Source of the DNA: Eledone cirrhosa
Lineage: Eukaryota
Reading direction: 5' to 3'
Length of the DNA stretch: 64,000 nt
Assembly (NCBI GenBank): GCA_964016885.1
Contig: CAXHJY010000001.1
Location: 620,001-684,000, forward strand
Shown here: positions 1 through 64,000 of the stretch, in pieces
How positions within the stretch are numbered: the stretch's first letter is position 1
Layout: every line of letters begins with the position of its first letter
Made by a program: the position numbers and the translations under genes
The notes under the pieces: model-generated
Seen by the model: the letters and a program-made list of their open reading frames with translations, nothing else
Databases searched by the model: none
Told to the model about the DNA's origin: nothing

Positions 1-67
1 ATTTATTATCTTGTATAGTGTTATATGTTGCTATAATTGTCATTGTTCTCATATGTTATACCCACAG

Positions 68-205
68 TGTGTAAAACAGGTAAATTTGGACCCAACTGTA
101 AATACACATGACACTGTGCTGATAACAGCAGGTGTAACAAAGAGACAGGTGTGTGTTCTAGTGGAGGATGTGCTGTTGGTTATGAAGGTAGCAACTGTCA
201 GACAG
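68..205 (+). pseudogene. EGF-module exon A (138 bp) with in-frame TGA replacing a conserved Cys
   Basis: ccacAG acceptor and GTAAGT donor. Translates xCKTGKFGPNCKYT*HCADNSRCNKETGVCSSGGCAVGYEGSNCQT; TGA at 109-111 where paralogs have TGT/TGC. Confidence 0.8.
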
Positions 206-368
206 GTAAGTGGTGTAGTATAGCTTTGTTTCTAACTTAATATATTGGGTTATTACATGGAAGGGAAACATGTATGCTACATGTGTTAGAAGTGACATGA
301 TTTATCGGAGCAAGGAGCTGTCCTTCGACCGCATACTCATGCAGAACATTCCATATTTTTATTTTCAG

Positions 369-523
369 GGTGTAAAACAGGTAAATTTGGACCTAACTGT
401 AAACACACATGTTACTGTACTAACAACAGCAGGTGTAACAAACAGCTAGATGTAACACAGAGACAGGTGTGTGTTCCAGTGAAGTGTGTGGTGATGGTTA
501 TGAAGATAGCAACTGTAAGACAG
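369..523 (+). pseudogene. Degenerate EGF exon B, frameshifted by an internal duplication
   Basis: tttcAG acceptor, then CKTGKFGPNCKHTCYCTNNSRCNK; an extra aacagctagatgtaaca-type segment gives 155 bp instead of 138 and breaks the frame. Confidence 0.75.
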
Positions 524-574
524 GTGTGTTACAGTAGAGGGTGTGGTGCTGGTTATGAAGAAGTGGTACATAGT

Positions 575-1197
575 TTCTGTTACTTGCAGTGGAGGAAGGT
601 GTTCTGAAAGCACAATAGCCAGTGTGAGAATGGGTTGAAGAAAGTTCAGTGAGCTACTAAATCCCCACCCCTCACCCATGCCCCTAAATCTACCTCCTCA
701 ATCCCCATGCAACTGCCCCACTCAAGTCCCCAGTCCACACTGTAAAGTGGTTGTGATAGTGCCACAACGAAAATGCCCAGCCCACACTATAAAGTGGTGA
801 TGTTGGTGACACAAAATGTGCCCAGCCCTCATTGTAAAGTGGTTGTGATAGTGCCACAACAAAAATGCCCAGCCGACACTGTAAAGTGCTTGTGATAGTG
901 CCACAACAAAAAGTGCCCAGCACACACTGTAAAATGGTTGTGATAATGCCACAACAAAAAGTGCTCAGCTCTCATTGTAAAGTGGTCAAGTTGGTGACAC
1001 AACAAAAAGTGCCCTGTCCACACTGTAAAGTGGTTGGCATTTGGAAGGGCATCCAGCCATCAAAACCAATCCCAAATCAGTTCTGCATAAGCAAGACATG
1101 GCCATCTGACCCAACTTTTCTCACAATGGGACAGTATATCTAACCCATGCTAGCATAGAAAATGGACATTATATGGTAATGATGAGGATGATGATTA
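575..1197 (+). mobile_element. Degenerate RTE LINE 3' fragment with ~44-bp tandem repeats in its 3' UTR
   Basis: Resembles the SGGGCSEST..RVRTGWKKFREL-coding segment and 3' UTR (cacactgtaaagtgg, ggaagggcatccagc, GAT tail) of the RTE at 42834-46266. Confidence 0.6.
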
Positions 1198-1257
1198 TCT
1201 TGTATAGTGTTATATGTTGTTGTTGTTGTCATTGTTCTCATATTTTTATTTCCACAG

Positions 1258-1394
1258 TCTGTAGAAATGGTATATTTGGAGCCAATGTGGCAACACATGC
1301 CACTGTGTTGACAACAGTAAATATAACAAACAGACAGGTGTGTGTTCTAGTGGAGGATGTACTGCTGGTTATGAAGGTAGCAACTGTCAGACAG
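1258..1394 (+). pseudogene. EGF exon C, 137 bp (1-bp deletion plus Cys>Tyr)
   Basis: AG and GTAAGT intact, but gccaa-tgtggc lacks one base relative to exons D/E (gccaactgtggc), and AAATGT has become AAATAT. Confidence 0.8.
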
Positions 1395-1442
1395 GTAAGT
1401 GGTGTAGTATAGCTTTGTTTATAACTTAATATAGTGGGTCAA

Positions 1443-1654
1443 GACAACAGCAGGTGTAACATACAGAGAGGTGTAACAAACAGCGAGATGTAACACAGCG
1501 ACAGGTGTGTGTTCCAATGAAGTGTGTTGTGTAGTATAGCTTAGTCTGTAGCTTAATATATTGAAACAAAACAACATCAGGTGTAACATAGAGACAGGTG
1601 TATGTTCTAGTGGAGGATGTGCTGCTGGTTATGAAGGTAGCAACTGTCAGAGAG
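1443..1654 (+). pseudogene. Two partial EGF-exon relics (3' halves)
   Basis: acaacagcaggtgtaac...gacaggtgtgtgttc pieces; the second ends tgtcagagag|GTAAGT with no 5' half or acceptor. Confidence 0.7.
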
Positions 1655-1681
1655 GTAAGTAGTATAGTAATTAAACTTCCT

Positions 1682-3178
1682 ATTACCATATTTCTAATGA
1701 AAGACACTGTATATGTCATTAACCCTTTCATTACCATATTTCTAATGAAAGACACTGTCTATGTCATTAACCCTTTCATTACCATATTTCTAATGAAGGA
1801 CACTGTATATGTCATTAACCCTTTCATTACCATATTTCTAATGAAGGACACTGTATATGTCATTAACCCCTTCATTACCATATTTCTAATGAAAGACACT
1901 CTATGTCATTAACCCTTTCATTACCATATTTCTAATGAAAGACACTGTCTATGTCATTAACCCTTTCATTACCATATTTCTAATGAAGGACACTGTATAT
2001 GTCATTAACCCTTTCATTACCATATTTCTAATGAAAGATACTGTATATGTCATTAACCATTTCATTACCATATTTCTAATGAAAGACACTCTCTGTCATT
2101 AACACTTTCATTACCATATTTCTAATGAAAGACACTCTATGTCATTAACCCTTTCATTACCATATTTCTAATGAAAGACACTGTCTATGTCATTAACCCT
2201 TTCATTACCATATTTTTAATGAAGGACACTGTATATGTCATTAACCCTTTCATTACCATATTTCTAATGAAAGACACTGTCTATGTCATTAACCCTTTCA
2301 TTACCATATTTCTAAAGAAAGACACTGCCTATGTCATTAACCCTTTCATTACCATATATCTAATGAAAGACACTGTCTATGTCATTAACCCTTTCATTAC
2401 CATATTTCTAATGAAAGACACTGTATATGTCATTAACCCTTTCATTACCATATTTCTAATGAAAGCCACTGTCTATGTCATTAACCCTTTCATTACCATA
2501 TTTCTAATGAAAGACACTGTCTATGTCATTAACCCTTTCATTACCATATTTCTAATGAAAGACACTGTCTATATCATTAACCCTTTCATTACCATATATC
2601 TAATGAAAGACACTGTCTATGTCATTAACCCTTTCATTACAATATTTCTAATGAAGGACACTGTATATGTCATTAACCCTTTCATTACCATATTTCTAAT
2701 GAAAGACACTCTATGTCATTAACCCTTTCATTACCATATATCTAATGAAGGACACTGTATATGTCATTAACCCTTTCATTACCATATTTCTAATGAAAGA
2801 CACTCTATGTCATTAACCCTTTCATTACCATATTTCTAATGAAAGACACTGTCTATGTCATTAACCCTTTCATTACCATATTTCTAATGAAGGACACTGT
2901 ATATGTCATTAACCCTTTCATTACCATATTTCTAATGAAAGACACTGTCTATGTCATTAACCCTTTCATTACCATATTTCTAATGAAAGACACTGTCTAT
3001 GTCATTAACCCTTTCATTACCATATTTCTAATGAAAGACACTGTCTATGTCATTAACCCTTTCATTACCATATTTCTAATGAAAGGCACTGTCTATGTCA
3101 TTAACCCTTTCATTACCATATTTCTAATGAAAGACACTACCTATGTCATTAACCCTTTCATTACCATTTTTCTAATAA
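1682..3178. repeat. 48-bp tandem satellite, array 1 (~31 units)
   Basis: Unit ttaaccctttcattaccatatttctaatgaaagacactgtctatgtca, with occasional 46-bp variants. Confidence 0.95.
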
Positions 3179-3526
3179 GGTAAGTGATGTAGCATAACTT
3201 TGTTGTAGCATAATATATTGAAACAAAACAACAGCAGGTGTAACTTAGAGACAGGTGTGTGTTCTTATTGAAAGTTTGACATCGCAACTCATTTTTATAG
3301 CTGAGTATCTTGAGCAACATGAAATAAAGTGACTTGTTCAAGAACACAAAACACAGCAAGATTCAGGCATCGAACTCACAACTTTATGATTGTAAGCCTG
3401 ACGCTCTTACCACTAATCCTTGTGCCTTCAATAGATATAATATAGAGGAATAGATATAATATAGGTTGTAGGGATATAGTACAGATGATATAGATATAAA
3501 ATAGTTGATATCACTATAGTATAGAT

Positions 3527-5283
3527 TAGGGGTCATCAAATCCCTGGCCACATCTGGCCTGCCGACAGGTTTTAATCTTAGACTAAGCGATCCCCTTAAA
3601 AATTGTTCCGAATTATTTGGGATTAAAATACCAACTAGAGAACACGTCTAACCACAAGACTCACTTAACTGAACGTAATGTTTTAATGTGACAGTAAGAA
3701 ACAATCAAACTCAGAGAGATAGAATAGTCAGACATCGAGGTCAAAGGGACTATGTGTGTGTATTCGTGTATATATGTACATACATAGTATCTGTATGGCA
3801 GGGATGTGAAATGACCCAGACTTACCTAAAAAAGTCAGTATGTCTGACATAGTTATTTCATTTCATCCTCAAAATTGTTCATTTTAGTTAACTGTCTGGT
3901 AGTAAAACATCTGTAAGGGACTGTATTTGATAATAATCAATGTTTATTTATTTTTCTATGTTAAAAGTGTTCAGTATTATTAGAAGTAAATATGTTCAAT
4001 GAACAAATGGCAACCCTGGTTTAAATACACTGCCAGGTGTCATGACTTTGTCAGAGTTTATTAAAAATGTCAGAGTATTTTATTATATTACTGCATTCTT
4101 TTTACATATGTTCTCATTACTTATTTGATATCATGGCCTGCTGACGAGACACTACATAGCTATGTGACTTGCTGACGAGACACTACATAGCAATGTGGCT
4201 TGCCGACGAGACACTACATAGCAATGTGGCCTGCTGGTGAGACACTCCATAGCTATGTGGCCTGCTGACAAGACACTACATAGCTATGTGGTCTGCTGAG
4301 GAGACACTACATAGCAATGTGGCCTGCTGGTGAGACACTGTATAGCTATGTGGCCTGCTGACCAGACACTACATAGCTATGTGGCCTGCTGGTGAGACAC
4401 TGCATAGCTATGTGGCCTGCTGCTGAAACACTGCATCGCTATGTGGCCTGCTGACAAGACACTGTATAGCAATGTGGCCTGCTGGTGAGACACTCCATAG
4501 CTATGTGGCCTGCTGGTGAGACACTGCATAGCTATGTGACCTGCTGACAAGACACTCCATAGCTATGTGGCCTGCTGACAAGACACTGCATAGCTATGTG
4601 GCCTGCTGCTGAAACACTGCATCGCTATGTGGCCTGCTGACAAGACACTGTATAGCAATGTGGCCTGCTGGTGAGACACTCCATAGCTATGTGGCCTGCT
4701 GACAAGACACTGTATAGCTATGTGGCCTGCTGACAAGACACTGTATAGCAATGTGGCCTGCTGACAAGACACTCCATCGCTATGTGGCCTGCTGAAAAGA
4801 CACTGCATAGCTACGTGGCCTGCTGGTGAGACACTCCATAGCTATGTGGCCTGCTGACAAGACACTGTATAGCAATGTGGCCTGCTGACAAGACACTCCA
4901 TAGCTATGTGGCCTGCTGACAAGACACTGTATAGCAATGTGGCCTGCTGACAAGACACTCCATAGCTATGTGGCCTGCTGACAAGACACTGTATAGCTAT
5001 GTGGCCTGCTGGTGAGACACTCCATAGCTATGTGGCCTGCTGACAAGACACTGTATAGCAATGTGGCCTGCTGACAAGACACTCCATAGCAATGTGGCCT
5101 GCTGACAAGACACTACATAGCTATGTGGCCTGCTGACAAGACACTGTATAGCAATGTGAGCAACTGACAAGACACTTCTCAACAATGTGGCCTGCCAGTG
5201 AGACACTGCATAGCAATGTGGCCTGCCTGTGTGACACTCCATAGCAATGTGGCCCGCACACCCCAAAAGGATGCCGACCTCTG
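3527..5283. mobile_element. Non-autonomous hAT (Charlie-like) element, copy 1, containing a 31-bp satellite
   Basis: Perfect 8-bp TSD GTATAGAT at 3519-3526 and 5284-5291; imperfect TIRs TAGGGGTC / GACCTCTG; ggccacat/atgtggcc subterminal motifs. Confidence 0.8.
4133..5255. repeat. 31-bp tandem satellite, array 1
   Basis: Unit atgtggcctgctgacaagacactgtatagc(t/a). Confidence 0.95.
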
Positions 5284-5391
5284 GTATAGATGACAACACT
5301 ATAATATATATGATATAATATTGTGATATTTATTATCTTGTATAGTGTAAATGTTGTTATAATTGTCATTGTTCTCATATTTTATTTCCAG

Positions 5392-5529
5392 TCTGTAAAT
5401 CAGGTAAATTTGGAGCCAACTGTGGCAACACATGTCACTGTGCTGACAACAGTAAATGTAACAAACAGACAGGTGTGTGTTCTAGTGGAGGATGTGCTGC
5501 TGGTTATGAAGGTAGCAACTGTCAGAGAG
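5392..5529 (+). CDS. EGF exon D: open frame but donor mutated (GT>TT)
   Basis: VCKSGKFGANCGNTCHCADNSKCNKQTGVCSSGGCAAGYEGSNCQR; matches exon E except the last codon; followed by TTAAGT instead of GTAAGT. Confidence 0.55.
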
Positions 5530-5557
5530 TTAAGTAGTATAGTAATTAAACTTTCTA

Positions 5558-6630
5558 TTACCATATATCTAATGAAAGACACTGTATATGTCATTAACCC
5601 TTTCATTACCATATATCTAATGAAAGACACTGTATATGTCATTAACCCTTTAATTACCATATTTCCAATGAAAGACACTGTCTATGTCATTAACCCTTTC
5701 ATTACCATATTTCTAATGAAAGACACTGTCTATGTCATTAACCCTTTCATTACAATATTTCTAATGAAAGACACTACCTATATCATTAACCCTTTCATTA
5801 CCATATTTCTAGTGAAAGACACTGTCTATGTCATTAACCCTTTCATTACCATATTTCTAATGAAAGACACTGTATATGTCATTAACCCTTTCATTACAAT
5901 ATTTCTAATGAAAGACACTACCTATATCATTAACCCTTTCATTACCATATTTCTAGTGAAAGACACTGTCTATGTCATTAACCCTTTCATTACCATATTT
6001 CTACTGAAAGACACTGTCAATATCATTAACCCTTTCATTACCATATTTCTAGTGAAAGACACTGTCTATGTCATTAACCCCTTCATTACCATATTTCTAA
6101 TGAAAGACACTGTCTATGTCATTAACCCTTTCATTACAATATTTCTAATGAAAGACACTACCTATATCATTAACCCTTTCATTACCATATTTCTAGTGAA
6201 AGACACTGTCTATGTCATTAACCCTTTCATTACCATATTTCTACTGAAAGACACTGTCTATGTCATTAACCCTTTCATTACCATATTTCTAATGAAGGAC
6301 ACTGTCTATGTCATTAACCCTTTCATTACCATATTTCTAATGAAGGACACTGTCTATGTCATTAACCCTTTCATTACCCTATTTCTAATGAAAGACACTG
6401 TATATGTCATTAACCCTTTAATTACCATATTTCCAATGAAAGACACTGTCTATGTCATTAACCCCTTCATTATTATATTTCTAATTAAAGACACTACCTA
6501 TGTTATTAACCCCTTCATTACTCTATTTCTAATGAAAGACACTGTCTATGTCATTAACCCTTTCATTACCATATTTCTAATGAAAGACACTGTCTATGTC
6601 ATTAACCCTTTCATTACCATATTTCTAATA
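5558..6630. repeat. 48-bp satellite, array 2 (~22 units)
   Basis: Same unit as 1682-3178. Confidence 0.95.
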
Positions 6631-6996
6631 AGGTAAGTGATGTAGCATAACTTTGTTGTAGCATAATATATTGAAACAAAACAACAGCAGGTGTAACTTA
6701 GAGACAGGTGTGTGTTCCTATTGAAAGTGTGACATCACAACTCATTTCTATAGCTGAGTATCTTGAGCAACATGAAATAAAGTGACTTGTTCAAGAACAC
6801 AAAACACAGCAAGATTCAGGCATCGAACTCACAACTTTATGATTGTAAGCCTGACGCTCTTACCACTAATCCTTGCGCCTTCAATAGATATAATATAGAG
6901 GAATAGATATAGTACAGCTATAGATATAATATAGGTTGTAGGGATATAGTACAGATGATATAGATATAAAATAGTTGATATCACTATAGTATAGAT

Positions 6997-9900
6997 TAGG
7001 GGTCATTAAATCCCTGGCCCGTGGGAACATCTAGCCCGCGGGCCACATCTGGCCTGCCGACAGGTTTCAATCTTAGACTAAGCGATCCCTGAAAAAGTGT
7101 TCTGAATTATTTGGGATTAAAATACCAACTAGAGAACACGTCTAACCTCAAGACTCACTTAACTGAACGTAATGTTTTAATGTGACAGTAAGAAACAATC
7201 AAACTCAGAGAGATAGAATAGTCAGACATCGAGGTCAAAGGGACTGTGTGTGTGTATTCGTGTATATATGTACATACATAGTATCTGTATGGCAGGGATG
7301 TGAAATGACCCCGACTTACCTAAAAAAGTCAGTATGTCTGACATAGTTATTTCATTTCATCCTCAAAATTGTTCATTTTAGTTAACTGTCTGGTAGTAAA
7401 ACATCTGTAAGGGACTGTATTTGATAATAATCAATGTTTATTTATTTTTCTATGTTAAAAGTGTTCAGTATTATTAGAAGTAAATATGTTCAATGAACAA
7501 ATGGCAACCGTGGTTTAAATACACTGCCAGGTGTCATGGCTTTGTCAGAGTTTATTAAAATTGTCAGAGTATTTTATTATATTACTGCATTCATTTTTAC
7601 ATATGTTCTCATTACTTATTTGATATCATGGCCTGCTGACGAGACACTGCATAGCTATGTGGCCTGCTGACGAGACACTGCATAGCTATGTGGCCTGCTG
7701 ACAAGACACTACATAGCTATGTGGCCTGCTGGTGAGACACTACATAACAACGTGGCCTGCTGGTGAGACACTGCATAGCTATGTGGCCTGCTGGTGAGAC
7801 ACTACATAGCTATGTGGCCTGCTGGTGAAACACTCCATAGCTATGTGGCCTGCTGACAAGACACTACATAGCTATGTGGCCTGCTGGTGAGACACTACAT
7901 AGCTATGTCGCCTGCTGGTGAGACACTCCATAGCTATGTGGCCTGCTGGAGAGACACTGCATAGCTATGTGGCCTGCTGGTGAGACATTACATAGCAATG
8001 TGGCCTGCTGGTGAGACACTACATAGCAATGTGGCCTGCTGGTGAGACATTACATAGCTATGTGGCCTGCTGCTGAGACACTACATAGCTATGTGGCCTG
8101 CTGACGAGACACTCCATAGCAATGTGGCCTGCTGGTGAGACATTACATAGCAATGTGGCCTGCTGACGAGACACTACATAGCTATGTGGCCTGCTGGTGA
8201 GACACTCCATAGCTATGTGGCCTGCTGGTGAGACACTGCATAGCTATGTGGCCTGCTGGTGAGACATTACATAGCAATGTGGCCTGCTGGTGAGACACTA
8301 CATAGCAATGTGGCCTGCTGGTGAGACATTACATAGCTATGTGGCCTGCTGCTGAGACACTACATAGCTATGTGGCCTGCTGACGAGACACTCCATAGCA
8401 ATGTGGCCTGCTGGTGAGACATTACATAGCAATGTGGCCTGCTGACGAGACACTACATAGCTATGTGGCCTGCTGGTGAGACACTGCATAGCTATGTGGC
8501 CTGCTGGTGAGACATTACATAGCAATGTGGCCTGCTGGTGAGACACTACATAGCAATGTGGCCTGCTGGTGAGACATTACATAGCTATGTGGCCTGCTGC
8601 TGAGACACTACATAGCTATGTGGCCTGCTGACGAGACACTCCATAGCAATGTGGCCTGCTGGTGAGACATTACATAGCAATGTGGCCTGCTGACGAGACA
8701 CTACATAGCTATGTGGCCTGCTGGTGAGACACTCCATAGCTATGTGGCCTGCTGGTGAGACACTACATAGCAATGTGGCCTGCTGGTGAGACATTACATA
8801 GCAATGTGGCCTGCTGACGAGACACTACATAGAAATGTGGCCTGCTGGTGAGACACTCCATAGCTATGTGGCCTGCCGACAAGACACTACATAGCAATGT
8901 GGCCTGCTGGTGAGACACTACATAGCAATGTGGCCTGCTGACGAGACACTACATAGCTATGTGGCCTGCTGGTGAGACACTCCATAGCTATGTGGCCTGC
9001 TGGTGAGACATTACATAGCAATGTGGCCTGCTGACAAGACACTCCATAGCTATGTGGCCTGCTGACAAGACACTGTATAGCAATGTGGCCTGCTGACAAG
9101 ACACTCCATAGCTATGTGGCCTGCTGCTGAGACACTACATAGCAATGTGGCCTGCTGGTGAGACATTACATAGCTATGTGGCCTGCTGATGAGACACTAC
9201 ATAGCTATGTGGCCTGCTGACGAGACACTCCATAGCAATGTGGCCTGCTGACAAGACACTCCATAGCTATGTGGCCTGCTGGTGAGACACTACATAGCAA
9301 TGTGGCCTGCTGGTGAGACATTACATAGCAATGTGGCCTGCTGACGAGACACTACATAACTATGTGGCCTGCTGGTGAGACACTCCATAGCTATGTGGCC
9401 TGCTGGTGAGACACTACATAACAATGTGGCCTGCCAACGAGACACTCCATAGCAATGTGGCCTGCTGGTGAGACACTCCATAGCTATGTGGCCTGCTGAC
9501 AAGACACTGTATAGCAATGTGGCCTGCTGACGAGACACTCCATAGCAATGTGGCCTGCTGATAAGACACTACATAGCTATGTGGCCTGCTGACAAGACAC
9601 TGTATAGCTATGTGGCCTGCTGACAAGACACTGTATAGCAATGTGGCCTGCTGACAAGACACTCCATAGCAATGTGGCCTGCTGACAAGGCACTACATAG
9701 CTATGTGGCCTGCTGACAAGACACTGTATAGCTATGTGGCCTGCTGACGAGACACTCCATAGCAATGTGGCCTGCTGATAAGACACTACATAGCTATGTG
9801 GCCTGCTGACAAGACACTCCATAGCAATGTGGCCTGCTGACAAGACACTCCATAGCAATGTGGCCTGCTGACAAGACACTCCATAGCAATGTGGCCTGCT

Positions 9901-10142
9901 GACAAGACACTACATAGCTATGTGGCCTGCTGACAAGACACTCCATAGCAATGTGGCCTGCTGGTGAGACACTCCATAGCTATGTGGCCTGCTGACATGA
10001 CACTGTATAGCAATGTGAGCAACTGACAAGACACTTCGTAACAATGTGGCCTGCCAGTGAGACACTGCATAGAAATGTGGCCTGCCTGTGTGACACTGCA
10101 TAGAAATGTGTCCCGCACACCCCAAAAGGATGCCGACCTCTG
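6997..10142. mobile_element. Non-autonomous hAT element, copy 2 (duplicated with the host segment)
   Basis: Same GTATAGAT TSD (6989-6996, 10143-10150) and same flanks as copy 1. Confidence 0.8.
7628..10115. repeat. 31-bp satellite, array 2 (~80 units)
   Basis: Same unit as 4133-5255, more than twice as long. Confidence 0.95.
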
Positions 10143-10250
10143 GTATAGATGACAACACTATAATATAGATGATATAATATTGTGATATTTATTATCTTGT
10201 ATAGTGTAAATGTTGTTATAATTGTCATTGTTCTCATATTTTATTTCCAG

Positions 10251-10388
10251 TCTGTAAATCAGGTAAATTTGGAGCCAACTGTGGCAACACATGTCACTGT
10301 GCTGACAACAGTAAATGTAACAAACAGACAGGTGTGTGTTCTAGTGGAGGATGTGCTGCTGGTTATGAAGGTAGCAACTGTCAGACAG
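10251..10388 (+). CDS. EGF exon E (intact)
   Basis: tttccAG / GTATAT; VCKSGKFGANCGNTCHCADNSKCNKQTGVCSSGGCAAGYEGSNCQT, 8 Cys, 138 bp. Confidence 0.8.
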
Positions 10389-10400
10389 GTATATGTAGTA

Positions 10401-11362
10401 ATTAACCCTTTCATTACCATATTTCTAATGAAAGACACTGTCTATGTCATTAACCCCTTCATTACCATATTTCTAATGAAAGACACTGTCTATGTCATTA
10501 ACCCTTTCATTACCATATTTCTACTTAAAGACACTGTCTATGTCATTAACCCTTTCGTTACCATATTTCTAATGAAAGACACTGTCTATGTCAGAGGAGA
10601 GGAACCTTTTTACCATTAGAGGCCACATTTAAATTAGGCAGTAATAAAGGAGGCCGCATAAGTTGATATACCTATGAATGCGACTTTTGTGAAATTATTA
10701 TAGTTTTTGTATAGTTTTATAGTCATTTATTATTTAACATAAAAAGTTACAACATAAAATATTTTTGTATTCACATAATTATAAAGAAATACAATAGAAA
10801 AATAATAATATTAAGTTAAAAAAACTAATATAGCAAAAATACGTAAAATAATTTTAAAATCCGATGGAAAATTCAAGTTAGTCGGATATTTGCATTTGTT
10901 TCTTGCTTGAAAGTAATTGAATATTTGGATTAAGGTTTAATGACATAGACTCTATGTCATTAAACCTTTCATTACCAAGTTTCTACTTAAAGACACTGTC
11001 TATGTCATTAATCCTTTCATTACCATATTTCTACTTAAAGACACTGTCTATGTCATTAATCCTTTCGTTACATATTTCTACTTAAAGACACTGTCTATAT
11101 CATTAACCCTTAGATTACCATATTTCTACTTAAAGACACTGTCTATGTCATTAATCCTTTCATTACCATATATCTACTTAAAGACACTGTCAATATCATT
11201 AACCCTTTCGTTACATATTTCTACTTAAAGACACTGTCTATGTCATTAACCCTTTCATTACATATTTCTACTTAAAGACACTGTCTATATCATTAACCAT
11301 TTCATTACCATATTTCTACTTAAAGACACTGTCTATGTCATTAATCCTTTCATTACCATATT
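10401..11362. repeat. 48-bp satellite, array 3, interrupted by a hAT-like fragment (10592-10930)
   Basis: Same unit. The interruption starts CAGAGGAGAGGAACCTTTT...ggccacat, resembling a hAT terminus. Confidence 0.85.
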
Positions 11363-11580
11363 ACTAAAGAAATATATTGCATACGATTTTAAAAAAATGT
11401 TTATATAATGAAGAATTTGAAGGGCTATAGTTATATAACTGAGATTTTGATCACTAATATTTTGGATGGAACATAACCTAACAAAAGTTCTCACATAATA
11501 CTATAGTGGGAGGTTTTTAGATAAATATATAGAGTAAAACAGTTAATCGGTGTCAGGTATTTTGATATCAAAAAGGTTAA
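11341..11580. mobile_element. TTAA-flanked MITE (piggyBac-like ends)
   Basis: Starts TTAATCCTTTCATTACCA (last satellite unit) and ends TGATATCAAAAAGGTTAA, an imperfect inverted copy. Confidence 0.55.
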
Positions 11581-11641
11581 TAATTCTAAATATTATATCT
11601 TGAAATTGTTCAAACTGTTTACATTACATTTTATATTACAG

Positions 11642-11779
11642 CCTGTGACATTGGTAAATTTGGAGCTAACTGTAAACACACATGCCACTGTGCTGATAAT
11701 AACAGGTGTAACAAACAGACAGGTGTGTGTTCTAGTGGAGGATGTACTGCTGGTTATGAAGGTAGCAACTGTCAGACAG
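11642..11779 (+). CDS. EGF exon F (intact)
   Basis: ttacAG / GTAAGT; ACDIGKFGANCKHTCHCADNNRCNKQTGVCSSGGCTAGYEGSNCQT. Confidence 0.85.
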
Positions 11780-12467
11780 GTAAGTGGTGTAGTATAGCTT
11801 TGTTTCTAACATGATATATTGAGTCAAGATGACAGTAGGTTTAACACACAGCTAGGTGTAACACAGAGACAGGTGTGTGTTTTAGTGGAGGGTGTAGTGC
11901 TGGTTATGAAGGTAACACCTGTGAGACAGGTAGATTTAAACTGTTTTGGAGCTACAATCATCATCATCGTCATTTTACGTCTGCTTTTCCCTGCTTACAA
12001 GGGTGGGACGGAAACTGATTCTGGCTTGATTTCTACAGCTGGATGCCCTTCCTAACACCAACCTCATTTACAGTGAATATTGGGTGTTTTTTTGCCGTGG
12101 CACCTCCAGGACCACTTTGCAGTGGAATGATATGGACCCCAGTCCCTATCATCTCATTTCTACAGCTGAGTAAACTGGAGCAATGTGAAATAAAGTGTCT
12201 TGCTCAAGGAAACAACACATCACCCGGTCTGAGAATTGAACTCACAACCTTTCGATTGCAAGGCCAATGCTCTAACTACTAAGCTATGTGCTTACAATAT
12301 AAAGGGGATATCATGGCCTCATGAATATATAGTATAACATTGGTATGGAGTGTAGAGAATCGGCAAGTATATAGACATAATATCGATGTTACGGAAATCA
12401 TATAGATTGTATAGATATAGTATGGATTATATATAGTTTAGGTCATACCACTGGAGTATAAAATAAT

Positions 12468-12990
12468 ATAATAATGAAATTATTGTGTACAGTGCTCAGG
12501 TGCACTACAACTCATCAAAGGTGCATGTATAGTACATAGAATAATGTTTAAATGTCAGGAAAAGGAACAGTGTATGAGTCATGAAATACATGTGTGCGTG
12601 TGTATGGAAGGGGGGACATCAGGTGCAGTGTTGACGAATCTCAGGAAGCATAGAGATTTTAAAGGATGCAGTGTCTCGACAGCTAACAACTGATGCAGGT
12701 AGTTTGTTCCATGGAGGTTTTAAAGGATGTAGTGTTTCGACAGCTAACAACTGATGCAATTAGTTTGTTCCATGGAGGTTTTAAAGGATGCAGTGTCTCG
12801 ACAGCTAACAACTGATGCAGGTAGTTTGTTCCATGGAGGTTTTAAAGGATGTGTCTCGACAGCTAACAACTGATGCAGGTAGTTTGTTCCATGCTTCAGC
12901 AACTCTGAGCTTGAAAAAATGTTTCCGAAAGTCATGGGAGCTGTGCTGTTTTCTGACTTTGTAGGCATATCCATGGGTGTTAGAAACATG
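12468..12990 (-). mobile_element. CR1-like LINE 3' end with a ~60-bp internal tandem expansion
   Basis: Minus strand encodes FRKHFFKLRVAEAWNKLPASVVSCRDTASFKTSM (CR1/L2-type RT C-terminus) with a (TAT)n tail. Related pieces near 16470, 27200, 33548 and 39699. Confidence 0.65.
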
Positions 12991-13074
12991 GAAATTAAGA
13001 TGATACAAATATAGTACAGATGATATAGATATAGTATAGATGACAACGCTATAATATAGATGATAGAATTGTGG

Positions 13075-15658
13075 TTGGTGTGGTCCTGGTTATAAGGTAG
13101 CAGCTGTCAGACAGGTGTGTTACAGTAGATGGTGTGGTCCTGGTTATAAAGTAGCACCTGTCAGACAGGTGTGTTACAGTAGATGGTGAAGTCCTGGTTA
13201 TAAGGTAGCACCTGTCAGACAGGTGTGTTACAGTAGATGGTGTGGTCCTGGTTATAAGGTAGCACCTGTCAGACAGGTGTGTTACAGTAGATGGTGTGGT
13301 CCTGGTTATAAGGTAGCACCTGTCAGACACGTGTGTTACAGTAGATGGTGTGATCCTGGTTATAAGGTATCATCTATCAGACAGGTGTGTTACAGTAGAT
13401 GGTGTGGTCCTGGTTATAAGGTAGCACCTGTCAGACAGGTGTGTTACAGTAGATGGTGAAGTCCTGGTTATAAGGTAGCACCTGTCAGACAGGTGTGTTA
13501 CAGTAGATGGTGTGGTCCTGGTTATAAGGTAGCAGCTGTCAGACAGGTGTGTTACAGTAGATGGTGTGGTCCTGGTTATAAAGTAGCACCTGTCAGACAG
13601 GTGTGTTACAGTAGATGGTGAAGTCCTGGTTATAAGGTAGCACCTGTCAGACAGGTGTGTTACAGTAGATGGTGTGGTCCTGGTTATAATGTAGCACCTG
13701 TCAGACAGGTGTGTTACAGTAGATGGTGTGGTCCTGGTTATATGGTAGCAGCTGTCAGACAGGTGTGTTACAGTAGATGGTGTGATCCTGGTTATAAGGT
13801 AGCACCTGTCAGACAGGTGTGTTACAGTAGATGGTGTGGTCCTGGTTATAAGGTATCATCTATCAGACAGGTGTGTTACAGTAGATGGTGTGGTCCTGGT
13901 TATAATGTAGCACCTGTCAGACAGGTGTGTTACAGTAGATGGTGTGGTCCTGGTTATATGGTAGGAGCTGTCAGACAGGTGTGTTACAGTAGATGGTGTG
14001 GTCCTGGTTATAAGGTAGCACCTGTCAGACAGGTGTGTTACAGTAGATGGTGTGGTCCTGGTTATAAGGTAGCACCTGTCAGACAGTTGTGTTACAGTAG
14101 ATGGTGTGGTCCTGGTTATAAGGTAGCACCTGTCAGACAGGTGTGTTACAGTAGATGGTGTGGTCCTGGTTATAAAGTAGCACCTGTCAGACAGGTGTGT
14201 TACAGTAGATGGTGAAGTCCTGGTTATAAGGTAGCACCTGTCAGACAGGTGTGTTACAGTAGATGCTGTGGTCCTGGTTATAATGTAGCACCTGTCAGAC
14301 AGGTGTGTTACAGTAGATGGTGTGGTCCTGGTTATATGGTAGCAGCTGTCAGACAGGTGTGTTACAGTAGATGGTGTGATCCTGGTTATAAGGTAGCACC
14401 TGTCAGACAGGTGTGTTACAGTAGATGGTGTGGTCCTGGTTATAAGGTATCATCTATCAGACAGGTGTGTTACAGTAGATGGTGTGGTCCTGGTTATAAT
14501 GTAGCACCTGTCAGACAGGTGTGTTACAGTAGATGGTGTGGTCCTGGTTATATGGTAGGAGCTGTCAGACAGGTGTGTTACAGTAGATGGTGTGGTCCTG
14601 GTTATAAGGTAGCACCTGTCAGACAGGTGTGTTACAGTAGATGGTGTGGTCCTGGTTATAAGGTAGCACCTGTCAGACAGTTGTGTTACAGTAGATGGTG
14701 TGGTCCTGGTTATAAGGTAGCAGCTGTCAGACAGGTGTGTTACAGTAGATGGTGTGGTCCTGGTTATATGGTAGTACCTGTCAGACAGTTGTGTTACAGT
14801 AGATGGTGTGGTCCTGGTTATAAGGTAGCACCTGTCAGACAGGTGTGTTACAGTAGATGGTGTGGTCCTGGTTATAAGGTATCATCTATCAGACAAGTGT
14901 GTTACAGTAGATAGTGTAGTCCTGGTTATAAGGTAGCAGCTGTCAGACAGGTGTGTTACAGTAGATGGTGTGGTCCTGGTTATAAGGTATCATCTTTCAG
15001 ACAGGTGTGTTACAGTAGATGGTGTGGTCCTGGTTATAAGGTAGCAGCTGTCAGACAGGTGTGTTACAGTAGATGGTGTGGTCCTGGTTATTAGGTAGCA
15101 CCTGTCAGACAGGTGTGTTACAGTAGATGGTGTGGTCCTGGTTATAAGGTAGCACATGTCAGACAGGTGTCTTACAGTAGATGCTGTGGTCCTGGTTATA
15201 AGGTATCATCTATCAGACAGGTGTGTTACAGTAGAAGGTGTGGTCTTGGTTATAAGGTAGCAGCTGTCAGACAGGTGTGTTACAGTAGATGGTGTGATCC
15301 TGGTTATAAGGTAGCACCTGTCAGACAGGTGTGTTACAGTAGATGGTGTTGTCCTGGTTATAAGGTATCATCTATCAGACAAGTGTGTTACAGTAGATAG
15401 TGTAGTCCTGGTTATAAGGTAGCACCTGTCAGACAGGTGTGTTACAGTAGATGGTGTGGTCCTGGTTATAAGGTATCATCTGTCAGACAGGTGTGTTACA
15501 GTAGATGGTGTGGTCCTGGTTATAAGGTAGCACCTGTCAGACACGTGTGTTACAGTAGATGGTGTGGTCCTGGTTATAAGGTATCATCTGTCAGACAGGT
15601 GTGTTACAGTAGATGGTGTGGTCCTGGTTATAAGGTAGCACCTGTCAGACACGTGTGT
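13075..15658. repeat. 54-bp satellite derived from the EGF exon 3' half (~48 units)
   Basis: Unit gtgtgttacagtagatggtgtggtcctggttataaggtagcacctgtcagacag versus exon gtgtgtgttctagtggaggatgtgctgctggttatgaaggtagcaactgtcagacag. Confidence 0.92.
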
Positions 15659-15881
15659 GCTCTTTTGTAGTTCTATTTCTTTAGAAAATCTACCAGACAA
15701 ATGGATGAATGTCATCTTCAGTCATGATGAAATGTATCCAGTAACATCTGAGAGGTCAGTAGCTCCGATTAAGTTCTGAGTCGGTCTCTGTTGACACATC
15801 CCACTCTTGGTTACAGGGGAAGTGAATGTTAAATGTTCATCATGAGGAAGATGTGAGTAGCAGGGGCAGTAGAGTTACAGA

Positions 15882-16101
15882 TTAACCCTTTAGCATTTAC
15901 ACTACTTCATATACACTATTATATTTTCACAGTAAAGGCTTTATCTCATATAATTATCTCACATAATATCAAATCTATGAGATTTTGATATTATCTATTT
16001 TGAGAACAATACCTTAACATAAGTATGAGCAGCCAGTTATGGCTGGTTTGAACAGAAAGAAGTGAGAGAATTGTGGCCGGTTTAAATTCTAAAGGTTTTA
16101 A
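15882..16101. mobile_element. TTAA-flanked MITE, second family (piggyBac-like)
   Basis: TTAACCCTTTAGCATTTA...TAAATTCTAAAGGTTTTAA; homologs at 23429-23656, 28965-31668 and ~31690-31839. Confidence 0.65.
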
Positions 16102-16664
16102 TGGGTTGTGATTTTGAGTTCTTTTTTAAAACGGTATTCAAATCCCACCAAAATCAACTTTTTCTGTCATACTTTTGGAGTAGATAGAATAATATAGCAG
16201 TGAAATACCATGCAATGGACTAGCATCCTGTCCAGGTGTGGGGAATACAGTGGACTCTGCTCAGTGTGATACCTACCGACAGTTAGAAGGACTGGGCTGT
16301 TGAATATACAAAAACAAAAAATGTCTAAAGTGTGTCTCGAGTGCTGAGGGTCATCAGGCCAGTGCTATCTATGGCATGAAGTGACTTAAAATACAAAACT
16401 TCCCCTGGACAGGGCACCAGTCCATCCCAAGGTTAAATCACCAGCTATTACTGGCACTGATCTCCAAGCTTCCTGAAATTCGCCAACACTACACCTGATA
16501 TCCCTCCTCCATACACACGTACATATGTTTATCATGACTCATACACTGTTCATTTTCCTGACATTTGTTCATTATTCTATGTGCTTTACATGCACCTTTG
16601 ATGAGTTATAGTGCACCTGAGCACTGTACACAATAATTTCACTATTATTATTATTATTATACTG

Positions 16665-16860
16665 GAGCGGTGGATTGTCAGTATTAGTAGAGAGTCGGAC
16701 GCCATGCTTTGAAGCATAGAGTTACGTCCCTTTATGATCTGAGTTCAAATCCCACCAAGGTTAACTTTGCCTTTCATCCTTACGGGGTCGATAAAATAAA
16801 GTACCAGTAATGTACTGGGTAATTGCTGGCCTTGTGTCAAAAGTAGAAACAATTATTATT
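16665..16860 (+). mobile_element. tRNA-derived SINE
   Basis: Box A-like and box B (GAGTTCAAATCC) motifs, conserved tttgcctttcatccttacggggtcgataaaataaagtaccagt body, (ATT)n tail. Other copies near 24062, 25600, 27555(-), 32981, 39134, 58418 and 59090(-). Confidence 0.8.
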
Positions 16861-17022
16861 ATACTGGAGCAACATGAATGGAAATACTTTTGCTCAAGAA
16901 CACAACACACAACCTAGTTGAGGAATAGAACTCACAACATTATGATTGTAAGTCCAACACCCTTACCACAAGGCCACACAAATACACACCAAAATATATA
17001 TTTGTTATTGATTGATTTGTAG

Positions 17023-17160
17023 GATGTAAGAGAGGAAAATTTGGACCAAACTGTCGAAACATGTGTCATTGTGCTGACAAGAGTAAATGTAAGCCACAGA
17101 CTGGTAGCTGCTCTAATGGAGGATGTGCTCCTGGATATGAAGGTGGCAACTGTCAGACAG
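17023..17160 (+). CDS. EGF exon G (intact)
   Basis: ttgtAG / GTAAGT; GCKRGKFGPNCRNMCHCADKSKCKPQTGSCSNGGCAPGYEGGNCQT. Confidence 0.88.
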
Positions 17161-17175
17161 GTAAGTGGTGTACTA

Positions 17176-18813
17176 TCATCATCATAAATATCATCATTGT
17201 TATTATCATCATCATCACTACTACCACCACTACCACAACCACAACCGCAACCACTACCCAACATCACTATCAACCACCACAACTCCCACTGCAACCACCA
17301 CCACCTCACCCACAACCACCACCAACCACCACCACCACCACCATACCCTGTACTACCACCACCACTACCAACCACTACCACCACCAACCACCACCATCAC
17401 CACCACCACCACCACCACCATAACCTGTACCACCACCACCACCACCACCACCAGCCACCACTGCCACTAACACCACCACCACTACCACCACTGCCATTAC
17501 CACCCCCACACCACTACTACCGCCACCACTACCACCACCACCACCATCATCACCATCATCACCACCACCACCACTGCCATTACCACCGCCACTACCACCA
17601 CCACCACCACTACCACCACCAACACTACCACCACCACTACCACCACCACTACCACCACCACCACTACCACCACCACCACTGCCACTACCACCACCACCAT
17701 CACCATCACCTCCACTACCACCACTGCCATTACCACCACCACTACCACCACTGCCATTACTACAAGCACTACCACCACCATCACTACCACTACCATCACC
17801 ACCACCACTACCACCACTACCACCACCACTACCACTACCACCACCACCACTACCACCACCACCACCACTACCACCACCACCACCACTACCACCACTACCA
17901 CCACCACCACTACCACCACCACCACCACCACCACCACTAACACCACTACCACCACCACCACTACCACCACTAACACCACCACCACCTCCATCACCACCAC
18001 CACCTCCACCACTACCACCACCACTACCACCACTACCACCACCACCACCACTACCGCCACCACCACCTCCACCACTACCACTACCACCACTACCACCACC
18101 ACCACCACCACCTCCACCACCACCTCCACTACCACTACCACCACCACCACCACTACCACCACTACCACCACAACCACCACCACCACCACCTCCACTACCA
18201 CCACCTTCACCACCACCAACTCTACTACCACCACCACCACTACCACCACCACCTCCACTACCACCACCACCACCACTACCACCACCACCACCACCACCAC
18301 CACCACTACCACCACTACCACCACCACTACCACCACTACCACCACCACCACCACTACCACCACCACCACCACTACCACCACCACTACCACCACCACCACC
18401 ACCATCACCACCACCTCCACTACCACCACTGCCATTACTACAACCACTACCACCACCATCACTACCGCCACCACCACCACCACCACATCGACCACCACCA
18501 CCACTACCACCACCACCATCACCATCACCTCCACTACCACCACTGCCATTACCACCGCCACTACCACCACTGCCATTACTACAACCACTACCACCACCAT
18601 CACTACCACCTCCATCACCACCACCACCACCACCACCACTACCACTACCACCACCACCACCACCACTACCACCACCACCACCACCACCACTACCACCACT
18701 ACCACCACCACCACTACCACCACTACCACCACCACCACTACCACCACTAACACCTCCATCACCGCCACCACCACTACCACTACCACCACCACCACCACCA
18801 CCTCCACTACCAC

Positions 18814-18844
<31 letters not shown>

Positions 18845-19317
18845 ACCACCACCTCCACTACCACCACCTCCACCACCACCACATCTACTACCACCACCAC
18901 TACCACCACCACCACCATCACCACCACCTCCACTACCACCACTGCCATTACTACAACCACTACCACCACCATCACTACCGCCACCACCACCACCACCACA
19001 TCGACCACCACCACCACTACCACCACCACCATCACCATCACCTCCACTACCACCACTGCCATTACCACCACCACTACCACCACTGCCATTACTACAACCA
19101 CTACCACCACCATCACTACCACCACCATCACCACCACCACCACCACCACCACCACTACCACCACCACCACTACCACCACCACCACCACCACCACTACCAC
19201 CACTACCACCACCACCACTACCACCACCACCACTACCACCACTAACACCACCACCACCTCCATCACCGCCACCACCACTACCACTACCACCACCACCACC
19301 ACCACCTCCACTACCAC

Positions 19318-19348
<31 letters not shown>

Positions 19349-20172
19349 ACCACCTCCACTACCACCACCTCCACCACCACCACCCCTACCACCACCACTA
19401 CCACCACCACCACCACCACCACTACCACCACCACTACCACCACTACCACCACCACTACCACCACCACTACCACCACCACCACCACCACCACCACCACCAC
19501 CACCTCCACTACCAGCACCTCCACCACCACTACCACCACCACTACCACCACTACCACCACCACTACCACCACCACCACCACCACCACCACCATCACCACC
19601 ACCTCCACTACCACCACTGCCATTACTACAACCTCTACCACCACCATCACTACCGCCACCACCACCACCACCACATCGACCACCACCACCACTACCACCA
19701 CCACCATCACCATCACCTCCACTACCACCACTGCCATTACCACCACCACTACCACCACTGCCATTACTACAACCACTACCACAACCATCACTACCACCAC
19801 CATCACCACCACCACTACCACCACCACCACTACCACTACCACCACCACCACTAACACCACCACCACCACCACTACCACCACTACCACCACCACCACTACC
19901 ACCACTAACACCACCACCACCTCCATCACCACCACCACCTCCACCACTACCACCACCACTACCACCACTACCACCACCACCCCCACTACCGCCACCACCA
20001 CCTCCACCATTACCACCACCACCACTACCACCACCACGACCTCCACCACCACCTCCACTACCACTACCACCACCACCACCACCACTACCACCACCACTAC
20101 AACCACTACCACCACCACCACCACCTCCACTACCACCACCTCCACCACCACCACCACCACTACCACCACCAC

Positions 20173-20203
<31 letters not shown>

Positions 20204-21005
20204 ACTACCACCACTACTACCACCACTACCACCACTACCACCACCACCACTACCACCACCACTACCACCACTACCACCACCACTACCACCACTACCACCA
20301 CCACCACCACCACCACCTCCACTACTACCACCTCCACCACCTACACCACTACCACCACCACCACCACCACTGCCACCACCACCACCACCACCATCACCAC
20401 CACCTCCACTACCACCACTGCCATTACTACAACCACTACCACCACCATCACTACCGCCACCACCACATCGACCACCACCACCACTACCACCACCACCATC
20501 ACCATCACCTCCACTACCACCACTGCCATTACCACCACCACTACCACCACCACTACCACCACCACCACCACCACCATCACCACCACCTCCACTACCACCA
20601 CTGCCATTACTACAACCACTACCACCACCATCACTACCGCCACCACCACCACATCGACCACCACCACCACTACCACCACCACCATCACCATCACCTCCAC
20701 TACCACCACTGCCATTACTACAACCACTACCACCACCATCACTACCACCTCCACCACCACTACCACCACCACCACTACCACCACCACCACCACTACCACC
20801 ACCACCACCACCACCACTACCACTACCACCACTACCACTACCACCACCACCACCACCACTACCACCACCACCACTACCACTACCACCACCACTGCCACCA
20901 CCGCCACCACCACATCGACCACCACCACCACTACCACCACCACCTACACTAACAGCACCACCACTACCACCACCACCTCCATTACCACCACCACCACCAC
21001 CACTA
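17176..21005. repeat. 3.8-kb imperfect (CCA/CTA)n trinucleotide tract with higher-order blocks
   Basis: Continuous CCA backbone with recurrent variant cassettes. Confidence 0.95.
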
Positions 21006-21044
21006 TTGTTGTTGATGATGTTTACTGTTATTTTTGTACATTCT

Positions 21045-22520
21045 CTACATTTCACATCTCACACAATTCACATCTATATTTCACATTATACAATCCACAC
21101 CTTTACATTTCACATATCCTACATTTCACATCACCTACATTTCACATCTCTTACCTTTCACATCCTTACATTTCACATCTCCTACATTTCACATCTCCTA
21201 CATTTCACATCTCCTACATTTCACATCCCTTACATTTCACATCTACATTTCACATCTCCTACATTTCACATCTCTTACATTTCACATCTACATTTCACAT
21301 CTCTTACATTTCACATCTCCTACATTTCACATCTCCTACATTTCACATCACCTACATTTCACATCTCTTACATTTCACATCCTTACATTTCACATCTCCT
21401 ACATTTCACATCTCCTACATTTCACATCTCCTACATTTCACATCTCTTACATTTCACATCTCCTACATTTCACATCTCCTACATTTCACATCTCTTACCT
21501 TTCATATCTCCTACATTTCACATCTCCTACATTTCACATCTCTTACATTTCACATATCCTACATTTCACATCTCCTACATTTCACATCTCTTACATTTCA
21601 CATCTCCTACATTTCACATCTCTTACATTTCACATCCTTTCATTTCACATCTGCTACATTTCACATCCTTACATTTCACATCTCCTACATTTCACATCTC
21701 TTACATTTCATATCTCTTACATTTCACATCTCTTACATTTCACATATCTTACATTTCACATCTCTTACATTTCACATCTCTTACATTTCACATCTACTAC
21801 ATTTCACATCTACTACATTTCACATCTCCTACATTTCACATCTCCTACATTTCACATCCTTACATTTCACATCTCTTACATTTCACATCTCTTACATTTC
21901 ACATATCCTACATTTCACATCTCCTACATTTCACATCTCTTACATTTCACATCTCCTACATTTCACATATCTTACATTTCACATCCTTTCATTTCACATC
22001 TGCTACATTTCACATCCTTACATTTCACATCTCCTACATTTCACATCTCTTACATTTCATATCTCTTACATTTCACATCTCTTACATTTCACATATCTTA
22101 CATTTCACATCTCTTACATTTCACATCTCTTACATTTCACATCTACTACATTTCACATCTACTACATTTCACATCTCCTACATTTCACATCTACATTTCA
22201 CATCCTTACATTTCACATCTCCGACATTTCACATCTCTTACATTTCACATCTCTTACATTTCACATCTCTTACATTTCATATCTACTACATTTCACATCT
22301 CCTACATTTCACATCTCCTACATTCCTCATCCCTACATTTCACATCCTTACATTTCACATCTCCTACATTCCTCATCCTTACATTCCTCATCCCTACATT
22401 TCACATCTCCTACATTCCCCATCCCTACATTTCATACCCACTACATTTCATATTCCTACATTTCACATCCCATACATTTCACAACTCATACATTGTATAT
22501 CACATACATTTCACATCTCA
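21045..22520. repeat. ~16-bp minisatellite (tacatttcacatctcc/tt)
   Basis: Direct tandem repetition with shorter variants. Confidence 0.95.
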
Positions 22521-22561
22521 TTCCATCTAACTTCTATATTCTTCATATTTAATGTACCCAG

Positions 22562-22699
22562 AGTGTAGAAGTGGTAAATTTGGTGACAACTGTATTAACT
22601 TATGTCACCGTGCCAACAACAGCAAGTGTGACCCCATCACAGGTGTATGTTCCAGTGGTGGCTGTGAAGCTGGCTATCAAGGTAGCAATTGTCAGACAG
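22562..22699 (+). CDS. EGF exon H (open frame; one Cys>Arg)
   Basis: cccAG / GTGAGT; ECRSGKFGDNCINLCHRANNSKCDPITGVCSSGGCEAGYQGSNCQT. Confidence 0.85.
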
Positions 22700-23428
22700 G
22701 TGAGTCATTCAGTAGATCTTCTATGCTATTTGTATTTCTAGGTGAGCACATGGCACTTCAAAGTGAGATTCCAAACTTACCAAGGAAAGAGTGACATGAA
22801 AAGACCGAGGCTCCTTTGGGGTGCATTTTTGTCAGAGGCCAGTTAAACCTACATAGGTAGAGCTGTAACAACATGATAGGCCTGGGGTCCTTATTATTAA
22901 AACACCCAGAATATTTCCCATGGAGTGCATCCTTGTAGGCGGCCAGCCAAACCTACATAAATGTGAGCTGTAACAACAACATGATAGGCATGGTGTCCTT
23001 ACCATTGAAACACCCAGAATACTTCCTATGGGGTGACAACCTCATAGGAGGCCGACTAAGCCTATAAAGGTGCTTGTTTAAAAAAAATAAAACTTGACTA
23101 TAAACCAAATGGATACACCATTGTTTCTCTTCTTCACTGATACTCTCCCCATGTGCCTTCTCCTCCTGCTTTCCACCACTACTATATTGGACTCTGTTCC
23201 TCGGAGTATTCTAAGTTCATGCCACCTCCACTCAGACATTTTCAACTGACTCCTCTCTCTTCTTTTCGTCCCACATTTTGTATCCACTTGGTGCCACCCT
23301 AATTAGTATAATCTCTCAAGAACTGGTGCACCCAGGCCACTCAGTAAAGTGGTTGGTTGCAAGAGAAATACCCAACCAGTAAAACCAAGCCAAAACTATG
23401 TAAAGCACAAATGTACCTATGTTTTTAA

Positions 23429-23656
23429 TTAACCCTTTCGTGTTCAAACCGGCCCAAACCGGCCAGAATTCTCTACCTCTTTCTGTTGATATTGGCTGTA
23501 ACTGGTCGCTCAAACTGATGTGAAGGTATTGTTCTCAAAATAAATACTTTCAAAATCTCATAGATTCGATATTATGTGAGATAATTATGTGAGATAAAGC
23601 CTTTACCATGAAAATACAATATTATATATAGAGTAATGTGAATGGTAAAGGGTTAA
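23429..23656. mobile_element. TTAA-flanked MITE, second family
   Basis: TTAACCCTTT...AAAGGGTTAA termini; inverse orientation of 15882-16101. Confidence 0.7.
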
Positions 23657-24061
23657 TAATGATTTCTTAATTTTGGAGTAAAGAGAAAGTCAGTTGATTA
23701 TATCTACCCCAGTATTTAACTGGTACATTATTTTATCAAGCTTGTAAAAATGACATTCAAGTTTGACCTGAGCAAGATTTGAACTCAGAACTCAGAAGTT
23801 CTGCAAAGCATTTCATCCAACAAACACTCCAACAGTTCTGCCCATTTCTTTCCCTTTTACAACAAAAGGATGACATTGTTCATCTAGAAAACACACGTGG
23901 TGTTTATGAGGCTGTTTGCTGGCAAACAAACTGAATATTAATGATATTATAATACTATTATAACATTATTGTTATCCAGTGTATTACTAATAAAGTACCA
24001 GTAATACACTGGGATAATTGCTAGCCTTGTGCAAAAAGTAGAAATAATTATTATTGAATAG

Positions 24062-24260
24062 CGAGGGTGGTGGATTGGCAGTATCGGTAGAGCGTCAGAT
24101 GCCATGCTTTGCAGCATAGAGTTACGGTTCTTTACGGTCTGAGTTCAAATCCCGCCAAGGTTAACTTTGCCTTTCGTCCTTACGGGGTCGATAAAATAAA
24201 GTACCAGTAATGCACTGGGGTAATTGCTGGCCTTGTGTCAAAAGTCGAAACAATTCTTAT
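24062..24260 (+). mobile_element. tRNA-derived SINE
   Basis: TGGCAGTATCGG box A-like, GAGTTCAAATCC box B, shared SINE body. Confidence 0.8.
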
Positions 24261-24301
24261 TCACTCATGAATAAATAATAAATAATAGCTCTATATTTCA
24301 G

Positions 24302-24439
24302 AGTGCTCCAGTGGCAAGTTTGGTAAAGATTGTAGCTATAGCTGTCACTGCTATGACAATAGCACGTGTAACCCTAAATCTGGTACCTGTTCGAGTGGTG
24401 GGTGTACACCTGGCTATAAAGGTAACAACTGTCAAACAG
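24302..24439 (+). CDS. EGF exon I (intact)
   Basis: tttcAG / GTGAGT; ECSSGKFGKDCSYSCHCYDNSTCNPKSGTCSSGGCTPGYKGNNCQT. Missed by the ORF track. Confidence 0.88.
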
Positions 24440-24726
24440 GTGAGTGAAATGAAAGAAGCTAATTACTCTGTGCAACATATATGAATTCTTGTTTTATCTC
24501 TCAAAACTTTAGGTTGTTCTTTATTAGTCATTCCCAAAGTGGGATCCATGGAACCCAAGGGTTCTGCAAAGGAATGTCTGGGGTTCCATGAAAAAAAGGT
24601 AGAGAAGTATATTTATATTCAAAGCATATAAAAATATGAGACTTTGGGATTCCGCCAGAAGTTTCTGAACCAAAAAGGGTTTGCTTTTTTTTTTATTAAC
24701 AAACAATGTTTTTGTTTCTTTGAAAG

Positions 24727-24864
24727 TCTGCCAGAATGGTAGATTTGGCAGCAACTGTGAAGGTATATGTCACTGTGTAGACAGCAACAAATGTGACTCA
24801 GTGACAGGAATATGTTCTGACGGAAGATGTGTTGCTGGTTTTGAAGGAAGAAACTGCCAAAATG
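24727..24864 (+). CDS. EGF exon J (intact)
   Basis: gaaAG / GTGAGT; VCQNGRFGSNCEGICHCVDSNKCDSVTGICSDGRCVAGFEGRNCQN. Confidence 0.88.
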
Positions 24865-26339
24865 GTGAGTAAAACTAAATATCGAATTTCCATTCTGTCT
24901 TTTTTTCTAGGGGGGGGGGGGGGGGGGGGGGCAGATTTGTAAATTAAAATAAAAGCTGGTGAATTGACAGTATCTTTTTCAATATCTTTTATTCACCTCT
25001 TTATAATATGTAAGGATACTGTCAGTTGTTTACAGTTTAAACTAGTTATGAGATCAATGAACTGTCATCTCTATCTAACACTAACACAAGTGGTAAAGCT
25101 GTTGGATTTACAATCATAATGTTGTGGGTTTGGTTCCTGGACTTGGCTGTGCATTGCGTTCTTAAGCAAAACATTCTTGCGTAGTATACTCAGTTGAAAA
25201 TGAGTACCAGCAATTGCTGGGGGATTTTAAATTCCATCCTGCACAGGACAGGAGTCCTGTGCAGGATGGAATTCTATACTCTCAGTTGCTTCACACCATG
25301 GAAACCGAGATAAGCACATTCCACCCTTCTCTCAGGCATTGCATAACTAGGACTACACTATTTAATGTGTCCTTTCCTTTTTATCATACTAATCTATAAT
25401 TTGGCTGTTACTTGTTCTGAGTCTAAAGTCTGTCTCAAGCCTGGATGCTAATCAGGCCAGTGTTTACCTTGGTTTCCATGGTGTTAAGTGACTGACAGTA
25501 AACAATTCCAGCCTGGACAGGACACCAGTCCATTGCAGAGAAAACCCCCCAGCAATTGTTGATACTCATTTCCAACTGAGTATACTGAGTATATAGGCAG
25601 TGAATTGGCAGAGTCGTTAGAACATCAGATAGAATGCTTTGTGGTATTCGTTCCGACTCTCTGCTCTCTGAGTTCAAATCCCGCTGAGGTCAACTTTGCC
25701 TTTCATCCTTTTGATGTCAATAAAAAAGTACCAGTCTAGTACTGGGGTCGATTCTTCTTCTATATCTCTTTCTCATTTCCTCTCTCTCACTTTCTATCTT
25801 TCTCTGGAAGAAATCTGCTGTATTCAGGCCTGGTCAGGGATGGGCTCCGCCTGGCTTAAAATACCCAAGAAAGGATGTCTGTTAATACGGCACCTCTACA
25901 ACTCTGTCAGGAGTTACAGGACCATACATACATACTGAGTATAATGTTTTGCTCAAGAACATAATACACAACCCAGTCCAAGAATGAAACCCAGAACATG
26001 ATTGTAAGTTTAACACCATTTACACTTGTGTTAGTGTTAAATAGAGCATGAAAGTTTATTAGCTTTGTTGCAATTAGTTGAGACACAAAATAACTGGCAC
26101 AGTGTCCTTTCCTATTGTAAGAGGTGAATAAAAGAGTTCACACACACATACACATAAACACACACATGCACTCACACTCTAAAACACACAAACACACTCA
26201 CACACATACTCTTTCACACTCTTAAATGCTCAAATGTACTCACACACTAAAACACACAAACACACTCACATTAAAACACACAAATGCACTCACTCACACA
26301 CACTTAAACACAGTAATGTAAATGTTAAATAGATTAAGG

Positions 26340-26632
26340 CAGTCATGGGTAACCTGCGGCCCACAAAGCTTTCTAAATTACTCACCTAAATCACCTAAGT
26401 AAAATCTTTCTGATTTTTTTACCCCAACTTTTCAGTCGTAATTTATCTTTCTATAATTTTTAACGATTGAGGAAAACAACGTGTACGAATTCTGAAGAAA
26501 CAAATCAAAACAACCTGAGTTATCACCCTTTTTTTTTAATGTGGGCACAAATGTAAATTAGCGCTTGCGGCCTCCCTGATGATGAGCCATATCTCATGCA
26601 GCCCGCTTCTCGAAAAAGGTTGCCCATGCCTG
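26340..26632. mobile_element. hAT-type MITE
   Basis: TIRs CAGTCATGGGTAACCT / AGGTTGCCCATGCCTG; degenerate 8-bp TSD gattaagg / ggttaatg. Confidence 0.7.
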
Positions 26633-27855
26633 GGTTAATGGCTGAAACCCTTGCATGAGGTGAGAGGGTGGTTCTTCTCTGGTGACCTTCTCCTGTCCAA
26701 CTTTCTTGAGAGTTTCTGACCACATAATACTACATAGTACGGCATAAATACTGTTACAAAATAAAATGCTTATAACTCCTTCAATATTTATTGTACCTAG
26801 CTACAATTGTGGCACAATGTAATTAATAAAATGTTTATTAACACCATGAAATCTTATTTGATATGCTTTCCTTTTGTTCTCACATCTCGAGATCATCTTT
26901 ACATAGCCTCCTCATGGATCTCTCTGAAATTTCGGCCTCTTTCACCATTTTTCTCATGAATCTTTTTGGCTTACATCTGATTTTCTCATGCATGTATTTG
27001 ATTAGTTTTGGTGTTCAGAAGGTGCTAGGACGTCCTGATCTTGGCTTTTGTTGAGGAAGTTTCTTTGAAGTGATCAATGGTCCTTTTTATGAGCATTCTG
27101 TTAATTTCAAGCTGTTTTCCAGTTATAAAAATCTGAGGTGGAGTCTACTTTTTTTCATGCTGTCCAATTATGAATTTTCCTTTCAATTCTAAGGACATTT
27201 AAATAATAATAATAATGAAATTATTGTGTACACTGCTCAGGTGCATATATAGTACATAGAATAATGTATAAAGGCCAGGAAAGTGAACAGTGTATGAGTC
27301 ATGAAATACACACACATGCATGCGTGTGTATGGAAGGGGGATATCAGGTGTAGTGTTGGCGAATTTCAGGAAGCATGGAGGTTTTAAAGGATGTAGTGTC
27401 CCAGTAGCTAACAACTGATGCAGGTAATTTGTTCCATGCTTCAGCAACTCTGAACATGAAAAAATGTGCAATGAATCCTTATATAACCCCCAAAACAGTT
27501 AGTATATAGTATTAGGTTAATATTTGAGCAATCAGATCAATAATAAAGTAATTATTATTGGTTTCTTATATAAGCATAAGGCCAGAAATTTGTGGGTGGG
27601 GGGGGTCTATTAAAGCGCTCCCTGTGTGTGACTGGTACTTTATTTTATCGACCCAGTAAGGATGAAAGGCAAAGTTAATCTGGGCGGGATTTGAACTCAG
27701 ATCATAAAGGGCCGTAACTCTATGCTGCAAAGCATAAAGTAATTAATATTATGACTTAAACTCATTTGATATTTTGTAACAGTATTTATGCTGCACCCTG
27801 TATATATTTGTAAAGTAATGTTAGATATTTCTACTTGTTTGTTTTATTTTAACAG

Positions 27856-27993
27856 TGTGTAAAGCTGGTTATTTTGGTGTCCATTGTTCAAATCCCTGTA
27901 AATGCAAGGACAGTGCAAACTGTAACCCTAAAACTGGACACTGTCCAAACAACAAGTGTCTACCTGGTTTTACTGGTCATGACTGCCAAGCTT
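27856..27993 (+). CDS. EGF exon K (intact)
   Basis: taacAG / GTTAGT; VCKAGYFGVHCSNPCKCKDSANCNPKTGHCPNNKCLPGFTGHDCQA. Confidence 0.88.
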
Positions 27994-28039
27994 GTTAGTA
28001 TGCTTATTTTAAACTGTAAATGTTCATTTATTAACAGCG

Positions 28040-28720
28040 TGCCTCCTGATGTGCCCTGTGTGCCTCTGATGTTCCCAGTCTGCCTCTTGTGTACCTACTC
28101 TGCTTCTGATGTTCCCAGTATGCCTCTTGTATTCCCAGTGTGTCTCTGATGTGCTCAGTGTGCCTCTGATGTGCCAACTGTGCCTCTGATGCTCCCAGTC
28201 TGCCTCTTGTGTTCCCAGTGTGTCTCTGATATACCTAGTGTGCCTCTGATGTGCCAACTGTGCCTCTGATGCTCCCAGTCTGCCTCTTGTGTTCCCAGTG
28301 TGTCTCTGATATACCTAGTGTGCCTCTGATGTACCTACTGTGCTTCTGATGTTCCCAGTCTGCCTCTTGTGTTCCCAGTGTGTCTCTGATATACCTAGTG
28401 TGCCTCGGATGTGCCTACTGTGCTTCTGATGTTCCCAGTGTGCCTCTTGTATTCCCAGTGTGTCTCTGATGTGCCCAGTGAGCCTCTGATGTTCTCAGTA
28501 TGCCTCCTATGTACCTAGTGTCCACTGATATTCCAGTGTGCCTCTGATGTTCCCACTGTGCTCCAATGTTCCCAGTATGCCAGTATGCCTCTAATATCCC
28601 AGTGTGCTTCTGGATGTTCACAGTGAGCCATTGTGCCTCTTGAGTACCCACTGTGTCTCTGATGTTCCCACTGTACCTGTGTGCTTCTAATTTTCCAAGT
28701 GTGCCAGTGTTTCTCTAGCA
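28040..28720. repeat. ~20-bp minisatellite (gtgtgcctctgatgttccca) with higher-order periodicity
   Basis: Direct tandem repetition, decaying toward the 3' end. Confidence 0.9.
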
Positions 28721-29169
28721 TAGTTTCTATTGTTGGATGCCCTTCCTAACACTACCTCACAGCATGTACTGGGTGCATTTCCTCATGGCACCACCTTTAC
28801 CACATGCCAGGGTGGTCTTGCTACTTTTATCATGGTACCACACTAACACTTTACAGTATGGGCTGGATGCATTTTATCACAGCATCAAACACTTCCATTT
28901 TCCAGTGTAGGCTTGGTGCACTTGATCATGGCACCAGCACTACCACATTTCAACACTGGGGTGTTTAACCCTTTAGCATTTAAACTGGCCATATCTGACC
29001 AGAATCCTCTCACCTCTTTCTGTTGAAACCGGCCATAACTGGCCACTCATACTGACATTAAGGTATTCTTCTCAAAATAGATAAAATCAAAATCTCATAG
29101 ATTCGACATTATGAGATACTTATGTGAGGCAAAGCCTTTACCATGAAAATACAATAGTATATATAGAGT

Positions 29170-31640
29170 CATCATCATCATCACCGTTTTACGTCCGTTC
29201 TTCCACGCTAGCATGGGTTAGACGGGTTGTCCTGTTGTGGGCAGTGTCTGGTCGGCTGACTATGCTTTGCTCATACAGGAACTGATTTGGCTTGATTTCT
29301 ACAGCTGGATGCCCTTCCTAACACCAACCTCATTTACAGTGAGTGCTGGGTGCTTTTTCGTGTTGCCTACACGTCCACTTTACAGTGTGGGCTGGGTGCT
29401 TTTTGCCGTGGCACCTCCACGACCACCTTGAAGTGGGGGGTGTGGGGGCTTATTGTCTATATGCATCAGCTTGTACCCATGGGAGGTCGGGTACTCTGTA
29501 TTTCTGCGAGACGCCAGAGGTCACGGTCATGTGTCATCGCCTTTGAGAGGTGGAATTGGGTAAGGTCGGTTTTTATCACCTCATCCCAGGTCATCTTGGG
29601 TCTCCCCACTCCGCGGTTTCCATCGACTTCTAGTGCTCTGCACCTTTTTATGCAGCTGTCATCCTTCATACGCATCACATGTCCATACCAACGCAACTGC
29701 CTCTCCTGCACACAGCATTTGATTCCTCTTATGCTCAGTCTCTCTCTCAATTCATTTATGCTTTGTCGTTCGCGTATATTACTGTTACACATCCATCGGA
29801 GCATGCAGGCTTCGTTTCTCTCTAATCTACATAAGTCTTCCACCTTCAGCGCCCAGGTCTCACTACCATGCAACATTGCTGTTCGGATACACGCATCATA
29901 CAGTCTGCCTTTCATTTTGAGGGAAAAGCCTTTTGCAGCTAGCAGTGGTAGTAGTTCCCTAAGCTTCTTCCATCCCGTTCTTACCCTAGTTATTGTACTT
30001 TCTGAACACCCACCTCCGCTGCTAATTCGGTCACCTAGGTAGCAGAAGCTGTCTACTCTTTCTACAGAGCCCTCCGAGAGATTGGTGGTACTTGTTTCCT
30101 GTGGCTTTTTGCTGCGTGCTGTCCCAGCACAGCTGCTGCATGTGAAGCCTACATTCTTAATTAAGCTTCCTGAGATCCCGCTACATCTCTTGTGTACCCA
30201 TTGTTTGCATTTGGGGCAGGGAATGGAGTTCCTACCTACACCTTTCCTACATACTGAGCAAGGCCATTTCCCTGAGGGGATCTGGGTTCTGTTTTCTCGT
30301 CTACTTACAAGGACCTGAGTCTTTATCATGTTGACTTTGAGACCCTTTCTTTCTAGTCCCTGCTTCCAAGTTTGGAATTTCTTCTCTAGCTCTACCATAG
30401 ATTCAGCTATAAGTGCGAGGTCATCAGCATACAGGAGTTCCCATGGGCATCCGGTCTTAAACTCCTCCGTTATTGCCTGCATGACTATGATGAACAGGAG
30501 GGGGCTAAGAACAGAGCCCTGGTGGACCCCAACCTGTACGCTAAATTCCTCGCTATACTCATTACTAATCCTAACTTTGCTGACTGCTCCCCTATACATG
30601 GCTTGTACCGCTTTCACAAGCCATTCATCTACTCCTAGTTTTCTAAGAGCCCATCAGATTACAGCACGTGGAACTCTGTCAAAGGCTTTCTCGAGATCGA
30701 CAAATGCCAGGTAGAGTGGCTTGCTTTTAGCTAGGTACTTTTCCTGTACTGCCTCACAAGGAAGAGGGCATCAGTGGTGCCTCTTCCTGGTACAAACCCA
30801 AATTGCATCTCATCTAGTTTCACCCGGTCCCTAATCAACTGTGCTATAACTCTTTCTGTTACTTTCATGACCTGGTCCATCAGCTTTATACCTCTATAGT
30901 TTCCTCTATCTAGTGCATCACCTTTACCTTTGTAGCAGTTGACAATAATGCTACTGCACCAATCTTTTGGTATGACACCTTCTAGTATTACCTGGTTAAC
31001 AATACGTGTGGTTATAGTGTGACCTACAGACCCAGATGCCTTCAGCATCTCAGCAGCTATACCCGATGGACCGGTTGCCTTCCCCATCTTCATATCTTTA
31101 ATTGCCTTACTTACTACGCTGCTGCTGACTTGTACTGCTGGCCCCTCTATAGGGTCTACTTGGGGTAGGGTCTCTTCTTCTCATGCATTCTCCTCATTTA
31201 GTAATCTATCATAATGACTCTTCCATGCATCTTTCTTCTCAGCACTTGTGAGGGCAAGCTCACCTTTATCATTCCGGATACACTTCTCTCCAATGACATC
31301 ACAATTCTCTCTGACACACTACCTCGCAATCTTGAACACCTCCTGTTTCTGGTCCTTACATTGCAAAACATGCTTGAATTTTCTATCCTCTGCTTCCCTC
31401 CTAGCTAAGTATACTTGTCGCCTAGCTTCCCTCTTGTTCTCTATGTAATTTACCCTGCTCCCCCCGTTCTTCCATTCTTTCCATGCCTGTCTCTTGGCCT
31501 TAACTGCCTCATATACCTTATTGTTCCACCACCAAGTCACTCTCCTCCTGCTTGAGGTCTTACTCCAGCCACAGACCTCATCCGTCGCCTCTAGTAAGTT
31601 ATTTTTTAGGAACTCCCAGTTCTCTTCTACATTGAATGTC
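29170..31640 (-). mobile_element. 5'-truncated RTE LINE inserted into a TTAA MITE
   Basis: RT motifs VGVHQGSVLSPLLF and LLYADD, a Cys-rich insert, (GAT)n tail, frameshifts and stops. The MITE halves flank it (28965-29169, 31641-31668). Confidence 0.92.
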
Positions 31641-31877
31641 TATGAGTAATGTAAATGCTAAAGGGTTATATATTGACTTCTTTCAATAACCGGTCACCAA
31701 TACTGACATTAAGGTATTCTTCTCAAAATAAATAATATCATCATCAAAATCTCGTAGTCTCCATAATATGTGATAAAGTGTTTACTGTAAAAATACAATA
31801 GTATATATATATAAAGTAATGTAAATGCTAAAGGGTTAAATTTACTAAATTTCTGTTTGATCCTTTATTTCATCCAG

Positions 31878-32015
31878 TCTGTCCAAGCAATACTTTTGGG
31901 TCTAACTGTCAAAAGGTTTGTCATTGTGAAGAAGGTAAATACTGCAACAGAACCAATGGTGTTTGTGAAGAGGGCAACTGTGAACCAGGCTATATAGGAA
32001 CTGATTGTCAAACTG
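31878..32015 (+). CDS. EGF exon L (intact)
   Basis: atccAG / GTTGGT; xCPSNTFGSNCQKVCHCEEGKYCNRTNGVCEEGNCEPGYIGTDCQT. Confidence 0.88.
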
Positions 32016-32020
32016 GTTGG

Positions 32021-32980
32021 TTTAATACTCTTTTACGTTTACTACTAACTAGTATAACTATATTATTAATGTCTACATATGTTTATTACTCTTTTACTTT
32101 TACTACTAACTAGTATAACTATATTATTAATGTCTACATATGTTTATTACTCTTTTACGTTTACTACTAACTAGTATAACTATATTATTAATGTCTATAT
32201 AGGTTTATTACTCTTTTACTTTTACTACTAACTAGTATAACTATATTATTAATGGCTACATATGTGTATTACTCTTTCACTTTTACTACTAACTAGTATA
32301 ACTAAATTATTAATGACTACATAGGTGTATTACTCTTTCACTTTTACTACTAACTAGTATAACTATATTATTAATGACTACATATGTTTAATACTCTTTT
32401 ACTTTTACTACTAACTAGTATAACTATATTATTAATGACTACATAGGTTTATTACTCTATTACTTTTACTACTAACTAGTATAACTATATTATTAATGAC
32501 TACATAGGTTTATTACTCTTTTACTTTTACTACTAACTAGTATAACTATATTATTAATGACTACATAGGTGTATTACTCTTTCACTTTTACTACTAACTA
32601 GTATAACTATATTATTAATGACTACATATGTTTAATACTCTTTTACTTTTACTACTAACTAGTATAACTATATTATTAATGACTACATAGGTTTATTACT
32701 CTATTACTTTTACTACTAACTAGTATAACTATATTATTAATGACTACATAGGTTTATTACTCTTTTACTTTTACTACTAACTAGTATAACTATATTATTA
32801 ATGACTACATAGGTTTATTACTCTTTTACTTTTACTACTAACTAGTATAACTATATTATTAATGGCTACATAGGTGTATTACTCTTTTACTTTTACTACT
32901 AACTAGTATAACTATATTATTAATGACTACATAGGTTTAATAGTCTTTTATTTCTACTTCTAACTAGTCTAACTATATTA
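32021..32980. repeat. 61-bp AT-rich satellite (~16 units)
   Basis: Unit actcttttacttttactactaactagtataactatattattaatgactacataggtttatt, starting just after the exon L donor. Confidence 0.95.
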
Positions 32981-34494
32981 TGGCAGTATCGGTAGAGAGT
33001 CGGATGCCGTGCTTTCCAGCATAGTTATGTCCCTTTACAATCTGAGTTCAAATCCCGCCGAAGTTAACTTTGCCTTTCATCCTTACGGGGTCGATAAAAT
33101 AAAGTACCAGTAATACACTGGGATAATTGCTGACCTTGTGCTGAAAGTAGAAACAATTATTATTCCTGGTGGACAGTAATGGACCACAGGTGACAGGTTA
33201 ATGTGGGTAGTAAAGTATCTCAGGAGAAAGGTAGATGTAGACAGAAGTATTTGCAAGGAAGCAAACTTGCACCTGTTCCTTACAGGACCCTCCATCTACT
33301 TCTTTCTATCTCCACATGTACTTTATCTGGTTTTCCTAACTGTTATTTATAGTGATCAACTATTATGAAAGTCTTTTACGTTGGAACTACTGCAAATAAA
33401 TAAAATAGTATAAGAAAACATCACAGGAATATGACAAGCATAGAAATATCACTGATGATGTCACAGATATGTGATGAAAAAACTCTGAGAAACTATATTT
33501 ATATTTATATTTTTTAACTGTTGGTCAATCAATATATATAAAAATTTGCTGAAGTATGGAACAAACTACCTGCATCAGTTGTGTGCTGCCAGGACACTGC
33601 ATCCTTTAAAACCTCCATGCTTCCTGAAATTCACTGAAGCATGGAACAAACTACCTGCATCAGTTGTTAGCTGCCGGGACACTGCATCCTTTAAAACCTC
33701 CATGTTGCCTGAAATTCGCCAACCCTGCACCTGATATTCCCCCTCCATACATACATACACACACACACATATATCTTGACTCGAGCCTAGTTAGTACTTA
33801 GATGGGAAACCACTTGAGAAACCTAGGTGCTGTAAGCATTTCCTTTTATTTTTTTTTTGCGCCAACACTACACCTGATATTCCCCCTCCATACACACGCA
33901 TGCATGTGTCTGTGTGTATCTCATGACTCATACATTGTTCACTGTCTGTTCACTAATGTACTATACATTCACCATTGATGAGTTGTAGTGCACCTGAGCA
34001 CTGTACACAATAATTTTATTATTATCATCATCATCATCATTTTACGTCCGCTTTTCCCTGCTTGCAAGGGTGGGACGGGTCTTATTAAGCATGGCATCTC
34101 TTCATTCGTCACGGTCCCTTGTCATCTCCTCCGTGAGTTTCAGCAATTTGAGGTCTTCTCTCACCACCTCCGCCCATGTTTTTCATGGTCTACCTCTACT
34201 GCGTCTTCCTTCTACTGGGATTTGTTGGCACTTCTTTACCCAGCGGTCATCCTCCATGCGCATCACATGTCCATACCATCTCAGCTCAGCCTTCTCTCCT
34301 GCACACCACAACTTATCCCTCTTATACCCAGTTTCTTTCTCAACTCGTCTATGCTTGGTCATTCACGCACATTGGCATTATAGTTATGTATAATTGTGTA
34401 TATGTATGTTATAGCTGTGTATAATTGTATATATGTGTTATTTTATATATATGTTGTGTATATAATTCTATTTTCTTTTTTTTTTTTTTTTCAG

Positions 34495-34632
34495 AATGTA
34501 AAAAGGGTTATTTTGGCTTGAACTGTCAGTATTTGTGCCACTGTGCTGACAACGATCATTGCGACATTAAATCTGGGGTGTGTTCTAGTGTTGGATGTGC
34601 AGCTGGTTTCAGGGGAGACAACTGTCAGTCAG
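34495..34632 (+). CDS. EGF exon M (intact; last EGF exon seen)
   Basis: Poly-T tract, cAG / GTGGGT; ECKKGYFGLNCQYLCHCADNDHCDIKSGVCSSVGCAAGFRGDNCQS. Confidence 0.88.
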
Positions 34633-34760
34633 GTGGGTACTTCTGTCTTTATCAGAAAGTATGTGTGAAGATATATAGCTTAGAGGTTACAGGTGTGTTG
34701 TTCTCAATCATAAGGTCTTGGGTTGAACATCTGGTGCCATATTTTATTGTTCTATATAAT

Positions 34761-34793
<33 letters not shown>

Positions 34794-34794
34794 G

Positions 34795-34852
<58 letters not shown>

Positions 34853-34890
34853 AGTATGTATGTATGTATACGTACATACATATATGTATA

Positions 34891-35406
34891 CAGACGTACA
34901 GTAGTATGTATATATATACATACATGCACACATATATATATGCACGTATCGGTTTACTGAACATTTATTATAATGTCCGGTTTGTTTGTTTGTAAACAGC
35001 CCGAATTACGCCGTACAGTGTTTAGGCAACCACGTCACCTTTTTGTTCAACCCTGACACAGGAACGATGTACTAATTTCAAGCTTATTAGCTATCGTCAG
35101 CATTGTATACCTTCCTGCCAGATGGTTGAACATCTGAAAGTATATACTTTCCTTATGCATATTAACGGCTGAGCAGCCTAATTTGCATATTGAGTGAGTT
35201 CAGTCGGCCGGGCACACCGAAAACGATAAATGGAATAGAATGAAACGAAGGTGACGTGGTTGCCTAAACACTGTATGGCGTAATTCGGGCTGTTTGTTTG
35301 TTTACAAACAAATAAACCGAGCATTATAATAAATGTTCGGTAAACTGATACGTGCATATATATATGTGTGCATGTATGTATATATATACATACTACTGTA
35401 CGTCTG
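34891..35406. mobile_element. Foldback MITE with ~150-bp TIRs, TA-flanked (Tc1/mariner-like)
   Basis: cagacgtacagtag...gcaaccacgtcacctt is the reverse complement of aaggtgacgtggttgc...ctactgtacgtctg. Confidence 0.75.
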
Positions 35407-35419
35407 TATACATATATAT

Positions 35420-35487
35420 GATGGCTGCCCCCTCGTTATCGAGTATGGCCATTGCACGAGAAGAAAAAAAAAAAAATAAAATAAAAA

Positions 35488-35520
<33 letters not shown>

Positions 35521-35722
35521 AAGAAATATATATATATATATATATACATACATACATATATACATACACATATACATACACATACACTCACACATATACA
35601 CACACACATACATTAATAACAATAATAATAATAATAATAATAATAGCAATAATAATAATAACGACAACAATAATAATAATATACATATTCATATATATAT
35701 ACACACACGCACGCACATAAGC

Positions 35723-35760
<38 letters not shown>

Positions 35761-38425
35761 TAGCAACTAACAGTGCTGCGATCGAATGTGGCTTTTTAGC
35801 CCAGCCAATGATCTAAAATGTCTTGCACAGAGTCGGCAACCAAAACATTCACTGGGAATAGTCGGCTGTGGTTGGAGTTCATGTACTTTTGCATGTCGCT
35901 TGAGCCCTCCTGCTGATTTACATTCTCTACCACATGTTTGGCAAGCATGATGAGTAGCATCTCCAACAGCAGCCTGGTAGTCAACCACTGGTCTTACTTT
36001 ATGACTGCGAAGATGACTTTCGAGTCCAGCTTTGCTTAGGCAGAGTCTCGCACAGACGCTGCATGTCAGCACCATAGGAGGACCCTCGCCGTCTGGAAGT
36101 GCAACAGCAATGCCCTTCCTCACATCCCGCTTTACTTTCTCGTGTGCGATTCGAGATGCCTCAAAGGCAACTTTTCCCTCATATACAGTCTTTCTCCATT
36201 TATTACGATCAGCAGCAATATTTTCCCATGTATCAGCAGAGATGTTAGCGTCTTTCAGAGAGGCTTTCAAGGAATCCTTATACCTCTTTTTTGGTTTATG
36301 TGGCGGTCGTTTTCCTTTAACCAACTCTCCATAGAAGAGTTGTTTTGGTATTCTAGAATCCTTCATCCTGGCAAGGTGACCACTCCAACGGAGTCGTTGC
36401 TTAAGCACAAGAGCTTCTATACTGTCACACATAGAGCTTTCCAAAATCTCGACATCACTGATGTGGTCCCTCCAGTGAACGCCATGGATCCGTCTGAGAC
36501 ACATCTGATGGAAACGCTCCAATTGCTTAAGGTGGCATCGATATGTGACCCAGGTCTCGCAGGCATAAAGAAGACAAGAGAGTACACATGCCCTGTACAC
36601 CTTTACCTTTGTCCTCCTGCATATGTCTCGCCGACCCCAGAGTCGCCTTTCTAGCTTTCCGAAAGCATCACTTGCTTTCCTAATCCTAAGTGAGATTTCA
36701 CTGTCAAGGTTGCCGTATCGATTGACAGTGCTTCCCAGGTAGACAAACTGATCAACCACTCCAAGTCGTTTGCCATACACATAGATGTTTGGTTCAGTGT
36801 ACTGCTTACTAGGGGCAGGTTGGTACATGACGACGGTTTTCTTGAGACTGACAGTCAAACCCAGGGCAGTGCAAGCGTCAGAAAATACATTCAAAATGTG
36901 CTGCATATCACTCTCTGTGTGCGCTACAAGATCGCAATCATCTGCATACAAGAGGTCTCTTATGACTGATGTAAATACTTTTGTCTTCGCCGCAAAGCGC
37001 CTGATGTTAAATATGCTGCCTGAGGTTCGATATCGGATGTAAACACCATGCTCGCAATTCCTGAATGCAATACAGAAAACCATTGCAAAGTATATGGCAA
37101 ACAGGGTCGGTGCTGGAATATCCCCCTGTTTCACTAACTAAAGCAAGGAACTTATCAGGGCAACCAAGTTTCTGGAGAACCTTCCATAATGCATCTCTGT
37201 TGACAGTATCGAAAGCCTTTGTCAGATCGACAAAAACCTGATACAGATCCAAGTCTTATTCAATGCACTTCTCTTGGAGCTGTCTTGCTGAGAAGATCAT
37301 ATCAGTAGTGCCGCGTCCAGCACGAAAACCAGATTGACTTTCAGGAAGGACACAATCTGCAATGTGTGTCAGCAGACGGTCCAGAAGCACCCTACATAAA
37401 ACTTTCCCTACGACAGAAAGCAATGATATACCTCTGTAGTTCCCACAATCATTCCTGTTACCCTTTCCCTTGTACAAGACCACCATTACTGCATCTCTCC
37501 AGTCCTCAGGCACGGATTCATTAGCCCATATCCTTCCAAACAGAGAGTGAAGATGTTGCAGGAGTCTCTCACCACCATATTGTAGGAGCTCAGCATGTAT
37601 GCCATCCATACCTGGAGATCTTCCACTGTTCAGCTTCGAAATAGCCACTGCAACCTCCACAAGCGTCGGAGGTTCTGCGAGAGCTACTTTCACAGGACTT
37701 TCTGGAATGAGATTGAGGAAATCTTCACTGACGACAGACGGCCGATTCAAAAGATCATCAAAGTGCTCTCGCCACCTTCATAGAATTCCCTGTGAGTCAC
37801 GAAGAAGTTCTTTGCCATCCTTGCTGCGAAGCGGTGTCACCAGAGAAGAAGACGGTCCATAAACCTCACGCAAGAGACTGTACAACAGCTTTGTGTTATT
37901 GCAATCAGATGCAGTTTGTATCTCACCAGCCTTCTCACTCCACCACTGATCCTTCATCTGAGAAAGACTCCACCTAACACGTGATTTTACATCCCTGAGC
38001 TCCTCATGCAACGTATTCCTCTCCTGTGGTTTTGCCGTCAAGTAGCGTGACAGAGCACGCCTCTTATCAGCCAACAAGTCTTCTATATGTACATCATTCT
38101 CATTAAACCAGTCCTGATGTTTTCTCTGCACCAATCCCAGAACACGCCTGCCTACATCATAAACCGACTTTTTAAGGGTCGGCCAATCCTCACCAAGATC
38201 TGCAGCCTGCATCTCTTCTTCCAATGTCCTCTTCACATTTTTATCCTTAAGACGAGCAGCATTCAATCTTTTGGGCAGGGCAACACCAGGAGCCCGGATT
38301 TTACGTTTGGTGATTAGTTTCACTTTTGCGCGTACCAGGCGGTGGTCCGTCCAGCACTCAGCTCCACAAAGAACACGAACACACTGCACATCCTGTCTGT
38401 CACGCATCCTGACTAGGACGTAGTT
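35420..38425 (-). mobile_element. RTE (BovB-like) LINE with three C-terminal C2H2 zinc fingers, disrupted
   Basis: EN C-terminus (WTDHRLV); RT motifs YRGISLLS, FVDLTKAFD, KQG, LLYADD; three CxxC..H..H motifs; breaks near 37135, 37255 and 37775. The 3' boundary is approximate. Confidence 0.88.
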
Positions 38426-38667
38426 TTTTTTTTGTTGCATGTATATATATATATACATATACATGTATATATATATATATATATATACATATATATATAC
38501 ATGTATATATATATATATACATATATATACATGTATATATATATACATACATGTATATATATATATATATACATACATGTATATGAGGGTGTTAAAGTTT
38601 GCTTGAAGCATTGTGAAATGTGTAAAATACGAATTTAAGAAAGCCACAACAATGCAGATTGTTGTAA

Positions 38668-39930
38668 ACTCTTTTACTTTTACTACTAACTAGTATAACT
38701 ATATTGTTAATGTCTACATAGGTTTATTACTCTTTTACTTTTACTACTAACTAGTATAACTATATTATTAATGGCTACATATGTTTAATACTCTTTTATT
38801 TTTACTACTAACTAGTATAACTATATTATTAATGACTACATAGGTTTATTACTCTTTCACTTTTACTACTAACTAGTATAACTATATTATTAATGACTAC
38901 ATATGTTTAATACTCTTTTACTTTTACTACTAACTAGTATAACTATATTATTAATGACTACATAGGTTTATTACTCTTTTACTTTTACTACTAACTAGTA
39001 TAACTATATTATTAATGACTACATAGGTGTATTACTCTTTCACTTTTACTACTAATTAGTATAACTATATTATTAATGACTACATATGTTTAATAGTCTT
39101 TTATTTCTACTTCTAACTAGTCTAACTATATTATGGCAGTATCAGTAGAGAGTCGGATGCCGTGCTTTCCAGCATAGTTATGTCCCTTTACAATCTGAGT
39201 TCAAATCCCACCGAAGTTAACTTTGCCTTTCATCCTTACGTGGTCGATAAAATAAAGTACCAGTAATACACTGGGATAATTGCTGACCTTGTGCCTAAAG
39301 TAGAAACAATTATTATTCCTGGTAGACAGTAATGGACCACAGGTGACAGGTTAATGTGGGTAGTAAAGTATCTCAGGAGAAAGGTAGATGTAGACAGAAG
39401 TATTTGCAAGGAAGCAAACTTGCACCTGTTCCTTACAGGACCCTCCGTCTACTTCTTTCTATCTCCACATGTACTTTATCTGGTTTTCCTAACTGTTATT
39501 TATAGTGATCAACTATTATGAAAGTCTTTTACGTTGGAACTACTGCAAATAAATAAAATAGAATAAGAAAACATACAGGAATATGACAAGCATAGAAATA
39601 TCACTGATGATGTCACAGATGTGTGATGAAAAAACTCTGAGAAACTATATTTATATTTATATTTTTTAACTGTTGGTCAATCGATATATATAAAAATTTG
39701 CTGAAGCATGGAACAAACTACCCGCATCAGTTGTGTGCTGCCAAGACACTGCATCCTTTAAAACCTCCATGCTTCCTGAAATTCACTGAAGCATGGAACA
39801 AACTACCCGCATCAGTTGTGTGCTGCCGGGACACTGCATCCTTTAAAACCTCCATGTTGCCTGAAATTCGCTAACACTGCACCTGATATTCCCCCTCCAT
39901 ACATACACACACACACATATATCTTGACTC
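38668..39930 (+). repeat. Direct duplicate of host intron ~32520-33782 (61-bp satellite, SINE, unique sequence, CR1 piece)
   Basis: Colinear near-identity ending at atatcttgactc in both copies. Confidence 0.9.
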
Positions 39931-40222
39931 GGTGTGAAAGGTGGTAGGTTGTAAAATATGTGTGCGTGTATAAATATAGATGTGTGTGTGTAAGCGTATG
40001 GGTATACATGTGTGTGTAACTGTGTGTGTATATGTGTGAGTGCGTTTGTGTGTGAAAGATAGTGGGCTGTAGAAGCTGGAAATCAAAGGGTGTGAAAGGT
40101 GGTAGGTTGTAAAAACATGTGTGCGTGTATAAATATAGATGTGTGTGTGTATGCATATGGGTATGCATATACGTGCGTGTGTGTGAAGATAGCAGGCCGT
40201 AGGCTGTGAATGGTCACTATGG

Positions 40223-41695
40223 TTAAGTTAGCCATGTCAGCTCATTTCTCTCAGCCCGGTTGTTAAGTGGGGGTCTGAGGTTCTTAATAACAAGTGCTTC
40301 CTTTATCCTTAAGGATCCGATGCTGCGTTCAGTCGCTAGGACTGTGACCAAGGGTCTACCCTGTGGGTTTCCGCATTTAAGGATGTGTTTACGGAAGGAA
40401 GATGCGTTGGTGTTGATATGTTCCTTGATACGAACATGTAGGGGTCGGATGGTGCTACCTATGTAAAACTTGTTACATTTATCGCATTGAATCTTATATA
40501 CGACATAGGTGCGTAGGCAATCTGCCCCCCGTATCGGGCAGTTGCTGAGGGAACACGTCCCATCTGACTCGTCGGGTTTGTTGGAGAGGCATCTTCGCAG
40601 CGAAGGTCCTGTGTGGGCCAAATGTATGTCAAGTCCCTCCGTCCGTATGGCCCTGCGGATGGCGTTCGTGGTATATTCACTCAGGTGGGGGATTTTAAAG
40701 AAGCACCTGCTATTATTAAGTTTTCTAGTGGGTGTCTGTCTATTGGGTCTGGGGTCTCTAATTCCGTTAATCAGTCGCTTGGGATAACCATTAGATCTGA
40801 GTAGATTACGGAATTGCGTGGTATGGGTGAGACCACCCATCGGGTCGCTGCATCTATTAGTGATCCGTGTCAGTTCATTTAGGACATAGCCTCTCTTAGC
40901 GTTGTTGGGGAGGGCTGAGTTATAATGCACAAATAAGTCCTTGCACGCTGCTTTGCGGTAGAAGGTGGTGTTTATGTCTCCTTCTTCCGAGATGTTGATA
41001 CGGAAGTCGAGGAGGGCGAGTGACCCGTCTTCTCCTGGGTGTTCGATGGTGAAATCGATGTGATGGTCAGTATCGTTGAAGATTTGGTGAATTTCATTCG
41101 CCATCTCCCGGGAAGAAGTAAGTATCAGGATATCATCAACGTATCTGGAGTAGAAGGCGACGGCGTTGGGTTGGCAGGTATTGAGTGCCTTGCGTTCCAG
41201 GTGGTCCATGTACGAGATCGCAAGTATGCCGGACAGACTAGAGCCCATAGGTAGCCCAGAGATTTTTTTGTACGTGTGGCCGAGGAAATTGAAGAGTGCA
41301 TTATCCACAACGAAGGAGAGGAGTTGGTGGATGTCCGTGTGTGTGAGTCCGAAGCAGTGTAAGTTAGATGCTCGGACTCGTTCGGTCAACAGGTCGACAG
41401 CTGGGGATGCTGGTACGGAGGTATAAAGGGCGACCACATCAAGACTGGAGGCATAACCGTTGTCCTTTCTGGTGTTGGGCGCCAGATGGTGTAGTCGCTC
41501 CAAGACTTCCTTTGAGCTACAGACGTGGGCTGGTAGTGTGTGTAGAATAGGTTTCAGTAGTGTGGAGAGCAGCCACGATATTTTGTAGAGTGGGCCCTCC
41601 ACGCTAGAGACAATGGGCCTGATTTTCAAATCGGGTCCTTGTTTATGTGTTTTGACCAGGTGGTAGAAGGTGGGTAATTTGCTGTTTAGAGTCAT
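40223..41695 (-). CDS. Penelope reverse transcriptase plus GIY-YIG endonuclease (5'-truncated, uninterrupted)
   Basis: IRPIVS, SLDVVALYTSV, GLPMGSSLS, RYVDD, and VVYKIQCDKCNKFYIGST..LHVRIKEH. Confidence 0.9.
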   Translation of the reverse strand: MTLNSKLPTFYHLVKTHKQGPDLKIRPIVSSVEGPLYKISWLLSTLLKPILHTLPAHVCSSKEVLERLHHLAPNTRKDNGYASSLDVVALYTSVPASPAVDLLTERVRASNLHCFGLTHTDIHQLLSFVVDNALFNFLGHTYKKISGLPMGSSLSGILAISYMDHLERKALNTCQPNAVAFYSRYVDDILILTSSREMANEIHQIFNDTDHHIDFTIEHPGEDGSLALLDFRINISEEGDINTTFYRKAACKDLFVHYNSALPNNAKRGYVLNELTRITNRCSDPMGGLTHTTQFRNLLRSNGYPKRLINGIRDPRPNRQTPTRKLNNSRCFFKIPHLSEYTTNAIRRAIRTEGLDIHLAHTGPSLRRCLSNKPDESDGTCSLSNCPIRGADCLRTYVVYKIQCDKCNKFYIGSTIRPLHVRIKEHINTNASSFRKHILKCGNPQGRPLVTVLATERSIGSLRIKEALVIKNLRPPLNNRAERNELTWLT

Positions 41696-42522
41696 TAAGT
41701 TGTTTTTTACCTTCTTTGGCAGTTTTCGTTGGACACAGATGTTAGTCCATATGGTGTTAATGCCTTCCTCGATTAGAGTCGAGGAGGTCCCTGTGACTTT
41801 CGAGTAGAGGCTGTGGTCATTAAGATGTTGGAGAGCTAAGTTGTTGTAGGTCTCTCTCGAGATGACACAGAATTCAACCGGGCTGAGAGAAATGAGCTGA
41901 CATGGCTAACTTAACCATAGTGACCATTCACAGCCTACGGCCTGCTATCTTCACACACACGCACGTATATGCATACCCATACGCACACACACACACATCT
42001 ATATTTATACACGCACACATGTTTTTACAACCTACCACCTTTCACACCCTTTGATTTCCAGCTTCTACAGCCCACTATCTTTCACACACAAACGCACTCA
42101 CACATATACACACACAGTTACACACACATGTATACCCATACGCTTACACACACACATCTATATTTATACACGCACACATATTTTACAACCTACCACCTTT
42201 CACACCCTTTGATTTCCAACTTCTACAGCCCACTATCTTTCACACACACACACACTCACACATATACACACTTACACTTATACACACACAGTTACACAAA
42301 CATATATATTTACACACACATATCTTACGGCTTTCACACGCTAGCGCACCCTCTTGATTTAACCCATTTGGTCAGTAGCTTTTGCCACAGCCTATCACGC
42401 ACACGCGCATTCTTTCCCTCGTTTAAATTTTAAATAATTTTCTCCCCATAACGGCATTCCTGTCTTAACGACATCACAACTTTCTCCGCTTGGCCTGTTC
42501 CCCCCCCCCCCTTTTGGAACTT

Positions 42523-42558
42523 TCCCCCGTTGATGGGCGTGAGTCCGAAATATTGGGA
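42523..42558 (+). ncRNA. Degenerate minimal type I hammerhead ribozyme-like motif in the pLTR
   Basis: tccc..TTGATG-GGCGTGAGTCC-GAAA-TAT-T-ggga; the core deviates from CUGANGA. Confidence 0.4.
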
Positions 42559-42750
42559 TTAAATCTCTACTATGGTAACCCTTCTACCTTTGTTTTGTTT
42601 TCATCTTTGTCTCTCTCAATTTTCACTTTCACCTGTTTTTCCTATTTATCTTTCACTTCCTACCTCGAGATTTCCCTCTGCATTGTTGTGGCTTTCTTAA
42701 ATACGTATTTTACACATTTCACAATGCTTCAAGCAAACTTTAACACCCTC

Positions 42751-42816
<66 letters not shown>

Positions 42817-42833
42817 GTATATATATATATACA

Positions 42834-46434
<3,601 letters not shown>

Positions 46435-46485
46435 GTATGTAAATATATATATATGTATATATATATATATGTATGTATATATATG

Positions 46486-46517
<32 letters not shown>

Positions 46518-46544
46518 TGTATAGATATATATATATATGTATAG

Positions 46545-46585
<41 letters not shown>

Positions 46586-46616
46586 TGTATATATGCATAT
46601 ATATATATATGTATAG

Positions 46617-46693
<77 letters not shown>

Positions 46694-46704
46694 TATATGT
46701 ATAG

Positions 46705-46757
<53 letters not shown>

Positions 46758-46768
46758 TATATGTATAG

Positions 46769-46838
<70 letters not shown>

Positions 46839-46860
46839 ATATATATATATATATGTATAG

Positions 46861-46920
<60 letters not shown>

Positions 46921-47068
46921 ATACTTGGAGTGGGTCATATTGTTGTAATAATGTTGCCAGAAATAATAACAGAACACACTCACTGTTTGGTTGGTTTTCG
47001 CTTCTGTATCTTTTATATCTCCATAGTTAATTTATTTGGCATTGATTGACCAATGGTTAAATATACAG

Positions 47069-47123
<55 letters not shown>

Positions 47124-47260
47124 AACAAAGTTCTTTGATTGCCAAATAAATTAACTATGGAGATATAAAAGATACAGAAGCGAAAACCAACCAAACAGTG
47201 AGTGTGTTCTGTTATTATTTCTGGCAACATTATTACAACAATATGAACCTCCCCAAGTAT
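46921..47260. repeat. ~120-bp inverted repeat around an (AT)n-containing spacer
   Basis: 46921-47040 is a near-perfect reverse complement of 47140-47260. Confidence 0.85.
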
Positions 47261-47263
47261 ATG

Positions 47264-47294
<31 letters not shown>

Positions 47295-47309
47295 TTTTTT
47301 ATTTGTTTG

Positions 47310-50300
47310 ACCCGAATTGGGTCCTAGAGATGATTCATCATCTTCTAGAGTTCAAAAGCTAGCTAAACTGAAGAGGTACCGGCCTGCCCGCCCAGCCAAT
47401 GGGATGGCGTCATCTTATGGTTAAAACAGCACGAAGAAAAGGGCCTCAGTACCCTGCGAGTCAATTGGGCTGCTCCATGACGGCGGAGTGCGACCCGAGC
47501 GACGAGAGGCTGCTAAAAATCACAGGTTCCCGAAGGCCGCCATGGAACAGGACTAACCTTGCCATATGCACATACAACTCCAGGTCTTTGGCAGGGGGGG
47601 GGGGGGCAAGGACTGAACCACCTAATGGAGGAGAAGAAGAAGATCAGGTGGGACGTGTTAGGGCTGTGCGAGACCCGCCAGAAGAAGGAGGAGAATTCCC
47701 GATGGCAAGATGGATGCGCCGTGAGACTCGGGAAAGCAGAGGATGCCAGATTGGTATAGGGTTTATCGTAAGCAAGGAATGGGCTTCGAAGGTCGCTTCT
47801 TGCCAGTTCATATCGTCACGGATTGGTGTACTGAACGTAAACCTCTCAGGGAAGGCCACCCTCAAGATCATCCAGACCTACGCTCCCACAAATGCCAGCG
47901 ACGACGAGGAAGTGGAAGAATTCTATCGCCAGCTAGACAAAGTGCTAACTGTGAAGTCCACTTACACCGTCGTGATGTGAGACTTGAACGCAAAGGTCGG
48001 ACAGGGACGGCAAGGGGAAGAGTATGTAGGAAAATTCGGCCTGGGATATCGAAATGAGAGAGGAGAGTGTCTGGTCACCATGGCGGAGATGAGACGGCTC
48101 TACATCGGAAACAGCCTATTCAGGAAGAAGGAGGAGAAAAGATGGACCTGGGTATCGCTAAATTCTGAGCACGGAAACGAGATCGACTACATCCTGGTCG
48201 ACAAGCCACGTATACTGCAGGACGTCTCCGTCATAACGCCATTTAACACTGGCAGTGATCATCGTCTGGTGAGGGCGAAGGTCGTCATCGATCGGACGAG
48301 GGAGAAGAAGGCGCTGCATTTGGCGGCAAGGGGAGAATGCGTCTGGGTCTTCAACGAGGCGCAGCAGCAGGAAGCCATCATGCAGGAAAAGTGGTGTAAA
48401 GGAGACGGCATAGACGCTGACTACGACTCACTGGTAAGGAAACTGAAGGAGTGCTTGAGGAAGGCTAAGGGTGTGTTCCCGAAGGAGCGGAAGGGAAGAG
48501 TCTGGGAGGAAACTATGAAGTTGCTTGAGAAGAGGAAGATTATGAAGAGGACACCTGAAAATCACCTCGAATATTCCCTTCTCAGCAGAGTGATACGTCA
48601 ACTGAAGAGAGACTTCGAGGCATACCGGATGGGGAAGCTCCTGAAGGCCGCAGAGGAAAAGAAGAGCCTCAAGAAATGCGAGACGGACATGGCAATGTAC
48701 AGATCGAAGGTGACGACCCTGAAGAACACAGCTGGAGTACCGGTCAGCGACAAGAATGAGATGGAAAAGATTTACGAAGACTTCTACACCAAGCTCTTCA
48801 AGTCTGCCGGGAATGTGCAGCCGTTGCCGTCACTCCAACAGGAAGAAAATGTGCCACCCATCCTTGTCGGTGAGGTCGAAAGAGCCGTCGGTGTAATGAA
48901 AAGCGGAAAGGCGCCAGGGAAAGACGGAATAACATCGGAGGTGTTGAAGTCAGGTGGAGAGCAGCTCTGGAAATCCTCGCCGAGCGATTCACACACGATC
49001 TGGACGAGGGAAGAATACCCTCGCAGTGGAAAGAGTCGAATACCATCCTGCTATAAAAGAAGGGCGATAGAGAAGATCTGAAGAACTACTGACCCATATT
49101 CCTGCTGTCTCACGTGTACAAGCTGTTCATGAAGATAATCCTGAACAGGTTATCACATCATCTGGACGAACCGCAACCGAAAGAGCAAGCCGGCTTCCGG
49201 AAGAACTACAGCACGATGGACCACATATTTACTCTGACACAACTGCTTGAGCAAGCAAAAGGGTACAAGATGCCTCTTTGCGTCGCGTTCGTAGACTACA
49301 AGAAGGCCTTCGACAGCGTCGAAATCAACGCAGTGCTGAACTCGCTGCAGAGGCAAGGAGTCGAGGCGCAATACGTTCAACTGCTCAAGGAGGCGAATTC
49401 CGGATGCACCACCGACACAGCTCTGCTGTCATCACCCGTACGAGTGCCGGTCGAGAAGGGAGTGAAGCAAGGAGATACGATCTCTCCAAAAGTTTTCACC
49501 GCGTGTCTCGAGCAGATCATCAGAGGCATTGACTGGCAAGGCGGTGTCACCATCAATGGGGAGATACTTACCCACCTCCGTTTCGCTGATGACATCGTAC
49601 TCATCGCTGAAACCACGGATCGGCTTCAGACCATGCTGACGGAGCTCGACATCAAAAGCTCTGCAGTAGGCCTCAAGATGAACAGCATGAAAATGAACTT
49701 CATGCGGTCCGACAACATACCAACAGGTCGAATGGTGGTTGGCGGTGATGAAATAGAGGAGGTGGAGGAATACGTCTACCTAGGACAAGAAGTGAACATG
49801 CGCTGAGACATTGAGAGGCTGATCTCGCAGAGAGTAAAGGCCGGATGGAAGGTGTTCAGCGGCATAAGGGATGTGCTCAAGGGGAGGTTAGACAAGATCG
49901 CCCAAGCCAACTTCTTCAATAGCACAGTTTTACCTACAAAGTTATATGGCAGTGAAACTTGGGCTACAACGAAGAGAGAAGAGCAGAGGCTGGTAACGGC
50001 TCAAATAGCCATGGAGAGATCAATGCTAGGAATCTCGTTGAGAGAGCACATCAAGAGCGAAGTCATCAGACAGAAGTCCGACGTGAGGGACGTCATCGCG
50101 CAATATATACGCAGCAAGTTCAGATGGGCTGGACACGTCGCCCGGTTCACCGATAATCGCTGGACCTGCGCAGTTGCGGAGTGGTACCCGTGCGAGTGGA
50201 AGCGACCACTCGGAAGGCCTCCATGAAGGTGGCAGATCATTTTAGGAATATGATTGGGACTACATGGATGAGGAAAGCACAATCCAGAGAGGAATGGACG

Positions 50301-50357
50301 GCGTGCTGTGACCAGCGGCGCCGAATGGACGCCCGACAGACTGGTCTGTCAAGGTGA
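47310..50357 (+). mobile_element. RTE-1-like LINE, GC/CpG-rich, with multiple stops and frameshifts
   Basis: CTYNSRSL, LGLCETR, IQTYAPT, EIDYIL, GSDHRLV, QAGFR, FVDYKKAFDSV, GVKQGDTISP, HLRFADD, WAGHVAR. Confidence 0.9.
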
Positions 50358-51150
50358 TATATATAGATACATATATATATATATATATATACATATATTT
50401 AATACAGTAACAGAGAAAGCTTTAAGCTAAACTCTGACTGGCTACCATCTCACTCAACAAACATTAGGATATACCTTAGTATAATCCCAATTTTGTGTTT
50501 GGGGTGCTAACTATATGTATTTTGTGGAAAGCCAGTTGTATTATTTTATATGAGATATAATTAAAATTAAAATAAATCTCTCTTTCCAAACAATTGTTTC
50601 ATTATAAGTTTTCTACAAGTTGGGAGAATGTTTCTTGTTTATGTAGAAGCCTACATATTTTTCTGTAAGAACATATGCAGGTGGGCACTTATAAATCATC
50701 AGTGGATGCCCTTCAAACATTGATATAAGAAAAAATTTCTTACCGCAATTATTTTTGTGTCAGCTAAGTCGTCCCTTCACGCATCATAATGACCGCCAAA
50801 TTTGAAATTCCAGCAGTCCTAGACTGAGGAATTTCACAGCGTCACGAAGCGGAAAAGGGAGGCAATCGCGAAACATAAGAAAGTAAAATAATATACACGT
50901 GGGTTAATTAGTTTTTTTAAAAACAATTTTAATCCTGCGTGTTAAGAACTCAATTAATTTTAAAAAAATAAATGTATGCATGTATTAAGTACGTATATAT
51001 ATATATACATATATATATATACATACATATATATATATGTATATGTGTGTATATGTATATAGTATATATGTATATATAGGAAGAGGCACATGGCTTGCAA
51101 GCAGAGAAAAGTGGACGTAAAATGATGATGATGATGATGATATATATATA

Positions 51151-54100
51151 TCTATATATTAATTTGAAGAACGTCAGTATTCCGTGTGTCACAATTCTCA
51201 ATTATCATTGGTTCATAGGTTTCAAACGACTCCGCCCACCCCAACGACGCCAAACTGAAATTAATATGCATAATGCCAATGAGGGAGTGAGAGGGGAGAG
51301 TGTGAACGCTGTGTTCAATAACTATTAACATGTATGCGTGTGTATGTATGTGCGCGTATGTTTATGTGTGTGTGCGTGCGTGCAGTGTTCCACAGAAAGT
51401 AAAAACTATCAACATGTGTGAGTGTGTGCGTGTGTAAGTTTGCGGGCGTGTGCGCGTTTCCATGCGTGTATGTGTGTGACGTTCCACAATCGCCGCGCAG
51501 TTTATCTGTCTGTGTGCCTGTCTGTCATACACAGAGTTGTGAAGGGAGTAAATAGGGACCTTTCTTTACATTGACGGACATCTTTTATATTTATTATTGT
51601 GTCATTTTTTTTTACAATTGCTCCAAATGAATACTGATAAGAAAAGCAATTCGACTTTATCAAACAGTGAACTACAGCGGCGACGGAGTGCTGCGATGGT
51701 TGAAAAACGAACTGGCTGAGCATCATCAGCAGGTGGCCAGAATTCAGCAGCAATGGCGTGCTCCGATGGATGAAGAGGAGCTGGCTGAACAGCACCAGCG
51801 CAATACAGAAGTTCAGGGAATGTGTCGCAAAGTGCTCCTCATTCCAGTAAAGAGGCTAGAAGGCGAACGAATGATATCAAAAATGGATCATGGCAACCGT
51901 GTCACTGTCAGATTGGTGGACGAGCAGGGTCTCCACATTGTGGAGCATTGCTTTGGTGGCACGAAAAGACGTGGACCACAATGTGCTGTCACAAAGGAGC
52001 AGTTCAACTAGAACCTTTGCGAATGCCGGATGATGGGGAGTCACCGAAGTTTAAAATACTAAGTATGTGGGGTGATCAATGAGACCGAGGTAGATTACTG
52101 CGCAAATATTCGCGGCAAATTAACAATTTATTGGCTTTAGCATCGCAGAGAGTTAGATGTTTGAGAGTGGAGCATGGCAACCGAATGTCGTCATTCAATG
52201 CCGTTTGTATCATTGTATCGGTAATTTAGAAGTTACCCCAGGAGAGAGGCCTTGATTCGCTCAAATTTACGTTAACGATCCAGATTATAGTGAATCGGAG
52301 GAGGATATCAGGATCGGTTGGATGAAGTTGCCGGGAAATATAACTGAACTTGAACGGCAAAGGTTAAGTGATTTGATCCATGATTTGCAATCATGGCTTA
52401 GACAGTGTAATCCTTATGTTATGGATTTCATGTTGGTGGCTGAACTGCAGAATGTTCAGCAACAAACATTGATGATTAAGGCTAACGCAGTGCCAAGGAA
52501 TCAACACGAACGGCGATATAATGCCCCTGAAGGATTTCGTGAAGTTGCTGTGTTGATGGACGATAAGCCTGGATTGAGAGATATCGCCCTCAATCGCAGA
52601 GATGGTGGTCTCAAAACTATCAATGAGTCAAATAGGACATACCATCCATTGCATTATGTTCTTTTATTCCCAAAAGGTGAAAATGGATGGAACATGTCTG
52701 TTCATTTAGATGATCATGAGAATCAGCATCAACAGGGAGGTGGCAATAGACACAATAATTCGATTCGCGACTTTTACGCGTTCCATTTGAACGAGAGGAA
52801 TCAACAGAGAAATGCGCTATTTCAAGCCAGCAGATTGTTCCAGGAATACTGTTGTATGGCATACGCAAAGATCGAAAATCAAAGGCTAAATTATATAGCT
52901 ACACATCAGCAACATATCAGAGCTGAATTGTATAATAATATACAGGATGCGATAACAGCCGATGATGCCAATTACAAGCAAATTGGTCGACGCATCATTT
53001 TGCCATCGTCGTTCATCGGCGGCCCGAGATATATGAACATTCGCTATCAGGATGCAATAGCTATTGTCAGAAAGTTTGGAAAGCCAGATTTGTTTATAAC
53101 GGTTACATGCAATCCTGAATGGACTGATATTAAGGATGCACTTTTGCCAGGACAACAGCCAAAGGACCGTCCTGATATTGTGGCAAGAGTATTCAAAGGA
53201 TATCTGAAAAAGATAATGGATGATGTGGAAAAAGAGGGAATCTTTGGAAGTATAGTTGCTTTTACATACGTCATTGAATTCCAAAAAAGAGGATTGCCAC
53301 ATGCACATTTGCTGATCATTTTACATAGACATTGCAAATTGTGATGTGCTGAGGATGTCGACAGCATTGTGTGTGCTGAACTGCCGGAGAATGAGGCACT
53401 ATGCAACTTGGTGGCAAAGTCAATGGTGCACAACCAATGCGGAGTGGCAAATCGGAAAGCGCCTTGCATGAAAAATGGCCAATGCAGTAAGCACTTTCCG
53501 AAATCTTTTGTCACGAACACTTCCTGGAATGATGGGGATGCTCATCCCTCATACAGAAGACGGTCGCCTGCCGATGGCGGTTTGGTCGAAAATGTAAACG
53601 GTCGACAGGTTACAAATCAATGGGTTGTGCCATACAATCCAAATTTGATTATGAAATATCGTTGTCATATTAATGTGGAAATTTGTAGCTCAGTGAAAGC
53701 TTGCAAATATCTATTCAAATATGTTTACAAAGGTCATGATGGGGCAATGATGAATGTCAGGAATGAGGAAGTGAACCAAGGAGATGAAGTTGGCAGGTTC
53801 CAGGATGTTCGCTCGATTGGATCTAGCGAAGCTTGCTGGAGATTGTTCGATTTTGATCTCAATGAACGCAAACACAGCGTTCAGAAACTGACGGTTCACT
53901 TAGAGAATAGGCAAATGGTCTGTTTTAAGGACACTAGAAGAGGTATCGAAAGAATTGCTAACGCACCACCTCCTAAGACGGAATTGACTGAGTGGTTCAA
54001 GCATAATAGGGAACATGCTTTGAACCCGGATCAAAAGCAACTCTACTGCGATTTCCCTTCGCACTATACGTGGGATAAGAAGGGAAAGAAATGGAATGAT

Positions 54101-56979
54101 AGAAAACAAAAGTTGAGATTCATGACTATTGGACGGGTTTGTAATGTCCATCCAGCATCTGGTGATGTGTTTTATCTCCGAGTTCTGTTGCATAGTGATT
54201 TTTCGAGAGGTAAACAGAGCTTCGCTGATTTGAAAACAATCAATGGCGTGGAATATAAAAGATACCAGGCTGTGTGTCAGCATCTGGGACTCCTTCAGGA
54301 TGACGCTGAATGGTATAACGCCATGGAAGCTGCAGGAACAACACAGATGCCAGCTCGAATAAGGCAGTTGTTTGTCACGATTCTAGGATTCTGCAATCCT
54401 GCCGATCCAAGAGAGTTATTCGAACGCCATTGGGGAATTATGGCTGATGATTTTAGGCACCATCTTCAGGTCTATGATGAAAATTTGCTGAAAGCTATTG
54501 TTTTGCTCAATATTGAGCAACTGCTCGAAGTTCATTTGAAATGTTTAACAGATTTCAATTTACCAATTCCTGATGAAGAAATGCGGCAACGTGTCTTAGA
54601 ATTGAACATGAGATTGCAGCTTAGACGGTTGCCACTCGATCGGAGGGAACTATTCCAGTTTGATCCACTGGAACAGCAACGTATTGTGGATGAACGTATG
54701 CCAATGTTGACCCAATCTCACAGAGAATTGGTTGATGGCGCTCTCCACTCGATTTCCACTAATGAGCAACTTTGTGCTTTCATAGATGTTCCAGGAGGCA
54801 CCGGAAAGACATTCTGTTTCAACACTATGTTATCGGCAGTCAGAGCTCAGAGGAAGATTGCTCTCCCTGTGCCCACCAGGGGCATCGCTGCCACTTTGCT
54901 GAGTGGTGGAAGGACCTTCCACTCATGCTTCAAGGCTCCATTGGCTCGAGTTTCTGTAATATTACAGGACAAAGTGAACTCGCGGGCCTTATACGCAATA
55001 CGTCTCTGATTATTTGGGACAAGGCTCCAATGGCACACAGATATTTGCTGGAGGCATTGGACAGAACTTTGAGAGATATCTGCGGTAGTGACCTGCCATT
55101 CAGTGGTAAGACTATCGTTGTTGGTGGCGATTTCAGACAGGTGCTACCAATTGTTAGGAATGCTCAAAGAGCACAAATTGTCAATGCATGTCTGAAAAAG
55201 TCCCCGTTGTGGCGCCATTTCAGAGTTTTGCGATTACACGATAATATGCGACTTCCTATGTTCGGGCAAAACGAAGAGGCTGAGACATACGGCCGATGGT
55301 TGATGCAGTTGGGAAACGATGAATTGCCACACGCTGGTGATAATCAGACTGTATAAATCCCAGACCATTTGGTCATGCCACTGGACCGCCAAGGCTTGAT
55401 TGACTGGGTGTTCCCTAATTTGAATGCTTTTTGGCAGAATATCTCCTGAATATCGGAACGTGTTATTCTAACTCATACGAATGCAACGGTCGATGAAATA
55501 AATTCACAAGTAGCCGGAATGTTTCCTGGAGAGGAATGGTTGACCGTCAGTGCGGATGCAATGGAGCCTAATCAGCAGAACAGTATGGATGTTCCGACTG
55601 AGTATCTGAATTCACTTCAAATACCCGGATTTCCCCCACATATTTTGAGGTTGAAAAAGGGTTTGCCGATTATATTGCTTAGAAATATCAATCATAAAAT
55701 GGGTCTTTGCAATGGTACCAGATTGATTGTTGAGAGATTGATTAACGGAAGAGTTTTAGAAGCTAAACTCCCAGGCAGAGAGGAATCGGTTCTCATTCCG
55801 AGGATCATGCTGAGACCAAGTGAAGATCTGCTGCCATTTATGTGGCAAAGGAGACAGTTTCCCGTCAATTTGGCCTTCTCCATGACTGTCAACAAGGCAC
55901 AGGGACAGACTTTCAAGCGAGTCGGTGTCTGCTTGAATGATCCAGCCATGGGCAACTGTATGTTGCTGCATCTCGAGTGTGCGATCCTGATGGTATAAAA
56001 TTTGCAATTGATACCACTAACAGAGGAACAAACCTAAATATTGTCTATAATGAAGCTTTGAGCTGATGTATGCATATCTTTAATGCTATCAATAAGCGAC
56101 GTATATGATTCGGACATTGGTTTCCTTTCATCTGTATTGTGAGCTTTGGCAGAGTTATCATTTATGTTCAATGTCATTTATTGTCGATAATGAGCAATAA
56201 AAACCAACAAGTATTGGTAGAAATTGCCTTCAAATTTATCGCTTCTGATTGCAGTGGTAATAAAACCGCATCATATGCTGAGTCTGGCAAAAAGTTTGGT
56301 GCCTATGGCCGGCCAGGGCTAGAGTAATATTGAAAAACCATTCTATTTTCGAAGTAGAAGGATCCGCCATTTTGAGTTCAAACCAGGCCACCTCCCCGAG
56401 TTGAACTCTGGGCAATATTGACTGTCTATTACTCAGTGGCTAAGAGCCTGGAAATTACTGAATAAATGTTTGTGTCATATAATTTGTTGGTTTATTATTA
56501 TAGCTGACCACTTATAGATAAGCAGGTTATCCATATCCATATTAATTTGGCATTTGTATAAACCATTTCAAGTAAATAGGGACCTTCTTTACATTGACGG
56601 ACATCTTTTTTATTAATTATCTATATCTATATCTACATATAATATAACAGATTGGAACTTCCATCATCCTTTTGAGAAACGTGGAACAACCACGTCTATG
56701 CAATGATACACGTTTTCCAGTCAGGCCGAAGAGGAACCATCTCCTAGAGGTCACTATTCTAGGTGGGAGCACCTAGAATTGTTCATATACTATGCACAAA
56801 CCGGACAACGAAGAATCTGGTATATCTGGAAGATTTCTTTTACAGTTTTTTTGTATCACACAGACAACACGGACTCGCCTCACACTGTAACCAGACAAAC
56901 ATCCAATACAGACATTTTCTCTTTTACCTGTCTTCTCTTATCATCTGTTTACCCGGGCGAAGCTGGGTACGTCAGCTAG
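51151..56979 (+). mobile_element. Helitron (autonomous-type, degenerate)
   Basis: A|TCTATATATT 5' end; 3' hairpin tacccgggcgaagctgggta plus CTAG; RepHel coding region inside. Confidence 0.9.
52322..56066 (+). pseudogene. Helitron Rep (HUH) / PIF1 helicase, fragmented
   Basis: FITVTCNP, VIEFQKRGLPHAHLLI, KYLFKYVYKG; PGGTGKT, GDFRQVLP, GLCNGTRL, RRQFPV..SMTVNKAQGQT, split over several ORFs. Confidence 0.9.
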
Positions 56980-57518
56980 TCTATATATTAATTTCAACAA
57001 TGTCAATATTCCGTGTGTCATAATTCTCGATTATCATTGGTTCATAGGTTTCTAACGACTCCGCCCACCTCAACGACGCCAAACTTAAATTAATATGTAT
57101 AATGCCAATGAGAGAGTGAGAGGCGAGAGAGAGGCAAAGTGAACGCTGTGTTGGATACACTATGTATATGTGTCAGTGTAGAGACGTGTGTGTGTGTGAT
57201 GTGTGTGGAAATAAGAGGGGGAGTAAAGCAATAACTATTAACATGTGTGCGTGTGTATGTACGTGCGCGTATGTTTATGTATGTGTGCGTGCGTGCAGCG
57301 TTCCACAGAAAGTAAAAACTATCAACATGTGTGAGTGTGTGCGTGTGTAAGTTTGTGTGCGTGTATGTGTGTATACGTGCGGCGTTCCACAATCGCCACG
57401 CAGTTTATCTGTCTGTGTGCCTGTCTGTCAGTCTAACATACAGAGTTGTGAAGGGAGTAAATAGGGACCTTTTCTTTTATCATCTGTTTACCCGGGCGAA
57501 GCTGGGTACGTCAGCTCG
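56980..57518 (+). mobile_element. Non-autonomous Helitron in tandem with the preceding copy
   Basis: Starts TCTATATATTAATTT directly after CTAG, shares the 5' ~400 bp and the same hairpin, ends CTCG|T. Confidence 0.88.
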
Positions 57519-58417
57519 TGAAAATAATTAATGCTTTGATTCGTGAAGACGTTCCCTGGCAATGAACGGGAAAAAGAAGATAATACGTCGTTATGTGGAG
57601 CGGTGACAACAATTACACGTAAAGACAAAACCACGTTTATGGTGTAAATGGAGTCGTAGACTAATATTCTATTAAGGAAACTGAATGATGCTCGGCTTCG
57701 GAGTCCAGAATAATGTAAATAAATTAGTTGAACGAAAATGACAGATGTTATTAAAATCATAAAAGTAATAATAATTAAATATATACATACACACATTTAT
57801 ACACGAGCATATGCGAAAACTCACGGCATGCATGCATATACATATACGTACACATAAACAGGCGCGCACGGACGTAAACCGGCACAACACATATACCCGC
57901 ACACATACGATTGTATGCACCAAATACACATATAAATATATGTTTGTGTGTGTATATATACATATAATTATAAATACATATATAAATAAACACGCATAAA
58001 TGCGTATAGAACGCACACTCACACATACATACAGGTAAATACACATATGTTCACCAAACGTACATATACCAAAACCCTATGTACACATATACACACATAC
58101 ACACTCATTCATACACATATATACACATATACATACATACGTACATATATGTGTGTATATATATATATATAGAGAGAGAGAGCAGTTGTAATGGGTAATA
58201 TCGCTGCTATTTCTAGCAGTCAGTGAGACTACCTAGAGGTTTTCTTATTGATATATAATTGATATTTTATTGAGTGATACTTTCTGATTTACAATAAACT
58301 AAAAACGATTGGAACTGTGTCTGAAGGTATTAAATTATATCAGGGACTTTTAACGTATGACACCGGGAAGAGAGTTGAAACATACACAACGACACCGAGT
58401 ACCTGCTGCCTTCATTG

Positions 58418-59262
58418 CGGTGAATTGGCAGTATCGGTAGAGGCTCGGACGCCATGCTTTCCAGCATAGTTACGTCCCTTTACGATCTGAGTTCAAATCC
58501 TGCCGAGGTTGACTTTGCCTTTCATCCTTACGGGGTCGATAAAATAAAGTACCAGTAATGCACTGGTTAATTGCTGGCCTTGTGCCTAAAGTAGAAACAA
58601 TTATAACTTTAATTAATCTAATTATATCTTGTGTAACAATTATATATATATACACAAGTTTATTTCCCCGACATCAGTCTTACACTGTCATATCTATTCT
58701 TACTTTACAATTGTGTCTACTAAGAGTTCCATTACAATCTGTAGTAGTAAAACTACTATTTCACCAGAACATCTGCTATCAGTCATTTATAGACAATATA
58801 TATATTTTAGACCACATATCAACCTAATATATATATATTTCCTATCAAATCTGTAGCTAAAGACATAAAGTCATCCTCACTACTTCATTCTGACAAGATA
58901 TCAATTCATGACTAAAGATGAAGAAGATGCACCAACGTTAATGTCGTGAAATAAAGCTGATAACATCTTTGAAACTTTTAATTTGATAACAAAGAGATTA
59001 TTTCTTTGGTTGTTTAGTAACAACTAACAACACAACACATTGATTATATGTGAAGGAGGTAAGTTGACAAAGATTTACTTGAAGTCTATAATAATTATTT
59101 CTACTTTAGGCACAAGGCCAGCAATTACCCAGTGCATTACTGGTACTTTATTTTATCGACCCCGTAAGGATGAAAGGCAAAGTCAACCTCGGCGGGATTT
59201 GAACTCAGATCGTAAAGGGACGTAACTATGCTGGAAAGCATGGCGTCTGACCCTCTACCGAC
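58418..59262. mobile_element. Inverted pair of tRNA-derived SINEs (58418-58603 +, 59090-59262 -)
   Basis: Two highly similar copies in opposite orientation about 490 bp apart. Confidence 0.8.
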
Positions 59263-59281
59263 TTGAAGTCTATAATAATGA

Positions 59282-60365
59282 TAGCCACAAATACTAACTG
59301 CTATACTGTACATTATATAATGTAGTCCTAGATACACTATGTCTGATAGCCACTATACTGTACATTAGATAATGTAGTCCTAGATACACTATGTCTGATA
59401 GCCACTATACTGTACGTTAGATAATGTAGTCCTAGATACACTATGTCTGATAGACACTATACTGTACATTAGATAATGTAGTCCTAGATATACTATGTCT
59501 TACAGCCACTATACTGTACATTAGATAATGTAGTCCTAGATACACTATGTCTGATAGCCACTATACTGTACATTAGATAATGTAGTCCTAGGTACACTAT
59601 GTCTGATAGACACTATACTGTACATTAGATAATGTAGTGCTAGATACACTATGTCTGGTAGCCACTATACTGTACATTAGATAATGTAGTCCTAGATACA
59701 CTATGTCTGATAGCCACTATACTGTACATTAGATAATGTAGTCCTAGATACACTATGTCTTACAGCCACTATACTGTACATTAGATAATGTAGTCCTAGA
59801 TACACTATGTCTGATAGCCACTATATTGTATATTAGATAATGTAGTCCTAGATATACTATGTCTTACAGCCACTATACTGTACATTAGATAATGTAGTCC
59901 TAGATACACTATGTCTGATAGCCACTATACTGTACATTAGATAATGTAGTCCTAGGTACACTATGACTGATAGCCACTATACTGTACATTAGACAATGTA
60001 GTCCTAGATACACTATGTCTGATAGACACTATACTGTACATTAGACAATGTAGTCTTAGGTACACTATGTCTGATAGCCACTATACTGTACATTAGATAA
60101 TGTAGTCCTAGGTACACTATGTCTGATAGCCACTATTCTGTACATTAGATAATGGAGTCCTAGATACACTATGTCTGATAGCCACTATACTGTACATTAG
60201 ATAATGTAGTCCTAGATATACTATGTCTTATAGCCACTAATACTAACTACTGTACTGTACATTAGATAATGTAGTCCTAGATAAACTATGTCTTATAGCC
60301 ACTAATACTAACTACTGTACATTAGATAATGTGATCCTAGATACACTATGTCTGATAGTCACTAG
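59282..60365. repeat. 52-bp satellite (~21 units)
   Basis: Unit gccactatactgtacattagataatgtagtcctagatacactatgtctgata. Confidence 0.95.
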
Positions 60366-61221
60366 TATATACGTAGTTCTCAGGGAGATTCAGTAAGACG
60401 TATGGCATGGCTTCCCTTTGAAATACATGTAGAACCCGTCTTATATTATAATGTGTCTGAGTATTTCATTGACACGTATACCGTTGACATTCTTCTCAGG
60501 GAGATTCAGTGTGACAATTCTATGTAACAACGTTTCCACTATAATTATTACAACTTATTATCTTTGCCAGCTGGGTAAAATAAAACAAAGAGAAATAAAG
60601 TGTCTTGTTCAAGGCCCCGACGTACAGACCACCCGGTCTGGGATTCGAACTCACGAACCATACGTTCATGTACTGCGTGCTATCACCGCCTAAATCCGGT
60701 TTCCTCCACACAAAATACACCGGAATATTTTAATCCGGATTAATTCCGGAACGAGAATTACGATAAGTCGCTGAGAGTGATCTCCCTTGGCTGACTTTAA
60801 AATCTTTACTTCTTCCATTAGAAATTAATTTGTTTCATGTCCGATTGAAAGACTCTGGAGTTTTTACCTGTCTTGGGTTTAATTAATGAGGAATTTTGAG
60901 GTATTTATAACAATTATTAATTATTTCATTACTGAGATATCATTTGAAGGATTTACTGAAGTGTTTAATTATTAATTATTTTATTAGTAACTTCACATGT
61001 GGTTCTTGTATAAAATTATGTTGGAAGATTTTAGGAAGAAGATATGTAGCCGGTCTCAGTAAAATAGACCCCGAGGCTATGTAGCCGGTAAGTGTGTCAA
61101 ACACCATGTGTTGCGGCCCTTTATGGTCTGAATTGAGACAATTTAAATTTTTTTCCACCATGAATTGTTAAAAAACAAGTTAAAATCTTTTAGTTGTCCA
61201 TTCGTAATGTACGTTACACTT

Positions 61222-62135
61222 TAGTTACATACACACAGATCTACTGTGTTACATACACACACATCTACTGTGTTATATATACACAGATCTACTGTGTTAT
61301 ATATACACATCTACTGTGTTACATACACATCTACTGTGTTACATACACACATGTACTGTGTTACATACACATCTGTTTACATACACACACATCTACTGTG
61401 TTATATATACACATCTACTGTGTTACATACACATCTACTGTGTTATATATACACATCTACTGTGTTACATACACACACATCTACTGTGTTACATACACAT
61501 CTACTGTGTTATATATACACACACATCTAGTGTGTTACATACACATACATATACTGTGTTACACACACACACACATCTACTGATCTACTGTGTTACATAC
61601 ACACATCTGCTGAGTTACATACACACACATCTACTGTGTTACACACACACATCTGCTGAGTTACATACACACATCTGTGTTACATACACACACATCTACT
61701 ATGTTATATATACACATCTACTGTGTTACATACACATCTACTGTGTTACATACACACACATCTACTGTGTTATATATACACATCTGTGTTACATACACAT
61801 CTACTGTGTTATATATACACATCTACTGTGTTACATATACACACATCTACTGTGTTATATATACACATCTACTGTGTTACATACACATCTACTGTGTTAT
61901 ATATACACACACATCTAGTGTGTTACATACAAATACATATACTGTGTTACACACACACACACATCTACTGTGTTACATACACACACATCTGCTGAGTTAC
62001 ATACACACACATCTACTGTGTTACACACACACATCTGCTGAGTTACATACACACACATTTACTGGGTTACATACACACACATCTATTGTGTTACATACAC
62101 ACACATCTACTGTGTTACACACACACACATCTACA
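61222..62135. repeat. 20-26-bp minisatellite (catctactgtgttacata(ca)n)
   Basis: Direct tandem repetition with a variable CA run. Confidence 0.93.
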
Positions 62136-62582
62136 CATACATATTCCTAAATAGACACACAATACAAAATAATTATTACATACACACATCTATGTAATGA
62201 TTGAGGAAGGAATTGCCTTTTGAACAATTTACTAAAATTATTATTTCATTACTAAGATAATGTGTGAATACGCAATTATATGTGTGTGTGTATATATATA
62301 TAAACAGTATATATATAGTATACAAAAGATGTAGTGGGATAATGAGTAGTCTTGGTCATAATAAACTACCGAATCAATATTTTTGTCACAATTACAACTT
62401 TTATTTCGACATATTTCATTAATATATAGTTATATTATTAAGTTAATGTGACCAACACGTTAATTTTATTTAGTCTCCACATTTTCTTCCATGTTTAACA
62501 GATTCTACAGAAAATTGTTAATAAAATACATGTATATTTATTTATACACATGTAGGAGATACGTTTAATGATATGTATATTA

Positions 62583-62657
62583 CAGTGTCCCCCCAAAATG
62601 TATACACACTTACATAGACTGTAGTTGAAGTGTGTATACATTTTTGGGGAGACCCTG
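62583..62657. mobile_element. 75-bp TA-flanked miniature Tc1/mariner-like element
   Basis: TA|CAGTGTCCCCCCAAAATGTATACACACTT...AAGTGTGTATACATTTTTGGGGAGACCCTG|TA. Confidence 0.7.
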
Positions 62658-62917
62658 TATATATTTTATATACACATATATGTTAAAAGAAAAAATATAT
62701 ATATATATATTTATTATTTGTCTGACCCGAATTTTCTTGGTCGTTTTTTTCGGCTGTGCGAATGATTTTAAGCATTATCTCAGTGTGTTGGTATTTAAAC
62801 GTTAGTTATAGCTCTGGTTTATCCAAACTATTGAGCACTTTGATTGTGTTTCATTATTTCATGGGCCGAGATTCCGATTCTCGATAATTTATTTGTATAT
62901 ATATATATATAAACACA

Positions 62918-63297
62918 CACCTCTCAAAGGCGATGACACACGACCGTGACCTCTGGCGTCACGCAGTAATACAGAGTACCCGACCTCCCATGGGTTCAAG
63001 CTGAAGCATATAGACAATATGCCCCCACACCCTCCCACTGCAAAGTGGTCGTGGAGGTGCCACACAAAAAAAGCACCCAGCCCACACTGTAAAGTGGACG
63101 TATAGGCGCCACGGAAAAAAGCACGCAACACTCACTGTAAATGAGGTTGGTGTTAGGAAGGGCATCTGGCTATAGAAAAGCCAAAATCAGTTCCTGTATG
63201 AGCAAGGCATGGTCAGCCGACCAGACACTGCCCACAACAGGACAACCCGTCTAACCCATGCTAGCATGGAAGAACGGACGTAAAACGGTGATGATGA
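62918..63297 (+). mobile_element. RTE LINE 3' terminal fragment
   Basis: Close reverse-complement match to 29170-29552; ends gtaaaacggtgatgatga. Confidence 0.88.
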
Positions 63298-64000
63298 TTT
63301 ATAAAACTATATTTATTTTATTATACGATATTAACAAATGGAAACTATATTTATAAAACCATATCTATTTTATTATACATATTTCAAGGATACCATGTTA
63401 AATTATGGTATGCTTTCATCAGACAAAATACAATATATAACAGTTTTATAAATAAATATTGACATACCCTTACAAAATGCAACCGTTACTTTTGGAAGAC
63501 TCAGGGATAGTGGAGTTGTTTACTTATATTAGTATTTTTAAAATAAGTCGTAGTGTTACAGATAAGGAAAAGGACGGAGAGAGAGAAAAGGGAGAAAGAA
63601 AGAAAGAAAACAAGAAAAAAGAAAAAGGAGAGAAAAACGAGAGAGATATATCAAAACACCAGACAGAGAGAAAAATAGAGAGATAGAGAGAGGGGGAAAG
63701 AATGAACACATTAAGTCATGTCATATTAAGTTAACTTAACAATTGAGATGAAATGAATAAATAAAATTAGAAATATTAATAATCATGAATGGAATATACA
63801 TACATAATATGAGAAATTAATCATTGTTTAACTATGATTAGATATTTAGTTTAAAAATTGAGATCAATATATTAAAACTTGGAATCTAAACATTAAGAAA
63901 TCTATATATTGCTAAAGAACTACATATCATATAACACGTACACACACGCAAAAATACACATAAATATATATATATACACACACACTCACAAAATACACAC

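Follow-up and report, generated by a model that had tools for sequence, protein, structure and literature searches.

The genes for SCARF1/SREC, MEGF10/MEGF11/PEAR1 and CED-1/Draper are conserved, their number of repeats is stable, and their products carry an EMI/NIM head and an NPxY/ITAM tail. In arthropod Dscam, tandem exon copies of the same phase undergo turnover, and one exon is picked per cluster; docking/selector RNA pairing is a further mark of such clusters. The repeats of SCARF1 form a long curved rod (PMC11563577). Receptors of the molluscan group lie under parasite-resistance peaks in snails, and haplotypes vary in EGF number and gene content, as described in two papers (PMC12297450, PMC13712769). 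For SudRes1 of Biomphalaria, the former describes clusters of recent paralogues, duplicated segments and EGF loss between haplotypes (PMC12297450). Here we compare a locus with Biomphalaria SudRes1 (PMC12297450), LG5R (PMC13712769) and Octopus sinensis XP_036365016.1 as named members of this group. Among the titles listed from the octopus literature no account of this locus was found; supplements may list such genes.

The window, which is the whole 64-kb stretch of DNA that was analysed, contains 13 full-length exon copies (A to M) on the + strand between 68 and 34632, each coding for one cysteine-rich EGF-type repeat; one exon is one repeat. The exon is 138 bp long in 11 of the 13 copies, the exceptions being B (155 bp) and C (137 bp). 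AG precedes every copy, and two bases stand before the first Cys codon (phase 1/1). Open AG-138-GT units with at least seven Cys number ten on the + strand, nine of them being E to M, and none on the − strand, and only two in total appeared over 30 local shuffles. Judged by the other strand and the shuffles, the exon array is not due to chance. The nine intact 138-bp phase-1 exons are E (10251-10388), F (11642-11779), G (17023-17160), H (22562-22699), I (24302-24439), J (24727-24864), K (27856-27993, the most diverged), L (31878-32015, with a donor adjoining a 61-bp minisatellite) and M (34495-34632, the last exon found within the window). When joined by script they give an open frame of 413 aa. 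In H, which is open, the fourth Cys is Arg and seven Cys are left, and the donors of K and L are weak (6/9 consensus matches). Damage is confined to A-D. Exon A (68-205, 138 bp) has a TGA stop at codon 14 (109-111) and a perfect donor; B (369-523) is frameshifted by an internal duplication of 17 bp and is followed by a tail of the 54-bp type (518-561); C (1258-1394) has one base missing near 1285 and one Cys changed to Tyr; D (5392-5529, 138 bp) has an open frame, with GT changed to TT at the proper donor place. Half-exon relics also lie at 1443-1530, 1570-1654, 3227-3265, 6680-6717, 11828-11932 (just after F) and in the tail of B. The flank gtaagtggtgtagtatagctttgttt lies directly 3' of A, C and F only, and the other 3' flanks are ttaagtagt for D, gtatatgta for E and gtgtgttac for B.

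An earlier note on this DNA had described 13 full-length copies with half-exon relics and had placed the damaged copies in the 5' set, and both descriptions hold, all four damaged copies being A-D. It was right about the length and phase of the copies without a frameshift, but not about splice sites throughout, as D is without a GT donor. Its view of A-F as close to identical copies with a common intron flank has to be given up, because A, D, E and F are 86-90% identical in nucleotides (80-84% in amino acids), only D and E reach 99%, and the flank is common to A, C and F alone. G-M are diverged with intact frames, as it had said, but H is one Cys short, and the divide is gradual, with G and H still resembling the young copies at 72-81%.

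Relics, minisatellites and duplicated units lie between the exons. Unit 1 (3177-5551, + strand) consists of a relic, a spacer, a 31-bp minisatellite (4134-5254, 36 copies) and exon D, and unit 2 (6630-10401, + strand) of a relic, a spacer, a 31-bp minisatellite (7629-10110, 80 copies) and exon E. Three segments are identical between the units at 98.0, 98.0 and 98.9%. This tandem duplication of D/E (98%) is bounded by 48-bp minisatellites; one of 31 copies lies at 1682-3176, and further arrays bounding the duplicated units lie at 5551-6629, 10401-10593 and 10951-11366. Exon D is a mosaic, with a 3' flank like that of the relic at 1654 and a 5' flank like that of E. The stretch 1443-1654 (+ strand) holds half-exon relics with 17-bp slippage units and ends in a 3' half exon with its donor at 1655. 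A 54-bp minisatellite (13076-15658, + strand, 48 copies) comes from the 3' half of the exon; its unit corresponds to the part of exon E that lies between two CAGACAGGT motifs with a spacing of 57 bp, and aligns best to the tail of B. The exon itself contains short direct repeats, spaced 17 and 57 bp, which correspond to the slippage relics and to the 54-bp minisatellite. We rejected the 54-bp array as coding, since its frame is open but is not the EGF frame.

Contigs of four public runs (X1-X4) were compared with the window; X1-X3 are one sample and X4 is another, and the kind of runs is not on record. Seventeen listed pieces over B, the relics and their flanks have a depth of 514-665 in X1-X3, and lone contigs have about 12-20. 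The 5' block thus stands at about 35-45 times single-copy depth (35-43 times the lone contigs), where contig depth is no copy number and the single-copy yardstick is indirect and comes from one sample (three runs). Estimated from the density of SINEs, single-copy depth is much the same, at about 9-21. The D/E-type flank has about twice the depth of the block, the relic of F about the same, and the bin of the 54-bp array lies far above one locus; at least one further contig class, at about 14-17x, is missing from the window. A single-copy depth near 570, that is, very deep sequencing of X1-X3, was rejected because it implies about 1,600 SINE copies against three separate loci in 62 kb of the window. 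Contig depth thus points to far more amplification than is visible in the window: in another animal of the same kind the front block (A to F with introns) is likely multiplied about forty-fold, and stalk length or gene number likely varies.

We think it probable, with some reserve, that the array encodes the stalk in a single-pass receptor of the molluscan MEGF type, the front block of which was multiplied about forty-fold by unequal crossing-over between arrays of repeats. The receptor likely has a tip that binds sugar and a tail that is a tyrosine phosphatase. Judging from relatives, a rod-like stalk would hold the ligand-binding head off the membrane, so that the number of repeats would determine how far the receptor reaches rather than what it binds. 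Damaged copies would either be left out in splicing or lie in gene copies that are dead. A possible but rather doubtful alternative is a single gene that holds a giant macrosatellite of exons, comparable to LPA KIV-2; G-M would then be single, the upstream block repeated tens of times, stalk length very different between alleles, and broken copies skipped in frame. The depth ratio to lone contigs fits it, as do the single and diverged state of G-M within the window and the X4 contigs, among which the G-type one is an unbroken 444 nt and the young-type ones are short and of several kinds. P0001 of O. sinensis and P0260 of O. vulgaris are also 82% alike in TM+PTP, yet have 17 and 6 repeat matches by annotation; a G-type contig missing at 1364 in X1-X3 is a coverage hole and points weakly the same way. 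However, the young-type depth at single places in X4 (256-283) is only about twice that of the G-type (121), not hundredfold, depth in this other sample not being expression. Amplification extends at least as far as the 54-bp array (13-15.7 kb), with proportions like those of the window, and gene-sized copies fit this equally; the maximum repeat number among 260 homologues is 42. Between one giant intragenic array and a cluster of whole genes, we lean slightly to many gene-sized copies, as in the snail resistance loci.

The repeats are of the eight-Cys MEGF/SCARF type, in tandem in one open frame, and the best match among solved structures is human SCARF1 (PDB 8HNA, E 2e-11). The top sequence match is P0001, an F5/8-EGF-TM-PTP protein of Octopus sinensis (lectin-EGF-TM-phosphatase receptor). 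Its repeats are 43/45 aa long, not 46, and none exceeds 65% identity to an exon of the array; therefore, P0001 is a paralogue and not the orthologue. Draper, PEAR1 and MEGF11 are among the matches and score below molluscan and amphioxus proteins. The MEGF10/CED-1/Draper or SREC type proposed earlier is supported for the repeat by homology, but the locus is nearer to the molluscan galactose-binding/MEGF/phosphatase group than to MEGF10/Draper. By a hand count of architectures among the 120 matches listed, 64 carry molluscan names: 25 have a PTP domain, 13 a galactose-binding domain (GBD) without PTP, 4 are adhesion GPCRs, 2 are kinases and 20 are EGF-only or other. It is tentatively conceivable that the exons belong to another architecture with the same module, such as an adhesion GPCR, a tyrosine kinase or a secreted or short-tailed MEGF protein. 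The 46-aa module also occurs in oyster adhesion GPCRs, limpet and amphioxus kinases and GBD-only proteins, and the joined E-M frame matches an amphioxus GPCR best (53% over 421 aa). Taken singly, the exons show their highest identities (up to 70%) with amphioxus kinases and GPCRs, and the EGF module therefore does not decide the type of tail. Against this, the cephalopod matches that were looked up are all PTP or GBD forms, and kinases and GPCRs together make up 6 of the 64 molluscan matches listed.

Three word searches and one profile search did not find an orthologue; with the exon groups K/L and G/J/M as queries, 5 and 6 distant matches came up. Single-exon Pfam matches (EGF_STAB1-2, laminin EGF, DSL) are mostly below the cut-off, one laminin-EGF match barely passing at 21.2 bits, and Pfam names were therefore not used for identity. 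Signal peptide, lectin, TM and PTP exons were not found within the 64-kb window, which agrees with what the earlier note had seen for the signal peptide and TM exon. Searched against the window, 260 EGF-masked homologues matched only LINE/Penelope ORFs and exon F; the masked Draper, PEAR1 and MEGF11 among them gave no non-EGF match there, and tblastn with P0001 gave no further exon. The galactose-binding (F5/8) domain has no match in the window; the gene starts before it. The sequence beyond M was also scanned for TM exons of phase 1, and the sole TM-like candidate sits in a transposon; in the 29 kb 3' of M, mostly transposons, PTP and TM were not found and may lie outside the window, which contains neither end of the gene.

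The exon tree groups only A+F (86/92) and D+E (81/80), and since it has no starred branch, we claim no order of duplication events. The dN/dS of A against D, E and F is 0.70-0.81 (few sites), that between E and F is 0.36, and those among G-M are mostly 0.1-0.5. Birth and death concentrated at the 5' end, as proposed before, is supported by the segmental duplication of D/E, the restriction of damage to A-D and this contrast in dN/dS. Growth at one end ('polarized') is not special, because in the 57 of 124 homologues with homogenised repeat blocks the young repeats are mainly N-terminal in 11 and mainly C-terminal in 8. The contigs bear on the lesions themselves. An A-type contig in X4 (G at 69) has T at 111, which gives Cys at the place of the stop in A; in sample S1, 603-646 of the depth at position 111 is not T. 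Over B, two pieces (364-477 and 449-745) differ from the window in 1-2 letters at a depth of 547-665 in X1-X3, and the damage of B is therefore real. At 1285, the only contig carries the base missing from C (894.2 of 894.2 in X1, 828.8 of 828.8 in X3), which puts C in frame; this frameshift, one supposed 'death', is thus absent from the contigs of another sample. Relic pieces 1391-1498 and 1500-1632 have 0 other letters at a depth of 554-644. The lack of a window-like contig at 248-363 is, like that of the G-type contig at 1364, a hole in coverage that proves nothing.

We regard as unlikely a reading of the 5' copies as exon debris, a satellite that is dead and non-coding (or in part an error of assembly), with the gene made up only of the chain from about E/F or G on. 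All of the first four copies are damaged, the dN/dS of A is near 0.8 at few sites, the exon has already given rise to true minisatellites, and the frameshift of C is missing from the X1 and X3 contigs, which would be expected of an indel error. However, E and F are intact with low mutual dN/dS, and another sample confirms B and the relics letter for letter, which rules out an artefact of assembly for the array. In X4, moreover, the A-type contig with Cys at the stop and other young-type contigs start at the edge of the exon, and the intron next to them has no depth.

Splicing is suggested by record 32 of X4, a contig of 444 nt (30+3x138) in which window 1304-1394 is matched at 78-168. It has G-type letters at 1350, 1361 and 1364, begins 30 nt (k-1) ahead of the exon and, by its length, continues 276 nt (2x138) past the donor. 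The match ends exactly at the donor, though the intron of G would match 12 more bases. Because the contig leaves exactly there, the G-type exon is likely spliced, to two further 138-nt units as judged from the length of the contig. With 14 other letters against 16 sites at which exons G and C differ in the window, the record is G-type but not proven to be G of the window. The depth of X4 is 0 in intron bins 1-56 and 1401-1512. It is improbable that the young exons are alternatively included as in Dscam, giving many recognition isoforms per animal. Symmetric phase-1 exons would permit it, the weak donors of K and L suit it, and a cuttlefish MEGF-PTP has annotated isoforms (predictions) with 6, 7 and 8 repeats, but no exon-skipping joint is among the 15 joints shown of 350 (positions 1-1680 covered). 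Contig breaks at exon ends are expected simply because E and F have identical 33-nt 3' ends, and young copies 80-98% alike in amino acids would provide extra length rather than new surfaces. We also give little credit to a hybrid of KIV-2 and Dscam, in which minisatellites drive a macrosatellite within a single octopus receptor gene. It would comprise a few hundred copies of the EGF exon, in about 40 six-copy blocks together with other classes, and the assembly would have collapsed it or cut it off; intact copies would be spliced in, pseudo-exons skipped, and stalk lengths would differ widely between alleles and isoforms.

The receptor kind is known, homogenised repeat blocks are common in homologues, and EGF loss in such receptors is published for a snail; the likely splicing of a G-type exon and a 5' block apparently at roughly 35-45x single-copy depth, which would be an unusually large amplification, are new here. 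The locus displays DNA-level machinery able to make haplotypes differ in gene content and in their number of EGF repeats: each repeat has its own exon, duplication is bounded by minisatellites, and exon-internal microhomologies lead to relics and a new minisatellite. If the amplification of about forty-fold is true, the assembly shows far too small a family or far too short a gene, and copy number would be a simple trait to compare, in a cephalopod, with the outcome of infection or with tissue recognition.

Compared with known systems, the locus shares the repeat type of SCARF1/SREC, MEGF10/MEGF11/PEAR1 and CED-1/Draper, but their EMI/NIM head and NPxY/ITAM tail are not visible in the window. 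Same-phase exon copies in tandem recall the Dscam clusters, but consecutive exons here are joined, as a contig suggests. Like the kringle IV type-2 coding VNTR of human LPA, a coding macrosatellite, it has a multi-kb tandem exon-bearing unit (the D and E units, 98%), whereas the units here are mosaic, minisatellite-bounded and mixed with pseudo-exons. Tandem eight-Cys EGF repeats link it to the molluscan MEGF/GBD receptor tyrosine phosphatases and 'scavenger class F-like receptors', although no GBD, TM or PTP was seen in the window, its repeats are uniformly 46 aa and the host is likely an octopus. The amplification suggested here (about 40 copies) would exceed the 3 SudRes1 RPTPs and 14 others given for that snail (PMC12297450).

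Homology searches (tblastn, blastn) using the first copy as query, plus a scan for AG...GT units, recovered 13 full-length copies of an exon coding for one 8-Cys EGF-type repeat, all on the + strand. From 5' to 3' these are A (68-205), B (369-523), C (1258-1394), D (5392-5529), E (10251-10388), F (11642-11779), G (17023-17160), H (22562-22699), I (24302-24439), J (24727-24864), K (27856-27993), L (31878-32015) and M (34495-34632). Eleven of the 13 are 138 bp long; exon B measures 155 bp, with a 17-bp internal duplication, and exon C 137 bp. The exon count, length and phase reported in the earlier note are correct. Open AG-138-GT units with at least 7 Cys numbered 10 on the + strand, 0 on the - strand and 2 in 30 shuffles combined, and exons E-M joined give 413 open residues with no stop. 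Codon 14 of exon A is TGA, the donor GT of exon D is TT, and the fourth Cys of exon H is replaced by Arg. The exon array is genuine. The description of the 5' copies as close to identical was overstated, because A, D, E and F are 86-90% alike and only D and E reach 99%. G and H are 72-81% like A/D/E/F, and K and L about 50-59% like every other copy. The intron flank quoted as shared was found after A, C and F and is absent after the remaining 5' copies.

Each of exons D and E sits in one of two tandem units (D, 3177-5551; E, 6630-10401). Three unique segments shared by these units are 98.0, 98.0 and 98.9% alike. Each unit contains a 31-bp minisatellite (36 vs 80 copies), and 48-bp arrays flank both units. 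Unequal crossing-over between 48-bp arrays would produce this layout. Exon D has the 5' flank of E and the 3' flank of a relic (half-exon piece) at 1654, indicating that D is a mosaic. Short direct repeats are present within the young exons themselves: AGGTGT with a spacing of 17 bp in A and F, and CAGACAGGT with a spacing of 57 bp in E, where the second copy is the donor. The 17-bp insert of B, and the relics, match the 17-bp-spaced AGGTGT repeat. The part of exon E between the two CAGACAGGT copies aligns with a 54-bp minisatellite (13076-15658), which is a clean case of exon-to-satellite conversion. This minisatellite comprises 48 copies derived from half a coding exon, with a donor-like CAG/GTGTGT in every unit. 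Exons I-M do not carry the internal direct-repeat motifs, which suggests a simple mutational reason for turnover at the 5' end. Among G-M, dN/dS is mostly 0.1-0.5 in pairs with computable dS, two pairs with K being higher (0.51 and 0.74). The value for E/F is 0.36, and that for A versus D/E/F is 0.70-0.81, from about 3 synonymous and 9 replacement changes.

The window also holds transposons and simple repeats. The G-H intron (17216-22519) is nearly all simple repeat: ACC-type units take up 3.8 kb and a 16-bp unit 1.5 kb. LINE reverse-transcriptase remnants lie at 29488-31634 (-), 35770-38400 (-), 42850-45872 (+) and 47500-50340 (+), the first and third being 75% alike. A piece of the L-M intron (32019-33783; a 61-bp array and unique DNA) is copied, at 97%, about 6 kb downstream at 38668-39931, between two inverted pieces of a Penelope-like element end (38580-38658 matches 42755-42677; 39931-40262 matches 42206-41875). 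This copy is apparently host DNA captured during the Penelope-like insertion. The Penelope-like element has a 560-codon open frame (40226-41905, - strand), whose motifs we take to be RT-like and GIY-YIG-like. A Helitron-like element (51151-57171) has direct repeats of 190 bp (51151-51333, 56980-57171), and the stop-broken frames between them (52256-55006) presumably contain Helitron-like Rep/helicase motifs.

Four public runs (X1-X4; two samples, one study, run kind unrecorded) carry 22530-28030, with shares of 0.79, 0.76, 0.75 and 0.30. Their contigs, compared with window positions 1-1680 only at 85% likeness, give neither expression level nor strand. In X4, two intron bins (1-56 and 1401-1512) have zero depth, and exon A has 284-952. 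A 444-nt contig of this run, record 32, with depth 121, matches window 1304-1394 at its places 78-168 and has the exon-G letters at three positions (1350 A, 1361 G, 1364 C), with 14 differences versus 16 for the window's G. The match ends at 1394, the donor, though the intron of G would match 12 further bases. In the record, 30 letters precede the exon, which begins at place 31, and another 276 (2 x 138) letters come after it. From these match positions, record 32 probably represents three exons spliced together. X4 record 26 combines the A-specific G at 69 with T at 111 and shows that there is an A-type exon that codes Cys where the window's A has the stop. No exon-skipping joint was found among the 15 joints listed, of 350.

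Contigs of X1-X3, which are from one sample, continue from exons into introns and are therefore DNA-like. They confirmed the damage of B and the relics, and the base missing from the window's exon C is present in all C-type contig depth there (X1, X3). Over B, a SINE cluster, relics and flanks, 17 listed pieces have 0-3 other letters and depth 514-665, and contigs standing alone over a minor repeat (315-331) have mean depth 12-20. The ratio of block to lone-contig depth is 43, 40 and 35 (range 27-50). A second yardstick sets the SINE depth, about 0.9 million, against 2-4 loci in 62 kb and yields a single-copy depth of 9-21. We estimate that the stretch from A as far as the F-G intron probably occurs about 35-45 times; depth is not copy number, and it comes here from one sample. 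D/E-type flanks, with depth 959-1057, reach about double the block depth, the same proportion as in the window. For the F relic the depth is 660-721, and for C-type contigs 829-894. The bin matching the 54-bp array reaches 97,000-133,000 in summed, overlap-inflated depth, versus 720 expected for one locus. A unit type absent from the window has depth 183-254, suggesting that further exon classes exist outside it; in this type a B-like acceptor follows a shorter intron, and one exon has no counterpart in the window (joints 210>257, 387>1286, 469>1324, 1401>1331). The amplified copies could form a cluster of gene-sized copies or one intragenic macrosatellite. The amplified stretch is gene-sized, and the ratio of young exons (A-F) to G in X4 is low, about 2 at single places. 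Given these two observations, we lean slightly to a cluster of gene-sized copies, with the macrosatellite as the alternative.

The repeat is of the 8-Cys MEGF/SCARF type, with a structure match to SCARF1 (PDB 8HNA, E 2e-11), whose repeats are described as building a long curved rod (PMC11563577). The best profile-search match was Octopus sinensis XP_036365016.1, with an F5/8 galactose-binding domain (GBD), EGF repeats, TM and PTP. It is a paralogue, with repeats of 43/45 aa that share no more than 65% identity with any window exon. An octopus host is suggested by this match and by a SINE in the window. Among the profile-search matches listed, 64 of 120 were named as molluscan by hand count: 25 with PTP, 13 with GBD without PTP, 4 adhesion GPCRs, 2 kinases and 20 EGF-only or other. 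The cephalopod matches among ten examined from a representative search were all PTP or GBD forms. The assignment to a PTP receptor is not firm, because the best single-exon and joined-frame matches were amphioxus kinases and GPCRs, no non-EGF exon was found within the 64-kb window, and the sequence searches yielded no orthologue. The product would most likely be a type I receptor, in which EGF exons build a rod bearing a sugar-binding head, a phosphatase tail signals, and repeat number would tune reach. Relatives are the basis for the predicted head and tail, and likewise for the putative ligand, tissue and any immune role.

Among homologues, 124 of 260 have at least 8 repeats, and in 57 of these 124 at least 2 repeats have a sister of at least 80%; young repeats are mainly N-terminal in 11 and mainly C-terminal in 8 of the 57. 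These counts include non-independent isoforms and possibly wrong gene models. O. sinensis XP_036365016.1 and the O. vulgaris homologue P0260 are 82% alike in TM and PTP, yet the former gives 17 repeat matches and the latter 6. Isoform models from cuttlefish, three in number, have 6, 7 and 8 repeats. The SudRes1 region of Biomphalaria sudanica is described as having paralogues of the MEGF/GBD RPTP type, among which segments are duplicated and, in a resistant snail, EGF domains are lost (PMC12297450). The 'scavenger class F-like receptors' of B. glabrata LG5R are of the same subgroups (PMC13712769). Together with the homologue counts, this indicates that local repeat turnover is ordinary for these MEGF-type receptors. 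No published account of such a locus in octopus was found in the open-licence literature searched. The array belongs to a known receptor family that is known to vary, to which it adds the estimated scale of amplification and a visible mutational route. For the reading as one intragenic macrosatellite, the closest analogue is LPA KIV-2.

Follow-up and report, generated by a model that had tools for sequence, protein, structure and literature searches.

How does a tandem array come to lie between two coding exons of an EGF-type gene, from what was it made, and does it serve any purpose there? These questions are raised by a stretch of 64,000 nucleotides of Eledone cirrhosa DNA (hereafter the window), in which a 54-bp minisatellite separates two intact EGF-like exons. 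A first-pass annotation of the same letters had read the array as an exon turned into a satellite in place by slippage, and its repeated splice-site motifs as a field of decoys. The two proposals are examined here against the exons, the flanks of the array, its internal order and its coding and splicing potential.

Structure of the array

13076..15658, + strand: 54-bp minisatellite (TRF: period 54, 47.8 copies, 93% matches, 0% indels)

About 48 copies of a 54-bp unit had been annotated at 13011..15658, and TRF recovers them as 47.8 copies over 13076-15658. Read in a single register from 13108, the array holds 47 full units of 24 types, which lie on average 3.2% from their consensus, and it closes on an incomplete unit of 13 nt (15646-15658). 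Minisatellites are described as head-to-tail units of about 10-100 bp in arrays of 0.5 to several kb (PMC2820488, PMC3618361), and 47.8 units of 54 bp, amounting to 2.6 kb, fall within this size range.

EGF-like exons and the host gene

The exon search in the window combined a six-frame motif scan with tblastn and returned 13 exon-like segments, all on the + strand between 68 and 34632. Eleven of these 13 are phase 1-1 exons of 138 nt, and every one of them codes for a module of 45 residues in which the cysteine spacing is conserved.

68..205, + strand: exon A, 138 nt, in-frame TGA
369..523, + strand: exon B, 155 nt; 17 extra nt shift the frame
1258..1394, + strand: exon C, 137 nt, frameshift (1 nt short)
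1578..1656, + strand: half-exon copy, 3' part only
5392..5529, + strand: exon D, frame open; donor GT changed to TT
10251..10388, + strand: exon E, intact 138-nt phase 1-1 EGF-like exon
11642..11779, + strand: exon F, intact; last intact exon 5' of the array
11854..11931, + strand: half-exon copy, with the array's hairpin-lengthening change (6-bp stem)
17023..17160, + strand: exon G, intact; first exon 3' of the array
Starts at 22562, 24302, 24727, 27856, 31878 and 34495, + strand: further 138-nt exons after G

Six full exons precede the array, and four of them (A, B, C and D) are broken, which makes 4 of the 13 overall; two half-exons and several smaller exon fragments are scattered among the upstream exons. 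Exons A (stop) and C (frameshift) have intact acceptors and donors scoring 9/9, and splicing them in would break the frame. The segment 68-5529 is thus one of three things: skipped, outside the transcript, or pseudogene. Within 369-566, the 17-nt gain of exon B together with the 2-nt loss of the extra unit that follows it leaves the frame open from 371 and regains the C-G-x-G-Y motif, and a weak GT at 567 would close an in-phase 198-nt exon; the open frame across this interval is probably a coincidence. A 17-bp slippage unit of mid-exon origin, in 2-3.6 copies, was also seen in three degenerate copies (421-470, 1444-1501 and 11832-11876).

All six of the exons that were scanned matched EGF-type Pfam families (E 2e-4 to 9e-3), one of them reaching the curated cut-off. 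A profile built from ten exons retrieved 142 proteins, headed by the multi-EGF receptor phosphatase P0001 of Octopus sinensis (57% identity to exon F) and followed by multi-EGF receptors of bivalves, gastropods and amphioxus. Molluscan multi-EGF receptors, both the MEGF10/11-like ones and those that combine EGF with tyrosine-phosphatase, share with the present exons the 45-residue EGF-like module and its cysteine spacing. The non-EGF domains of five homologues were not found in the window, where tblastn matched EGF exons only; the other parts of the host gene may lie outside it. P0001 itself is at best a paralogue.

Exon origin of the repeat unit

The proposed derivation of the unit from the 3' part of an EGF exon is borne out. 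Against the last 57 nt of exons A-F and of the two half-exons, the unit consensus agrees in 45-47 of 57-58 columns (z 7.5-10.1), the null being 300 dinucleotide shuffles per segment. Its score lies above all 300 shuffles in 13 of the 15 exon or half-exon segments, which answers the comparison with shuffled controls in favour of an exon origin; the two segments that do not beat their shuffles are the distant exons K and L (z 2.5 and 1.8). From exon segment to unit, 2 nt were lost in a GT run and 1 nt elsewhere, with about seven substitutions.

The natural direct repeat said to bracket this segment is present as well. The sequence CAGACAGGT stands at positions 75 and 132 of exon F, i.e. 57 nt apart. 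In exons C, E and F the two copies agree in all 9 nt, and in A over 8 nt. Its first copy consists of internal Gln-Thr-Gly codons, and its second of the exon end plus the donor GT.

Flanks of the array

13009..13073, + strand: 5' flank, paralogous to intron sequence some 70-130 nt upstream of exons D/E (alignment score 109 vs a maximum of 58 in 500 shuffles)
15659..15680, + strand: 3' flank, weakly similar to the intron that follows the donors of A, C and F

The upstream sequence had been called paralogous to the intron before exons D and E, and rightly so: 13034-13069 matches 10143-10178 at 34 of 36 positions and 5284-5319 at 33 of 36, while 13009-13061 matches 3474-3526 and 6944-6996 (46/53). 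The intron before D/E holds an insertion with one 8-mer on both its sides, and the 5' flank of the array is without it. This flank likely preserves the empty site, the element in question having an 8-bp target duplication, and would then predate that insertion. The insertion copies (3527-5283 and 6997-10142) are flanked by an 8-bp direct repeat and contain a 31-bp array, in 36 and 80 copies. A hAT-like identity of the element would rest on the 8-bp duplication; its termini are only loosely alike.

On the 3' side, an anchored test over 22 nt gave 14/22 against the post-donor intron of A and F (p 0.003) and 13/22 against that of C, with no match to the other 11 introns (p 0.056 or more); unanchored, the match is not significant (p 0.155), and over 34 positions it fades to p 0.045-0.08. 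Relative to cassette E, the 5' flank meets the array about 160 nt early, and what is missing is the last ~66 nt of the intron, the acceptor and ~90 nt of the 5' part of the exon. No remnant of the lost acceptor or 5' exon part was found in 11935-13075 or 15660-16990. The earlier placement of the array where an exon is expected therefore holds in one respect and fails in another: a strong 5' flank and a weak 3' one support the view that it lies in the remnant of an EGF exon cassette, and this remnant has neither an acceptor nor the first two-thirds of the exon.

These flanks also bear on a different origin, namely a dispersed satellite family that was born from such an exon elsewhere and inserted here, for example via a mobile element. 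Carriage of this kind does occur in the window, as its 31-bp arrays sit inside the insertion with the 8-bp target duplication, but the nearest relatives of the array and the paralogues of both its flanks all lie within 13 kb, and a search of the window with the unit returned, apart from EGF exons and pieces of them, nothing better than E 0.2. We regard such an arrival from outside as very unlikely.

A sister unit and the descent of the array

517..560, + strand: extra unit behind broken exon B, truncated at its 3' end and sister to the array unit; tree support 90/83

The closest relative of the array unit is an extra unit that follows exon B, identical to the array consensus at 37 of 40 positions over 517-556. 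Over 44-46 aligned columns the array differs from it by 4 changes and from exons A-F by 10-12. A 2-nt deletion and five substitutions set both the array and the extra unit apart from the majority of the exons; three of the substitutions recur in exon B and two in the half-exon at 11854. In the tree, the fork that unites them has a support of 90/83, which is under the tool's 95/80 mark, from 64 columns. An intermediate with one extra unit had been proposed near 524-560, and the extra unit is real; the shared deletion and substitutions mark it as a sister by descent rather than an intermediate.

The first duplication likely happened once, in a broken exon-B-like cassette that would later have been copied. 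Because the extra unit is a sister by descent, the precursor of the array was likely an already duplicated, frame-broken copy and not a live exon. Accordingly, of the idea of an exon turned satellite in place, the exon origin and the location in a cassette remnant are retained and the intact starting exon is given up. Gene conversion between cassettes could also account for changes that the array has in common with its sister unit. The cassette combines a D/E-like 5' flank, a B-like unit and a hairpin change that is also present in the 11854 half-exon; this mosaic points to conversion or repeated unequal crossover, and it makes a simple story of descent incomplete.

The competing course of events, in which a live exon was directly turned into a satellite by repeated slippage of the unit, would make the unit at 518-560 an independent intermediate or a later conversion product. 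It agrees with the resemblance of both array flanks to exon-cassette introns, and the presence of the repeat in A, C, E and F makes independent events possible. It would nevertheless need the identical 2-nt deletion and five substitutions twice; moreover, the partial unit that opens the array at 13076 is already of array type, and an 11-unit block duplication (see below) is not unit-by-unit slippage. For these reasons it appears decidedly improbable.

The reading we prefer, and hold to be quite probable, sees in the array a 54-bp minisatellite that is homologous to the last 57 bp of the gene's EGF-like exons and that likely grew, as a neutral by-product, out of an exon cassette which was broken beforehand. 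One extra unit would first have been created in a degenerate exon-B-like copy, by slippage or unequal crossover between the CAGACAGGT repeats, and the 2-nt loss would have followed. The cassette would then have been duplicated with the rest of the exon array, one copy staying at two units (369-560), and the other would have lost 1 more nt and reached about 48 units as its units recombined, the 594-bp block duplication being one such event. The expanded copy has neither the acceptor nor the 5' part of the exon. The low-copy stage, with its junction at the repeat, is represented by exon B plus the extra unit at 517-560, and states with zero extra units (E, F), with one (B) and with 48 units all lie within 16 kb.

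Expansion and turnover of tandem arrays

13540..14727, + strand: higher-order duplication in which units 9-19 recur as units 20-30 (blocks of 11 units, 594 bp)

Unit types are identical at lag 11 in 10 of 36 comparisons, against 1.9 expected and in 0 of 2000 shuffles, and this is the sole clear lag of 23 tested. The duplicated block includes a 456-bp exact match, and adjacent units are no more alike than chance. This order points to recombination-driven block duplication. Slippage between the repeats had been credited with all of the roughly 48 copies; a birth between the CAGACAGGT repeats fits that account, and the later growth included the 594-bp block duplication.

Cassettes D and E diverge by 1.0-1.7%, yet the 31-bp unit stands at 36 vs 80 copies in them and a 48-bp unit at 22.5 vs 4, so that copy numbers at this locus, to judge by these two cassettes, change fast. 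Tandem arrays number 16 and take up 30% of the window, a share that rises to 66% in its first 23 kb, so that the birth of an array is a routine event here. Of the DNA outside arrays in the first 17.2 kb, 15% is exon-like. Since arrays are abundant and the exon-like share is 15%, one exon-derived array here is not improbable. It is from this local base rate, and from the absence of coding selection described below, that we infer the probable neutrality of the array.

Other arrays keep company with exons. A 48-bp array comes directly after exon donors at 1682-3176, 5551-6629, 10401-10593 and 10951-11366, and behind each of the first two the start of the post-donor intron occurs a second time, together with an exon fragment. 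A 61-bp array (32019-32981) begins 4 nt past the donor of exon L; its copy at 38668-39134 recurs with downstream sequence at 38.7-39.9 kb, without the exon. The G-H intron (17223-22519) is filled by a 3.8-kb ACC-rich array and then a 1.5-kb array of a 16-bp unit.

The window in general is AT-rich and dense in tandem arrays and transposon remnants. A broken Helitron occupies 52256-55998 (Pfam Helitron_like_N, PIF1 and Pif1_2B over four frames), and reverse-transcriptase remnants are found at 29296-30653, 35767-37137, 40223-41905, 42469-45875 and 49093-49806, two of them with a PHD-finger match and one, presumably Penelope-like, with a weak GIY-YIG match.

A hairpin at the unit junction

Folding brought out a palindrome that spans the junction between units, and in the consensus it forms a perfect 7-bp stem with a 3-nt loop. 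This stem is present at 22 of the 48 junctions, and stem-breaking variants occur at 26. The stem measures 4 bp in exons A, C, E and F and in the two-unit sister B, and 6 bp in the half-exon at 11854, where there is no expansion. The predicted DNA hairpin has -6.6 kcal/mol in the array, -3.8 in the sister and -1.8 in the intact exons. Stems of at least 7 bp arose in 28 of 5000 shuffles, in a test that was post hoc, and one substitution accounts for the gain.

From these features a tentative model can be drawn, which we think rather unlikely. One substitution, by lengthening the palindrome from 4 to 7 bp, would have driven that copy to 48 units while its hairpin-poor sister stayed at two, with stem-breaking variants acting as brakes; the CAGACAGGT repeat, which the protein's Gln-Thr-Gly periodicity and the donor GT impose, would make the EGF exon family a recurring source of half-exons and satellites. 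Expansion here does not require a hairpin, since the stems of eight other array units in the window reach only 2-6 bp.

Splicing potential

Most units do carry the two motifs that had been ascribed to them, the donor-like 9-mer CAGGTGTGT being found in 39 of the 47 units and TTACAG in 47/47. The 9-mer agrees with MAG/GURAGU at 8 of 9 positions, and the real donors of the 13 exons at 6-9. An identical 9-mer lies inside exons A-F, 57 nt before the donor. This internal site is in frame, and its use would drop exactly 19 codons; in exon E it outscores the real donor (8/9 vs 7/9). The acceptor-like site of the unit has a T fraction of 0.30 and two upstream AGs, compared with 0.40-0.95 and 0-1 AG for the 13 exon acceptors, and no usable acceptor was found in the unit, all six AGs of which have an upstream T fraction of 0.25-0.35. 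The pseudo-exon predicted between the two motifs is 43 nt long, out of frame, and carries a stop. The supposed field of decoy splice sites thus finds no support, as the acceptor-like site is without a T-tract and the donor-like 9-mer is already inside exons A-F. Concealment of the donor-like site by the junction hairpin finds no support either, its median accessibility of 0.43 being within the 0.01-0.69 of exon and half-exon donors.

Human minisatellites that repeat an exon-intron junction offer a comparison. The cases set out in PMC1557585 are F7 IVS7 (37 bp), 6-16 (25 pseudo-sites), CBS IVS13 (31 bp), LMNB2 (100 bp) and PDGF intron 4 (81 bp). Most pseudo-donors in these arrays are described there as silent: only the first site is used in F7, LMNB2 and PDGF, pseudo-donors are partly used in 6-16 and CBS, and across the five arrays use extends to the first site or to the first and two nearby pseudo-sites (PMC1557585). 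The Eledone array is like these five in being an intronic tandem array whose unit, present in tens of repeats, contains an exon end and a donor-like site. In the human arrays, however, the authentic donor of a live exon lies within the first unit, and intron sequence forms part of the units, whereas here the unit is wholly exon-derived, the donor-like site is rebuilt from internal codons, and no acceptor-bearing exon is attached. As there is no live exon donor at its start, the array only resembles the F7/CBS class and is not filed as a member of it.

A role in splicing, in which the ~39 donor-like sites would bind U1 or compete with the donor of exon F and so alter EGF exon inclusion, can be argued from a 9-mer comparable to the exon donors and from the partial use of pseudo-donors in 6-16 and CBS. 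Against it stand the want of a usable acceptor, the out-of-frame pseudo-exon with its stop, the distance of 1.3 kb between exon F's 9/9 donor and the beginning of the array, the occurrence of the same 9-mer inside exons A-F together with its loss in 8 of 47 units, and the use of only the first site in F7, LMNB2 and PDGF. Such a role is, in our estimate, highly unlikely; the array is predicted to be spliced out with the F-G intron, its pseudo-donors silent.

Coding potential

The consensus has one open + frame, and its 54 nt make 18 codons in which the C-G-x-G-Y part of the EGF motif is kept in frame. The thought that the array is translated as an 18-residue cysteine-containing repeat arises from this, but stops occur in that frame in 7 of 47 units, no acceptor leads into it, and the 24 distinct changes (19 replacements, 3 stops and 2 silent, vs 115/12/35 possible) contain no silent excess and hence give no sign of coding selection. 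No protein homologue was recovered either: the array frame had 0 matches among 6520 protein candidates of 127-406 aa, and phmmer returned 38 matches at 19-43% identity, the 11 examined being unrelated repeats. Ten of the phmmer matches were looked up, and two are named, from clam and worm. Pfam matches to IN_DBD_C, BAMBI, SCAN and ARM were rejected, since they look like summed repeat scores. At the RNA level, four units fold no better than shuffles (z -1.25), and Rfam gave 0 matches over 11500-17300. That the array is an assembly artefact is countered by its 24 unit types in structured order and by array-type contigs in sequencing runs X1 and X6. Taken as one alternative, a translated repeat or an artefact is extremely unlikely.

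Contigs from sequencing runs

Contigs from four of 23 sequencing runs were compared over 11380-13230 only, and none spans the array. In the bins that fall within the array, run X1 (organism A) reaches a depth of 47,000-160,000. Run X6 (organism C) has 22-403 there, its listed single contigs standing at 3-10, and run X5 (organism B), whose letters are exon-like, has 8-29 beside single contigs of 19-29. These depths, which are not copy number, hint at amplification of the unit in A and C but not in B. In run X4, 3 of 30 bins are uncovered and array depth is low, and no inference is drawn from it. X1 also has single contigs at a depth of 646-763 on 11479-11732, 11776-11951 and 12255-12486 (intron and exon pieces), two joints fitting paralogues at ~461-556 and 1526-1600 at 547-589, and diverged repeat copies at 4-12. 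The X1 sample may hold many near-identical copies of the cassette block, or may come from an unevenly amplified library.

Relation to known routes of minisatellite formation

Two models described in PMC3389668 and PMC2820488 are relevant here. In the Haber-Louis model a minisatellite is born between direct repeats of 5-10 bp, a feature present at this locus as the repeat 57 nt apart, 9 bp long in C, E and F and 8 bp in A. The slipped-strand model of Taylor and Breden is marked by an incomplete last unit, and the array has one, of 13 nt. What distinguishes the array from the cases behind both models is its substrate, an exon segment. Minisatellites are also described as arising from Alu and other transposons (PMC3389668), and there too a multi-copy element with internal short direct repeats seeds arrays; the seed here is instead a tandemly duplicated coding exon. 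A full-text search found no published report of this array or of an exon-derived octopus minisatellite, a weak negative as most subscription papers fall outside its coverage. The array is a minisatellite formed by a known route, and neither a new mechanism nor a new function is shown.

Its interest lies in its traceability. The origins of minisatellites are usually hard to trace, and here a precursor exon, a two-unit sister and a 48-unit array are found within 16 kb, a clear if ordinary illustration of the direct-repeat model, seeded by a coding exon. Greater weight would attach to the case should the hairpin prove to explain the expansion, or should transcripts be seen to use the donors of the array; were the hairpin reading true, the locus would be a natural experiment on how a duplication turns into a satellite. 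The gene displays a fast birth and death of EGF exons, with 4 of 13 broken and two half-exons, and, again if that reading is true, the EGF exon family would keep giving rise to half-exons and satellites as the exons of a cephalopod receptor turn over rapidly.
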